Part shown: piece after piece, positions 1-64,000 of the stretch
Position numbering within the stretch: the stretch's first letter is position 1
Layout of the letters: each line of letters begins with the position of its first letter
From: Rhizaria sp. SCN 62-66
Taxonomy: Eukaryota
Direction of reading: 5' to 3'
DNA length: 64,000 nucleotides
Assembly: GCA_001724265.1 (NCBI GenBank)
Contig: MEDY01000017.1
Span: 1 to 64,000, forward strand
The notes under the pieces: generated by a model
Told to the model about the DNA's origin: nothing
The model's input: the letters and a program-made list of their open reading frames with translations, nothing else
Database searches by the model: none
Program-made: the position numbers and the translations under genes

Positions 1-1906
1 GTCCGGGAACGCAACAGCGACACGCACACCCCACTTTGCACCCGTAGACGCTGTCACCATTGCCTGCGCGTCCGTCAACTGTGCAAGGACAACAGCAGCT
101 GTGCGCTTATCGACATCTGTAAGCAGCATTGCAGCAATAAGACCAGAGTTGTCAGTGTTGTCATCGTTAGACTGAGCTCCTCCGCTGCTCTTGCTGGCAA
201 TACCGCGCAGCACTGTGAAGGTTGCACGGACAGTGCCAAACTCACAGGTGTTTCCACTGTCATCGACGCCACAGTTAATTGAATCAGAAGTCGCAGTTAT
301 GTTCTTGCCAGTATTGTTCGCTTTGTTGTCATTGTCAATGCCATCTTCAACTTCGTCGCTGTCCTCAGTCTCAATCAGTTCGGCAACGACCTTAGCACGC
401 GCTCCACAGGCGTTGTAGCTTGCAGCAAGGCTTGTTGACATAATAGTCGCCGTGACCTCACCGACAAGCGCACATCGGCAAAGAGGCAAAGCTGTCGCTG
501 ATGTTGTAGGACTTGAACCTGCGTCTGTGTTTGCATTGGACGGTGTGCCTTCAACAGATGCACCCGTGATGGCACCATCTTTGCTATCTTGTAGGAGTGC
601 CTGTTGAGACAGGAGCAGCGGGGAAGCACTGCAACCGCAGCCGCGGCGCATAGTGCACGTGAAACGCACGCCGCACAGCTCAACCGTGCCAATCTCAGCA
701 ACGGAGCCGTCGCCGTCAGATGCAGAGAGCAAGTCGGCGAGCGGCACATCAGCTGCACACTTGACCTCACGCGGTACTAACCCAGCAGTCGCATCGGTGG
801 TCGCTGCCTCAAACGCAGCACGTGCAGCAGCCCAGGGCGTGTCGGCAAGCGTATTCATAATCACTTGCTCGTTTGGTTCGCTGTCATTTAGGTCTGCGTT
901 CACGGATGCGCTAGCAGTCGCACTTGTAAAAGGCCAGACGGGACGTGACACCAGGAGCCGACCGAGACGTGTGATACTTGGCGCATCGGTGGCACCGGTC
1001 ATGCTCGCAAGTGTGTTTTGCGTCCGCGCTAGAACATCCAGTTCTTGCTTGGTGCGCTGTGACAGAAAGAGCCGCAGTTGCTTCGCCAACTCTGACAGGG
1101 GAGCACGTGCTTGGGATGGATACTGCGCAGTTCTCGTTGAGAGTGCGGTCAGTTTGGCCTCGGTCTGCGCGTGTAAGGCTTCAGTAAGCGCAGTCTCGTC
1201 CTTGAGTTGCTGCGCCAGTGTGGCAATGCGGGGAGTGAGAGTGGCGGCGTGAGAGCGAAGCTCAGCATGCTTGGCTGTAACACTGCGAATGGTGTGATCT
1301 TTATGTTCACCGTTGATCATCACGCAGTGGCTGCACACAACGTTGACACAAGTGTCGCACCAGTATAACATAAGCACGGGCTCGTCATGCTTGTAGCACC
1401 GCTAAAAATTGTTCGTATCATTCATTCATCGCAAGTTGGGGGAAGATGAACTTGTTAGTTAGTGCTCTACACCTAATGGAACGGTTGGTGACTTGTAGGG
1501 TGTATGATAATTAACATAATGCCTTATGGCTAACATTAACAGCGTGACGTACACTTGGGTCTTGATGACTAGTGGTGTTGGGATATAACTCAACTCGACC
1601 ACTCACAGTGCTGGACAGATCGGCTTCGTCGCTGGGGCCGTTTGGTAACATGGACTCACCTTGAAGCTCAATCTCAGACTAAACTCAGAAAAAATAAAAG
1701 AAGCCACACGAGTGAAGGTTATGAAATCTTCCAACAGTGCCAGCTTCGAAATAGACAGATTTAATATACAATCCGGTGAATGTGACAAACTTGATACAGA
1801 AGCTTCGTACCTTGAGACAGGACTGGCAAAGACTTTGCGGGCGGCTTTTGCCGGTTTGCCGCATGCTCCTGCCACATATCTTGCAGCTTAATGCCCTAGA
1901 TGACAT
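1..1906 (-). CDS. B-box zinc finger plus coiled-coil (TRIM-like) protein; exons 1811-1906, 1553-1678, <1-1401; 3' end runs off the window
   Basis: Manual translation: exon 1 MSSRALSCKICG...LCQSCLK; exon 3 RCYKHDEPVLMLYWCDTCVNVVCSHCVMINGEHKDH (B-box-type C/H spacing), then a heptad-like helix. The frame stays open to base 1, so it is missing from the ORF track. Two phase-0 introns (GTACGA..TAG 1679-1810, GTACGT..TAG 1402-1552) join the exons in frame. Confidence 0.75.
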
Positions 1907-3105
1907 GGGAACGCCTAATCAAAGCGCGAAAAGCAAACAATGCTATAAGTTGCGAATGTACGGTTGGTTTAGGATGACCCAGGGAAAAATGATCGGCCCC
2001 CAAGCGAAATTATGGAGAAAGAGGGTACAACAAAAAGTCAAAATGGAGAAATTGTTGACTGAATTGTAATTTACTTCTTAGGATTCTATCTGACGATTAC
2101 ACTGCCACGATGATGACTATGACGTTTTGGTGATGCTCGTCTCTGATCTCGTCCGTAAGATTTGGATTCTGGGCAGCTGCAATATCGTAATTTACTCGAG
2201 TCAAATACACGCCCGTCGTTTTATATTACACAAAATCAAAGTCGTATTGCTTTTTGCATGCGATATTACAATAACATGATTGGTTTAATGTTATCTGAGT
2301 ACGATATCCCTCAAAATAATTGTTTGGATTCTGCCTGCGGTGCGACACTCGGTCATGACTGCGAATAGCCGATCGCCAGGATGACATAGGATACACGTAA
2401 GTGTGATATAACCGTTAGCTTTAGTTGTATCGCTGTTGCTGAATGTCCTGTGCTTGCGGCAGCGCCGTGAACGGCCCCATTTGCACCCTAGCCCCGCTGA
2501 TCCCCGCCACAGGCCCTGCAGTTCCAGCCGCCCCTCCAGTCGTGGCAGCACTGGACGTCTTGGAAACTGACAGGACAGACTGTAGAGCGCGCTGGGCGCC
2601 GGAATAAAGTCGCCAGACACGGCGGGCACCAACCACGCAAAGAGAGGCCAGCCCAACGGCGCCTCCAACATTTCAGGACTCGCGCCGTGCGCGGCTGCAC
2701 TGAAACTCGTTACGGCGACACCGCTAGTACTGCTGCTTAGTATGTGCGTCTCCAGCATCGACACCGAGACCACTATCTGACACAAACTGGGCGTTTTGAG
2801 TGCGCACAAACGTGGAGTGGCAGAGTCATGTCACAGTGCGGCGGCGAGACGAACAAGCGTCTGCGGCAGAAACGACGCGTCTGATAGCGCAGGAAACGTT
2901 GCACAATCCGCGTTAAATGATTTTGTGTGATTTCTGTATTTTCGGTTGACTTGCCAACATTTTGATGCATTTCGACATGATTGTTTTCGTGCTTTTGCAC
3001 TTAAAAGCTTTGAGTCTGTGACCAACTCATTTCTAATTTAACTATTTCTTGTGGTTACGCGCTAGTGTCCACAATCACGTGAACACAGAATTATCAGCAC
3101 TTGCT

Positions 3106-4203
3106 TCACATACGAGACTTCCGACGAATTGAACCGCCTCTGCGATGCATGTCATCCCACGGGCGCTACTGCCACTTTTGTTGTTGCTGCTGCTGCTGCA
3201 GATCTTGCCCATGCTTATGACGGCGCTAGATCAGCAGCGACAGGTCCGCAGGGCTTGTGGAAAGAATGTACGTTGTAGACACCGCTGCAACATCTGCCGC
3301 CGCAGATGCGTCAACAACATTGCCACTGGCAGCCGGCGACGCCGCTACAGCAGTGCCGCTTGCAGGACTGGTACAGACAGCGCTGATGTTTTCATTGTTA
3401 TGTGGTGAAGCAAGTGCGTGTCCGGCAGTGAGACCGTGCAACAACACACGATGCGGCCGCTGCTGCGACCGCTGCTGCGACCGCTGCGACTGCTGCTGCT
3501 GTTGCTGCTAATGTTGCTGCTGCTGCTGGTGGCGACGGCTGCGCACTGAAGCGACGCTGTTAGGCGGCGTAACCGTGCCGACCGGCGTAGCATCAAAGCC
3601 GACGTTTGCGCGGGAAGAGCCTGCGCGAATGCAAGTACGTGAACTCGCGCGCGTCGCCGGAGTCACCGTTGTCGCCACAAGAACTGATGCTGACACAGCC
3701 GTGGCGGATCGCGAGCCGGAGCAGGTCATAGGTGTCCGCGCGCGCGCTGTTGTCTGACTCACTGCAGCTGCGCCGCCACTGGCAGGAGTAACGTCGCGGC
3801 GACGCGAGGGCGTCATTGCGGCCACGACTTCCGTTGTTACTTTCGCTGTGGCAGGCGTTGCCGGTGTTGCCGCCGGGGTCAAGAGCATGTCACTCTCGCC
3901 ATCTGCAAACGTGAAGTGGTCGATTGCGGTCGTAGAAACAGCACCGCCTCTGGCGCCGTTGCTCGTGTTGACCGCGGCGCTGCTGCCAGCGCGGGCGTCG
4001 TCACTGTCACCAGCCTAAATGTCAGACAGCGCTGTGTCAAAGTCGTCTCGAGTGCCAGCGCCCGGGAGTGCATTGCGTGCACGATGGCCCGGACTTTGCG
4101 CGTTGCCGAGAGTGTCGGCGTTGCTGCAAGCGGGACTACGAGAGCTAGAACGACGACTGATAAACGTGTCGCCGTCATTTTTGTCAGAGCCGTCGTCAGA
4201 CAT
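3106..4203 (-). CDS. Low-complexity Ser/Thr/Ala/Gln-rich hypothetical protein (~365 aa) with four in-frame TAG codons; N-terminus uncertain
   Basis: Track ORFs 4015-4203, 3508-3888 and 3226-3447 share one frame and are separated only by TAG (4015-4017, 3508-3510, 3226-3228, plus 3166-3168). The first non-TAG stop is TGA at 3106-3108. It has two polyQ tracts and no recognisable domain. Confidence 0.6.
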
Positions 4204-5273
4204 GACACGGCTATCGCGAGCACCGGATGGGCTGAGCGCATGATCCCCATCGGCGACGCGGACATCATCACCGTTGCACTTGCTGTGATTTCCAATGATG
4301 TTTTAGCTTCAGTTTTGCGTTGCGCTTATTGTCACGTTGTTGCCAAGTGTTGTGCTCGAGATTCCCTGTTGTTTGCAAGCTGGAATTGCGAGCGTTGTTG
4401 GCGAGCACGGAGCAGCTCTTGTTCTTGGTGACGCTTTGTGTCGGCCGCAGCACATCCTGAGCAGCTGCGCAATCAATGTTCCCCTGCTTTGTTGTGTTGT
4501 ACCGCTTTAGTTCGGTGATGGGACTCACTCAACGCGTGTTTGTCGTGATCCACTTGCGCTTTCTGCGCTGAATAAGCGCGATTGAGGCAAAAAGAAAGAC
4601 GCCCTGTCAGAGAGCGGGCGGGATCTGGTGATGTCATCGTGGTATGATCGCAAGCTTTGAGAGCGCCACTTTTTAAGGTTATTTACACTGATATATGAGC
4701 ATGCTCATTACTTTGGTTTTGTCCGATCTATTTCTCGGTCGTCCAAATACAATTAATGCACAAATAAATGCACTCAAAAAACCAGAGAAGAGTCCGACTT
4801 AACAAACAAACTCATGTGTTACACAATATTCAGTGCGTGTGAGTTCGAGGATGTGTGTATTGCTAACATGGAGCGAAGACATGGTCTTGTGCATCGCTTG
4901 TCACGGCGGATCTGGAAAGGCGGCGTCGAGATCAAAAAGGACATTCGCAGTTCACAATAGAGGCAGTTTGGAGCAAGCAACATCGTAGCTGTTTGCAGGT
5001 GCGATGATTTTTTCTATAGTGCGACGATGCAGCGTTACACTGAAGAGATAAGTTGAGGAGCGCGAGGAATACGTTGTTGAGCTTGTTCGCAGGAGCGGCG
5101 ACATGGCAAGTGTGATTGCCAGCACGCGTCACTGCACACTGTCGTTGCGGTTTGCCGCCTGTGAGTTCAATGCGATCTGTAACGAGTGGCGCTGACACTC
5201 GCAAGAGCAGCGAAGAAGTGCAGCAGCGAGTTACATGCATGCGTATCATGTATTATGGCGCAGCGCATTTAAT

Positions 5274-7273
5274 TTAGGCAAGAAGATTGTCGATAAAGGC
5301 ACTCATCTCAAAGCGGATGGCCTTGATTTCGGAGGAGTCGCTGGGGACCTCGCTTTTGAACACATGGCCGCGGAGACCGGAGTGGGCGTAGTAGAGCGAT
5401 GTCGTGTGACGCCTCGTCGTGTACTCTGGGGCGAGTGCGATGTTGACGTCGTTGCGCGAGGCAACGTAAAAGACGTTGCTAGTAAGCTCCGTAACCATGG
5501 ACAGGCTGCCATACATGCCCATCCCAGCCTAGAGAAGAGAGAGAACCAACAAGACAGGAAGTCATGAAGCGATCGAAATAGAGTCTGACCATTATATCAT
5601 CACAACCAATCGAAAAATGCATCAGTGAATGCGGAGGTAATATACGTGACATAGTGTAACGATTAAGGTGACGTACGGAGGCGGCAGTCCTGGCATATTT
5701 GACGCTAAAATTGGGTCCAAGATACTCACGACAGAACGAGTCATAGTGGCCGAGCAAGATCTTCCGCCTCGGCATCAGCAAAAAGGAGGAGACTGAGGAC
5801 GCCACAACAAAGGGCGCAGACCCGGAGCACATATGCATAAGGTCCAGACCCAGCATGCGCTGGGGCCTTGAGGTCTCGCTCGCGCCCTGAAAAAAGGGTG
5901 AAACAAAATGCAAATGCATGAGATATGTCAACTAAGTATGTGTTTTTGGCAGCTTGCAAAGGAACGCAAGTTTGTCACATTTGTGCTCACAAAGCGGATC
6001 TTAGCTAGTCCCAGTCACAACAAGCGTAGTTAAAAGGGCACTTATCACACATATGCTGAGCTGAGTAGATAGATGTGAGGGCAAGACTTACATTGAAGAA
6101 ATTGGAGTAGTCGGCTTCGTAGCAGAGGGTCGAGTCCCGGATGGAGACGTGCACCTTGCCGAGCGCGGCGAGCGGGGAGGTACCGTTGGAACTCTTGACA
6201 AGATAATCGCACATGCCGTCCCTATGCAGCTTGTCCGACCCGGTGGGCTGGGTGTTGACGAAGGACAGCGCGCGCGCGATAGGGTGCATCATGGCGAGCC
6301 AGAAGAGCGACTCATAGACCTCCATGTCCACGTCGGGCACGGTGCACAGGTTGAAGTCCGCCTTGACGCGCGTGCGGCCCTCGGCCGTCTTGAGCGCCTC
6401 GGCCAGGGCCTTAGTTGCGGCCGTCAGCACGGACAGGCACGCCGCGGGCGCGCCCACAGGGTCCGCGAAGCCGTAGACGGACTCGGGGATGTCGAAGTAG
6501 GGCGTGTCGACGATGGCGCCCACAACGCGCGGGTTCTTATCCGCATAGTTGTAGCGGTACCGAGCTGCCACGGCGCCCGCGCGGCCGGAGCCGATGAGCA
6601 CGATGCGCGGAATCGTGCTCAGGAAGCTGCTGGGGCTCGTCAGCACGGCGTTGAGGTCGCGCACGGCGTTGCCGATCGTGAAGGTGCTGCGCTGCGGCGT
6701 CTTGAGCTCGGACTGGGCGACGTTGTCGCCGCGCACAAACAGGTGGAAAAACGTCGCGTTGTAACGCGCCTCGAACTTTTTGTAGAAGAAAGACGCGGCC
6801 TGGAAGCCGTGTGTGTCGTATCCAGTCCTTTCATCACGGAGGAAGACGAATGCGACATCCGAAGAGCGGTTTCTGTTCACCGTGAAGGAGTAGTCGTAGG
6901 CACCCTTGCTCGGGTGGGCGTGATCCCACGGAAGCGGGATGGAAAGATCGGGATACAAGCCGTTGGCATGATTTCCAGTGACACACTCGTTGGTGGAGTA
7001 GCGGCCGCCTGTGTACGCGGCAAGTGCCTCCTTAATCTCGTCCGCCGACAGCCCAGAGTCGGCGGCAAACAAAGATGATGAGCTATGTGCCTCGTTTAAA
7101 AGCGCAGCCTCAGCGGCGCGCGCGGCGGTTTTGGCAGCCGCAGCAGCAGTCGTGGCAATATTCGGCGCTGATGACGAAAACAGCGCGGCTGCAGATGAAA
7201 GCCCAGCAAAGGCTAAAGCGGCAATTGCCACCAGAGCTATGCCACAACGGATAGAACCCAACATCAAAGGCAT
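5274..7273 (-). CDS. Secreted peptidase family S28 (prolyl carboxypeptidase-like) alpha/beta-hydrolase homolog, ~548 aa; exons 6092-7273, 5677-5886, 5274-5528
   Basis: Hydrophobic signal peptide; S28-like segments PLPWDH, FTIGNAVRDLNAV, IVLIGSGRAGAVAARYRYNY..VVGAI, DFNLC, SNVFYVASRND. Introns GTAAGT..CAG 5887-6091 and GTACGT..TAG 5529-5676 keep the frame. Ends in TAA. Confidence 0.75.
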
Positions 7274-8108
7274 GTTGGCTATAAAGTACCAACGAAAAAG
7301 TTCAACAGAGTGTTTATCGTGAGATATGGTCTGGTTATGGTAAGAAATCATGAAAACTGCCAGTGCGACGTCGTGGAGGGGGGAGCCGACTATTGGTCAA
7401 AGAAAAATGCATTTTTTCAAAGCTTCATGCGGCATTTTCGGCGCATTATTTCACTATTTAACACACCAACGCATTTTCTTGATTCAAGGAAAACATCAGA
7501 GCAGTTGACAATGTAATTATGATGATAACATGATTTGGCCGTCCTAGTCGGGCCGCAAAAGCCCCGAAGCCTGTCGGTGTTTGAAAACGACTGTTAAGAC
7601 CGCAAATTTTGGAGAGCCAGTCGTAGTTACCACCGACACGGAACTTGACGTGGGAGGATACCCCTTAATCAGCGCAGATCTACATTTCGTTTTTATGATT
7701 GCTTTTGTGAGGGCTCGTCGTCTCCGTGCTCGACAAGCGTGTTGGTGGCAGCGAGTCGAGGTACCTGTTTCACGAGCCAACTCCTTGATATCTGACTCCC
7801 GTTGGGGTAAGACCGCTGCAATGCCAGATATCGAACACAGGAAGCCGTGGTGAGAGCGGACACCAACCCTCTTTGTGTGAACTGAGCGCTGCTCGCATTC
7901 TTGGCCTGCTCCTGGCAGGCCAAGAATGCTCTCATCAATGCTCATATCTCAGTCTTCCTTCTTGCCTTTGTGGTCCTTGCACGTTGCCGTCGCCTTGTTA
8001 ATTTGTTAGTGGGGGCATTCGCCCATCTGTGGCTCGTTTGCCAGCTTGTATTGCCAGACCTGGTTTAACAACTTGTTCCAAGCCCCAGGGGTCTCAGCAA
8101 GAAAAGCT

Positions 8109-9761
8109 ATGTCAGAGCGGCAGCTTAACTATGACGACTTTCTCTCCGCGACAGCGGCGCTTATGTCGCTCGCGTCCACCTCCGAAGGCATTAATGAGCT
8201 CGAAAGAATTGTGGTGGTGGAGTAGCCCGGGTATGATGCGCAGCAGCTCCACCTTGCCTGCGCCGAGCACGGCCTCTACGACTTTCTCACACGGTCGCTC
8301 GGCTACGCGGCGGACGCCCACCGCCTCGAGCGCTTGCGCGCAACGCTCGCCGTCCTCGCAGCTCTGACAGCTGGCTCCCCCGGCTGTTTCGCGCTGCTCG
8401 AGTGCGGTGCGGCGGAGCAGCTCTGCGGCCTGCTGCGCCTTGGCGAGTCCTGGGTCGCGGTCACGCGCGCCGTGCAGACGCTGGCCAACATCGCCGGCGA
8501 GGGCCGCGCGGCCGCAGCGGCGCTGATCGAGCGCGGCCTGCTTACACACGTGTGCCGCCACCTGCGCGAGCTGCGCCGCGGCCGCGGCACCGCCTCCGCC
8601 GGCTTGTTAGACCTGTACCTCGCGCTGCTGGAGCTGCTGGAGCTCGTTCTGCGCGTCTCGCCCCCGCTGCCGTACAGCGCGACAGCCGCGGTCGTGCCCG
8701 AGCTCGCGCTCGTCCTGCGGCACCAGAGCACGGCGTCGTTCGCGGGGACCGGCGCGATTGCAACGGCGACGAGTTTGCTCACCTTCATCTTCCGCGAAGA
8801 CGCACCGGGCGTGCGGTTCAGCGACTTGTTCGACAGCAGCGGCGATGGCGCCAGCGGCGACGGCGTCAGCGACGGCGGCGGCGACAGCGGCGATAACAGC
8901 ATCTTTGCGCGCGTGCTGCCGCATTTGGATGGCCCGCCGCACCGGCGTGCCCCCGCACTGCGCCTTGTCGCCCAGCTCGCGGCGCTCGAGGACCAGCCCG
9001 CGCGGGCCTTCACGGCGCCCGTGCTGGCGCGTCTGCAGCGGCTGGCCGGTGCGCTGAGGCCCGGGGACGCGCGCGCGATGCTGGAACTGCTCGGGATGGT
9101 GGCGAGCCTGCTGACCGGGGAGTCGCCGCTGGTGACGCGCCTGCTCGAGGCGCGTGTGTTGCAGACGCTGCTGCCGCGCGTGCCTGCGCCTGCGCCCGCC
9201 GGCGCGCCTGCACGCCTGGCTGTGCAGCCTGGCGCGCCGGCGCAGAACGCTTGGGAAGTTGCTCATGCGCTTCACGACGCGCGGGTTTTCGAGGACAGCG
9301 CGTGGGAGATCGCGGACGAGATGGCGCGGATGCTCACCAACGCGCTGCTGCGCGCGCACACGGCCGCCGCCGATACCGACAGCGCGGGCGCGGCGGACAT
9401 GGCGCGGCTGCTGCTTGACGCGGGCGCGATGCGTTACTGCGCGCATGCGCTGTCCGCCGCCGCCGCCGACGTGTCTGCGTCCATCGAGTGCAGCCACAGC
9501 GACACTGTGGGGACTCTGATCGACGTGGCGCGCTGCCTGATCGGGGCCGGCGACCGGGCCCCGGACACCGCGGTGCTAGCCGAGGGCGCGGTGCCGCGCA
9601 ACGCGTTTTTGGCGGCGTTCCTCGCGGCGGGCGGGCGCAGCGCGGTCCGCGGGCTGGCGCAGAGTGACTGCGACGCTGTAGACGACAACTTGCGCGCCGC
9701 TGCCGCGCAGCTGGAGGGGATCATGTGCGGCATTGTGGGCACGCCCGCCGAGATTAACTAA
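8109..9761 (+). CDS. Divergent armadillo-repeat (importin-alpha-like) protein, ~550 aa, with an in-frame TAG at 8223-8225
   Basis: ARM-like segments (LAALTAGS..LLECGAAEQLCGLL; AVQTLANIAGEG...LIERGLL). The track ORF starts at a TTG (8334); the nearest upstream in-frame ATGs (8109, 8163) lie before the TAG. Ends in TAA followed by AT-rich sequence. Confidence 0.65.
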
Positions 9762-10529
9762 GATCTAGATTGACGTTACTGATTATATGGCCTGTTTATT
9801 TATTTTCCTGTTTTAGATGTTCACGTAGCAATCTACAACAAGTTCGATTCGAGTGACTGCGCATTGTGTTCGTACACTCGCTCTGTCGCGTGCCTTGGTT
9901 TCGCAACACGATGCCCGCCAATCAAGTATTGTCATTTTTCACATTTCTGTCCTTATAACGTCTTACTCGTTGTACTCCCTGACTTGTTTTATTCAATATC
10001 TGCCGCATTATTGCCGACATCACTGATCAAGTGACACGTGGACGGTCGCATAATCCGACTGCCGTACAATCTCACTATTCGCAAATGAACAGTTCATAAA
10101 GAAAAACACAACAGTCACAACGGAGGTATATCATCAACCTGATTTTCTTTCTCTAGTCTTTGATATATCAGCACATATCACATGTTTACCCATTACTGAT
10201 TCCAGGCGGAGGTTCGAGTTCCGAAAAAAAAGACTGGCTGTCATGCTGTTCTCGCTCGACCCAACATGCAAAGCAGTTGATCTTCATCCTTAATCATCAG
10301 ACACGTCTAATTATCTAATGAGGTAGCAAGGCATTTATTAATCGATATATTGCCGCTATTGCTTTTGCGTTACACTGCGTCAGTTTTCCCTCGAGGAGCC
10401 TGATTGCAGGTGGATCTGATGAGGTCACTTGGAGGCGAGCGCTACGAATCAGTTCAGATATCTCATACAAATTTCCTTGTTTCCCTAAACACTTCCTGCT
10501 ACAGCGTACTTCATCGTCTGCCCCCGTTT

Positions 10530-13500
10530 ATGAGCAGGCGTGGAGTGAAGCGCACAAAAACAGTTTCTACAAACCGCTCATCTGATTCAGACAACGAATC
10601 GCATCACCGACTCCCTCCGAGTTCAGTCCTTCGCAATCCTCTGTCACATCAGAGCATTCAATCAATGTTATCTTCCGACTCCCTGGCTGCTCAGGCCGCT
10701 GATTCTAACATTGTGTCCACTACAAGCGCCATGCTGGACAGCCTGCAAGCGCCGATCGGCGACACGGCTGCGCTGCGCCGCATAGCCGAAGAGCGCCTCC
10801 GCGCGCAGCCGCGCGTCGGCACGCCTCTCATTGACTTTTACGCGACAGCAGCGCTCTACCCGCCCATCGGCGCCGAGTGTGTCCGCGCGCTGGCGGCACA
10901 TCTCCCCGCGGATGCGTACAAGCGCCTGGTTTTTCTGTTCGTGCGTTTCCTGGTGCAGTCGCTGCCCTACGCGCCGGGCCTGCACCCCTTCGCCGTGCAC
11001 CAGCCGGGCCGCCCCAACACCGCCTACGCGGCCGCCGCAAACGCGGAGGAGGCGGGACAGGGCGCGTCGGCGCCGGTGGTGACTGCGGCGCGCGAGTCGT
11101 CGCCGCTGTACGACGCCTCGGAGACACTGCTGCAGGAGTGGTTCAACCACCTCATGTTCGGCGCCAATGCCACGGCCATCATGGCCAAGATCGCCGACCT
11201 CAACGAACGCTCGGGCTCGGGCGTGTGCGGCGCCGTGCTTACGCCCGGCGAGCCCGCGTACTACTGCCGCACGTGCGGCGCGGACCCGTCGTGCATTCAG
11301 TGCATGCGCTGTTTCCGCGACTCTGACCATACGGGACACGAAACCGTGATGGCGCACGCCGGCGGCGGCTGCTGCGACTGCGGCTCGCTCTCGGCCTGGG
11401 CGCTTGGCGGCTGCTGCTCCAAGCACAAGGGCCCGCAGTCGGCGTGCCCACCCATGGAGATCCTGAGCAAGGTTGTGCCCGAGAGCCAGGTGCGCATGCT
11501 CGTGTTCCCGGTGCTGGCTGCCGTGGCACATGCCGCCGCCACGGCGCTGTCGCCGACGCCCAACAAGGCGCCGACGCCGCGCGACGACCCGAAGCTGCTG
11601 CCCACGCACGTCGCACACTGGTACCGCCACCGCGTGCTGCCCTGGGGTGCGCTCTCCGCGGTCACGGCGCCGTCCGAGACGTTACGCGAGCGCGCGCCGC
11701 GCCACGCGCTCGTTGTGCCGCGCGCGGACCTGGCCAACATGGCGCGCCGCGCCGTCGGCGACGTGGGCTACGCCGCCACCATGCAGGGCTACGAGCGCTT
11801 CCAGGCGCAGGGCCGCAAGCCTGGCGCGGCGGCCTCGCCCGCGGTGTCTGGTGCTGAGGACTCGTTCGGTTTTGTGGCCGCCTCGTCGACGCGCTCGGTC
11901 GTCTGCCTTGAAGACATCGCCGCGCCCAGGGACTTGCGGGCCACGGCGATGAAGCTCCGCGCCGCCGCCGCGAAGCCGGCCGCCAAGGGTACTTTCGCGC
12001 CGCTGCTGCTTCTCCCGTCGGCCTCCGTGTCCTCCCCCGCGATCGCCTCGGCGAGCGCGCACGACTCTGCGTCCTCTGCTGCGTCTGCTGTGTCATCTAC
12101 AGCCACTTCTGCGTCCCCTGTGGTCCCCCGCGCGCTGCTGTCACCGTCGTTCGCGCAGTCGTCGCCACTGTACATCCTGGTGCTGCACGACACGGACTCG
12201 CACACGTACGACCAGATCGAGGCCGCGCTGACGGCCGACGTTGCGCTGCTGGGCGCGACGGCGCGCGACATTGCCACGCAGGTCGATCTACGCGGCTGGG
12301 CCGTGCTACTGCTCTCGCGCGACAAGGACCACGTGCTGGCCGTGCAGCGCGCGCTGGCGGCGCGCACCGTGCTCTCCACCGTCTACCTGCAGGGCCACGC
12401 CGTGCGCACGCCGGTGTCCGAGTTCGACGACGCGTGCGCCGCGCTGCTGCGCCGGCACCCGTAGCCCAACATCGTGGCCGCCACGCTGACCAACACCGAG
12501 ATCGTGGACCCGCTGGGCGACCCCGCGGTGGAGCGCTGGGCCGACGCCGCGTGCGGCATGGCGCGTCTCTCGCCGCAGGAGTGGGCCTGCGTCGACAGTC
12601 TCGGCGTGACCCCAACCAAGAACGGCTTCGGCGACCTCCGCAGCGAGGAGTCGCTCAATCTCGCGTTCCAGGGCGCCGATGCGGCGGCGCCGCCCATCAC
12701 CGAAGACTCGCTGGCGGACCTCGCGCGCGCCCCCGTCACGGCGACGCTGGCCGCGCGCGTGGCGCGCCGCTCGCGCGCCGTCAACGGCCACATCGAAGCC
12801 GTTGCGGCGGCAAACCCAGACTGCAGCGCGCTGAGGCTGGCTGCGCAGACGGAGCTGTTCAAGAGCCACCACTACATTTTCCCCAATTCGCCCACGGCGA
12901 CTTTTTCCGCGCTCGACAACGCGGCCTTCGCGGGCGTGGCCCCGCTGGACCAGGTTCTGCCGCCGCCCGCCGTGTCGGCCGCCTTCCTGGAGGACGCGCG
13001 ACAGAAGCCCGACGCTGTGGCGGCCGCGTGGGCGCGCGCCACGGCGGCCGGCCCCGCTGCTGACCGCCTCGCGCCCGCCGCGTATCCGTTTGAGCTGCTG
13101 CACCAGAACCTGCAATCGAGCGGGCTCGAGCGCAACGTCGCCGGCGCCGCGTCCGTGCTGGTGAACCCCAGTGACCGCACGGCGAGCGTGCGTGCGTGGC
13201 AGTCGACGCCGCTCACATCTCAGCCCGACGCCCTCAAAGCATCCTACGCCGCGCGCAACTTTAACCCGAAGGCCTGGCGCTGGGGGCTCTTTGGCGGGCT
13301 GTACCGCGACGCCGACGCCGACGCTGCCCCTGCGGGCGCGGACTCCGAGGAGGAGCACAACGCGGCTGCCCTGCCTCTCGCGCGCGTGGCCCCCGACGCT
13401 ACTCTGCCCGGCATCTCGGTCGAGCTCGCGCAGTCGCCCCCGCCCGGCCTGGTGTTTGTCACCTCCATGGGCCGTCTGAGCACGTGCATCTCGTGGCTCT

Positions 13501-16500
13501 ACTCGTTTGCCAACAAGGCCAACTGCTTTCGCCAGTCCGTCGCGTGCACGTTCGCGCTGCCGCTGATGCGTGTCGGCGTGCCGTCGCCGCTGCTCAACAC
13601 GTTTATGCCGCGCGCGGTGACTGAGGCGGGCGCGTTTGAGAACGCCGACGACGTTGACGGCGCCCTGCCCATCGGCCGCGGCTTCGGGCTGGGCATGCCA
13701 GTCCTGAAGAGCATGCTGGGTGACGCGCCGCGCGGCTTCGAGACGAGCCCCACTGCGCTCGTCACCAAGCAGCGCGCGATGCGCACGAACGTGGAACGCG
13801 TGCCCGACCGCACCCGGCGCCCGGCGAACCCGTTCCGCAACGAGCGCAGCGTTCTCTTGCCGCTCGCGCTGTGCGCTGTGCCCGAGGTCGATGTTGAGCG
13901 CCTCGACGTCGACATCACCATGGAGCCTGCACGTATTGCGCCCACGCTTGCGGGTGCACTGCTTGCCTAGGATGCGCTTTCATCTGTCGCTTCCCTCGTC
14001 GACTGGCGTTGCGCTCCCGCTGAGAACGACTCTGAGGGCCGCCGCTGCGCGGGCCGCGTCGGCGAGATGTCGTCGCCGTCATACTCGCCCACGCAACTCG
14101 CGGCGCTCAAGAACTGCAACACTATCATCCCGTCGATGCGCCACATGTACCCGCTAAAGCACGTCGTGGCCGCCAACGCCCCCGTGACGACGCCTTCGAC
14201 GGCTGGGCAGTCAGCGTCCGTGGCCGCCGCTTGCGCCGGGCTGCGTGGCTGGGCGGCGTTCGCGGCGTGGGAGGCGCGCGTCGCGGCCGACCTCGAGCGC
14301 GGCCGCGCCGAGGCTGCGCGCGTGGCCGCGGGCGCGCCCGTTGTGTACGAGGAGGACGCCGACGGCGTGTGGCGCGCCAGCTCTGCTGTGCCTGATGCCG
14401 AGGTCGCGCCTCCGCTGACGACGGCGCTGCCGGTCGGCCGCGAGGCCGGACTCGTGCTGCTCGACGCAGTGATGCGCGATAACGACATTCTGACGCCGCT
14501 GCCAGCGGGCGCGATCAACGCGCTCTACTTTGAGCTCTTTGTTAATCCTTGGTTCAAGCGCGTGTTTGCCGTGTCGTTCGCGCGTCATTACTCGGCACAG
14601 CTTGCACGTGTGATCGCTATGGAGGGCATGATGCCCCCAGCGAATCGGTTTTCGCTCATTGGACTGGGCGTGCAGGTGCTGACGGAGCCGATGTTGACGC
14701 CGCTGATTATGGCAGACTCGCGTAGCTTTTCTCAAATCATGGCAACGCTCTACACGGCGATGACCAAGGCGGCGCGCCCACTGCCCAACGGACGCCTCGC
14801 GCCCGTGTCTATGACCATCATGAACGCCGTGGCGCACGCGAACCACATTGTGGCGAACGAGGGCGCGGCACCGCTGGTTTTCCTGGCTGATATGCACCCG
14901 TTCCGCAGCTGGCTCTTTACGCTGAGCAGCATGGAGGGCATGGACGCGACCACGCGCGAGGGCCAGCGCCACGTCGAGTTTGCCTCCAACAACTGGCAAG
15001 AAGCCATGCGCCTGGCGTACAGTATTCATCCCACCACAACCATCTGGCTTCGCCGCCTGGCCTCGCTTTTTGACAATGAGCCTCTCGTTGCCTTCACCAT
15101 CAAGCAGCTGGAGGTTGCGCAGTCCAGCGAGCAGGTGATCACAAACGCGCTGCACGCCGCGTCAGGACGCCCCGTTGAGCGTCTCTACGCTCGCAAGGTG
15201 CGCACTGCGCGCGCCATCCTGCGCCAGGTGCGCGGTGCGCTGCAGCATCTGTGGCAGCGCCAGTGGAAGGAGTTTGCGGGGCCACCCGCTCTCTGCAACG
15301 CGCGTCTTGCGCTGGCGGCTGGCGACGACGAAGCCACGAAGCGTGTCGTGCCCGCTGCTGAGTTCGAGACTTTCAAGCCGGGTTACAACAACTCACTCGC
15401 TTACAAGGCCGGGGCGCGCTCTCGCGTCGCAGTGCCGTCGGGCCACTGGGTGCCGATGGCTCTCGGCGCCGCGCTCGAGACTGTGCTGTCGGTGCGGCCG
15501 CCGTGGGCATACTCCGCCTCCGAGGACGACGCTGACGCCGACGCGGGCGGCCAGTTCCGTGTCGACCCGCGCACGATGGCCGCCGAGGGGCTGCGCGTGT
15601 CCGTGTTCGCCCCGCTTCACCGCATGTTCATTCAGCTCTGCGCGCTCTTTGTCGCCAACTGGGGCGTTGAGCTTGACGACCTCCTCAGCTCCGCGGTCCC
15701 CTTCTCGCGCTTCAGTGGCGCTAAGAAAGCTTCCAACACTACGACTACTGCTGTTGAGGCAGCGGCAACATCCTCGTGTGTGGCTACCGAGACTGAACAC
15801 TCGAGTGAAGGAGCTGTGTTCATCGAGGTGGTTGACGGTGAGACTCCGGCTGAGGCAACATCGGCGACTCACGCCGCATCTGCCGCATCTGCCGCAACTC
15901 CCGCAGCGACGGCTATGACGGACGAGGGTGACGCATCTGCCAGTGCTCTGACTGCCGTGCAGCAGCGTGCCTCGCACAAGACTCCGCCATTGGTGGCCTC
16001 CGTGCCTCTTGCCGCGGCACCAAAGCGTGCGCTTTGGATGCGTTTGGCGGAGCCTGCGGCGCGCGCGATTGCGTTCAAGCTGCACACAGAGTCGAACCTG
16101 TACGTGCTCAACGGTGATGTGCCGATCAACATCTGCTTCCACTACTCGCGCGCGTGCAACCTTTCGCAGATGCTCGACGCCGACGTGGCGACTCTGCAAA
16201 TGACGGCGACCCGCCTGCGTCCTGAGTGGCTGATGACGACGCTCGCTGCCAAGTGCGGCATGCTCGCCCCGCTGGGTCTGGAGATGTCGCACGCCGAATG
16301 GGTCTCACTCGGCACGACGCAGCCTGAGGCTCGTGCCGCTAAGTTTGCCGCTGACTGGTTGAACTTGAAGAAGTTCTGGTCGCCCGAGAAGGCGGCCGCC
16401 GTCTTTGCACGCTTCTTTGAGACATTGATGCGTCTGTACGTGCAGCGCGACACGCTTTGCAACACCGACGACCTTGAGACGGGCAAGTATGTTGCAGTGC

Positions 16501-19500
16501 AAGCGCTTGCAGAGAAGCCGCAGACCTTCTCCACCATCTTCGGTGTGCTCACGCCCTTGGGCCGCGAGGGCAGCGGTCTCACGCAGACTGAGCTGGAGGG
16601 CATTCTCGCCGAGATTGCCGACTTCCATGCCGGCAGCAGCGGGCGCGGTGATGCGCGTGGCTCCGGCGCATACACGCTCAAGAAGCACGCGTGGGCGCTG
16701 TACAACCCGTACTACGGCCGGCGCTCGAGCTCGGCCGCGACGCAGCTTGCCGAGACGCGCTACCTGGAGGTGATGACGGAGCACCTCGCGCAGGCGCGCA
16801 AGGGCACCATGCGTCCCGCTGAGGTCAATGCTCTGGGCTACTCCCCGCTCGTCGCCAGTGTGCTCTACGGCAACGGCTTATCTGCTGCCAGTCTCAAGAC
16901 GCAAAGCCAAGACGTCACGCTGTCGGCGGTGCCGCTCTTCCCGCCGCCCGCCGTGCCGCGCCCGCTGCCGCGCTCGCTCGAGGCCCTGCACTGGTTCCTC
17001 TATTCCCCGCTGCTGTACCGCATGGTTGCCGTCGCGCTCCAGAGCGTCTGCACGCCGCTGTGCGCGCCGTCGCCACTCGATCTGTTCACTGCGCACGCGG
17101 CGCAGCACCCTGAGGCGCTTCCCAAGCGCTTCTCCAACATCACGCGCCGCGCCCCGCCTGCTCCCGCGCAGATGCCGGCCATTGATCTGCTGCCCGCGCT
17201 CCGTAACTTGCAGCAGGTGGGGGGTGCTGATGGCGAGGAGGTTGGTCAGCTTTTCGCGACATTAATGGAGGCTTTCCGCACTGGGGGACCGGGCGTTGTT
17301 GCCGAATCTGGCTCGCCTGCCACTCCCCTGCCCGCCGAGGAGTACCCCATTTCGCCCGTGCCTGCGCCGAGCGGAGAGGGTGCTGCAGCGCTCACGGCCG
17401 CGGCCGCGGCGGAAGCCGAGGAGCCCGCGCTCCCGCTGGACGTGAGTGTGGCGGAGGCGGAGCTGGTCAAGCACCGCCAGGGTGACCGCATCTTGCACCA
17501 CACACTGTCACTGCTGCTGATGTCGTCGTCTGCGCTTGTGGACGGTTTGTGGAGCGGCGCGAACCCGCTCAACAACGCGCGCGTGCTGCCTTCCTCCGTG
17601 CCTTCGCGCGACTGCCTCGGTCTCACCACCGTGGGCGGCGTGCGCGCCCCGGAGGAGGAGCCCTACGTCCCGCGCGCGCCCGCCGCGAACGCGCCCTACA
17701 CGGGCTCGATGGCGGCGTCGTCTGTGTTCACGACGACCGACGTGCCCTTCACCACGTCGCTGCCGCTGCACGGGCTCGTGCTCGACCTGCTCACGGCGCC
17801 CACCACCGCGCCCTTCCCCACTTCGGCGCAGACGCCGCCCCGCTGCACGGCGCTCACTGAGGCCACGATTTCCAATACGCTCATCGACTACCTTGCGCTC
17901 CTGCTGCCGACCGACGCTCCCGCCTCCACGGCGCCGACCCCCGCGGCCGCGCCCTCTGCGACGAGTGATGCTGCGGCGCCGACCACTGCGTCGTCCCCTG
18001 TTTCGTCGCCCTCCAGCCCCGCGGACACGGCGGCGACGTTGAGTACCGCTGCGCACGCTCCTCTCGTGCGCTTGGTTGTGGCACACGTGCTTGCAGTTGC
18101 GCGCCGCGCGACTTTCGCCCTGCACATGGCGAGCGCCGAGAGCTCGTCCTCGTCACTCGCGCATCCTGCGTGGTTTTCGACGCAAGAGGACGTGCCACTG
18201 TCCGTTTTTCAGGCCTCGAACTGCCCCGCGCCGCTCGGCCCCATCGTCGCGCGCCTCCTGCCGCGCATCCGCGGCGACGCGGCCCTGCTCGCGGCCGCGG
18301 GTTTGCGCGCTGACGCGCCCACTGCCGACGAGTCTGCTGACGGCGCCGCGACTGGTGCGGCCAAGTCGAAGCTGTCTGCTGCGGAGCGCGCGAAGCGCCA
18401 ACGCGCGGCGATGCTCGCCAAGATGAAGTCTAGCCAGAGCAAGTTCATGGAGAAGCACAGTGACGACTTGGACCGCGTGATTGACGAGGCCGCGCCCGCG
18501 GCAGCTGAGCTTTCGCGCCCGCCCGAGACGCCTGCCGAGCTGCGCCAGCAAGCGTACGCAGCCCACGAGGCCGCGCACGGCGTGTCGCTGCAGTGCATCG
18601 TGTGCATGGACAACTTGGCATACGGTGTCGGCAACGAGCTCATGCTACTTGGCTACGCTCAACGGCAGAACCTTGATAAGGCCGCTTTCTATGGCGCCTA
18701 CCAGGTCGGCTCAGAGCGTCGCCGAGTTGTCACGGGCATGCGTCTTTGCACCAACGCACAGGCGGGGCCACAGGAGGCCTCAGCGGCTGCTGCTGCCGCA
18801 GCAGACACGTCGATGGCGCATCGCTTGATCACGCGTGGACTAGTGGCCCCGCTCGGGCAAGTTGCGCTGGGGAGCCTGGCTGATCTACAGAGCGACCCCA
18901 CAGGCGAGAAGGTTCACGCGCGCGCCCGCGAGGCATCGGCGCAGTTACTGCACGAGATTGCGTCATGGGGACTGCCTCCCTTGGCTGCGGCTGACGCCGT
19001 GCCCGTGAGCGAAGTTCTGCTTGCAGACCTCACCAGCACTTCTGCGGCGTTGGCGCGGCGCAAGGCTCTGGCAAGCCACTCCGTGAGTCTATCGACGGCG
19101 ACCGACGCGGTCGACATCGTGTTCCGGGATGTGTTGCTTCGTGAAAGTTTGCCCCCCTACGTCAACGCGATAGTTGAGCAGCGTTCGGAGGAGCTCATGC
19201 ACGTTGCCAATAGCCTACTTGCACGTGACGCGCCGCTGTTGGCGCACCTGACGGAGCAACAGCTCGCGCGTGCGATCTCGACGCGGATCAAGAAGTACTT
19301 CAAGCTGATCGCTTTGACGAGTCCAGCTGAGCGTGCACGTGCCGCGGCCAGTAGTCGCAGTGCTGAGGACGAGGACGTGTTCGTCGATGCTCAAGGCTTC
19401 GCTGACAAGACCACCGCCAAGTCCCCGACCAAGGCTGCCGATGCTGCGCCCGCGCCCGTTTCCGGTGGTGATGAGCCGGCTGCTGCCTCAGCGGTGCCTG

Positions 19501-19847
19501 CGGGATTGGCGTCGGGAAGCGAGGAAGAGGAGTTCGCAGAGCCCTATAATGCTCTTGCTGATCGTGCTGATGCTAATGACTCAAGCTCTTCATCTGATGA
19601 CGAATTGAGGGCCCGGCTTGCCTATGCAAATGCCTCCAGTGAAGACGAAGATGACGAGGACGGTGAGATTGGTCAGTTAACTGATTTGTTTCGGATGGTC
19701 GCTCGCGGCGCCCGCCGCGACCGTCGCCGTGCCCACCGCCGCGGCGATGCTGATGCCGACGACGGCAGCTCCCAGAGTACCAGCTCAGAGAATACGAGTG
19801 AGAGTAGCCCCGCCACGAGCGAGTCGGAGATCGGCATGATCACCTCC

Positions 19848-19907
<60 letters not shown>

Positions 19908-22900
19908 GATGATGATGACAACAATGACAACAATGACAATGATATCGGCGGGGAGAACCCCAACGCCTTCCTGACGCGCTTTGCCGGGTATCGTTCGCAC
20001 ATGTCGGTCAATGACGAGACTGCAGATGAGAGGAGGGTGACTCCTGGGAGTGACTTTGAGGTGTCTCGCGCCATGGTTGATGCAGTCCCCTTCACACAAT
20101 CACGCATGCTGCGTCCGCACCTAAGCGACATCGAGAGCGACGGCGACTCCGAGGCCGGCGCCGACTCGGAGGATGACGCGCCCGCACTGTCGTCGACTCT
20201 GTCATCGACTGCTTTGGAGCGCGCGTCTTCTACCGGCTCAACGGGCGCTCTGCTGCACCGCTTCACGGGGAGCCATGACGGCGGCGCGGCCGACAGCGCG
20301 CCGTCACGCCACTCGCGTGCGCGCCAGGAGCTGGCTGCCATGCCCTCGGGCTTCGACCGCGACATGTACTCGCTATTTGGCCGTTCCTACTTTAAGTGGC
20401 GCAAGCGAGCGCTCGAAAAGCGCCATGTGCAAGCGCTTGTCGCAACCTCAGCGATTACATACGCGGCGGGCCTGGGCTCTCTGTCGTACTCGGCCACTGC
20501 TTCTCGCCTCGAAGAGGTGGTTTCGGCGTCCGCCCCTCAAGACTCTGGCAAGATGGCTTTGGAGACCTGCGTTGCGGGTGCAACCACGATCCGCCAGCGC
20601 TCTCGTCTGGTGAATCGTATGTATCTCGTGCTGCAACACCTCGTGATCGCCGTGAACGCTGAGGTCAACCGCGCGATGGAACCTGTGGGCGCCAACGATG
20701 CCGGTCGTGATGCTTTCCTCACCGCGTTCGCGAGTCCTAAGGCTGTGACGGCGCGTCGTCGCCTGCGCCAGCGCCGTCAGCGGCTGTTGCTGCTGCTTGC
20801 CATGGTGAATGAGCTGCGTATGAACCGACCGTCGACGATGGGTCGCGGACTTAATGAGGCCATTGTTAACCCAGAATTCACCGACGACGTGCCTTTCTAC
20901 GTGCCGCCGCGTGCGTTGCTGGCAGACGATGAGGATGAGATGAAGGAGCTTGTCGAGACGTGCCGCACGACTGCCTGCAAGGGGAAGTACCCTCACCAGC
21001 ACCACAGTCACCAAAACCACCGCGACCACGACGTGGGCGAGGGCGCGACGTTCTGCACCGACCGTGCCCCCGACGGCCAGCAGGGCGACTGGGTGTCGTC
21101 GCAGGCGGCCTACATGCACGTGCACAGCAAGATTAGCGCGGGGCCCTACGCTCCGCTCTGGTCTGAGAGCTCCGTGTCGATCGCCTTCTGCGGCCACGCC
21201 GTGCACAAGAAGTGCGCGACGCGCATCCCCACGGCCGTCTTTGGCCCCACGTGCCCGATGTGCCGCAGCATCTTCAACACGACGCTCCCCGTGCTGGTGC
21301 CGCAAGTGCTGCCGCACTGGGTTTTGGTCGACAACCCGCGCCGCGGACGCCGCAGCTCAGTCGACCATGCTTCCATCGCGCCGCCTGTCATCGATGTGGC
21401 TGTCGCCGCGCCTGTCCCGCTGCCTGACCTTCCCCGCACTCTTACTGTTGCCGCCGTGCCGCGCCCGCTTGCCACTCCAGTCGTTCGCGACTGGGCGAGT
21501 ACGGCCGCGCGCTGCGCTGGCGCTGCAGCGGCGCAGCTGAACCTGCGCGCCATGTACACATTCTTGTCCGCGCGCTTGCAGCTTGCTATCGCGCCCTCCT
21601 TTGTCAAAAAGTACCCGCTGCCTATTTCGCTTGAGACCACCGAGAGCCTGCCTGCTTCCGTGCCCTGGTACGGTGTCTACGGCGACTTGGTGCGCCAGGG
21701 AACTTCGCCGCTCGCGATGTGGTCGTCGCTGCTGCAATTCACTCACCAAACGCCGACTTCGGACGAGTCGACGGGCCGTACGATTCTGAAGAACTACGTG
21801 ACGTCGCACGCGGCGACGATTCTTGTGGGACTTAGCACCGGCGCGCTGCCGTCGCGCGTCAGTCTGCAGGAGGACGTGGCTCAGGGCATCGATCTTCTGC
21901 CCGTGCTCCACGGCTCCGTCACCGAGGCTGAGATGGGCTCCCGCCCCGTCTTCGCCAGCGTGGCGAAGGAGAACACGGCGAAGGAGAGCGCCGCGACGAA
22001 GGATGCTGTGACGCCGACGATCGTGTCGCAAAGCCCGTTCGCTGTCGCTGCTGCTGCTGCGACCGCGAGTGCGCTTGCGATGAACGAGTGCGAAGAAGAC
22101 ATAGATGATTTCGGCAACGTCATCCCGCGCGCGTCGGCTCCCACTGAGCATCTCTCTGACACGCACTCTGGCGTTATCATGAGTGCGCCCAGTGCCGCGA
22201 TGTCGCACACGCAGCCGGACAAGTGCGTGGCTGGACTGCAGAGTGCGACAGGTGCGTTGCAGCTTTCCCGCGCTCCTGCAACTGTGCTTTCACAGGTCAC
22301 ACAACGCTCGCTCGACGCTCTCGGTGCTTTCTTCGCTGTCGCGCAATACAGCGCTCTTACTGACGACGCCGTGATGAAGCCGCTGCGCTCTATCGCTTGG
22401 GGCGGTCTGGCTGCGTCTCTGCTGCCGGCTACCGAGCTCACGCAGTGGCAGGCTGACGCACACGCTCCCGGTGCGACGCTGCCGTTCATGCCGTCTATCC
22501 ACGCGCGCGCCACGTCGCGTCCGCCGGAGCACCACTCGCTGTGGCAGCTGCTGCCGCCTCTACCCCTCAGCACCAACATGACTGAGCTTTTGCTCATGGC
22601 GCTGCTCTCACTACCTGTCGCTCTGTCGCGCCCCGAGGACGTCGTTTCGGCTTCCGCCGCAGCGTCGTGGGCGTGTGTCGCTCCCACTACCTCGTCTGAC
22701 GCCCTCGCCCTGGCGCGCGCGTCAGCGCAGGAGCTCGCCCGCCGAGGCGCCGTCCCGCCGCTGTCTTCGTTCTTCACGCTTAAGGGCACGGAGGGCGCGG
22801 CCGACGCCGCGCGTTTGACGGCACCCGCACTCTCTCCCTGGTCGCCTGACCTCGCCGCGGTGGCGTCGATGACCTACTCGCTGGCTGCGGTGCAGGCCGC

Positions 22901-25154
22901 GCTCACCGCGGGCTTCGTGCATGACTCGGACCCCTTACTGGCGGACCCCGAGCCGTCGTTCGCGGCGGGCGCCGCACCCGCACCCGTGGCCGTGTCACCG
23001 TCGACACAGGACAGCTCGCGCGCGGCGGCCATGCTCGCACTGCCGCAGGACACCACCGCGGTGCGCGACGGCGTGCGCGAGCGCGCTGCTGCGGCCCCCG
23101 CGACGGCCGCGAAGCCCCAGGTTGTGACGGCGTCCAAGGCGACGGATATGACGGGGCTGGGTCTCGGTCTCCTCTCGGTGCGCCGCCACGGCTACGCGCC
23201 GCCGAACCTGTTCCCCGAGGGCGAGGACGCGGCGGGCTCGTCGTCGCTGCTGTGCGCCATGTCGCTGACGCTGCGCGAGCTCGCGGCGCGCTCTGGCGTG
23301 GCCGATGTGGCCGACTTGGACGCGCTCATGCTGTCGCCCGCCGAAGCGGACAGCTTTGCGCGCGCCGTCGCGACGCTGTGCCACGACCCGCGCACCGTGG
23401 TGAGCGCGTCTGCGCCCTTTTACTCGAAGCGCGCGCGCGTGAGCGCCGACGTGCTGACCAAGGGCCTGGCTGCTGCCGTAGAGACGATGCCGGCTCAATG
23501 GCGCCGCTACCACGGCTCATTGTACACGCGCATGCTGCTGCTGTTGCTGCCGTTCTTGCGCCAGGCCGCCGTGGCCTACGCAGGCGCGGTGCGCTCGTCG
23601 CCGCTCCGCATCCTCACCGCGGCCGGCGCCGGTGCTGCGGGCGCGACCGCGGCGCACGCATTCACGGTGCTGGGCAAGGCGCCGCTGGAGATCACGCAGC
23701 CGGAGTTGACGCCCGCCACGCTCGAGTCGCTGCTCAAGACGCTGCCCGGCATCACCGCGTCGACGGGCGCCGTGTCTGCGTTTACCGGCGTGTCGCTCGC
23801 CGACACCACGGGCCCCGCGGGGGCCGCGGCGCCCGGCGCGTCGGTCGAGGTGCACCAGGGCTCGGTGTTGATGCTCGCACGCGAGGCGGCCCTGCTGTGC
23901 CAGTACCTTGGCCTCCCCGACGTGTTCTCGCTCTTCACCAGCGCGGTCGTCGCGGGCGACCACAGCACCACTCCCGTCGCCGCGGCGGCCGCGACGTGGC
24001 TCTTCAACATCAACGCCACGCTCGCGCACGACGCTCTGCTCGAGTCGCCGCACCTCTTCCCAGCAGCCGCCGTACCCGCCGCCGCTGGTGACGAGACCAA
24101 GGAGCCCTGCGGCGCGGTTGGCGTGGTGGGCTCCCCGCTTATCACGGTGTACCCGAAGCGCGCCGCGCACGTGCACGCCTCGGACGACGCCAGGCCTGCG
24201 GTCGAGGCTGCGCCGGCGGGCGGTCCCGGTCTGGGCTCACTCTTCTCGCACCTCTTCTGCCTCACCGCGCCGGTGCGCCCGTCGCTGCTGTCGCTGATGG
24301 CGCCCGACCTCGCGCGCGATCTCCCGGGCACCACGCGCTACTTCACGCGCGCCGCTGCGCCGTCGGGCTCGCGCGCGGTAGTGCCTTGGGGCGCGCTGAG
24401 TTACCCCGCGCCGCAGCTGTGGCTGTCGCTGCCCACGCCGCGCCCGCTGCGTGCGCCGCGCTTTGTGGAGCTGCCCCACTCGTTTAACGACCTCTTCATG
24501 GCGTCGGCCGACTCTGAGCTCATGGCCTGCGCGGTGTGCAGCGCGGCGATCGACACGCGCGCGCGTGAGCAGAAGATGACCGAGACGTTGGAGCGACTGG
24601 CCGGCGGAGACGCGGGCGCTACGCACGACCACAGCGGCCAAATCAGCAGCCGCGGCTCTGCGCCGATGATGCGCATGCCGGTCATCTGCCTGACGTGCGG
24701 CGCGACGCTCGACGTCAACGTGTGCGACGGCTGCGAGGCCGCCGAGCGCGGCTTTGGCGTCGGCTTTGGCGTCGGCGCTGGCGCTAACGCGAACGACCCG
24801 TACGTGGTGCCGCGCGCCACGACCAACGTGCTGCGCCAACACGCGCCGCAGTGCTCGGGCTCGCTGGGCGTTTTCTTCCACGTGAAGCACTGCGCGACGG
24901 TGATTACGTGGCCGACGCGCATCGACACGCGCAACGACGCGATGCGGCGCGCGTACCGCTACGGTTCCCCGTATGTGGATGCGCATGGAGAGCTGGACGT
25001 GCACCTGCGCCGTCGCCGCCCGCTCTTCCTCGATGCGCGCAGGCTCGAGCATCTCCGCGGCTATGTTGCCACAGGCACGCTGCCCGCGCTCGTGTCGCGT
25101 TTGATTGATAACGAGGTTGAGTACGCGCCCATCACCAACGAGCATCAGTTGTAA
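10530..25154 (+). CDS. UBR1: UBR1/UBR2-family N-end-rule E3 ubiquitin ligase, ~4870 aa as one ORF reading through TAG at 12462-12464 and 13968-13970
   Basis: UBR box (CGAVL..GEPAYYCRTC..DPSCIQC..CF..SDH.GH..GGCCDCG...W...CSKH, ~11217-11426); ClpS-like domain (~12168-12390); FKRVFAVSFARHY..LGVQVLTEP; R..HVEF; RING CIVC...CGHAVHKKC..CPMCR; C-terminal CLTCG and SPYVDAHGELD..LRR.RPLFL. The three track ORFs share one frame; terminal TAA. Confidence 0.9.
19848..19943 (+). repeat. (GAT)n microsatellite encoding a poly-Asp tract, followed by GAC/AAC/AAT repeats
   Basis: Directly visible GAT run with one GGT interruption inside the UBR1 CDS. Confidence 0.95.
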
Positions 25155-25783
25155 TGCTGTCGAGTCACACATCAACATTTACTTTATTTACGTATAATTA
25201 TCACTGAATAACCCTTATAATCCCTAGATATGTTTGCATTGATCAAAGCCCATACACAATCCTAGTACAATTCATCATCTTTATTTTGTTTTGCCATAGA
25301 AGTGTCGATATATGTCTTGTTTTGTCAGATTTGTGATACCCCTCAACGAGATTGCTGTTGGTAGATTGCTGTCGGTACCCGCCATCTTGTTCGAGCTACT
25401 GTGTGACGCAAAGTCCGTCAGTGAAAGAATGATTTGGATCTACGATTCAAAACACAAAGTTTACTAATTTCACAATTTGTTTTAGCTGTTTGTGTCTTTA
25501 TTACAATCACACCGATGAAGTGTTGTTCGCATCACTCAGACCCACTTTGCCGGGGCTCATCGATATTTGGCGGCATTCAAGCCACTGCATCAAGCGAAGA
25601 TTATAGTCCAATTGAACATATTTTATCTGTATATCTAGTTGTATACTATTAAGAAATAGAGAGTAATATGTCATAATACTCAACAAGCTCACTTATCCTG
25701 ACCACTTTGTTTGCCGCTCTCTCGAAGCAGTTCGAAGCAGTCACACTTCTGCTCTTGGTTGTGACAGATTTGCGTTGACCGCA

Positions 25784-28700
25784 ATGAGCAACCGTGGCCA
25801 ACGGTCCCGCCAAGGGACCCCCCGGGACACCAGGCGCGCCACGCCGCCGCGTAATCCCGTGGCCGCACCGAGCGCACACGTGTCCCCCACAGGCCTCCCG
25901 GTGCTTTCGTCTCCGACTGCGCTCGCGTCCCCGCTGCCCCCTGTGGCCGGTGACGCGCTTGCTGTGGGGCCTGCGCACGGCCCGTCGACGGCGCGACACT
26001 TGTTCGCTGATATAGCCCCGCAGGCCGGTGCTGCGACTTCGTCCTCTTCATCCTCAGCCGGCCCAGTTGACGCGACCGCTGCAGCACTCGCTGCCGCAGC
26101 CGCCACCGCAGCAACCGCCGCGACCGCCGCCCTAACTCCTCAGTCAGTCCAGCCGCCCGTGCCGCATTTCCAACCCGCTTACCGCGCGACGGACGCGTAC
26201 GCAGCAGACGCGCCCGCGTGGCCCCAAGCGCTGCTGGCGCAGGTGGCGCAGATCGGCGACAACGACGGTGACGGTGACGATGGTGGCGGGCACTCGCGCC
26301 CGGGGGTGCTCACTGTTGCCAGTTTTGGGGCCGCGCATGCAATGCATTTTGGACTAGCCGGTTCTGCAATGGGCGACGGTGATATCATTCTCGCGTCTAG
26401 TGCGACTGGAGCAGCTCTTGCTCTTGCTCCTGCTGACGGCGCTGGCTCTGCGAACGCGGCCGACGACGACAACGACGACGACGACGGTGCCGAGTACGTT
26501 CCCGGTGATTCCGCCTCAGATTCCGCCTCCGACTCCGTCTCAGCCTTGGCCTCTGACCGCGCCCCCGGCTCCGGCGCCCGGCACCAACACCGCCGGCCCA
26601 GGCGCGCCGACAGCAGCAACAACGATGACGACGATGACGACGATGACTCGGACGCTGCCCCCATGGCGCCCGACGAGCTGGCCGCGATCGAGGCCGACCT
26701 GACTGAGCTGCTGGCGGATCAAGACGAGGCCGAGACTGCGCTGTTTTTACGGCAGCGCGGCCGCCGCACAACGCGCTCCGCGGGCGCCGACCCGCGCTTC
26801 GCCGCCTCCTCCCGCTTTGCGCGCGGGGCGACGGCGCACGCCGACGCCGGCGACGGCGAGGGCGGCGCGCGCGGCGGGCGCGGCGGGCCTGCGGGCGCCG
26901 CCGACGATGACGATGACGACAATGACGACAACGGCGATGACGACGACGATGATGATGATGATGATGATGGCGATCTGGCACTAGGCGCAGACGCGGCACG
27001 CAAGCGCGCGCGCAAACTTACTCAGCGCGCGCTCGCCGCCGTGGCCGCCCCCGCGCCCCCCCGCGGCGCGCGCGCTGCAACAGCCGTTGCGACCGGCTCC
27101 GGCCCTGCTTCCGCTGGGCGCGGTGGCGCGGGTGCGGGCTCTGGCTCCGGCTCTGGATCTGGCGCTGGCGCTAGCGGCGGCGGTGATAGGGCCGACGCGG
27201 ACGAGTTCGCGCGCCACCGCTACCGTCTGCGGTCGCGTCTGCCGCAGCAGTACCCCGCGTTTGCGACCGACGGCGCCGACGACGACGACGAAGAAGAAGA
27301 TTGGCGCGCGGACGACGGTGACAGCGACTCGCGCTCTGAGTCCAGCGACAGCGGCGGCGACGACGCGCGCGCGCCCGCCGCGGACTCGTCGGTTGCCGCG
27401 GCCGATGGCGACAGCGCTGCGCTGCCGCCGTGGCGCGTTCCGGGCGGGCGCAAGCGCTCGGCGGCCAAGGAGGAGGAGGAGGAGGAGGAGGAGGATGATG
27501 AGGTGGTCGAGGAAGAAGAAGAGGAGGACGCGCTCGCTGCACTGCTCGAAGACGCAACTCGCTACTACGGCGATGCCGTTGTGCTATCCGCCGCCGACGC
27601 CGCCGATTCTGCCGTGGCGGACGAGGCCTTTGACCGCTCGAAACGCTCGCGCCGCACGCGAGCGCAGGCCGCCGCCGCGGCAGGCGCCGCTTCTGGCGCT
27701 GCCGCAGCGCAGGATCCGCGTGCGGACGAGGACGCCGCCGCCGCCGCACAGTTACGCGTCCCTATGCGAACGCGCGGTGTGCTGCTCGAGGAGCTTATGG
27801 GCTCGTCCTCGGCCGCCGCGGTAGTGGCCGCGGGCGCGCAGGCCGCAGCAGGCCTTGCGCCGCCGCCACGGGAGGACGCGCAACTGCTCGACATGCTGCG
27901 CCGCAACCGCCGCCGCGCCCCGTCCCCGCCGCCGCCACCGTCATCTGGCCAAGCCGACGCGTTTGCGGCTGCGGCAGTAACGGCGGCGCGGACCGGCAAG
28001 GTTGCGCGCACGGCGACCGCGGCCGACGCGCCGTCCGCGGCCCGTGAGCGCGACGCAAATTAGCTCGCCACGGCGACGGCGACGGCGCTGCTGCCTGCGT
28101 CTGCGCCGCCGGACGCCGCTGCTGTGGCGCCACGGCGGAAGCCGCACAAGACGAAGCACTTGTTCGACGCTTTGCGCCAGCGCGCGCTGGGCGACGAGGC
28201 TGCCACACTGCTGTCGTCTGCTCAATCGCCTGGCGCGTCTAACGCCCCCGGGCGCAAGCGCGCGGCGGCGGCGCGCGCGGCTGAGGACGAAGACAACGAG
28301 GTGTACGTCGAGGAGGAGATCGATGAGGATCTGTCGTCGCGTGACGTGTCCGACCAATCCGACGACGGCGCCGCGTCCCGCCCGCGCCGCAGCCGCCGCG
28401 CCGCCGCCTCTGCTGCGTTCGACGCCGCAGAGGGCGGCGAGGACGGCGTGGGCGGGCGCGCGCACCGCACGACCCGCGGCGGCGCGCGCGTGAGTCGCCG
28501 TGAGATCGTCGATATCATGCGCGACAACGCGCGCACTAACGCGAGCCAAGCCACGGCTGTTGCCGCCGCGGCCGCCGCGGCTGCCGCGGGATTGCCGCTT
28601 CCCCCGCCGCCCGGCGCGGCAGGCCCCGCGGGCGCGTTTCCGCGCCGCACGCGCGCTGCATTCCGCGCGAGCTCTGCGATCAAGGCCGCCGAGGCAGTGC

Positions 28701-31700
28701 TGGCGGGCGCCTCGGGGGCCACTGCGGCTGAGAGCACGGTCGACTCGGAGTGGATTGTGCGCGCGACAACGCGTCACCAACCGCAGGCGGCCGCAGCGCC
28801 CGTCACGGAGCGTGATCATGCGGACGCTGTGCAGCAGTACGATCAGTTCGCGCTTGCGGCGCCGAACTATTCAGCAGAGGCGCCAAACGGTGGCACCCTT
28901 GCTCTCGAGAATCTCAGCGCGATCCCTGCTTCAACACAGACCACTGTGGCGCTTGCTGAGAAGAAGAAGAAGCCAGCCACATCCCTTCTCACGCGTCTTA
29001 AATACCTGCGCAAGGCACGCGCACCGCGACACCCCACGGCGTTTGTCGCGCCCGAGACTTTGCTTGCCGCACTGCGCCGCGGCGCACGCAAGGCGGGCAC
29101 GTTCACACAGATGTCGCTCTTGGCCGCGCACGAATGGCTGCGCATCACCAACACGGCCGCTCGCGACGTGCGTGTACTCGCTCTTTGGATGGCGCGCGCC
29201 GTGTCGTCCGACCTTAAGATTCCACGTGTACTCCCTCCAGCTGCCGAATCGAGGTGTGCGACGGCTGTCCCGGCTCTGACCCGTTCCGCGGCACAAGCTC
29301 ACACCACCGGCGACTCAGCACCACCCCTGCCGCTGCCGCACCAGCTTCTCCGTCGCTCGATGCTTGCGACGCAGGCGCTGAGCACCCTCCTGCGCGGGCG
29401 CTCTGTCGCGGTGCCCCCGCGGCTTGCCCAGGCGCTGACTCTGTGGACTCCCGCGCGCGTCGACCGGCTGCGCGCGCAGGCCGAGGGCGTGGCGCAGCTC
29501 GCGCTGCAGCTGCGCTGGCTCGCCGCCAACCGCGAGCAGTACTACGCCCCCGCGCGGTTCGCGCCGCCGCCTGCGCCAGTGGCGCCCGAGCCCGCGGCGC
29601 TAAAGCGGTTCCCGTCCGTGGCCGCGGCCATGGCGAGCGCGGAGCTGCCCGGCGGCGGCGCGGACGCGGAGTTCGACGGCGACGCCGGGTGGGCGCCCGC
29701 CGCGTTGCAGCGGCTGCGGCTTGCATTGACGCGCTCCCACACCGCGCTGCTACCGCGCGAACCGGGAGAGGTCCAACCCACCGCGGCGGCGCCTCCGGAC
29801 GGGCTGTGGCGGCTCATGCAAGCGGGTCTGCCTCTCTCGCCCGCGCACGCGCAGGATTTACCCTCTGCGTCGGCGTCACACGCGGTGTTCGACCCGCGCA
29901 TCGACTCGCTTCCGCCGGGCCAGAGCACGGCGTTACGCGCCGCCGCACAGCGGCTCACTGCCGGCGGCGGCGGTGACAACACGGAAGCTGTGCCTGCGCT
30001 GGGGGACGTGGGCACAGGCACGGCCGAAGAGGAAGAGAAACAGCACAGTGATCAAGCGCAGCGCGAGCGTGCGTCTCTGCGAGCAGGCTTGGGTAGGACT
30101 GCATTGCTGTCTGGGCTGTCTTCTGTCGCCGATGTGAGCAGTGGCGCACCGGAGTTGCGCGGCCGTGGCGGCCGCGGCCGCGGCAGCCGCGGCGGCCGCG
30201 GCGGCCGCGGCGGACGCGGTGGGCGTGGCGGCGTCGGTGCTCGCGGCGCCGATGGCGGCGGGACCGAACGCGCCGCTGATGACGACGCTGCTGGCGACGC
30301 CGAGGCCAACGCCAACGGAGACGAAGCTGCTCCCGTGGAGGCTCTCATGAGCCCCGCTGATCTTGCTGCACTGTCTGCACGCGGCGAGGCGACGCCTATC
30401 TACATGCCTTTGCATATCAGCGCGATGCCCGCGGCAACGGTGACTCTGGTGCCTGATCCGCGTGACCGCGTGCGTGCAGGCCCCCATTTCTCGATGAGCC
30501 TGTCGCGCGGTGAGATCGCAGCCGCCGCGTCTGCGATTGCGGTGCGACTCTATAACGAGTTCTCGCTTGCGCGTGCAGTTGAGACGCACCGTGCGCGGAT
30601 TCGTGCTGGTGATGACAGCGATACCGATGCTTCGGGTGATTACTTTGTGTCGTTGGCAACCCCTATCGATCTGCTTGAGATGATTGACAAGAGTGCAGAC
30701 ACTGAGCAGGAAACAGTTTCACGAAGTTCCTATCACTGTTACACAGTGGTGCGCTCGTCTCGGCTCAATAACGCGTCGGCGGGTTCAGATGACGTTCACA
30801 CGCTCGTTGCACAAGACGATGCTACGGCTACCCCAGCTTTCATCGAGGACGCCCTCGCTGCGACTGACGCGAAAATCGCCGCGTTTACCCCTGCCCCTCT
30901 TGGGCGCGGCCGTCGCTTGGACGAGTCAATCTGGCTCGATGGGGCTGAGGTGTCCGCAGGCCGCTGGCTCGGTGTGTCACCGTACGACCAACGGCTGCTG
31001 AGCACTGTCAGTGTGCGGCGTACTTGCAACGCTACGCTTCTGCCTCTTTCTGAGTGGCCACAGCACGCGCGCAATCTTGCTGCTGCTGCGGTGATCAGCG
31101 CCGCAACATCAAAACTCGATGGAGCTGAATCAGCCAACGCGACATCGGCGTCGGACTCTGCTTCCAGTCATGACGTTCTTAGTCCACCAGCTGTATCACA
31201 GCATGCCGCCGCTTCTCTTGCCGCTGGCGTCGGCGTGTGTGAGCCCGACGTTTGGCGCGCACTACAGTGGCACCGCTATTGCACCGCGCAGTACGGACCG
31301 CCGCTTGCGGCCCCGCTCTCGCCCGTCCTGACGATCCCGGCTGTGTCGGCGCCGACGTTCGCGTCGCTGTTCCCCGGCAGTGGGTTTGACGTGCCTGTGC
31401 TTGTCGCCACCGGGTCTGCGCTGGAGATCTGGGATCGCGCGCCGTCTGCGCTCGACCGCAAATCCGCGCGCGCCGGCGCACTCGCTCTTGCGCCGCAGAG
31501 TGAGACACGCCGCAAACTCTCGAAGGCCTTGATTTCATCTCTGATGAGCCCGGGCGAAAACCTATCTAGTGTCGACAGTACCTACATGCGCAAGATCTTG
31601 GCCGACACATTTATACCGCCTCCGCCGCCGCACCCGTCCGCGCACTTCCACGCGCCTGGTGAGAGCAGTGCACCGGTCGCCGCGGCGTGGCGCGACTGTG

Positions 31701-34700
31701 CGCCGCTGCGTGATTGGCCCGCGGCGGAGCTCCTGCTGCGCGTTGCTGCTCCGCACCCACTCGCGAGTTTCAAAGACGATGTCGCTGACGCAGTTGCAGC
31801 TGCGGTGGTTGCCGCGCCCCCGTCCGTCACGGCCCTCCGCCCGTCCGCTGCGGGTGTGCCGCTTTTGTTTCTGTCAGGCTCAGCGCTTTTAGCGCAGATT
31901 CCCCGCGCTCTTGGACTTGACTAGGTGTTAGGTCCTGTGGCGGATGACAGGCTCGGTACCACATCCGCGCCCATCGCGCGTTTTACGCAAGTGCCGCGGA
32001 CCTCTCTTACGGAGTGCGAGTCCGAGTCGGTCGCTGCGGCGGTGCTGCGTGACACAGGAGGGCTTTCGCGGATCGGCATCAACGCGCTGTCCGCAGCCGT
32101 GCACGCCGCTTTCTCTGACCCGCACACCGGAGCTCCGCTGTACTCGCCGGAGCTGCTGCCACGGTGGTGGAACGTGCATCAGGTCGACTATAGCGCTGCT
32201 GCACTCGCGCCCGCTCACTGCGCGACCGCGTTGTCGTCAAAGGCGTACCGCTTTTCCGAGGCTGAGACGCGGCTTCTTGCCCGCGCTGCGGCCCGGTACG
32301 GCCAGCGGTTTTACGCGCATTGGCAGCGCCGATTTTTACCTGCACACGCGGTCAGTGCGCTTAAGAACTTGTGGTTCCGGCGCCGCGATGAGCCGACGCC
32401 ATTGCCAGCATTGCCTCCTCTGCCGATGTCCAACAGCTCTGCGGCGGCTCACAACGCTGCGTATGTGCGTTGCGAGCATCCGTTGTTTGCCCCCGCCAAT
32501 CAAATCGCTTCAGTAGCGGCGACACGCTTCTCAGCACCTCTGCCCGGTACGACTGCGGCTTCAGTTTGCTCATTATCTCTTCCAGATGTGCCGCAGCTTG
32601 ACCAATATACCGCGCCCGTCTCATGTGATGGCCCCGCTCTCCTGGCGACTACGTGTCGCGTTGCTGCGTCGCCGAGCTCGAACCCGGCGCTGACGTCATT
32701 TGTGCCTCTTGTACTCGGTGCGGCCGCAGGCTTGGATGCGCTTACCACGGCAGTGCCCGCGCCGGTCCTATTTTCGGACCCTGCTGGCGACGCGTGGTGT
32801 CGTGTTCCCATGTCCGTGATGTCCGCGTTAACGTTGTGCTTTCCCCTCTCGTTTGCTGTCACGTCGGGCTTTGAACGCGTTGTCAGCGGCCTGACATTGC
32901 TGAACGCGCAGACCGCAGCGCGGATGACGGTAAATGATCTATTGACTTCTGTGTGGACGCGTCCAATTCGACTTCCCTCTGATCACTTGGCCGCTTTCCC
33001 GCGCAAGCCCGTTGACTCGTCCAAAATAGGTGACGCAACGCGGCCCGCTCTTAAGGGTTCTGGGCAATCGCGCGCCGCGAGTGCTTCGTCGCGGAATACC
33101 AACACGGCGTTGACGTGGCTAAATAATCCGCACTGTGCGTTCACCCGCGCGATCGGTCGCGCACTGACATTCTGCTCCACGGGCGCGGTGATTGCGGTCA
33201 CCGCACTGCCGTCCGCAGACACGCTGCCTACCACGCATGTTCCCCCACCAGTACGTGCCTCGACCACGGCGTACTCTGCTGGTGGTGATACCATGGCAGG
33301 GCTGCTGATTACACCTACTGGGGCTGACACGACGGATGTGCCAGCACCCACACAGCTTAATATGCTTGAGGACGCTCTGGGTGTGACTGCAGCATCCCGT
33401 GCGATCTCGAGCCTTGCACTGGTCCGTGTCGACATTGACGGACTCGCGCGACGCTCTCCCTCAACTGCGATGCTTGGTGACGTCTCTCTGCTGCAACTGC
33501 CGGTCACGTTTGTGTTTAATGGCGGGGATCTTCCAGTGCCTTCCGTGTCCGCACAGGACGTAACAGCTTTAGAGACGCAGACTTACACCGGGACTACGCC
33601 TAGAGACAAGCTGCAACAGGCGATGACTGTTGTAGACACCGAGATTGACCCACCGTAGCTCGTGCGCGCGCGGCGCGTTGAGGCTCTCTGGGTCAACACC
33701 TCTTGGCAGCGGCGCGTTGCTCTTGCGCTTTGCGAGCTTGCCGCGTTGATTCCCGCGGTTGCGTTGCGCGTATTCGCGCTGTCACCAGGAGCCCGCGGCC
33801 GCTCTGACATCGCCGTGCTGTCAGCTGTGGCCCGTTTGGTGTTCCAGTCGCTGCCGTCCCAGCTGACTGCGCCGCTCGTCAGCGCCGGTCGCGGCGCTGC
33901 ATGGGCGTTTGAGGAGGTATTGCCGCGCGTCCCGTGGTCCCGGGCTCCGTCGAACTGGCCGACTCTGGACCGGATGCGCACTGCGTTCACCACTGGTAGT
34001 GGCGGCATCGTGGTAGGTCTGCCTTACTCGACCGTTGCAGTGGCACTGTGGGCGTATCTCCGCGCGCAGCGCGATGCTGAACAAGCACGTGATACCGGGA
34101 CTGATCCTCTGCATTCGCCGTGGCTGCCCCAATGTATCGGCGTGACGTCGATGCTGTCTTCCTCGCTCCCGTATCTGTACTTGAACACACTTTCAACCTC
34201 TGCTGCCGCGTTAACGACAACTGTGAGTTCGAGCGAAACCGGGTCTGAAGCGGTTTGCGAACTGGATGGTGTTGCCGCATCCATCGGCAGTGCGCTTGCG
34301 ACTGGCACATCGTCCTATGCGCGCGCAATCGCTACTGCAGCAGCAGCGCTTGCGTTGCCGGTATCCTTGCCTGTCCTTGCCCCAACTACCCTGCCCATCG
34401 GCTGTGAGATTACAGCGCCCAACGCGCTGTTTTTCCGCCAGCCCAACGTGCGGTCTGCGCTGCCCCTGCTCGCGAGCGCGCTCGACTCCACCGCCGTCAC
34501 ATCGGTCGCGATGGCGAGCATGGGCCCCGGCGGCGTGTGGGCGATGCGCGCGCTCTACTCACTCGGCCTGCCACCGCTGCCGTTCGCGCCTGGCGGGACG
34601 GACGCCACAGTGCGCGATGTGGCCTCCGCGAAGCTTGCTGGCAGTCCCGCCGCTGCGGCAGCGCACGAGGCGCGCGTGCGGCACACACTGCGGCTGAAGC

Positions 34701-37700
34701 GTTTCGCGCAACTTGCGCTGCTCACGAACAAAGTTGACGCTGAAAGAGGCACTAATAAGGCCGCGCCCGTCGCAGAGAGCCGTCCCAACGTGCTGCACCT
34801 AACGGGTCCGTCTATCTCCACTGCCACAGCATTAACCGTTTCGGATGGTGCAGCGGGCGCGGCGCAGCCCGCGCGGCGCGGACGGCGTGCGACTGGACAC
34901 GCGCGCGGTCCCGCGCTGACTCTGTCGGCGACGATTCTCGTGACGCCGCCCGCGGTGCTGGCCGCGGTCACCCCGTTTTCGCACGCGCTGCTCCCCGCCG
35001 TGGCGACGTACGTGGCGCGGTATGGCCGCAGGTGGTCGATGTTGGCGCAGTTTCTCGCGTCGCAACCGCTCGCAGCGGGTTCGCCGCCCTCGGCGCTGAC
35101 GCTGGCTCGCTGGGCGCGGAGGATCGAGCGCGCAGCGATGCGGATGATGCCGACATCCGTGGTTGAGGTTGCGGACGCAGGCGATGTCGCGATTCCGCCA
35201 CAGGAACATCAATTCGGCGTTAACACTGAGCTGCCTGGTCTCCAGCTGGAGGATCCCATGATGATGCTCGATGCCCCTGCACTAATGCCGGCCAATCACA
35301 GTTCTGCGTTGACGGTGGTGGAGGGCGACGATGCGAGCGCACTGGGTCACATGCTCATCACACCGCCGCCCTACGGCGGCGCGTCATCTCACCGACACGG
35401 TCCCCATGGCGCCGGTGCCGGCGCTGCGCCGCTGCTTTTGGGGCCGCCGCAGTTGAACGGGCCCTTCTCATGGCCGATGGTGGTGCATGACGGCGAGTCG
35501 TCGTCGCACGCGGACGGCGACTCACAGCTCGTCGAGCGCAGTGTGCATGAGTCTCGTGTGCAGGAGTCTCCCGCCGAGCGTCTCGACTCCGGCTCCGACT
35601 CGGACAGCGATGATGATGACGACGACGGTGACAACGGTGACGAAAGCGAGGGCGAGGGCGAGAGTGAACCGGAGGAAGAGACTCTCGAGATGATCGAGCA
35701 GCGGCGGCGCGAGTGGCTGGAGATCTGTCGCTCGGTCGGACTGGACGCGAGCAACCCACTGAGTTCTGCGGATAAGCCGCTGGATGAGCTCATTGCCGCC
35801 GCAGTGTTGGCGTCCAAGGGCGGCGACGCTGCGAAGGAAACGCTGCGCGACGACGACGACAGCGAGGACGCAGACGAAGATGAAGACGAAGAAGACTACG
35901 TCGGCGACGCGGGCAGCAGCAGCGAGAGCAGCAGCGACAGTGAAGCCGCCGACGCCGTGTCTGGTGAAGAAGAGAACGAGAGTAGCGCCGACAGCGGCTC
36001 TGACGGAGACGAGAGCGTCATCCGTGCTGCCGCGCAGCCGCGATTTCGACGCCGTACGCGCAACACGAAGAAGGGCGACGACAGCAACGACGGCGACGAC
36101 GACACTGAGGGCGAGGGGGATGTCAGCTTAAGCGAGTTGGACGACAACGATGACGATGATGCGCGTGCGAGCGACAGTGATGGCGCCCATGACGCCTCAT
36201 CGTCGTCGTCAGACTCAACCCACGACGAAGATAGCTCCGGAGCCGATGATGAGAGCGCCGACGAGGACGAAGACGACGACGATATCAGCCACGGGTCCAC
36301 CGATAACAGCGCCACTGTGGGCAGCCCCACGGCGCCGTCCCTGATGACCGGCGGCACTGACCCGCGGCGCCGGTTCCGCGGCGCGTCCCCCGCCTCGGGC
36401 TCAGCGGTGGACTCGCGCATGGGCTCGCCCGGCCTCGCGTCCGCCGTCTCGGGCCAAACGGGCACGCGCCTCGGCATCGCTGCGACTGCGCACTCCGCGA
36501 CCGTGGGATCCGCATATTCGCGCTTTCAGGGCGCGCGTCCGCCGCTGAAGACGGCCGGGATGCCCGCGGCGGCCGCGTCACTGTTCGACCAGCACCCTGA
36601 CAAGTTCAAGGTTGACCCCCGTTTGCTGCCCGATTACGACGTTGACTCAGATTACAGCGGCGATGACGGGCCTCCGGCGGGCGACGGCGCGGACAGCGAC
36701 GAGCTTAATAACGACCCGTACACTGACAGCGACGACTTCGAGGACGACGACATGTTCAACGAAGAGGAAAATGACGACGATGTTGACGGTAACGACGACG
36801 ACGACGACGATGCGCACGACGCAGAGTTGACGCTTGATGATCTTCCCGTCGCACAAGTTTCTGTGATCACACGTAAAAACAAAGGACGTTATTTTCGCAA
36901 CAGGTTGCACGCGTTTGTGATGCCGCCACGTCTGCGTAACGTAAACTCGTGGCACATGGGCCGCTTTGCGCGTTTGAGTTTGCTCCGCAGCACATACGCG
37001 CGCGCACCGGAGGAGGGCCGCTGGGGCTCTTGGCGCATGCCTACTGATCCCTTTGCGCCTGCTGCGTTCTTCTGCTTAGGCGCCGGCGAGGATGGGCCTT
37101 TTGACCAAGAGCGCGCCGTGCTTGTCGCGGACGGCCGTGCGGTTGTGCGTGACAACGTGGCGCGTGTGCTGCCGCAGCCGCTGCCGAGCATGGTCAGCAC
37201 CATGCTGCAAGAGCGTGCGCGCCACCTCAAGCCGGAGTGCCCCAATATTGCGCTGCAGCTAGTCGCGCACACGACCGTTCCCCGCGACAGCAGCGACGCC
37301 GCTTCTCTGTGCTGGCTCTCAGAGCGCCGCTCAGCGGCGCTTACATCGGTGCGTACGCACACTGACCACGTCGTCACGCGCGCGCAGCCGCTGCTGTTGA
37401 TGTCGTCCGGCGGCCAGTTCGACGTGACGAACCGCCGACACTACGACGCCCGCGCGCGCCACGAAGCGCGCGTGCCGATGCCGGACAAGAAGGACTCTGT
37501 CGCTGTGTGCGCCGTGCCGCGCAGCACCGCATGGGACTCGTCGCTGCCGATCCACGCGCACTTGGCGCGCGCTCTTGCGCGCTCGCACGCGGTCCGCCGC
37601 GCGCCCCCGCGTATCGCAGTCGCCCCCGGTGGCGTGCCTCCGCCTGCGGCGTTCGGGCTCCTGCGCGGCGTGCTGTTGTCGGACCTGTACGTGCTCGGCC

Positions 37701-38326
37701 GCGCGTCGCCGCCCTCGCCGTGGGCGCTGCCGGCGGTGGAGCTCGAGGAGCTCGGCGACCACGTCTTCTCGTACTACTACGCGTCGCCGTACTCCACCGC
37801 GCATCCTGGGCTCTGCTTCTCGGGCCCGCCGCCCTCACAGCAGCAGCAGGCCGCGGACGAGCTCCCCCCGGTCGTCACGTCACTGACCCCGGTCGGCGTG
37901 GACGATAACGGCGTTCCCGTGCCAGATCCTGCGGCCTCGCTCGTCACCGTGTCGTCCTCGTGGGCGGCCTCAACGGCGTGGGGCGTTGAGACGGACGCCT
38001 GGAGTGCGCTACGCGCCGAGCTCATCAAGCGCCAGCCGCATTTGCCGCCGCCAGCGGGGCCGAACGAGCTCTCGGAGACGCTGGTTGAGGTGCTCCACGT
38101 GCTCGCCCGCCGCCGCCTCCGCGCACTGCAACGGACGTCAGAGAAGCTCTGGGCTGGTCGTCTGCCGGTGCCTGACGATCTCCGTGTGCGCGCGCCCGAA
38201 CTACTGCCTGCGCGCGCGCTGGTCTTTGCCCGTTTTCCGCTGCAGCGTCTGCGCACGCGCGTCAAGGTGCCGCCCCTGCCGTCGCCGAATGCGGCTGCCA
38301 ATGACGGCAAGGTTGCGCAGAAGTGA
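25784..38326 (+). CDS. Giant GON4L/YY1AP1/DUO3-like nuclear protein with Myb/SANT-like motifs, ~4180 aa reading through TAG at 28061-28063, 31922-31924 and 33656-33658
   Basis: Four track ORFs in one frame, separated only by TAG; terminal TGA followed by an AT-rich spacer. Motifs resembling GON4-family blocks: acidic stretch then RVSRREIVDIMRD (~28487), WTPARVDRLRAQAEGVAQLALQL (~29443), Myb-like FSEAETRLLARAAARYG...RRFLP (~32250), second Myb-like YVARYGRRWSMLAQFL (~35009). The CDS is well supported; the family call is moderate. Confidence 0.7.
30158..30232 (+). repeat. CGCGGCGGC-type 9-bp repeats encoding an RGG box (RGRGGRGRGSRGGRGGRGGRGGRGG)
   Basis: Visible in the DNA and in the translation of the 28124-31924 ORF. 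Confidence 0.85.
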
Positions 38327-38502
38327 CACAATGTCAATTCACAACAATTTTGATATATAGCCATATTTTTATTCAGTACCAAGATTATATTAGATTTTAT
38401 CATATCAATAAAACGTATTTTAGTGAATACTATTTTCTTTTCGTTCAGAATATCTCACGCGTAAAATGCTTTCGTAAAGTGGCATGATGATCGAAAATTA
38501 TT

Positions 38503-40751
38503 TCAGACATCGTTCTCATCAAGTAGATATGGACACTCCGCAATTCCAAGCAGCGCGTATTGCCTGTTGCCCGCAACCTCGCTACCATCAACGCGGATCG
38601 AGCACGTCACAATGCGGCCCACCATGACGTTCTGCGTATGCTTAAAGCGTGCGCGCACAGTCTTCTTGTCCTCGCCACCCACCCGCATCGCAGCGTCAAT
38701 CGCGGCCGCCGAGGCGACGTAGAACGCCATAACACGCTCGTCCGCCGTGACCACCGCGCGCAACGCGCTGCCGCTGCCCGCGCCCATCGCGGCGGCGACG
38801 GCGGCTGAGCTGTTCATCGCATGCCGCGCGACCGCTTCAGCGCCCTCGCGAGACGCGTGTTTGTAGCCCGCGCTCCCAATCGCCACTGCGCGCGCGCCCG
38901 CAACCGCGCCGGCGTTGGCGGAGCGCCCGGCGCCGGAGGGACCGGAGGCCAGCGCTGCGATAGCGGCAGGCGGCTAAGATAGAGTGAACTGCATGTGAAA
39001 GCGCGGAATCGCTTCCGTCGGCGGGTAGAGCTGGACATATGTGAACGCAAAACATGAATTAGCAAATGATTAAAAAAAACATGAGCGTGACGTGATAAAG
39101 GTAATGAATAAAACATCGTGAGATACAAAGTTGGATAAACAAACAATGAAGTTCGTGTCAAACGACGCACCTGGACCTCTGTGACGAGCACAGAGAAATG
39201 GCCAAGCCAGCCTGAGGCTGCGCGCGCGAGCGGCGCCAAGTCCAGGTTGATCACTTGCGGAGCCGCAGGACCGCCGCGCCGGTGGTGACGGGTCGCTGTG
39301 CTTTCGGCTGCGCGCGCTGTCGACACAGTCGCGCGAGCAGCGACGGGATCAGTCGCAGCAGACGAAGTCGCAGCAGAGGGTGCAGCAGGTGCAGTGTGCG
39401 TCGGGGCGCGCGCTGTCGCAACTGTAGCCGCAGATGGGGGCACAGCACGAGTGGTCGGCGCTGATGTGCCGACACGAGTGTTAGCTGCAGACACGGGCTC
39501 AGCAGTGGCTTGAACTGTCGCTTGCACAGGCGTCGTTGTTGCAGCCACACCACCTGCAGGAGCTGTACGCTGATATGCCGTTGAGTTCTGAGGCCCTAAC
39601 ACCGCTGGTGTTAGCGCTGCTGCAGTCGCCGTTGAGAGCATAGCGCGTGTTGGTTGACCCTGCAACACAGACGCCACAGGAGCGGGCTTAATAACAATTT
39701 CTTGCTTGCCAACAAATTCTGGCTTAAAAGGATGCTCTGGCATAATATCGCGCTTTGACACCCGCGCTGTGGTCAGACTGCCGACACGTTCATCATCGCT
39801 ATCACCGTCGCCGAAGCCAATGAACAGCGGCGGCCCGTCCTTTCGCGACTGCTGTTGTTGTCGCGACGACTCGGCCCGCAGAGCGCGGACTTCTGCGTTG
39901 GCCTCAGCCGCGCGTGTAAGCCTGCGCGTGTCCGAAAACGCATTACGCGCGAGCTCCGTCTCCGCAGTGCCGTCCACGGGGAGTCCGTCAACAGCGCGGA
40001 CCGTCTCTGCGCAGAGAAACGCCACGCCCGCCCGCACTGGCAGTGCGCTGATAGACAGCAGAGCGCCCGGTAACAGGCGCCGGAGCCAGGCGGGGACGGC
40101 ACCCGCCGCGCCGGGCCACAGCACGGCCTCCAGCGCGCTGTGGCCGTCGCCCAGCCAGCACTGCGTCAGCGCCGCGGGCGACGCGCTGCCACTTGTACTG
40201 GTATTAGCGCTGTTTCGACCTGCGTTTGCGGGGGCAGCTGCTGCTGTTGACGAGGAGGTGACGCCTGCGACGCTGCGGAGCGGATGACAAATATCGCGCG
40301 CCGCGGGCGCGATCATCTGCAGACAGAGCGGGCCGTATGTCGCGCTAGCGGACGCTGGCGGCGAGGTTGCGTTTATGTCGGAGAGCGTTGTGAGTGTGGG
40401 CGGGCAGAGGCGCGGGTCGAGCCCGTGCTGCGCAATCCACGTCACGATCTCGTCCGCTGAGAGCGCCGTCGTCGTGCGGCGTGGGTCGGCGGATGCATGT
40501 AACGCTAGGGAGGTGTCGTGGCCCTGGTCGCGCTCGATGTGGGCTACGGCCTCCGGGTAGAGGCGCAGGCCGTAGCGTGCCCAGCAGTCTACAGGGAAGT
40601 GAGGCAAACACAAAACAGTGCGGAAAGACGGGGAGTGAGGCACAGAGGCAGTTAGTGAGGGGCTGAGAGGAAAAAAATGGTAAAGCAGGATAATAGACGC
40701 ATTTTTGATCGTACCTTCAAGGACATCATTGACCGTAGAGATTGAGGCCAT
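38503..40751 (-). CDS. RMI1-like OB-fold protein (RecQ-mediated genome instability 1), ~641 aa; exons 40715-40751, 39171-40588, 38503-38973
   Basis: N-terminal OB-fold resembling RMI1/TDRD3: LQMI..RDICHP...WLGDGHSALEAVLW...LLPGALLSISALPVRAGVAFLCAETVRAVDG; Ala/Thr linker; second folded C-terminal region. AT-rich introns GTACGA..TAG 40589-40714 and GTGCGT..TAG 38974-39170. Ends in TGA. Confidence 0.65.
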
Positions 40752-41048
40752 GTGGGTACCACGTCGCAGTGTCGCGTCGTCGACTTCGAGTTCGCACGTG
40801 CTTCAAGTTAGCGTGCAGATGCTATACTGGAATAAGCACGCGACCCGGCACAGTATTATTAACGCAATAATGAAAATACTATGTATTTAGTATTGACAGT
40901 TTGTTACACCTCCACTGACGGTGTTTGAGATGAGTTAGCTCACGTTTTTGATAGGCATTTCGACACGTCATTGAGGTTGCATTTGCAAACGCATTAGCTC
41001 ATCAACTCACATCATAACATTCGCATCCTCGTTTAAACTCTCGCTTAG

Positions 41049-42537
41049 ATGGAAGCCGCTACGTCTGTATCTCAGCCCGTTGAGGAGCTTGTTGAGTGCC
41101 CTGTTCCTATCATCGACATTTCTTCTCTTCGGGGTATCGTCGATGGCAAGCAGTTTGCCGAGGACGACGCCGCTCTCGAGGCTGCGCGCACCAAGACCGC
41201 CGATGAGATCTACAACGCCTGCAAGAACGTGGGTACGTTTCCAAAACAAGCCTTTTTCCATGCAATCATCCCGACCAAGACTCGAATAGGCTCTCCTTTC
41301 CGGCATGATTCATTATTTCCCTCCTTCTCCCCACCTCTCCTTTGTTTTCGTGCATGTTCGCATCAACACACTTACCCAAACAGGTTTCTTCTACATTATG
41401 GGCCACGGCGTGGACCCCGCGCACGTTTTGGCGCTGGAGGCCGCCTCCCGCGTCTTTTTCTCGCAGCCCACCGACGTGAAGATGCGCGTTTCGATGGACA
41501 AGGGCGGCCCCGCCTGGCGCGGCTACTTCCGTGTTGGCGATGAGCTCACGTCGGGCCTCCCGGACCTCAAGGAAGGACTGTACTTCGGCACCGAGCTCCC
41601 TGCCGACGCCCCTGCCGTTGTCGCGCGCATCCCCATGCACGGCGCCAACCTCTGGCCCCGCTCCGGTGACGGCGACACTCGGGACTCCAACAACAACGCA
41701 GAAACCGCTGCTGCTACTCAGACTACCGAGGCGAGCGGCGCTGAGAGCGAGAGTGAGAGCAAGCAGGCCACCGTTGCGTCCGAGTTTGCCGAAACCGCGG
41801 CTGACGCTGAGCTCCGCACACTTGTCCTCTCCCACCTCACCCAGATGACCGCTCTCGGCCACACAGTCATGTCCGGTGTGTCCCGCGCACTCGGCCTGCC
41901 GCCCGACTTCCTCCGCGCGCGGTTCATGCGGGACCCGCTGTGTCTGTTCCGCATCTTCAACTACCCCGCGCCCGCCGCCCTCAAGGCTCAATTCGCCGCC
42001 ACCGGCGCTCTGCTGTCCGACGCCGCCGCGACTGTTGCCTCCGAGTCCGCGCGGTCGCGTCCTCTGTGGTCGGTCGGCGAGCACACCGACTACGGCATGC
42101 TCACCATCCTCCACCAGGACCAGTCGGGCGGACTGCAGGTGCGCCGCGTTGCCGACGGCCGCTGGGCCCCCGCGCCGCCCGTCGCAGGGTCCTTTGTGGT
42201 CAACATCGGGGACATGCTCGAGCGTTTGACCGGCGGGCTTTTCGTCTCGACGCCGCACCGCGTCCTGAACCCGGCAAACGCGGGGCGCATTTCGTTTCCG
42301 TTCTTCTTCGACCCCTCGTTTGACGCCGACACGGCGCCGCTGCTGGGGGAGTCGGAACGCCTCGCCGCGCCGCGCGCCGCCAACGGGTCCGCTGCGACAA
42401 CGTACACGAGGTGGGATGGCCGGCCGGTCGGACTGGCGGATGTGCAAGGCACATATGGGCAGTACATCCTGGGGAAAGTCGCCAAGGTGTTCCCGCAGCT
42501 CGCTGTGCAGGAGCGCATTGCAGCTGACAAGAACTGA
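41049..42537 (+). CDS. Isopenicillin N synthase-family 2-oxoglutarate/Fe(II) dioxygenase, ~445 aa; exons 41049-41232, 41384-42537
   Basis: DIOX_N motifs VPIIDIS...ACKNVGFFYIMGHGV, formed across intron GTACGT..CAG 41233-41383; iron ligands HTD..H (EHTDYGMLTILHQD, STPHRV); 2OG-binding RxS (RISFPFF). Ends in TGA. Confidence 0.92.
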
Positions 42538-42997
42538 GATATGTATAGCATCCCCTAAGGAGTGCAGTCTGTGAGTTTGAAGTGCAAGAAACACATTGTA
42601 ATACGTAGAAGATGCTTGATTCGATTCGACGTGTGAGCATTGCTCTATGCGCGGGTGTAATTATGACAGAAGTGTATTTTTGATACTCCTCCTAAGCAGT
42701 ATCACTATTGTTGTTAATGAAGCAAAAGAAATAGATGGTTTGATAGAGAGATAAGACAAGTAAACGATGGCCATTCTGGCCTGTTTGCTTTTCCTTCTTC
42801 AACGCTAAACCGCGGATTTAAGACAACCAACTCATTAATAAAGCGAATATAAAAACAAAACAAAATCCAATCAAACATAAGTTTGTCAGATATACTACAG
42901 AATCCTATGAATGCGCACAAATCACTTCTCGCATTTGTGCCATTCCGCAGTGAGCAACAGCGTAAGCATGTCAGTTCATTGTGAGTCAGATCATTTT

Positions 42998-45900
42998 TCA
43001 GAACTCCTCGCCGTCGTTATCGACCACTGCGGCCTTCTTTCCCTTCTTCTTTCCCTTCTTGGTCCCGGGCACGGCCTCAGGGGACGTATCATCAGCGATA
43101 ACAACCGTTCCCGCAGCGGCAGCAGCAGCAGCGGCAGCGCGGGCCTTCTTGCCTCCCTTCTTCTTGCCAGTCATCTCCGGCTCGGGCTCATCGTCGGCCT
43201 CAGCAGCAGCAGCAGCAGCAGCAGCGGCGGCGGCGGCAGCGGCGGCGCGGGCCTTCTTGCCACCCTTCTTCTTGGGCGCCACGTCGTCGTCATCATCATC
43301 ATCATCCTCGTCATCGTCAGCAGCGGCGGCCTTCTTGACGCCCTTCTTGCCACCCTTGCGCGTACCAGCGACAGTACCCGCGGCCGCAGGTTCCGCGTAA
43401 ATCTGCGCCACGGGCTCCGGCGCGGCCACGGGCACGAGCTCCTCCAGCGGCGCATCAACCGGCGGCGCCATCGAGGCCGGGATGCCCTGCAGACGCAGGT
43501 TGTGGGCCTTGTTCCGTGCGTCGATATCGGCGGCCCAGGCGCGCTTCTGCGCCGCGAGCGCCGTCTCGGCCGTCTTGGCGGCGGCCTTGGCGCGCTTGTA
43601 GGCCTCACGTGCGCGGTCTTCGTACTCTTCGTCCTCGAACGGCACGCGGAGATCGTCCCAGGGAGTCACGTCCGCCTTGGCCTCGACGCGCGGACGCGGG
43701 AGGTGGCGCGCGAGAACGGCGGCAGGGTTAGCCAGCGCGTTCTGGCAGCCCCAGAAGGGACGCGCAACGGCGTTGAGGTAGCACACGCGGCACAGCTGGT
43801 ACTCGAGGTGGTATTTGGCGTTGTACTGCGCGTACTTGGGCTCCGCAATGAACCGGAAGAGGTAATCCTCCAAGTCTGGCGAGGGCGGAAACGAGATGAG
43901 GCACAGCGCGAGCAGCTCGAACCCCTTGTCGATAGCGTCGGCGAGCGGGTTGAGCGTGATTTGCTTCATGATGCAAATGTAGATCTCATCACGCAGCTCC
44001 GCCGTCTCGATACCGGCCATGAGGACTTCCTCAGTGCGCTGCGGAAGACGCTTCGAGTAGCGCTGCCCCATGTACTTCTGCACGTTCTCGAACGCTTCGA
44101 GCAGCGTCGGCTGGATCTGCTTCAGACGCGGCGCGTAAACAGCCATCAGCGTTCGCGTCAACGGGGCGTGGATATACGCGTCGGTGTACGAGAGCATCGT
44201 GTCGGCACGCAACTGCGCTGAACCCCACCACTTCTCGTTGCCCCAAGCCAATGGATCCTTCAGCGCGCCGAAGTTGGCGAGAGCGAGAGAGGCACCGCGG
44301 TCGGCCACGCGCTGTGTCTTGAGCCCTGCGGAGATGGAGATTGCGCGTTCGTGGTCGCCCAGCTTGACCGCGGCCGTGTACTGCGCCTGGATATACGCCG
44401 CAGCCGGGCCGTCAGCGAGCGCGCGGAGCTTCTTGACGGCCTTGCTCTTGAAGCTGACCTCGCTCGCGGCCTTGAGCACCGCGCGCACGTGCCGGTCATG
44501 CAGCGAGACAGCGGCCTTGTCCGCCTCCTGGTCCACGCGCACGACGCGGCCGTGCAGCAGCCGGCACTCGTACACTAGGGGCGCGTCGTACCCCAGGTCT
44601 TCGGCCGCGGCCAGCGCGGTGCGGAGCGGCACGGTCTCAACCAGCCGGCGCGCCTCAGTCAGCAGCTCGCGGACACGCATCACTTCGCGCAGCTTGGCCT
44701 CGCAGGCCTCGACCTGCGGCGTGCGGTAGCCGAAGGACGCGCAGAACTCGAGCGTCTTCTTGAGGTGCTCGTGGTTGAGCGACGCCATGGACCGCTTGAT
44801 CATCTCCTTGGCCTGCGCCATGTTGGCCAGCAGTGCACGCGCTTCCTCGACCGAGTCGGACGAGTAGTCAAACGCTTCGCACATCGCCAGCGCCTTGGTG
44901 AGGTACTCTTCGCTTAGTTCAGCGCGCGCCACACGCAGCGCGGCCTCGGCGTCGGCGATGCGCTCCAGAAGCTCCTGGCACTGGCGCACGATCGACGTCT
45001 GGTAACCATGCGCCTCGCATACGCGGAGCACGGCCTCGAGCTTGGCCTGGTTCTTGCTCGCCAGCGCGTCTTCGAGCATGCGCTTGGTCTTAGGATCCAT
45101 GCGCTCCTCGACGAACTTGTCCAGCAGCTTGCGCGCGCGCTCGGCGGGGGCTGTGGCGAGGCGAAACTCATCCGCGGCGCGGACGGCGCCGGCGAGCTCG
45201 ATGAAGTAGCACTCTTTCTCCTCATCTGAGTAACCCGAAGTGTCGACCTTGACAAGCCGCTCCAGGTCCTCATGCGTCTCGGTGAGACGGACCTTGATGT
45301 TGCGGTGCAGCTCGAGCTTTTTGTGCTCCTCGGCGCGGTACAGCATCATAGTCGCGCCCGTCTGCACGTTCTTGCGGTCGAGCTTCATGTGCACGACGAC
45401 GGCCTCGCACCGCTCCTTGGCGCTGCCGCGCGGCGGGGCGTCGTCAAACAGCACCGCGTACCGGTCCGCGAACTCTTCGTGGCGCAGACGGAACGGGAAG
45501 CCCTGCTTGCGGATGGCGACGGCCTCGTACACCCCGGAGTAGGTGAGCTGCTCGTTGCACATCGAGGGTACGAACGCGGTGGGCGCCTTGTGCGGGTTGG
45601 GCTTGATGCAGCGGATGTAATGCGGCTCAGTCAACCGCAGCGTCGTCATCAAGTCATCCAACTGGCGGCGGAACTGCGAGCCCAGCGAAGCCTTCTTCTC
45701 CGCGGTCGAGACCGAGCCCGTGGGCGGGAACAGCTCGTTGACGAGCGCACTGGTCGACGTCCGCAGCACATCGCACAGGTCCTCCGTGAGCGTGTCACGG
45801 TTCTTCTCCAGAAAGCCTTCAACCTCGTACGCGACGAGACCGGCGTAGTGTTTGATCATGAACCGGGTCGGCTTCTTCGCGTCGCGTCGGTAGACCTGGT

Positions 45901-47875
45901 TGGCAGCGTGGTGGTCATTCATCTTGGTCAGGAACGTCTGGTCAGTGCCGCGGGGCACGATGAGCTCCTCGTCGAGCAAGGGGAGCAGACCGGTGGGGCG
46001 CTTGGCGATGAGGTCGAGCATCGGCTGGTTGTCAATGAACTCGATGTGCTGGAACGCGATGCCCTCTGACTTGTACACGGCTTCTTCGAGCTTGAACGTC
46101 TGGTAGTTGAAGTGCTGCTGCAGCATTTCGTTGGTGAAGTTGATACAGAGTTGCTCAAACGAGTTTTGCTCGAAAATCTCGAAGCCGAAGATATCAAGAC
46201 AGCCGATGAAGCGCGACTTATCAGCGGGTTGGCCGATCGCGCGGTTCAACCTCTGCACCAGCCAGTCAAACAGGTAGCTGTAGACGAACTTGGCGAGCGC
46301 GTCGCGCTGCGCGGCGGCGTTGGCCTTGTTGAGCTTCATCACCGTCGTCTCCTGGTTCTTGATGCGCAGCTCCTTGATGACAAGCCCGCGGGCGAGAACT
46401 GCGGTTTCGACGTTGAGCAGCGCCGCGGCGACAGCGACGGGAGAACCGGCAGCAGAGTCGGTGACACACGCGTAATCGTTCTTGTCTTCCTCGAAGTCGA
46501 CGTTGCCCAGGGTGGCGACGGCGGCGACGAGGGCGAAAATCCGCTCCTGCTCGGCGGGCTCGAAACCGAGTTCGGTGAAGGCAGCGCAGACGTCGGCCCA
46601 GTCCTTGGCGTCGTCGATGGTCGGCACAGCAGTGCACGTCTTGAGGTAGCGGTAATGCTCGGGACCGTGGAGGTGGAGCTTCGCGCGGAGGGCCTTGTCG
46701 GCGCCCTTGGTAAGGTTGTAGAAGATGTGGAAGTTGCGTTCGTTGGCAGACTGACGCACGACACGGATCTTCTCAAGGAGGTAGTTCTTAATCATGCAGC
46801 CGGACATCGCACAACCGCGGCCCTGGAAGAAAACCTGCATGAACTTACCGAAACGGGATGAGTTGTCGTTACGGAGCGTCTTGGCGTTGCCGAACGCTTC
46901 GAGGACGGGGTTGGTCTTGAGGATGCCGGCGGCGACCCCGGAGGCGGATCCGGCCATATATGCCAGATACTGGAGGCAGTGCTTCGTGGTCTCAGTCTTG
47001 CCGGCGCCGGACTCGCCGGAGATGACGATCGACTGGTTGTGCGAGAAATCGCGGAGGCCGACGAAGGCGTCGTGGGCAACATTGTACGAATGGGGCGGCA
47101 TCTCCTGCCCCAGCTTGCGGCGCGCGTACGAGCGCACGATCTCGTCGTTGTACAGCGGGAGCGCACAGTAGGGGTTCAGGGCAATAAGGATGGTGCCAAC
47201 GTTGGTGTAGATCTCGCGCTTAAGGAAGCGTGCGCGCAGGTTGTGAAGGATAAGAGGGGCGGCCATGTCGTCGAGAAGGACCAAATCAGGCACGACACGC
47301 TGGAGCGAGGAGCGCTTGACGGCGGTCAAATCGGCCTTTTTAGCCTTGACAGTGTGCGTCTCGCCGCGCGCGTCAACGCCTGTGACGGTGTTGCCCGCCG
47401 TGGCCGTGATGCGAGCCGGGATGAAGCACTCGGTCTCGGAGGGGAGCCAGTACCACTCGCCCTGCGAGTCAGCCTCGCCGGCGGTCATGAGCTCGACGGG
47501 TTTGTCCCAGGTCGTCTCTTTCGTCTCCACGTTGTAGTAGTACTCGACGCCTGCACAGAAACAAAAGAGTGCGTTTGATATAAAGCGAGAAAATCACACA
47601 GAGTCAGTAATGAAGCGGATGGAGCGTTGATCAGTTGGTTAGCTGGGGATGATAAGGAACGGTTTAGGATGAGTCAGAAAAGGACACATGGCGATAGCTA
47701 TGGGATAGATGCAACGCGTACCGGACTTGTCCGTGAGCGCCTGCCAGGCGGAGAGCGGCTCCTTGCGGCGCTCCCACCAGCGGCCCTCGGCCTTGGAGGT
47801 GAGTTGCGCCGCCAGATCGAAGGTCGACGCCGACGACAGCGCACCGCTGCGAGCGCCAGGTATCGCACCGTACAT
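42998..47875 (-). CDS. Unconventional myosin: WW domain, motor, helical region, MyTH4, Lys/Ala-rich tail (class IV-like), ~1568 aa; exons 47722-47875, 42998-47550
   Basis: Splicing intron GTACGC..CAG 47551-47721 builds a WW domain (WQALTDKSGVEYYYNVETKETTWDKP). P-loop GESGAGKT, NDNSSRFGK, DIFGFE, PHYIRCIKPN; MyTH4 LRDEIYICIMKQIT.NP...GFELLALCL..FPPS. Ends in TGA. Confidence 0.95.
43035..43360 (-). repeat. Internal repeats in the myosin tail: about four K(K)GGKK/KKGKKK units, followed by Ala runs and acidic patches
   Basis: RKGGKKGVKKAAAADDD, KKKGGKKARAAAA (twice, near-identical DNA), KKGKKKGKKAA; GCA/GCG triplet runs. Confidence 0.85.
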
Positions 47876-48458
47876 TGTCTATGCACAAAGGGCAATCACA
47901 AAAGAGTTGGAAACATGGGTAGTCAAGTAACATAGGGAAAAGTGAGCAGGGTGCGGGAGGGGGAGCATCCAGGAAAAATATCAGGATGATGAGGCGTAAT
48001 CGGCGCAAGCACCAGTTTTCGGCGGCCATACACAAGCTAACGTAAGGTACTAGAAATCAAAATTTAAGACAGTAGTATAAAAAAACAGTTATTATTCAAT
48101 GCTGTAACAACGGAGCTATTGTCGAAGACGGTAAGGAATGAAGCTTGATTGCGAAAAGCGACGTCGTCCTTCTCTGTTTCTGCGGCCGACATTCGGAGCG
48201 TCTGTGGGCGCAACGTGAGGAGAATAAAATACAAAAAAATCGTTTTTCTAGAGTGTATTATTGCTGGTTTAAGTTCGACAACTCCTTCCGGTAGTTGTCG
48301 TTGATATTATTTGTCGTCTTTACATTCGATATCTTGTTTGAAGGCCAAACAGGGCACATATCCCTGCGAAACTGCCTCATCCCTTAAGCCTTCATGGTCC
48401 CATTTCAGTCACAAATTGTCGACTTGCCGACCGCCGCGGGACCTCGCGTCCTCCGCGC

Positions 48459-49184
48459 TTACTTGCGGAAGGGGCTCGCGCCGTGGCCATGCGCCGCGGC
48501 ACCGGCGCCGCTCTGCGCGCGCGTCTCGTCGACGTTGCGGATGATCTTATCAAGCTTGTCGCTGTTAGGATTCTGCGCGATCGAGCCCGTGGAGAGCAGA
48601 CCAGGCTGGTTGGCGCCGAGGCCGCTGTCAGTGGACTTGACGATCTGGTGCGCCAGCGAGCGGTTGACCGTGGTGTCTGCGTAACCGTACGAGCCCTGGG
48701 TCTGGCGGGAAGGGGTCGCACCGCCCGCAGCAGTCACAGTGAACTTGCTGGGGCCCTGGGACTGCGCCTGCTTGACGCCGATGGTGGGGCCACGGAAGCC
48801 CTTGGTCTTGGCAAGGCCGCCGAGGGAGAAGATGCAGTCGCAGACGGAGACGAGGTTGTCGCCCTCGAAGAGATCCTGGGTGACGAAAACGTCAGTCTCC
48901 TTGAGGCCGTATTTCTTGCACGCTTCAAGGAAAGACACGATGTTCTCGCGCTGCATGAACGGCATCTTCATCATGTTGATCTTGCACGAGTTGGGGACGA
49001 TGGCGTTCATCGCCTTGCAGAGCGCAACGCCGTCCTTGAGAGCGGCCTGGAAGTCACCCTCAAGCTTGGTGCCGGCGAGGTCGCCGATCCACTTGAGCGC
49101 CTCGTTGGCGTCGGCCTGGTTCCAGCGGGCGGAGATGCGAGCCTGGATCTCGGTGTCGATGCCGTAGTTGAGCTTGGTAGCCAT
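48459..49184 (-). CDS. Calponin/transgelin-like single calponin-homology (CH) domain actin-binding protein, 241 aa
   Basis: EALKWI...DFQAALKDGVALCKAMN...MPFMQRENIVSFLEACKKYGL...VFVTQDLFEG.N..V..CI.SLG; ATG at 49184 in ACCATGG context; strongly biased codons. Ends in TAA. Confidence 0.92.
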   Translation of the reverse strand: MATKLNYGIDTEIQARISARWNQADANEALKWIGDLAGTKLEGDFQAALKDGVALCKAMNAIVPNSCKINMMKMPFMQRENIVSFLEACKKYGLKETDVFVTQDLFEGDNLVSVCDCIFSLGGLAKTKGFRGPTIGVKQAQSQGPSKFTVTAAGGATPSRQTQGSYGYADTTVNRSLAHQIVKSTDSGLGANQPGLLSTGSIAQNPNSDKLDKIIRNVDETRAQSGAGAAAHGHGASPFRK

Positions 49185-49996
49185 GGTTCTAATGGATGAG
49201 GGGAAATGAGAGATTGGCGGGCGAGGTGCATGGTTGTGAGGTGAGAGAGTTGAAGGAGAAAGCATTGATTACTGAGGCTGGTGATGAAAAGAGATTATTA
49301 ATGGGGTGAAAGGAAGGCGGCCACACAGGATTCAATGTCATGTATAGTAAGAGAACATGACCTGCAACGCAAATCTAACATCCGCATCGGGAAAACACGA
49401 AGGTTGCAAGACCCCGAGGCTGATTTCATAGTGAGAGAAAGCGATGTCTCTTTGAGCCTTGATGCCTCATTTTGAAGGAAGCATACAGCCTAACAGTGCG
49501 TTGTTTCTGAGAAACGACGTCGCATTTCATACACAAAATGCGCTTAAGAACCTTGTTAAAATGCAACTCTCCGGAGTGACGATCGAAAATACGTTTTTCA
49601 AGCGATGATTTGTTCGCTGGCATGCTGTCATCAGGCCAGCGCGCGCCCGCAGCCGGCGGCTGACTGCAGACCGAGCCAAAGACAGGCAAAGGAGACACTT
49701 CGTTGGATATCGTCATCAATACCGCAAGTGATAGAAAAAAACATAGGTTTTATGGAAGGAATAATCAATTTACAGAGAAATTACGTGGAAATATGTCTAA
49801 AAACAGTATGAACCAAACAGAAATGTGAAACTAGAGAACAGTTGAGCGGAAGTAATAGAGCTGACCAAGCGCCAATTGCGCGTCTCCGGCCTCTCCGGCC
49901 GTCGGAACGCGCCGCGAACCACGGGTTTCGCTCGCCGCCGCCTCTATTAGCGCGCGTTACACGCGTCACGCCGCAAGGAGCCGCGAAATGGCGGGT

Positions 49997-50716
49997 TTAG
50001 TACGGGCGGAATGGCGACTTAGCGCGGAAGGGCGAGGCGGGGTGCTCCTTGTTGAGCACACAGGCAGGTGACGGACAAGAGAAACCGCCAGCGCCAGAGC
50101 CAGCACCAGCACCGGCGCCGAAGCCGGACGGCAGCGGGAGCGCGAGCATGGGGTCGTAGCCCACGTGCGCGGCGCTACTGCTCGCAGAGTGGCCGATGCT
50201 GCCGTTGCCGCCGTGGTGGTGGTCGGGCTGCACCTTGCTGACCGCGGCGGCGGCGTAATCGTGCGCCAGCTGCGCCGCGTTCGTCCGGTATTCGCGCTGC
50301 AGCTCGCGCACGTGCGCCTCGCGCGCCTCAACCAGCTCCTTGCGCTTGAGCAGCTTCGCGCGGCGGCGGGCGGCACCGGCGACGTTAGCGCGCACGCCCT
50401 CAGAGTGTTGCGCGTTTTGCGCGAGCAGACCGGTGAAGGTGTCAGCGTCGCTGCGCATGCGTTCGTAGATCTTGCCCTTGGCAGCCTGGTACTTGCGCTC
50501 GAGCTCGGCCAGCTCGTCCTGGCGCGCGCGGCGGCACAGCTCGTTCTGCTCCGTCAGCGTGCGTTGGGCCTGTTCTAAGTCAGCGAGCTCTTTGCTCTGC
50601 GCGTGGCGCTGCTGGTCGAGAGCGGAGAGCTCGCCGTCGTACTTCTGCTTCAGCTGGAGGAGCTCCGCCAGCACGGAGTCAAACACGGCGTAAGGGGTGG
50701 GGGGCGCGGCAGACAT
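49997..50716 (-). CDS. Hypothetical coiled-coil protein, 239 aa
   Basis: GC-rich ORF from ATG 50716 (MSAAPPTP) with a long E/Q/K/L/R heptad helix. The upstream part of the track ORF is AT-rich and probably non-coding. Ends in TAA. Confidence 0.75.
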   Translation of the reverse strand: MSAAPPTPYAVFDSVLAELLQLKQKYDGELSALDQQRHAQSKELADLEQAQRTLTEQNELCRRARQDELAELERKYQAAKGKIYERMRSDADTFTGLLAQNAQHSEGVRANVAGAARRRAKLLKRKELVEAREAHVRELQREYRTNAAQLAHDYAAAAVSKVQPDHHHGGNGSIGHSASSSAAHVGYDPMLALPLPSGFGAGAGAGSGAGGFSCPSPACVLNKEHPASPFRAKSPFRPY

Positions 50717-52133
50717 CGGGGGATGCGCGGTTCTGGGGCAGCGAAACGGGGGTGGGAGAAGGAAGTGGTGAGGAGAGATCCTGGGGAGAAACCGGCACAT
50801 TTTAAAACGGATATTATGCAGGAATCTCGCATAATAAAGAGTTGTAATTAAAAAGAAATATGAAAAAATTATCCGATAAACTCTGCATTTAGTAAAGTCT
50901 AAACAGACGATGAGATTATGAAGATACAAGTCTTTCCGATTCACATCAAGGTGAAACGCTGGAGCCTGCTTTGGCACGCGGTGATAGCGAAGGCAACTTG
51001 GACCAGACATTTCACTGCACAACTATGTGGTAATCTGCGTCGATGACATTGTATCAAGGATGTGTAGCACAAAAAGTATGGCATTTGTTGCAGTGTACAT
51101 TATTTTAAGTGGTCATATTTGTATACCTGTAGAATACCCTCGATATACGCGATAAGTATATTACTAGTTTTCAAGACACTCCACCACCTAAGGGTGTCAA
51201 CAGAGAGCGGTCGACACATCATTGCTTCATTTCACTATACTGCATGCCACGTCACTTGGCGTCGCTTAAGCGCCATAGCCTCAGGTGCCGTGTGCGAGTG
51301 ATGGACAATTGGAGCAAGCACATGGCAGAACCACTGCTGGGATAAGCGAGGAGCGTAATTGCTACAAGTCAGTACAACAAGAGCAACAGCAGCAGCTGCG
51401 GGGAAAAATCCCGAGAAATCGTTGAAAACATACAAAGTACTGTCAAAACAGGCATCAGTACTATCAGTTCACCATATAAGTTACGAACTCCATGATGCTG
51501 GCCGATAGCGAAGCTCGCTTGGGAACAGTACAGCACGACAGCCAAGAATAACTGCAACGAAAAAAAGTCACTGACAGTGCTTGATTCACAACATGATTAA
51601 AAATTCGCTGGTGATAACCAGTCTATCGCGTTATTTACGTAGATTTCGTTGATAGTCTGACCCAACCTTGAGTAAGGAGCTATCACAGATACCATTGCGG
51701 GGTCGACACGGAGTATATACATTGATTTGGAAGATATAAGAGTAAGAAAATACGCATCGCGCCATCGAAAACATAAGAGTACCTATGCGGGATTAGCACG
51801 GTAACTTGATGTACATATCAACCCTGATAACTATAGCCACTGCTCTTCCAGCATGCGCCCAGTTGTTGAGCCTTGAGGCTTTCTTCGAGCATGAATATCT
51901 CTATTGAATGACCATCAGTGCCGACAAAAAGACGATTTCGAGATGGAAATGTATATAAATAGGATTATAGTTTTGCTAAATCTCACAAATTTGTTTTACA
52001 CTGTCTGTGGACAGCTTTTCGTTCCCGACTACTCGACTGCTCTTTCCTCCAGCAGCAGCGAGCACACTTCCCCACAACTTTTCAATCCCCCTTCGCCTTC
52101 CCTCACCAGCGCGTCTCTCCGCCCCTCGATCGC

Positions 52134-53099
52134 ATGGGTGGCTGCACCTCCCTCCCTGGCACCAGCGCTGCATGGGACCAGTACTTCGAGCGCTCAATGA
52201 CGTGCTCTCTCGCTGGCCTCACCCGCGTGACAGCGCAGTGGCAGAGCGACTGTGAGACCGGTCTCGGCCTCACATCCAGTCCTGAGGGCGTAGTCGCACT
52301 CGCCGCCGAGCTCCAGGCCGACTTCGCGCGCAACAACAACGCACTCGCCAAAACCATCTTCCGCGCGTACGACACGGACAAAGACGGTTACCTCTCTCCG
52401 TCTGACGTCTCCTCCCTCCTCCGCGACGCGCTCGAGCTCATGACGGCGCAGGGGGCCGCGTTTATCCACGGCTTCATCGCCAAGGCGCTGCGGCAGACGG
52501 CGGCCGCGCTCGGCACCGGCGCGGGCGCGGACGCCGCCATGGCGACCCTCCGCGCGCGTCTCGCCGTCGTCGAAGAAGAAGCACTCCAGCTCCACGCGGC
52601 GCAGATGCGCGAGCTCAACGCTGGCCACGTCGCGCTCGCGACCCGCCTCATCCTCGCCATCAACGCGTCCCCGGCTGCGGCGGGCGTCACGTCCCCGTCA
52701 TCCTCAGGGGCGGCGGGGGCGGGAGCTTCGTCGACGTTCGCCGCCGCGCGCGTGCCCCAGGTCGCCTTTCTCCCGGGTTTCCTCCCCGCGTTCGCGCGCG
52801 CGATGGACCCCGCGTTCGCGCCATTGGCTGCCGACGGGCTCTCAGTCGCCGTGCTGCCCGCCGCGGCGGCGATTAACGCGCACGCGCTTGCGTATGGCAT
52901 CAGCGCCAGCGACTGCACCGGCTCTCCCTCCGGCTCCGGCTCTGGCTCTGGCAGTGGCGTGACGGGCGGCTCGGGCTCTGGGTCAAGTTCGAGGCGGGTG
53001 TCGTCGGCGGATGCGGCGGAAAACGCGCCGCTGCCGCGCGGTCCTGGTCATAGCCGCAGGCCCAGCTCTGCGATGCTTGCCGCCGCACCGGTCAAGTGA
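52134..53099 (+). CDS. EF-hand protein with a predicted N-terminal acylation signal, 321 aa
   Basis: Starts MGGCTS (Gly2, Cys4, Ser6); EF-hand IFRAYDTDKDGYLSPSDVSSLL. Ends in TGA. Confidence 0.8.
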   Translation: MGGCTSLPGTSAAWDQYFERSMTCSLAGLTRVTAQWQSDCETGLGLTSSPEGVVALAAELQADFARNNNALAKTIFRAYDTDKDGYLSPSDVSSLLRDALELMTAQGAAFIHGFIAKALRQTAAALGTGAGADAAMATLRARLAVVEEEALQLHAAQMRELNAGHVALATRLILAINASPAAAGVTSPSSSGAAGAGASSTFAAARVPQVAFLPGFLPAFARAMDPAFAPLAADGLSVAVLPAAAAINAHALAYGISASDCTGSPSGSGSGSGSGVTGGSGSGSSSRRVSSADAAENAPLPRGPGHSRRPSSAMLAAAPVK

Positions 53100-53592
53100 C
53101 GGTCTCGTTTATCGACAGTTCTATTTTTTCGTAATAAGATAAGTCGCCGCCGGCTGGCCACGAGATCTGTTTTCGGTCGTGATATGCTTCTCGTGCACTG
53201 AGAAGAGGGAATGTTATCGATATGTGTGATTGTGAGCGACCGTGCTCGCACTACGGTTCAATGAGCTCTCATGGTCATATGCTTATGTGACTGATATTTA
53301 GTTGTCGGAATGTGTCATCGTATATGAAAGGAGTGAATCAGTGGTGTGAGGTCTTAATACACTTATTTATTCCCCTGAATGCAGATAAAGGGGAATGATT
53401 CCACACAGATAGTAATCCGAAATAAGATTATAAGCGAGAAACAAGTACAAAGCGTATTATCGAAATGACAACGATCAAGATATAAATAAAGATCTAATAA
53501 GTTAAAATGCGACATCACACTGCAAATGAATCCATCACTAAAACACGAGATTGAAATAGTCTGCGACTGCGACTGTGATCAAAACTTCACTT

Positions 53593-56500
53593 TTACTTCC
53601 TTGCGCCTGACTTGCGTCCAGCGACTACAGCAGCCTCGACCCTGGCGGCGGCAATAGCCACCTCGCGCGCCGAATGATAGTGCTCGACCCACGTGCGCTT
53701 AGCGTTCACACGCATCACCAGCGCGCCCGCCACACCGCGCAGCTCGGGCGTCTCAATCGGACGCGCTCCGACAGCGGCGCCGGCACCAGGGCGGGTCGAT
53801 CCCGCAGCAGTGGCCGTGGCGCCGGTGATGACGTCCAGCGTCGCGCGGTCCGCGGCGCACAACGCGGTTTCCATCTCGGCCGCGGGCGGAAGCGTGCGCT
53901 CAAGCAGCGCGACCATCTCCGCCTCGCTCACCGCGCTGCCCACGGCGACTTTTCCGGCCGGCACGCGCGCGGCGCGGGCGTGCGCGGGGGGAGGCGCGAT
54001 GCCGACTTGTGCTAGGACGGCCTCGGCCAGAGTCACGGGCACGCGCTCCGCCTCGAGCGCGCCCGGGGGCACGACGCGCGCGCTCACGGTGGCGCAAAGC
54101 GCGGAAACGGCGGGTGCGGCCTGGATGGGGCCCCAGAGTGCGATCGAGGACTCGAGCAGTACGAGCGCGGCGGCGGCAGCGGCGGTGTGGAGCTCGACTT
54201 GCGGCACTTCGAACTCGCTCTGAGCAGCGCCGCCTGATGATGCGGCAGCGCGAGAGGCGACTGATGCAGCGGCGGCGCGCGCGCGTGCGCTGTGCTGGGC
54301 CATCTCCCGCAGAGTGGAGAGACACAGCGCAAAGAGCGCAGCGGGGCCCTCGTGCTCATCCTGTGCCAGGCGCACAAGACGCGTCTGCAGCGTCAACACC
54401 TGCTGCTGCAGCTTCGTCGTCGCGGCGGCGCGCGCAGAAGCGGCCTGGGCATCGGTGATCGCGGCGGGCAGCGCGGCGGCCTCCGCGATCAGCCGCTGCA
54501 GGGAGACAGCCGCGGTGGCAGCGCTGTCACCGAGCACAGCGAGATGCTGTGGTGAGCCGACCTCGGTGGAGAGCAGATCCATCGCAGTCTTGCCCGCCTT
54601 GCGCGTCATAACAGCCGAGGGGGACTCGACCGGCAGTGGCGGCAACACAACCGCGTCGCCCGCAGTCGCCGCGTTGCGCTGCGGGGCCGCGGCGTGCAAG
54701 CGCGGAGTAAGCCACGCAAAACCAGTCTCTTCGGCGCGCGCGAGCGGCCCGCCAGCAGGCAGCAGCGCGGGGGCGTCGGTGGAGCCCGCGGCGGCGAGCG
54801 CGTGCGACACCTCCGCAAGCGAGAAAGTGACTGTGTCGGCGCCAGAGTCAGGGATCGCAAAGCCGTAGCGTGAGAGCAGGCCCGCGGAGTCGATCTGCTT
54901 CCACGCTGCCTCGGCCGTCGCAGCGGCCTCGGCGGCTTTGAGCATGCGCATCGCGTCAGCTTGCGTCATGCTCGGCGTCAACCCACCCTTCGGCACAGCG
55001 CTGGCGCTAGCGCCAGCATTAGCGCCGACACCGACGAGACCATTCGGTGCGAGGCCGCCGAGCTGTGGTGCCAAGTCCATGGCAGCGTACTGCGCTGCCT
55101 GTGCCTGCGCCTGCGCCTGTGCAAGCGCTGCAGACCCGCCCACAGCTTTCAGAGCCGCGGCCTGGGTGACGTCGCGCATACGCTTGGCCGCCGCGAGTCC
55201 GCCGGGGGCGGCCGTGGCGGAGTACGCGTCGCTGGCGCTGGGGTCGAGCAGGCGGCCGCCGAGCGAAGGGCGGCCGGCGGCAAGCGGGTGCGGGCGCGAC
55301 ATGTCCGCGGCAATGGCGCCGAGAACGTCGTCGTTTGACCGGAGACCGCCGCTGCCGTTCGCGGGCCGCGGCGCAGCCCAGGGCCACGCGTTGTCGGTCG
55401 CCGTCGGACCAGCAGCAGCAGTGGCCGCAGAGGGTTTGTGCAAGTCGGCCTCGGACAGGAGCACACGGCCTCCGACAGGTGAGCCAGAGGTGGCGGGGGC
55501 GGCGGAAGGGAACCATGCTGCGCCGTCAATATTCGTGGCTTCTTTGCCGTGGAACACGCGCGTCGGCACCGCAGTGGTCCCACCGGCGGCGGGTGAGTAG
55601 CTCTTGGACTGCCCCGCACTCGGCGCGCCGCCGCGGCCCTGGTCCGCCTTACGCTGCTGCTGTTCGCGGAGCTGCTGCTGGTCGGGCAGCGCACCGGCGT
55701 TGGCGTAGAACTGCTCCTGCTGCCGCGCGAACTCTGGGTCAGCACGCGCGGCGTCTTTACGTGCTTCGTCCTCTTCTTTGCGCGCCTTAAGCAGCTGCAC
55801 GCGCTCCGTCTCGCTCGCCTTCATCGGGAACATGATCGAGTTCTGCGGTGAGTCGACGCCCAGCTCAGCGTCCATGCCAGTGGGCCGCTCGACGACGGTG
55901 TAACCGAGCTCTTTGGCCAGCGTCTGCGAGTCAGGCACGTAGTTGGCCTCGCGGGTCAGGTGCTCGTCACTGCGCGTGTACTCATGTCCCGCGGCCGACT
56001 GGAAATAGCCACCACCAGCAACAGAAACAGGCGCGCGGGCACTGGGCGCAGGCTTAGCGCCGGCCACAGCGTCGGCCGGCAGACCGTACAGTTGCGCCAG
56101 GTCCTGCGCGGGGGTCGCAGAGAGCTTGAACTGGCCCTCACGGAACCGCTCAGGGCCGCCGACGTTTTCACCGGGGATGCCTGCGGCCAGGGATGCCGCG
56201 GTGACCGTCGGGGCGACGATATTGGCCGCGACGTCAGTGCCGGTCGGTTTCGCACCCCCATTGCCGTTGCCGTGGCCGGCGCCGTTGCTGGAGAAGGCGC
56301 GAGCGAGCAGTGCGGTGATCGCGGGCGCGCCCACAATAATAACAGCGGTCGGCGATGACGGCGAACGCGCCGCCACACGGACTGGGCGCGAGAGAGTCGA
56401 GAACGACGCACGCGGCGTGCCATCAGCTCCCGGAGGCTTGCCACTCCCACGACCGCCACTGGCGCCGCCGCCACGGGCCATGGGCTTGAACGGCGTAGGC

Positions 56501-59500
56501 CCCGTCGCAGCAGGAGAGGCAGGCGCAGCCGCAGTCGCCGAAGAGCTAACGGCATTGGCCTCTGTGACTGCAGCGGTGCGCGCCTGCTGTTGCGCCGGCG
56601 TGCGGTTGCCCTCGGGCACGAACACGCCCGCGGCCGTATTGCGGCCGGCGGCCTGCTGCGCCTCGTGCACCGACGCCTGCACCGCAGCACCGGCGCCAGC
56701 GCCAGTGCCAGCGGCGTCAGCGGCGGCGGCGTCGGCGGCGCGGCGTTCAGCCTCAACGCGCTGGAGAGCTAGCTCACGCGCGCGGTCCATCTGCGCGCCG
56801 GTCTCGCGGAGGATATCCTTGGCGCGGGCCACAGCGGCGGCACCGCGGAGGTGCGTACCGGTTTCCTCGCACGTGAGCTCGAGACCGAGTAAGTCAGCGA
56901 GGTCGAGTTTGCCGTCTGAAGCGGCAAGACGCGCGTTGATCGAGTCGGGGTCGAGCTCCTCGCCCTCGGCCACACTCGCGGCTAGCGCGCTGCCCGCCGC
57001 GGGGCCCGCGCTGCCGGTGAACGCCGCCGCCACGGCTGCGGGGTCGTAGTTGCCCGCCGCGTCGAGCGAGTCAAGCCGAGACTGGATCTCCTTAAGCGCG
57101 GCGCGTTCGCGGGCGAGCTCGGCGGCGACGATCTCGGCCGAACTGGGGCCCGCAGCGGCGGCGGCAGCGGCGGCGGCGGCCGCCGCGGCGGGGGCGACAT
57201 TGGCGACAGTACGCGCGGCGGCCGCGGCGGCAGCGCCGGTGGACTGCGGCGACACACCACCAGCCGCAGCGGCAGCTGTGGAGGCGGCGGCGAGATGAGT
57301 GTGCGCCGCGGCGCCGGTGGTGGCGGCAGCGACCACACCGTCTTCACCGGAGTGACCCTGCAACATGTGGTACGCGAGGCAGAGCTCCTCTCCAGCGGCG
57401 ATGGGCCGGAGCGCGCGGATCGTCGCCACCACGCGCACCGCGGGCGCGGCGCCCAGTGCGGCGGCGTCGGGGTCAGTGACGGCGGCACTGTCATCCTCGG
57501 AAGGGTCGATGGCTTCGACGGCGAAGCTGAGTCCGACGTTGTGCTCCGCGAGCGACGCCGCGTGATTCAGCATATCGACGTACGGCAGCAGCAGCGGTGT
57601 ACCAGCGGTGAGGGTCGCCACCCAGTCGCGGCTCACCGCGCCCGCGCCCGCAGCGGCGGAGATGATGTTGCCCTGCGCGTCGGTCAGCAGCGAGGACACG
57701 TCCGCGGCGTTGCCACCGGGCAGTGCGGCACCGGCGGGGTCGCTGGCGCCGCGGAGCAGGGCCAGCGCGGCCGCGGCAACGCGCTCTTCCTCAGGCGACA
57801 CAGCGTCCTCATCCTCTTCATCAATCGCATTCTCAGCATCAGACTCAGCCTTGTTCTCGGTCACTGTCGTCTCGGTCGCTGTGCCGTCGGTCGCAGTGGC
57901 GGTGGCGGCGCGGCGGCGGCGGAAGGCCTGTGCGTCTGCAACACCGCGCGCGACACGCCACGCGATCGTCTCATCCGCACGCGAGGCCGCCGCGGCGACA
58001 GCGGTGGCGCCTGCGGCAATGGCGCGCGACAGCACCGCGTCGACCGCGGCCTGTGCCAGCGGGACGGAGAGCCGCCCGGCCGCGGGAGACGCGGGGGACG
58101 CCAGCGTCCGCGCCAGCGCCACCGCGTCGGCGCCAGTAACAGCCGCGTTTGTGGCGGACAGCGAGAGCTTGGTCGCGGGAGATGCACCGAGCTCGGCCAA
58201 AGCGGCGGTCACGGCAGCGGCCTCGCTGCCGGCACGGGACCACTTGGCCTTGCCAGCTGGCGACATCGGCGACGGCCCGCTGCCTGTGGTTGCCGCGGCG
58301 GCGGCGGCGGCGGAGGCGGAGAGTGTGACCGCGGCGAGAGGCTGGCCTACGACGGCGGGGGCCGGTGCAAAAGCTGTGGAGGCCGCGAGTGCAAGGTTGT
58401 CACCCGCGGCGGACACGCGGCCGACGGCGCCTACGTGCAGCGACGACGACGGCTGTGCGGGAGCCTCGCCGGGCGCCGCGGTGACCGCAGTGGGCATCGA
58501 CGCTGAGTCAGCGGTAGTGGCGAGGGCGCCGGTGGTCGGGGGGAATGCGAGGGAGGCGAGTGGGATGTCCACATGCACTTCGACATCGCCGTTAGCATCA
58601 GCATCAGCAGCAGCAGCAGTGGTCGCAGCAGTCTCAGCTCTAAATCCGTTAGCAGCGGCAGCCGCGGCGGCGGAGACGGAGGCGTTCCGTGCGTGCGCGG
58701 CCGCGGTGGCCTGCGCGACTGCCGCGGCGGCCGAAGCCGGGGTGCGCGCAAGAGCGTTTGCCAGTGAAGCCGGGTCCACCGTGGCCTGAGGGTGGCGGAG
58801 GAGATCAAGAGCCAACGGGGACAGAGACCAGGACGTGGGGGCCGGGGCGGCGCGCGGCACGGCGAGGCGTGCCCACGCGGCGAGCCCGCGGGACTGCGTC
58901 GATTGGCGGGCGAGAGCAGGCGACGACGCGTGCGGCGACAGAGTTGCAGAGCTCGAGTCAGCAGTCGCAGTTGCAGTCGACGCGTGGGAGAGCGAGGGTG
59001 CGTCCGACTGGGCCGCGGCGTCGTCGGCATGGTATGTGTCGAGAATGGGGTGATGCGCGTCCCGCAGCAGCCAGTACACAGCGCTCGCGAGCGCGAGTGC
59101 GGGCGACAGAGCGCGCGACTGGCCCAACGGCGGCACTGGGACTAAGTCAGTGGCGGCACGGGAAAGCATCGCGGTGGTCGAGCGTTCGTGGGTGGCGCCG
59201 CGCCGGAGCAGTGTGGCGAGGTAGGCTTCGTCGGAGGTAGGGGCGAACCAGAGCGGGCGTGTGGGGGGCGCGATAGCGGCGGACAGAGGCAGTTGAAGTA
59301 ACACTTCGCCGCGCGCGCGGGGACGCAGCGAGACGAGGCCGCGGCGCGCAGCCCAGGGGGCCTATAATAGAATCAAAAGAAACACACACAAAAAAATAGG
59401 ATTAATAAGATGAATCATTCATGTGAGAACGTGCGCGATCCTATGCGCCTGATTGGAGTATAGTAGAGACCAAGAATAAGACTAAGTTTGATAGCGAACA

Positions 59501-60066
59501 AGACGAACCTTCATGATGTCAGCTTCATTATCTCCGAATAAAGCAACGCGAAGCCCTGCAGCTTGGACAACGCCCTCGGAAGCAATCCACGCGAGCATCT
59601 CGCGCACGCGCAGGTCGGTATCGACGATCTCCTGCACGCTGTCGGGCGCGGCGGTGACGGCTGCGTTCTCGTCACAAGCGCCCGCGACACTGCCGGGCGC
59701 GGGCACAGGTGTGGCGAGCTGCGCGTCCAGCGCGTCGAGGGACTGCTGCGAGGACCAGAGGGTATCGGCGGACGCGGTGACGGCGCATCGCTTGTCGAGG
59801 ATGGAGCGGACGAAGAGACCGCCGCTGGCGCCGCCGCCACCGATGCTCCGGGTGACGAGCTCAAGGCCGAACGGGAAGACATCGCGGTTGCGGTCAATCG
59901 CATCACGCAGTGAGAGCGAGGGCTGCGTAGAAAAATAAACAGCAGGGATGTGCCGATTTGTCATCGCCGTGCTCACTAAATGCACTGAGCTCGTCGCGGT
60001 AGACGCGATGGCGCGGGCGCTGCGCCGGGCGAGCGCACTAGTGCCGCGGGCGTGCAGGCGAAACAT
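53593..60066 (-). CDS. Giant SET-domain lysine methyltransferase (LSMT/SETD3/SETD6-like) with a mitochondrial-type presequence, ~2108 aa; exons 59509-60066, 53593-59361
   Basis: Intron GTTCGT..TAG 59362-59508 restores the SET-N motif RGLVSLRPRARGEVLLQLP; further motifs LLLPYVDMLNH, IRALRPIAAGEELCLAY, LLSRYGF. The N-terminus MFRLHARGTSALARRSARAIAST is Arg/Ser/Ala-rich with no acidic residues. Ends in TAA. Confidence 0.8.
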
Positions 60067-60430
60067 TTGATAGTGTCCACAACGAATGTCTGGTCGTAGA
60101 TAATAAAATCAAAGAAAAGCCCAAACACTAAAGAATCTGCCAACGATGTTAAATTGTTAACGACGATGGGGGTATCGCAGGAGTTAAATCGGCGCTCACG
60201 TCATCAAAGAGCCGCCGCTCCCACACTCCCCCAAGGTCCGCCACTGGACGTGAGCAAGCGGTAGTTGGAGAATTGGTTAAAACAGCACATTTCAGCGTAA
60301 AATAATATCTTAACGAGAGAACGACAGTGTTTTAAGAAAAATGTGTGTGTATTAATGTTATTTCAACGGCCCCTCACACCGTGGCCTTGTCATGCGTACT
60401 AAAATGAACTTGCTATAATAATAATCTCAC

Positions 60431-63400
60431 TCAAACGGGGCCACCGCGCGCGATCTTCTTGCCACCCTCGAGCGTGATATTGGCCGAATGCGCCGTGCGC
60501 TTGCGCTCCTTGGCGACGCCCACCTTGCCCTGGGCCGCAAGCTTGCCCTGGTGCTCCGCCGCCATGCCCTTGGTCCACCGCAGCGGGGCGATGATCTCAC
60601 CAGCCTTCGTGGAGACCGCGGGCCGCACCATGAGCCTGTGCATGCTGTTAGTCTGCCAGTCTGCGCCGAGCGGCATGCGCATCGCGGCGTCGTACTGCTC
60701 GCGCGACGCGTACGCCGACGGGATCACCGCGATCTTGTACTTATCGACGGCCTTGTGCTTATCCTGGTTGATCTCCACGCCCTTAAGGTTCAAGTCACTG
60801 CGCGCGCCAAGGATCGCAGCGCGGCGAGCCTCGACGTCCGCCTGCGCCTTCGCGCGGAGTTCGGCCTCCTTGCGCGCGCGCTTGGCGTTAACCTTGATCT
60901 TACCGGCGCCACCCCACGCGCCCCAACCGGGCAGACCGCCCGCCAGAGGGTCAACCTGCGGGAGATTGGCCTCGATCCCAGCCTTCTTGCTTTTCTCGAA
61001 CTCGGCGAGCTCGTCCGCGCCCGCCGAGAATGCCATTGCGACGATCTTCGCCTGTTCAGCCTGGTCAAGCAAGTCGACACCAGCGCCTTCATCCTCGCCG
61101 TCGAACCGCTCGTCGTCGACGTCGCCCTGCAAGACGAGCCGCGGCTTAACAATGAGCGAGGTCGAGGTGTCAAGCACGACGTCGCCGGCTTCGGCCAGCG
61201 CGCCGACCGCGCCGGGCAGCCCGACGCTGGCCGTGGCGGCGACCTTGCCAGCGGCGATCGCGGCGGCGGCGGCGGCCTTCTGGTTCAGCACGGCCGCACC
61301 CTTGTCACCCAGGGGAGCACCCTGTGTGAGACGGTCCTTGACCGGCGCCGCACGGCCGCCACGGGCCTCGCTGGCGGAGTTCCGGCCCCAGGCACCGGCA
61401 CCGGCGTCGCCGTTGTCGCCGTCGTCGTCGCTCAGCTCGATGTCGCCACTCGCAGCGTCAGGCTTCTTGCTGTTCTTGTCTGCGTTCGCGCCGGCGGCGA
61501 CCGTCGCAGTGGCGGAGCGGGGCGCGACGGAGAGCGCGTGCTGGCTCTTGGGGCCGGCCTTGCGCTTCGCAGGCTCCACACTCTTCCCCTGGTCATCGTC
61601 AGAGATCGCCGCGTCGTCGTCGCTGAGAACGAGCTCCTCGACGTTCACGTCGTCCTCGCCGGCCTTCTGAGAGCGGGTCTTAAGCCCCACGGCCGCGGCA
61701 GCTTCGCGCTCCTCCCGTTCCAGCTCATCGCGCAAGCGCTGCTCGGCGAGGTTCTGCTGGTCCTTCTCGTCGACGCGGCGGCGTTGCTCCTGCGACGACA
61801 GCTGCGCCAGCGCCGACGCCAGACCAGCGGCCGCGGCGGACTTGCCGTCAGCGCGGGTGGGGGCGGTGCCCTTGGCCGTGGCCGCGGCGCCGTCGCCGGT
61901 GCCGAAGTCATCAACATCGACGTCAAACAGACTCCCGGTGAAGGTCGCCACGCCCTTGCCACCGTTGACCGTGGTCAGTGCCTGGCCTGCGCGCTTGCCG
62001 GTGAGAGTCGCGACCGCGTCGGCCTTGGCAGCGGCGGCAGCGGCGGCGGCGGCGGCGCCCGTGAGCGCTCCACGCGCGATCATCACTGGCACGGCCTCCT
62101 CGGCGGCGGCGGCGGCGCGGCGCTTGTCGTCAAGCAGCGCCTGCGCCGCGCCGGCCTCGTTCTGCGCGCTGCTGGCGGCGCCGACGGTGCGACGCGCGTT
62201 GCCAGTCGCGCTGGCGGCGCTGTTGGAGGCGGACTCATCAGCGGCGCGCTTCTGCTGGCGCGCGGCGGCGGCGCCGTCCTTGTCTTCGCCAAACGCGATC
62301 GCGTCGGCGTCGTCGGCGTCGCCGTCACCGTCGCCGTCGTTCATGCTCTCGAGCATGGCCTTTGTCGTGGCGCGCTGCTTATCGGCCGCGCGCTGCATGA
62401 ATGCCAGTGCCATCACGCCCTTGACCTTGGAGCCGTCGGCCGCGGTGACCGTGGCTTGCAGAGCGCTGCCCACGGTGGGGCGGCGCGGGGCACGGTCAGA
62501 CATCGGCTGCTCACCGTCATCCATCGCATTGCCCTGACTAGCGTCAACGCCATACTCACGCTGGAGGGAAGCGAACCTGCGCTCGTCACGGGCGGCCTCT
62601 TCGTCAGAGGAGAGCTCAGAGTCTGCACGGCGGTCACCGTCGGCGGCCGCGGCGTCGGCAGCGGCGTCGTCGTCGTCGCCGTCCTTGGCGCCTAGCTGGG
62701 CCATCTTAGCGCGGAGTTCACGGGAAATCGCGATTTGATCCGCGATAGCCTTGCGGGCGATCTTGGCACCGTCAGATGACCGCGCGAGTTGGCGACGCGC
62801 CCACTGCGACTTGGTGGCGTGTGCCAGTGTCGCGCGCTCCTTAGCGCGGTTCATCTCCTGCTTCAGACGCTCGATCTCGGCCATCGCGGGGTCGATCTCC
62901 TCAAGCTCCTCAATCGAGAGCTGTTTCCGTTCGTTTTCCTTACGACGCAGCTTGCGTGTGCGCTTAGACTTGATCTTAGCGGCCTGCTTAAGTTTCTCCT
63001 CGTGGTAGAACATCACAGCGCGCATGCGGCGCATCTTGGCCTGGCGCTCAAGCGTCTCGTCTTCGGTGATCATGTTCTCCGCCAAGGTCTCACGCTCGCG
63101 GGCACGCATCGCCGTCTCTGACAGGCCGTATGTCTGCATCACAGACTCGAGATCGCGTTCAAGGTCAGACACGGGGTTGAACGACGCCTGCAGCGACGCC
63201 GACGTCGTGAAGCGCTTTTTGGGCTTGGACTGGGAGAAGACGAGACGAGTCGACTCGCGGTTCTTCTGCACCACCGCATCCCAGCGAGAGACCTCCTCCG
63301 CCGTGGCGTCGTGTGCGATCGCGCGCTCGAGGGCCTCCTGTTGCACGTCAGTCAACGGCGCCGCGAGGGTCTTGACTGCGTCGGAGCGGTTGAGCTTGCG

Positions 63401-64000
63401 GAGCTGCTTGGCAATGGTCTCGGCAGCGGCAGCAAGCTTTGACCCACTGGCACCGCGGAGATCGTCGTCGTCGGCGTCGGCGTCTTCGTCAAACGCGTCG
63501 TCGTCGTCGTTGTCGTCGTTCATGGCGTCGCCGCGGTCGGCGCGAGTGCGGGTGCGACCGGTGCCCGCGGCTTGGGAGAGAGTGGCGAGCAGAGCAGAGA
63601 CACTGAGCTTGCCACTAGCGGCGGCCTCAGCGTCCTCCTTGCTGGTAGCGCCGGCGCCGGCCTTGCCCTTCTCAGCAGCCTTGGCCTTGGCCTTGTCGCT
63701 GGCAAGCTTCTTACCCGCCTTGGTCGCGGCCGCGGCGGCCACAGCGGCCGCGGACCCGGCTTTCCCGTCGGTGATGTCAACGCCCATGCTCGCAAACAGC
63801 GCCGCGCCGCCATCGTCGTCGTCGCTGTCGCCGCCGCCGAGCCCGTCGTCAAAGGTCTTGACCGCGGCTGGCTTCATGGCGGGCACGGTGCCAAGCGCGT
63901 CTTCCTCGAGGAACTCACCGCGCTGCGCGCTGAGGGACACGAGCTCGCCGGCACGGCGGCCGACCCCGTGAAGCTTCTCCTGCTTGAGCGCCTCGACCTT
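60431..64000 (-). CDS. UTP14: U3 snoRNA-associated protein 14 (SSU processome); 5' end lies beyond the window
   Basis: Utp14 motifs SRWDAVVQKNR, KIKSKRTRK, RAKERATLAHATKSQWAR, LPGWGAWGGAG, MPLGADWQT, VSTKAGEIIAPL. The frame is open up to 64000. Ends in TGA. Confidence 0.92.
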   Translation of the reverse strand, partial: KVEALKQEKLHGVGRRAGELVSLSAQRGEFLEEDALGTVPAMKPAAVKTFDDGLGGGDSDDDDGGAALFASMGVDITDGKAGSAAAVAAAAATKAGKKLASDKAKAKAAEKGKAGAGATSKEDAEAAASGKLSVSALLATLSQAAGTGRTRTRADRGDAMNDDNDDDDAFDEDADADDDDLRGASGSKLAAAAETIAKQLRKLNRSDAVKTLAAPLTDVQQEALERAIAHDATAEEVSRWDAVVQKNRESTRLVFSQSKPKKRFTTSASLQASFNPVSDLERDLESVMQTYGLSETAMRARERETLAENMITEDETLERQAKMRRMRAVMFYHEEKLKQAAKIKSKRTRKLRRKENERKQLSIEELEEIDPAMAEIERLKQEMNRAKERATLAHATKSQWARRQLARSSDGAKIARKAIADQIAISRELRAKMAQLGAKDGDDDDAAADAAAADGDRRADSELSSDEEAARDERRFASLQREYGVDASQGNAMDDGEQPMSDRAPRRPTVGSALQATVTAADGSKVKGVMALAFMQRAADKQRATTKAMLESMNDGDGDGDADDADAIAFGEDKDGAAAARQQKRAADESASNSAASATGNARRTVGAASSAQNEAGAAQALLDDKRRAAAAAEEAVPVMIARGALTGAAAAAAAAAAKADAVATLTGKRAGQALTTVNGGKGVATFTGSLFDVDVDDFGTGDGAAATAKGTAPTRADGKSAAAAGLASALAQLSSQEQRRRVDEKDQQNLAEQRLRDELEREEREAAAAVGLKTRSQKAGEDDVNVEELVLSDDDAAISDDDQGKSVEPAKRKAGPKSQHALSVAPRSATATVAAGANADKNSKKPDAASGDIELSDDDGDNGDAGAGAWGRNSASEARGGRAAPVKDRLTQGAPLGDKGAAVLNQKAAAAAAIAAGKVAATASVGLPGAVGALAEAGDVVLDTSTSLIVKPRLVLQGDVDDERFDGEDEGAGVDLLDQAEQAKIVAMAFSAGADELAEFEKSKKAGIEANLPQVDPLAGGLPGWGAWGGAGKIKVNAKRARKEAELRAKAQADVEARRAAILGARSDLNLKGVEINQDKHKAVDKYKIAVIPSAYASREQYDAAMRMPLGADWQTNSMHRLMVRPAVSTKAGEIIAPLRWTKGMAAEHQGKLAAQGKVGVAKERKRTAHSANITLEGGKKIARGGPV

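Follow-up and report, generated by a model that had tools for sequence, protein, structure and literature searches.

Nuclear genetic codes that give UAG and UAA different meanings are known from a handful of lineages, as outlined in PMC5304391 and PMC11687900. The closest described system is that of the rhizarian exLh (Sainouroidea, Cercozoa), in which UAG encodes leucine and UAA and UGA are the stop codons (Pánek et al. 2017, PMC5304391). The part of that report dealing with exLh gives 384 in-frame UAGs in 71 transcripts, with several per gene, and 56 UAA and 15 UGA terminators. It also describes Iotanema spirale (Fornicata), where UAG encodes glutamine and UAA remains a stop. Further reassignments of UAG alone, as summarised in PMC11687900, occurred in phyllopharyngean ciliates (to leucine, and twice to glutamine), in Protocruzia tuzeti (glutamine) and in the green alga Scotinosphaera (serine). 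A search of the full-text literature (main texts, outside the subscription journals) returned a UAG sense codon for a cercozoan or other rhizarian only in PMC5304391, and within the same scope no report of such a codon from a wastewater organism.

The window analysed here, the whole stretch of DNA of 64,000 nucleotides, contains ten in-frame TAG codons in four genes. The initial annotation had proposed that UAG is a sense codon in this organism, and the proposal is strengthened by UBR1 domains flanking the TAGs, conservation of TAGs across assemblies, an RNA contig, the SNP pattern and the lack of intron or readthrough signals. We consider a nuclear code with UAG as sense and UAA and UGA as the only terminators to be the likely explanation. 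UAG would then be translated as an amino acid in nuclear genes, and UAA and UGA would terminate. In this respect the window resembles exLh as reported, where UAG alone is sense and genes end only with UAA or UGA (56 and 15 in exLh, 6 and 7 in the window). It differs from the reported exLh data in the frequency of the codon, as about 10 UAGs in 17,016 codons stand here against the 384 in 71 transcripts, and in habitat, since exLh lives inside an insect while the present organism was met in wastewater and bioreactor sequencing runs. The ciliate, Protocruzia and Scotinosphaera cases are similar, as far as they are summarised in the cited survey, in that UAG alone was captured repeatedly and independently, so that UAG and UAA are separable. 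They concern other lineages, and their assignments came from genome- or transcriptome-wide inference and tRNAs, whereas the present analysis centred on one window. The UAG-only sense code of the present organism is probably real, and a further case of an already known kind of reassignment.

All ten TAGs were found in-frame, six on the plus strand (8223, 12462, 13968, 28061, 31922 and 33656) and four on the minus strand (3166, 3226, 3508 and 4015). The codons on their 3' sides were CCC, CCC, GAT, CTC, GTG and CTC on the plus strand and GCT, CAG, CGC and CGC on the minus strand; coordinates, strands and following codons all agreed with those given in the initial annotation. With TAG read as sense, segments of 686, 501 and 3727 codons were joined into one ORF of 4916 codons containing two TAGs (frame open from 10404 to 25154, plus strand), and segments of 798, 1286, 577 and 1555 codons into one of 4219 codons containing three (25667 to 38326, plus strand). 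As a control, TGA or TAA was treated as sense instead. The main ORFs of 3727, 1922, 1555 and 1531 codons then changed to 3727, 1922, 1601 and 1577 or to 3764, 1924, 1555 and 1531 codons, which is nearly the same. The fusion of ORFs is therefore specific to TAG as sense, without a comparable effect for TGA or TAA. Coding potential was scored in the same frame over 50 codons on each side of a TAG, using codon usage trained on TAG-free genes. The score was positive on both sides of seven TAGs (8223, 12462, 13968, 28061, 31922, 33656 and 4015). These seven are regarded as firm, and TAG 3508 as plausible as a sense codon.

The longest of the fused ORFs belongs to a gene for a UBR1-like E3 ubiquitin ligase (10530..25154, plus strand; stop TAA), the start of which is uncertain and may be ATG 10419 or ATG 10530. 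In the 4916-aa read-through ORF, Pfam matches were obtained for zf-UBR (aa 274-341), the UBR1-like wing (aa 2032-2120) and PRT6_C (aa 4757-4886). The first TAG (12462..12464, plus strand) is aa 687, after the UBR box and before the wing and the C-terminal domain, and the second (13968..13970, plus strand) is aa 1189. The zf-UBR domain precedes both TAGs and the other two domains follow them, which is the arrangement of one UBR1/PRT6-type protein. In a PDB search the UBR box of this protein matched full-length UBR1 and UBR2 chains, and no match was found outside the UBR box. Homologues were sought over the segment bearing the TAGs, with a length filter of 440-1402 aa. When aa 400-1500 were compared with 1.84 billion representatives, two matches were found, both fragments of the protein itself, and with aa 500-1300 the two matches were its own fragment and a near-identical strain variant with one different amino acid. 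An exact-peptide scan of metagenome contigs and genome contigs with the UBR1-like protein found nothing. A strain variant of 577 aa (P0124) is bounded by a stop at the position equivalent to TAG 12462. A variant fragment of 498 aa (P0131) is bounded by both TAG sites, and a variant contig carries stops at both. At TAG 13968 a DNA contig from another sample (X2 record 1) spanned the site with 0 differences. The 577-aa and 498-aa entries also illustrate that standard gene callers split genes at TAG, so the public proteome of this organism is mis-annotated.

A second giant gene (25784..38326, plus strand) has three in-frame TAGs and a TGA stop and, counted from its first ATG, about 4180 codons. 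No Pfam domain was found in it. A search with aa 1886-2864 in 5.8 billion clusters, restricted to proteins 538-1714 aa long, matched only its own fragment, and an exact-peptide scan of viral contigs with the protein found nothing. The TAG at 28061..28063 (aa 799 of the ORF) was covered with 0 differences and no gap by X2 record 6, again a DNA contig from another sample, as well as by a polyA-RNA contig (X5 record 31, 27932-28222). The TAG at 31922..31924 (aa 2086) was spanned with 0 differences by a further DNA contig of that sample (X2 record 7). It was also kept in a strain variant from another study (X4 record 24), which had 13 SNPs in 2778 nt, all of them elsewhere. The third TAG of this gene (33656..33658, plus strand; aa 2664) was bridged by none of the contigs listed.

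The two other genes with TAGs are smaller. A helical-repeat-like gene of unknown family (8109..9761, plus strand) comprises 551 codons from ATG 8109 to a TAA stop, and its sole in-frame TAG (8223-8225, plus strand) is codon 39. The next in-frame Met is about 350 codons downstream of this TAG, so the start must precede it. The fourth gene is a low-complexity gene rich in Ala, Ser and Gln (3106..4203, minus strand), with TAGs at 4015, 3508, 3226 and 3166 and a TGA at 3106 ending the ORF. Its coding score was 0.47-0.51 across TAG 4015, about 0-0.1 at TAG 3508, and negative downstream of TAGs 3226 and 3166. These last two are therefore only candidate sense codons, and TAG 3226 could be a genuine terminator, because the coding signal fades there.

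The count of gene ends given in the initial annotation was obtained again: among the 13 gene models TAA ends 6, TGA ends 7 and TAG ends none, in what is a small sample from one window. In two related loci (L001 and L002, described below) all five gene ends were likewise TGA or TAA. The same 13 models (17,016 codons) contain no internal TAA and no internal TGA. This had been put forward as an argument for the code, and the count stands; its weight is reduced because the ORFs are delimited by TAA and TGA, so that the zero is partly obtained by construction.

TAGs are genuine in the DNA at 12462, 13968, 28061 and 31922, as seen in other assemblies and variants and partly through protein ends. The DNA data sets X2 and X3 look like a single set filed twice. 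The polyA-RNA contig retained TAG 28061 unspliced and unchanged, and RNA contigs also covered parts downstream of TAGs; among the listed contigs RNA covered 1 of the 10 sites, and 13968, 31922 and 33656 were among the positions without such a contig, which counts neither for nor against the code. The RNA evidence comes from assembled contigs, not from reads, and the RNA library may contain carried-over DNA. Strain differences downstream of the TAGs were used to estimate selection. In the 40 listed of 62 differences, 21 of 37 coding SNPs were synonymous and 16 non-synonymous, compared with an expectation of 11.2±2.7 synonymous changes, and 0 of 2000 simulations reached 21. The single 3-nt indel among the strain differences keeps the frame. 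The regions 3' of the TAGs are under purifying selection.

TAG was counted 11 times, in line with the scarcest of the sense codons (ATA 11 times, AGA 12 times), and made up about 0.05-0.06% of codons. From base composition 188 would be expected, so TAG is about 17-fold rarer, and the eight genes with stronger conservation, some 6,600 codons together, had none. This shortfall and this absence speak against the proposed code. If sense, UAG would be a rare codon, used mainly in long, fast-evolving proteins with low constraint.

This rarity and the confinement to low-constraint genes would also agree with site-specific or leaky readthrough, in which UAG is still a terminator genome-wide, albeit a weak one, and is passed by near-cognate tRNAs where the termination context is poor. 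The bases next to the TAGs point in the same direction. C followed at 7 of 10 positions and G at 3, whereas at codon position 1 the share of C is 26.7% (binomial P 0.005). A purine followed 10 of the 13 real terminators. The weakest termination context in eukaryotes is C at position +4. The possible role of TAG 3226 as a true stop would also fit. Programmed viral readthrough of the UAG-CAR-YYA type likewise involves translation past UAG, and the C excess directly after TAG recalls it. Here, however, several UAGs occur per gene, TAG terminates none of the 13 genes, and neither a common hexanucleotide nor a stable downstream structure was found. Across the ten TAGs no readthrough motif was shared and only the first base was biased; the 100-nt stretches behind the TAGs folded no better than shuffled sequences (z -1.98 to +1.16). 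The initial annotation had already noted from the varied codons after TAG that a shared CARYYA-type signal is lacking. In addition, genes with two or three TAGs would need multiplicative readthrough to give full-length protein at all, yet their downstream parts are under purifying selection. Readthrough at a functional stop is for these reasons judged unlikely as an explanation of the window.

Alternatively, the TAGs might have arisen by nonsense mutation in genes that are decaying or dispensable, either pseudogenes or one haplotype, with TAG as the stop most accessible by mutation. Under the codon usage of the window 64-65% of single-base nonsense mutations yield TAG. The observation that all interruptions are TAG, made in the initial annotation, is therefore weak evidence by itself. 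Decay would also suit genes that are huge and of low complexity, with TAG regions lacking detectable homologues in the length ranges searched. Against it, the two giant genes have no frameshift, no TAA and no TGA in some 9,050 codons, and 8-10 events giving only TAG, at 0.65 each, have a probability of 0.01-0.03. The excess of synonymous SNPs downstream of TAGs, identical TAGs fixed in several strains and samples, and RNA contigs over the downstream parts are equally difficult to reconcile with decaying genes. Overall, this explanation is very improbable. Least credible of all is that assembly errors, small in-frame introns or mRNA editing account for the TAGs: introns do exist in this genome, some other TAGs of the window are associated with them, and RNA covered only a single site, but four TAGs were reproduced by independent assemblies, directly or through protein ends, TAG 28061 was kept in RNA, and a search for in-frame introns (GTRNGT...YAG) gave 0 candidates around all ten TAGs, the 60-nt windows holding them having 50-70% GC compared with 41-45% in real introns.

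The table-15-like code proposed in the initial annotation would imply glutamine. With UAG taken as a sense codon, this is a weak guess for its meaning, because TAG 3508 sits inside a polyQ run of CAG and CAA codons, as if derived from CAG. This position and the use of UAG alone as sense recall Iotanema spirale, in the description cited above, and NCBI table 15; I. spirale belongs to an unrelated supergroup, and its glutamine assignment is matched here only by that guess. No Pfam match overlapped any TAG, and a search for paralogues within the window gave only Ala-rich low-complexity matches. Decoding would call for a tRNA with a CUA anticodon and for an eRF1 with weak recognition of UAG. In the 64-kb window a tRNA search found none, Rfam gave no match and no rRNA, and an eRF1 gene was not present.

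The organism recurs in wastewater and bioreactor sequencing runs from several studies. In a tree of one gene, myosin, the window and four unnamed relatives formed a clade, which joined Cercozoa strain D1, P0008 and Paulinella (SH-aLRT 96); the tree held no sainouroid sequence. Judged from the nearest named relatives of this one myosin, the organism appears to stand near Cercozoa, the phylum to which exLh is assigned in the cited report. The source may be pictured as an uncultured, GC-rich and intron-poor eukaryote of wastewater and bioreactors near Cercozoa. Since this is the phylum of a rhizarian with UAG as leucine, an independent origin of the code, which the initial annotation had thought possible, is unproven.

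A myosin alignment scan of metagenome contigs gave 26 loci, two of which were looked at, while the same scan of genome contigs found nothing. L001 (85% myosin identity) contained only the myosin and a 2OG-oxygenase-like ORF and had no TAG. L002 (62% myosin identity) had no TAG in about 5,100 ORF codons. Its 3061-aa neighbouring gene was considered as an orthologue of the second giant gene and was ruled out, no TAG site being alignable.

It may be put forward tentatively that UAG was captured independently, and recently in evolutionary terms, in a free-living cercozoan whose genome is at an early or ambiguous stage; we regard this as possible rather than expected. UAG is gone from gene ends, rare, located mainly in weakly constrained giant genes and preferentially followed by C, which would suggest that its decoding still competes with recognition by the release factor. 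Very low UAG usage together with a biased +4 context could show what early stop-codon capture looks like. If the capture were indeed young, the organism would offer a natural intermediate for comparing codon-capture and ambiguous-intermediate models. Each new code that splits UAG from UAA is a test of whether these codons are coupled in evolution. DNA and RNA of the organism should be obtainable, given its repeated occurrence in engineered wastewater systems across several studies.

Introns in this genome are of the ordinary GT-AG type, 148-205 nt long and with 41-45% GC. The reference intron, in the myosin gene (47551..47721, minus strand), has 171 nt, begins with GTACGC, ends with TGCAG and has a GC content of 0.45. 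Exon 1 of this gene (ATG 47875 to 47722) encodes the WW-domain half, which is unsplit in the relative P0003. The intron model of the S28 gene was drawn only from splice signals, GC content and phase, and Pfam gave no match for its two short putative exons. Other TAGs that would open a frame if read as sense (59362, 6005, probably 1402, 8007, 51023 and 51960) were rejected as sense codons, as they lie in low-GC intron or UTR DNA. The TAGs at 59362, 6005 and probably 1402 are intron acceptors or intronic.

All ten in-frame TAG codons of the initial annotation were found where it had placed them (3166, 3226, 3508 and 4015 on the minus strand; 8223, 12462, 13968, 28061, 31922 and 33656 on the plus strand), and the codons following them were the same. 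Translation of the plus strand by the standard code gave abutting same-frame ORFs of 686, 501 and 3727 codons, followed by ORFs of 798, 1286, 577 and 1555 codons. With TAG read as sense, these merged into two long ones of 4916 and 4219 codons. As controls, TGA and TAA were each read as sense, and the main ORFs hardly altered (1555 to 1601 and 1531 to 1577 codons with TGA, 3727 to 3764 codons with TAA); the merging thus depends on TAG alone. A log-odds score of codon usage, trained on TAG-free genes only, was positive in the same frame over 50 codons on either side of the TAGs at 8223, 12462, 13968, 28061, 31922 and 33656, and in 30-codon windows also across TAG 4015. The score was about zero at TAG 3508, which lies within a polyglutamine run, and negative after TAGs 3226 and 3166. 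According to these scores, seven of the ten TAGs are firm sense sites, TAG 3508 is a plausible one, and TAGs 3226 and 3166 fall in neither class. The observation of in-frame TAGs was thus confirmed, with corrections. The best explanation, which we consider likely to be correct, is that UAG would serve as a rare sense codon while UAA and UGA act as stops.

The 4916-codon ORF encodes a UBR1-like protein (10530-25154, plus strand) in which the zf-UBR domain (aa 274-341) precedes both TAGs (aa 687 and 1189), while the UBR1-like wing (2032-2120) and PRT6_C (4757-4886) follow them. This domain order is that of single UBR1/PRT6-type proteins, and the UBR box has matches in full-length chains of UBR1 and UBR2. 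Differences between the window and the strain represented by the contig sets X4 (DNA) and X5 (polyA RNA) were also analyzed. Among the 40 listed of 62 differences, 37 lay in the two giant ORFs, all of them downstream of at least one TAG; 21 of these 37 were synonymous and 24 were at codon position 3. When the same base changes were put at random on the same bases, 11.2±2.7 synonymous changes were expected, and none of 2000 simulations reached the 21 observed among the listed differences. The sole 3-nt indel among them was coding and preserved the frame. Of two 1-nt indels, one was intergenic and the other was a partial-depth call in the second giant gene, about 600 nt from simple repeats. Two arguments, domain architecture and selection on SNPs, thus indicate that the sequence past the TAGs would be translated.

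The 13 gene models (17,016 codons) ended in TAA (6) or TGA (7) and never in TAG, as claimed before, and the five gene ends in L001 and L002, metagenome loci of two relatives, were TGA, TGA, TAA, TAA and TAA. The claim that the models contain no internal TAA or TGA also holds, but is in part built into the delimitation of the ORFs. TAG occurred 11 times in the models, including one in an S28-peptidase-like gene that was later assigned to an intron, which is comparable to the rarest sense codons (ATA 11, AGA 12). Base composition predicted 188 occurrences, corresponding to an approximately 17-fold depletion, and TAG was absent from the eight better-conserved genes (about 6,600 codons). With the codon usage found here, 64-65% of single-base nonsense mutations lead to TAG, so that the restriction of all interruptions to TAG is only modest evidence.

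The main rival explanation is a leaky, context-dependent readthrough of UAG without full reassignment. It is favoured by the base directly after the in-frame TAGs, which was C in 7 of 10 cases, G in 3 and never A or T. C accounted for 26.7% of all first codon positions (binomial P of 0.005 for the excess, calculated post hoc with n = 10), and 10 of the 13 real TAA or TGA stops were followed by a purine. Among eukaryotic termination contexts, C at position +4 is the weakest. The C excess, found post hoc in a small sample, may reflect selection for a weak termination context, and it fits with UAG decoding that still competes with termination. Nothing except this first base was shared after the TAGs, in agreement with the earlier statement that a common readthrough signal is lacking, and RNA folding of the 100 nt 3' of each TAG was no better than that of shuffled sequences (z of -1.98 to +1.16). 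Leaky readthrough would, however, require multiplicative efficiency in the genes with two and three TAGs, and the absence of TAG from all 13 gene ends also speaks against it.

Pseudogenes, introns, editing or assembly error are unlikely to lie behind the in-frame TAGs. In X2, a further sample of the source study, contigs spanned TAGs 13968, 28061 and 31922 with no differences; the figures for X3 were identical, and it is probably the same data set filed twice. In the X4 strain, from a different study, TAG 31922 was kept, and all 13 differences in the 2778-nt contig were located elsewhere. A polyA metatranscriptome contig of X5 (27932-28222) spanned TAG 28061 with no differences and no gap; here too the cover is by contigs, not reads, it concerns one site in RNA, and DNA carry-over in the library is possible. 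No in-frame GTRNGT...YAG candidate was present within 250 nt of any of the ten TAGs, and the 60-nt windows holding them had a GC content of 50-70%, unlike the introns of this genome (41-45%). Standard gene calling has cut the giant genes at the TAGs in public proteins (P0123, P0124, P0126 and P0131-P0135; 498, 577 and 573 aa, in some cases with a spurious GTG start), and the deposited proteome is therefore fragmented. Among these, two fragments predicted from a further variant contig, P0124 (577 aa, differing from the window at one residue) and P0131 (498 aa), end or start exactly at both UBR TAG sites.

Ordinary introns do occur in this genome. When aligned with its 84%-identical relative P0003, the myosin gene showed a 171-nt GT-AG intron (47551-47721, minus strand; GC 0.45) separating exon 1 (47722-47875, minus strand, ATG at 47875) from the main ORF. 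This intron interrupts the WW domain; P0003/L001 encodes the same N-terminus unbroken. The S28-peptidase-like gene (5274-7351, minus strand) seems, from splice signals, a GC content of 41% and phase, to have two introns and a terminal TAA at 5274-5276. Putative intron 1 starts from a GTAAGT donor at 6091 and runs for 205 nt to a pyrimidine-rich CAG acceptor; putative intron 2 (148 nt) has the 3' end TCTCTTCTCTAG, after which the last exon closes with the TAA. Pfam gave no match for the short exons alone. In this model TAG 6005, which resembles a near-terminal stop, would be intronic. The frame-lengthening TAGs 59362 (minus), 1402 (minus), 8007 (plus), 51023 (minus) and 51960 (plus) were in DNA of 34-47% GC. 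TAGs 59362, 6005, 8007, 51023 and 51960 were rejected as sense codons and assigned to intron acceptors, introns or UTRs. TAG 59362, preceded by a long pyrimidine tract, is an intron acceptor of a 1922-codon gene (53593-59361, minus strand) for a large protein with no Pfam domain. TAG 1402, directly ahead of the B-box domain, is probably an acceptor too, with codon 8 of the B-box gene as the alternative.

The only hint on the amino acid came from TAG 3508, located within a CAG/CAA run (QQQQQH-TAG-QQQQQQ). TAG is one transition from CAG, and the site weakly favours glutamine. No Pfam match overlapped any TAG, and exhaustive and word-based searches with TAG regions of the two giant genes yielded nothing beyond fragments of the window itself and strain variants almost identical to them. 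Residues 1886-2864 of the second giant gene had no homologue beyond its own fragments among 5.8 billion protein clusters. Scans for related DNA found no orthologues of either giant gene, and no paralogues were present within the window. No tRNA genes or Rfam matches were detected within the 64 kb.

The closest relatives of the myosin were the metagenome proteins P0003 (88% identity over the motor region), P0004 (73%) and P0005 (69%). In a tree of 65 rows (the first 57 of 120 listed hits and named ones lower down, the other listed hits being excluded), the window grouped with P0003 and, beyond it, with P0004, P0005 and P0006 (SH-aLRT 100). This clade joined MMETSP Cercozoa strain D1, P0008 and one Paulinella paralogue (SH-aLRT 96). 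A Cercozoa-like organism is only moderately supported, because the placement is based on one gene of a family with many paralogues. The relative L002 (1-20637; 51% GC), with 62% myosin identity, had three TAA terminators and, over about 5,100 ORF codons, not a single TAG. Its gene order beside the myosin differs from that of the window, and its 3061-aa neighbour is unrelated to the second giant gene.

The proposed code of the window belongs to a known kind of change, together with exLh, Iotanema, several ciliates and Scotinosphaera (PMC11687900). According to PMC5304391, UAG encodes leucine in exLh, a cercozoan of the Sainouroidea, with 384 UAGs in 71 transcripts. The window resembles exLh, as described there, in its probable UAG-only code and in its apparent Cercozoa-like affinity, here by one myosin, but its UAG usage is more than one order of magnitude lower. 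In the main texts of full-text papers, PMC5304391 alone was seen to report UAG as sense in cercozoans or any other rhizarians, and no case from a wastewater organism was found. The window is probably a new case of a UAG-only sense code.

The GC content of the window was 50-72%, with about 51-56% at 1-8000 and 47000-53000 versus 60-72% in the remainder. The smaller intron-bearing genes and the strand switches sit in the low-GC parts. Proteins of eukaryotic type included a WW-motor-MyTH4 myosin, Utp14, the UBR1-like E3 ligase and a 2OG-Fe(II) oxygenase; CH-domain, EF-hand, B-box and S28-peptidase-like proteins and several large proteins without a Pfam domain were also encoded. One of the latter is the product of the second giant gene (25784-38326, plus strand; about 4180 codons), in which Asp/Glu-rich runs and two Myb/SANT-like stretches were seen by eye only. 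GCN/GGC triplet repeats at about 23533-23550, 27137-27172, 28281 and 30173-30213 drew many unrelated metagenome contigs, reaching a depth of 314 and producing numerous false joints, and coverage there is uninformative on the organism. DNA near-identical to the window was present in runs of several studies, sampled from bioreactors, wastewater and activated sludge.

Follow-up and report, generated by a model that had tools for sequence, protein, structure and literature searches.

In the window, by which we mean the whole 64,000-nucleotide stretch of DNA analyzed here, TAG triplets stand in frame within intact genes, are absent from the clear terminators of its genes, and recur across assemblies. 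In this organism TAG very probably does not act as a plain stop, and we consider it highly likely that its ribosomes pass UAG. The explanation that we favor, in which UAG is a sense codon most plausibly decoded as glutamine by a tRNA with anticodon CUA in cells whose eRF1 acts poorly on UAG, is tentative and, taken as a whole, falls a little short of probable.

The window is eukaryotic nuclear DNA from an intron-poor, GC-rich, and uncultured source; the third-position GC content of its genes reaches 0.8, and most of these genes run without interruption. Pfam matches include a class-VII-like myosin (motor domain E = 3e-219, with MyTH4), Utp14, a UBR1/PRT6-type ligase, a calponin-homology (CH) protein, an EF-hand protein, a 2OG-Fe(II) oxygenase, a B-box protein, and an S28-like protein. 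The nearest named relatives of the myosin are rhizarian, namely an unidentified cercozoan (58%), chlorarachniophytes (51-53%), and Plasmodiophora (48%). A maximum-likelihood tree of 24 myosins places the window protein in a clade of 11 rows with an SH-aLRT value of 100, whose members are exclusively sequences named as Cercozoa and unnamed metagenomic sequences. Judged from sequence, the host is a protist related to Cercozoa. Near-identical DNA is present in bioreactor and wastewater metagenomes from several studies spanning 2015 to 2025, and these assemblies include a contig of 144 kb. A metagenome scan with alignment A1 returned 26 loci, among which only L001 (85%) and L002 (61%) were close. 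Named sainouroid sequences were absent from the hits, a metagenome scan that used the myosin as the query for the same organism or its relatives gave no match, and neither did scans of prokaryote genome contigs for other DNA of this organism.

When TAG is left open, the 14 gene models of the window hold 16 in-frame TAG triplets and no in-frame TAA or TGA. Six of these TAGs, spread over three genes, are robustly exonic:

10419..25154, plus strand: UBR1/PRT6-type N-recognin gene (UBR), 4911 codons ending in TAA, with in-frame TAGs at 12462-12464 (codon 682) and 13968-13970 (codon 1184)
25784..38326, plus strand: giant lineage-specific ORF, 4180 codons ending in TGA, matching no Pfam family, with in-frame TAGs at 28061-28063, 31922-31924, and 33656-33658
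8109..9761, plus strand: gene ending in TAA, with an exonic TAG at 8223-8225 (VVVE*PGYD)

Four more lie in a polyglutamine-containing ORF on the minus strand (3106-4203), which is treated separately below, and three (8007, 41287, and 51025) fall within doubtful N-terminal extensions. For the one at 41287, in the 2OG gene, the ortholog in L001 can be aligned only from residue 74 onward, past the TAG site. The TAG at 6007-6005 in the S28-like gene is a possible terminator; otherwise five codons follow it before a TGA. A missing C-terminal exon of that gene was sought in the ORF at 5308-6000 and in four other small ORFs, and none of these matched a family above threshold.

Canonical GT-AG introns are present in the window, and two of them, both on the minus strand, were mapped along with the start of the myosin gene:

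47551..47721, minus strand: spliceosomal intron of 171 nt (GTACGC...GTGCAG) within the myosin WW domain
47875-47873, minus strand: ATG start of the myosin, placed by tblastn with the N-terminus of its relative together with the window sequence
59362..59508, minus strand: spliceosomal intron of 147 nt (GTTCGT...TATAG) with a GC content of 0.36

The myosin intron was located by tblastn with the N-terminus of the 85% relative, L001, whose sequence is uninterrupted at that place. The GC content of the two mapped introns is 0.36-0.45. The final three bases of the second intron form the apparent in-frame TAG at 59364, and the exon upstream of it runs from the ATG at 60066 to 59509, exactly 186 codons, with an in-frame join at 59361. 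This TAG is certainly the 3′ end of an intron rather than a codon. The TAG at 1404 in the B-box gene is probably another intron end, as it is preceded by an AT-rich stretch with in-frame stops and motifs resembling 5′ splice sites, and exons are visible upstream. Some of the ten in-frame TAGs counted in a preliminary description of this DNA are accordingly intron ends and not codons, 59364 certainly and 1404 probably. We also considered small in-frame introns at the six robust TAG sites and rejected them, as the flanking DNA is rich in GC and keeps its frame open, and RNA bridges one of the sites.

The unambiguous terminators number 11, of which six are TGA, five are TAA, and none is TAG. The chance of such an absence is P = 0.01-0.04 for a TAG share between 1/3 and 1/4; 13 genes make too small a sample for a firm conclusion, and in the S28-like gene the first in-frame stop is a TAG. 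Among complete myosin genes of more distant relatives, 4 of 12 are apparently terminated by TAG. In-frame TAG is extremely rare, with 5 occurrences among 15,287 codons of nine genes, which is comparable to AGA (4) and ATA (8). The myosin, Utp14, CH, and EF-hand genes are free of it, and the TAGs reside in giant or orphan genes. Given the codon usage of the window, TAG would be the outcome of about 65% of random nonsense mutations, such that six sites all being TAG has a probability of 0.65^6 = 0.075 under random nonsense. Because of this mutational skew, the TAG-only pattern is weak evidence by itself. The preliminary description had cautioned that a CAG-to-TAG nonsense mutation in a decaying gene would look the same locally, and the skew gives that caution more force than its authors had claimed.

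The UBR gene makes the strongest case for read-through, which it needs because conserved domains stand on both sides of the TAGs at codons 682 and 1184. Pfam places a UBR box at residues 269-336, a UBR1-like winged helix at 2027-2115, and PRT6_C at 4752-4881; the first precedes both TAGs and the other two come after both, and therefore both TAGs lie between domains of one polypeptide. The match of this region in the PDB is to the UBR boxes of PRT6, UBR1, and UBR2. The function of an N-recognin requires the UBR box, the winged helix, and PRT6_C on one chain. Gene calls from JGI, ENA, and Logan assemblies (P0128, P0127, and P0277-P0279) are split exactly at both TAGs, a DNA contig over 10293-17857 is identical to the window, and so are contigs of run X3, which belongs to a separate study, over 5122-19835. 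Since independent assemblies carry calls broken at these points and the X3 contigs are identical, assembly error is ruled out as the source of the UBR TAGs.

RNA data bear on one of the two sites. A contig from polyA RNA covers 12076-12532 without a gap and differs from the window at 4 of 457 letters (about 1%), and because it bridges the TAG at 12462 without a gap, this TAG is not removed by splicing. RNA editing is possible at TAG 12462, as it is at TAG 4017 of the polyglutamine-containing ORF, the places of the differing letters not being among those listed. The polyA-RNA run as a whole shows 21 T>C and 21 C>T changes.

The other two genes with robust TAGs are also intact. Each TAG of the 4180-codon ORF sits in DNA with a GC content of 0.54-0.80, and the 200 nt flanking it on each side are free of in-frame TAA and TGA. 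A large ORF in L002 was examined as a possible ortholog of this ORF and was found not to be orthologous. In the gene at 8109-9761, the 38 codons from the ATG at 8109 to the TAG score +0.40 in frame, the following in-frame ATG, as read from the translation, lies about 290 codons downstream, and the sequence upstream of the TAG is purine-rich, unlike a 3′ splice site. Neither a frameshift nor an in-frame TAA or TGA occurs in the two giant ORFs and this gene, which have 9091 and 550 codons, respectively. Had the giant ORFs decayed neutrally once a first nonsense mutation had struck, 9091 intact codons would not be expected. Under the standard code, the UBR gene would consist of three pieces and the 4180-codon ORF of four, and yet a single frame is kept throughout each, with no spacer of intergenic composition. 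If the pieces were independent genes, the probability that all five TAG junctions keep the frame would be (1/3)^5 = 0.004.

Homologs offered no view of what residue stands at these sites. A full HMMER search of 1.84 billion representatives with the UBR stretch that holds the TAGs returned only its own pieces, P0127 and P0128, and matches to the UBR box. A word-index search among shorter proteins gave the same two pieces and no others, its scope ending below near-full-length proteins of 2700-8600 aa, and a PDB search with this stretch gave UBR boxes only. Neither L001 nor L002 holds an ortholog of any TAG site, and paralogous or repeated segments aligning to the TAG sites amounted to low-complexity matches only. 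No TAG in the window falls in a conserved or Pfam-matched column. The 64-kb window contains no tRNA genes according to ARAGORN and no Rfam matches, and eRF1 is not encoded in it.

The identity of the amino acid is suggested chiefly by the polyglutamine-containing ORF, whose relevant features are as follows:

3106..4203, minus strand: orphan ORF rich in Ser, Thr, Ala, and Gln, 365 codons from the ATG at 4203, with a TGA at 3108-3106
4015..4017, minus strand: first in-frame TAG (SDI*AGD), codon 63
3490..3531, minus strand: polyglutamine tract HQQQQQH-TAG-QQQQQQ, with TAG at 3510-3508 (codon 232)
3228-3226, minus strand: further TAG (LLI*RRH), codon 326
3166..3198, minus strand: second glutamine run QQQQQQQKWQ-TAG, with TAG at 3168-3166 (codon 346)

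The ORF has TAG at codons 63, 232, 326, and 346, no in-frame TAA or TGA, and 20 CAG, 7 CAA, and 4 TAG codons. Both strings quoted in the preliminary description are present on the minus strand in the frame of this single ORF: CAC CAG CAG CAG CAG CAA CAT TAG CAG CAA CAG CAG CAG CAG at 3531-3490, and CAG CAG CAG CAG CAA CAA CAA AAG TGG CAG TAG at 3198-3166. The range given there, 3166..3530, begins correctly and ends one base short of the CAC, which starts at 3531. One TAG thus interrupts a pure CAG/CAA run, and another follows a glutamine codon directly after a glutamine run.

Several observations suggest that this ORF is likely to encode a real, fast-evolving, and disordered protein. From stop to stop, the frame free of TAA and TGA extends over 398 codons, and only 12 of 2000 first-order Markov resamplings of 2900-4500 reached that length in any frame, which makes chance unlikely; across the same span, each of the five remaining frames contains between 6 and 17 TAA or TGA triplets. 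On a codon-usage scale where intergenic DNA ranges from -0.28 to -0.56 and other genes from +0.17 to +0.40, the ORF scores -0.02 in its own frame, its two alternative frames score -0.46 and -0.60, and the in-frame advantage of about 0.45-0.6 persists through segments 2 and 3, past the first two TAGs. The coding signal is gone downstream of 3226, where the segment 3109-3225 scores -0.35 in frame. The ORF matches no Pfam family, and no homolog was found among proteins of 200-639 aa.

Contigs from polyA RNA of a strain diverged by about 4% cover 3682-4155 and 2878-3170, and they show neither strand nor level of expression. The first of these (19 of 474 letters differing) passes across TAG 4017 without a gap, indicating that it is not spliced there. 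Within 200 nt upstream of this TAG (4017-4015), there is neither an in-frame TAA or TGA nor a motif resembling a 5′ splice site, and the GC content around it is 0.58-0.63. The TAG at 3510-3508 is bridged by none of the listed contigs from four runs aligned to the window because the CAG repeat draws contigs of other organisms, and so this codon is known from the window assembly alone. The high depth at 3336-4002 likewise represents CAG repeats of other organisms and is uninformative on expression.

If UAG is a sense codon, we regard glutamine as its somewhat probable meaning, with leucine unlikely and all other residues together about equally unlikely. The decoder would be a tRNA with anticodon CUA, as is to be expected because UAA remains a stop. 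This anticodon is one change away from tRNA-Gln(CUG) or tRNA-Leu(CAA). A copy of tRNA-Gln(CUG) mutated to CUA would read UAG as glutamine, the TAG within the polyglutamine tract would then be a synonymous C-to-T derivative of CAG, and eRF1 would have a lowered affinity for UAG. UAG-to-Gln is the most frequent stop reassignment in eukaryotes. The form in which UAA and UGA are retained as stops has been described in Iotanema (PMC5304391), which also speaks for glutamine. A loss of eRF1 affinity for UAG is also expected from the argument put forward for other UAG reassignments (PMC5304391). We infer all three elements, the tRNA, the change to eRF1, and the identity of the residue, rather than having observed them. 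By transition, TAG arises mainly from CAG, which supplies 17-39% of it depending on the transition bias and is its largest or second-largest mutational source.

The polyglutamine context favors glutamine mildly, and no more strongly because the coding signal of this orphan ORF is weak. Both sites also lie in one doubtful gene, and a mutated CAG in a disordered tract would survive under any meaning of TAG, such that the tract taken alone gives a hint. The proposal in the preliminary description that TAG acts as a glutamine synonym can accordingly be divided: that TAG is not a plain stop is borne out by six exonic TAGs in three intact genes, whereas the glutamine identity depends on one codon in an orphan, low-complexity ORF and on no conserved column.

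A first alternative, which we judge to be rather unlikely, is that UAG is a sense codon for another residue, leucine first of all by way of a tRNA-Leu(CUA), with Glu, Tyr, Lys, and Trp also conceivable, and that the TAG in the polyglutamine tract is a tolerated change of glutamine to that residue in a disordered segment. The position of the window myosin in the Cercozoa clade lends this weight, given that the sole known rhizarian case, the sainouroid exLh, uses UAG for leucine (PMC5304391). Some of the TAGs stand in stretches rich in Leu or Ala where leucine would be as natural as glutamine (GALLA*DALSS, LGLD*VLGP, and DPP*LVRARR), and single-base interruptions are common in CAG runs, the same run here being interrupted by CAC and CAT as well. 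Codon frequencies speak against leucine, however. Among 1405 leucine codons, TTG occurs 140 times, 28 times more often than TAG (5), and TAG also falls below TTA (28) and CTA (40), although UAG is a major leucine codon in exLh. Moreover, TTG contributes only 4-6% of the mutational supply of TAG, and 2 of the 10 exonic TAGs lie within or adjoin glutamine runs.

A second alternative, which we judge to be quite unlikely, dispenses with a dedicated suppressor tRNA: UAG would be weakly recognized by eRF1 and passed through context-dependent near-cognate read-through, in an ambiguous or early state. The great rarity of in-frame TAG is consistent with this possibility, as is its confinement to giant or orphan genes while conserved genes lack it. 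The base that follows also deserves attention. It is C after 9 of 12 in-frame TAGs, and after 7 of the 10 exonic ones, with G after the rest and never A or T, whereas CAG is followed by C at a frequency of 0.37, by G at 0.31, and by A or T at 0.32 together (P = 0.009 for 9/12 and P = 0.037 for 7/10). A purine comes next after 10 of the 13 real TAA and TGA stops, and a purine at +4 reduces read-through in human cells (PMC7089771). The sample is small, nonetheless, and G, itself a purine, follows 3 of the 10 TAGs. The C bias might also be a dinucleotide effect, as C follows CTG at 0.47 and TCG at 0.42. Two further points speak against mere leakiness: a protein of 4911 or 4180 residues would lose yield multiplicatively if two or three leaky stops followed one another in its mRNA, and TAG is absent from the 11 clear terminators. 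The C bias hints that termination still competes, and together with the rarity of TAG it is compatible with eRF1 retaining some action at UAG.

We consider it improbable that the TAGs of the polyglutamine-containing ORF arose by plain nonsense mutation or chance in a stretch that is non-coding, decaying, or occupied by a short gene running from an ATG at 3888 to the TAG at 3510 (126 aa), with the CAG repeat continuing into its 3′ UTR. Its orphan status, a coding score of about zero that is lost past 3226, and the ease of the CAG-to-TAG transition, which is the commonest route to a stop, are all compatible with such an origin, as is a strain divergence of about 4% at this locus versus about 1% in the UBR gene. 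Yet four TAGs against no TAA or TGA in 398 codons, the in-frame score that stays above the other frames past two TAGs, and the overlap of polyA-RNA contigs with the ORF are difficult to reconcile with it, and elsewhere in the window three genes clearly show read-through of TAG. Recoding of the pyrrolysine or selenocysteine-like kind was set aside, as we know of no eukaryotic precedent for it.

To our knowledge, nuclear code changes affecting UAG alone are found in few eukaryotic lineages only. In Iotanema spirale (Fornicata), UAG encodes glutamine, and UAA and UGA are stops (PMC5304391). The window resembles this system in that UAG alone is in frame, UAA and UGA terminate, a CUA anticodon is required, and glutamine is favored. 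However, Iotanema belongs to an unrelated supergroup, its code was established from many conserved columns and a likelihood test, and in-frame TAG is very rare here. The rhizarian exLh, from the insect Lygus hesperus, retains UAA and UGA as stops and has 384 in-frame UAGs in 71 transcripts (PMC5304391). Our organism is like exLh in being rhizarian, in having UAG alone affected, and in keeping UAA and UGA as terminators, but it differs in the scarcity of the codon (5/15,287), in contexts without a sign of leucine, and in its occurrence in wastewater and bioreactors rather than an insect. UAG-only reassignments are also described in phyllopharyngean and other ciliates (PMC11687900, PMC10553269); there, as here, the meaning of UAG is decoupled from that of UAA, although those ciliates use the codon abundantly.

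A further comparison is with ambiguous codes, in which the position of a codon relative to the 3′ end of the mRNA decides whether it is read as stop or sense. Such stop/sense codes are reported from Condylostoma, karyorelict ciliates, and, for UAA, Blastocrithidia (10.1101/2022.04.12.488043, PMC12153298). Context may similarly decide between stop and sense in our organism, and the excess of C at +4 fits this possibility. In those species, however, the codons are frequent in frame, whereas here they are not, and no gene in the window clearly ends in TAG. Our literature search found no cercozoan or wastewater protist with a reassigned UAG besides exLh, and the terms 'genetic code', 'stop codon', and 'UAG' are absent from a report on wastewater eukaryotes (PMC12021597).

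One might speculate that this cercozoan has only begun to lose UAG as a stop, or is in an ambiguous phase of that loss, with the codon avoided as a terminator, rare in frame, mostly followed by C, located in long or fast-evolving genes, and read as glutamine either by a new tRNA(CUA) or by a near-cognate tRNA-Gln in competition with eRF1. We think it unlikely that this scenario is correct in full. If low UAG usage and the bias for C at +4 do reflect such a stage, they could expose the intermediate state that is debated between the codon-capture and ambiguous-intermediate models.

A practical consequence is that gene calling with the standard code truncates proteins of this organism at TAG in public databases, where the UBR protein appears as pieces of 577 and 498 residues plus a 3695-codon ORF after the second TAG. 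The organism is abundant enough in wastewater reactors to have been assembled in several studies over a decade. More broadly, code changes limited to UAG bear on the question of how a stop codon can change its meaning without killing the cell. If our reading is true, in-frame UAG would occur in a second rhizarian lineage, one that lives free in wastewater, and this would point to repeated occurrence within Rhizaria. If UAG encodes glutamine and the change is at an early stage, it would be the first UAG-to-Gln reassignment in Rhizaria, independent of the UAG-to-Leu change in exLh, and would represent a natural ambiguous intermediate.

Among 12 in-frame TAGs spread over the window, the next base is C in nine and G in three, and it is never A or T (0/12). 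By comparison, the shares of the next base after CAG are 0.37 for C, 0.31 for G and 0.32 for A and T combined. A purine follows TAA or TGA in 10 of 13 real stops.

The following features, all on the minus strand, concern gene structure.

59509-60066, minus strand: upstream exon of 186 codons, preceding the 1941-codon ORF 53593-59418
59362-59508, minus strand: intron of 147 nt that follows this exon
47551-47721, minus strand: GT-AG intron of 171 nt in the myosin gene, within the part that encodes the WW domain
1400-1910, minus strand: B-box gene, with 5′ signals ATG near 1905, GTACGA near 1810 and GTGAGT near 1655

Once the additional exon and the intron are taken into account, the gene containing ORF 53593-59418 has a length of roughly 2108 codons. 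The 'in-frame TAG' of this gene is a splice acceptor. At its 5′ end the B-box gene is apparently divided into several small exons, and its TAG at 1404 likewise looks like a splice acceptor (aatttttag/CGG) rather than a codon. The true start of the myosin gene is ATG 47875 (minus strand). Because the intron splits its WW domain, this domain is missed by a simple ATG-to-stop ORF. The intron is absent from the corresponding site (positions 480-540) of L001, the metagenomic locus of the closest relative (85%).

The 2OG-Fe(II) oxygenase gene of the window has a counterpart in L001 (5187-6494, minus strand) that is syntenic with the myosin gene there. The two proteins can be aligned only from residue 74 on, with 66% identity, and the N-terminus of the window protein (41143-41360, plus strand), which bears TAG 41287, may be mis-modelled, for example through an overlooked exon.

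For the polyglutamine ORF (3106-4203, minus strand), contig depth at 3336-4002 is raised 20- to 100-fold over neighboring bins in all four sequencing runs, and loose contig ends are numerous at 3490 and 3525. This excess consists of piled-up CAG-repeat contigs from other organisms, and depth there is therefore uninformative on the gene.

Two adjoining giant genes both carry Ala-rich low-complexity stretches and long Asp/Glu runs.

10419-25154, plus strand: giant gene of 4911 codons
25784-38326, plus strand: giant gene of 4180 codons, without any Pfam family

The S28-like protein (5987-7351, minus strand) matches only profile positions 88-315 of 434, with a Pfam score (24.2) slightly below the cut-off of 25. 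An exon for the missing C-terminal part was sought downstream (4250-6050), and none was found there. TAG is the first in-frame stop of this gene, and TGA lies five codons further on. The myosin genes of four metagenomic loci from more distant relatives (L004, L005, L011 and L016) apparently end at TAG, with the next TAA or TGA close behind, and TAG thus appears to be an ordinary terminator in those lineages.
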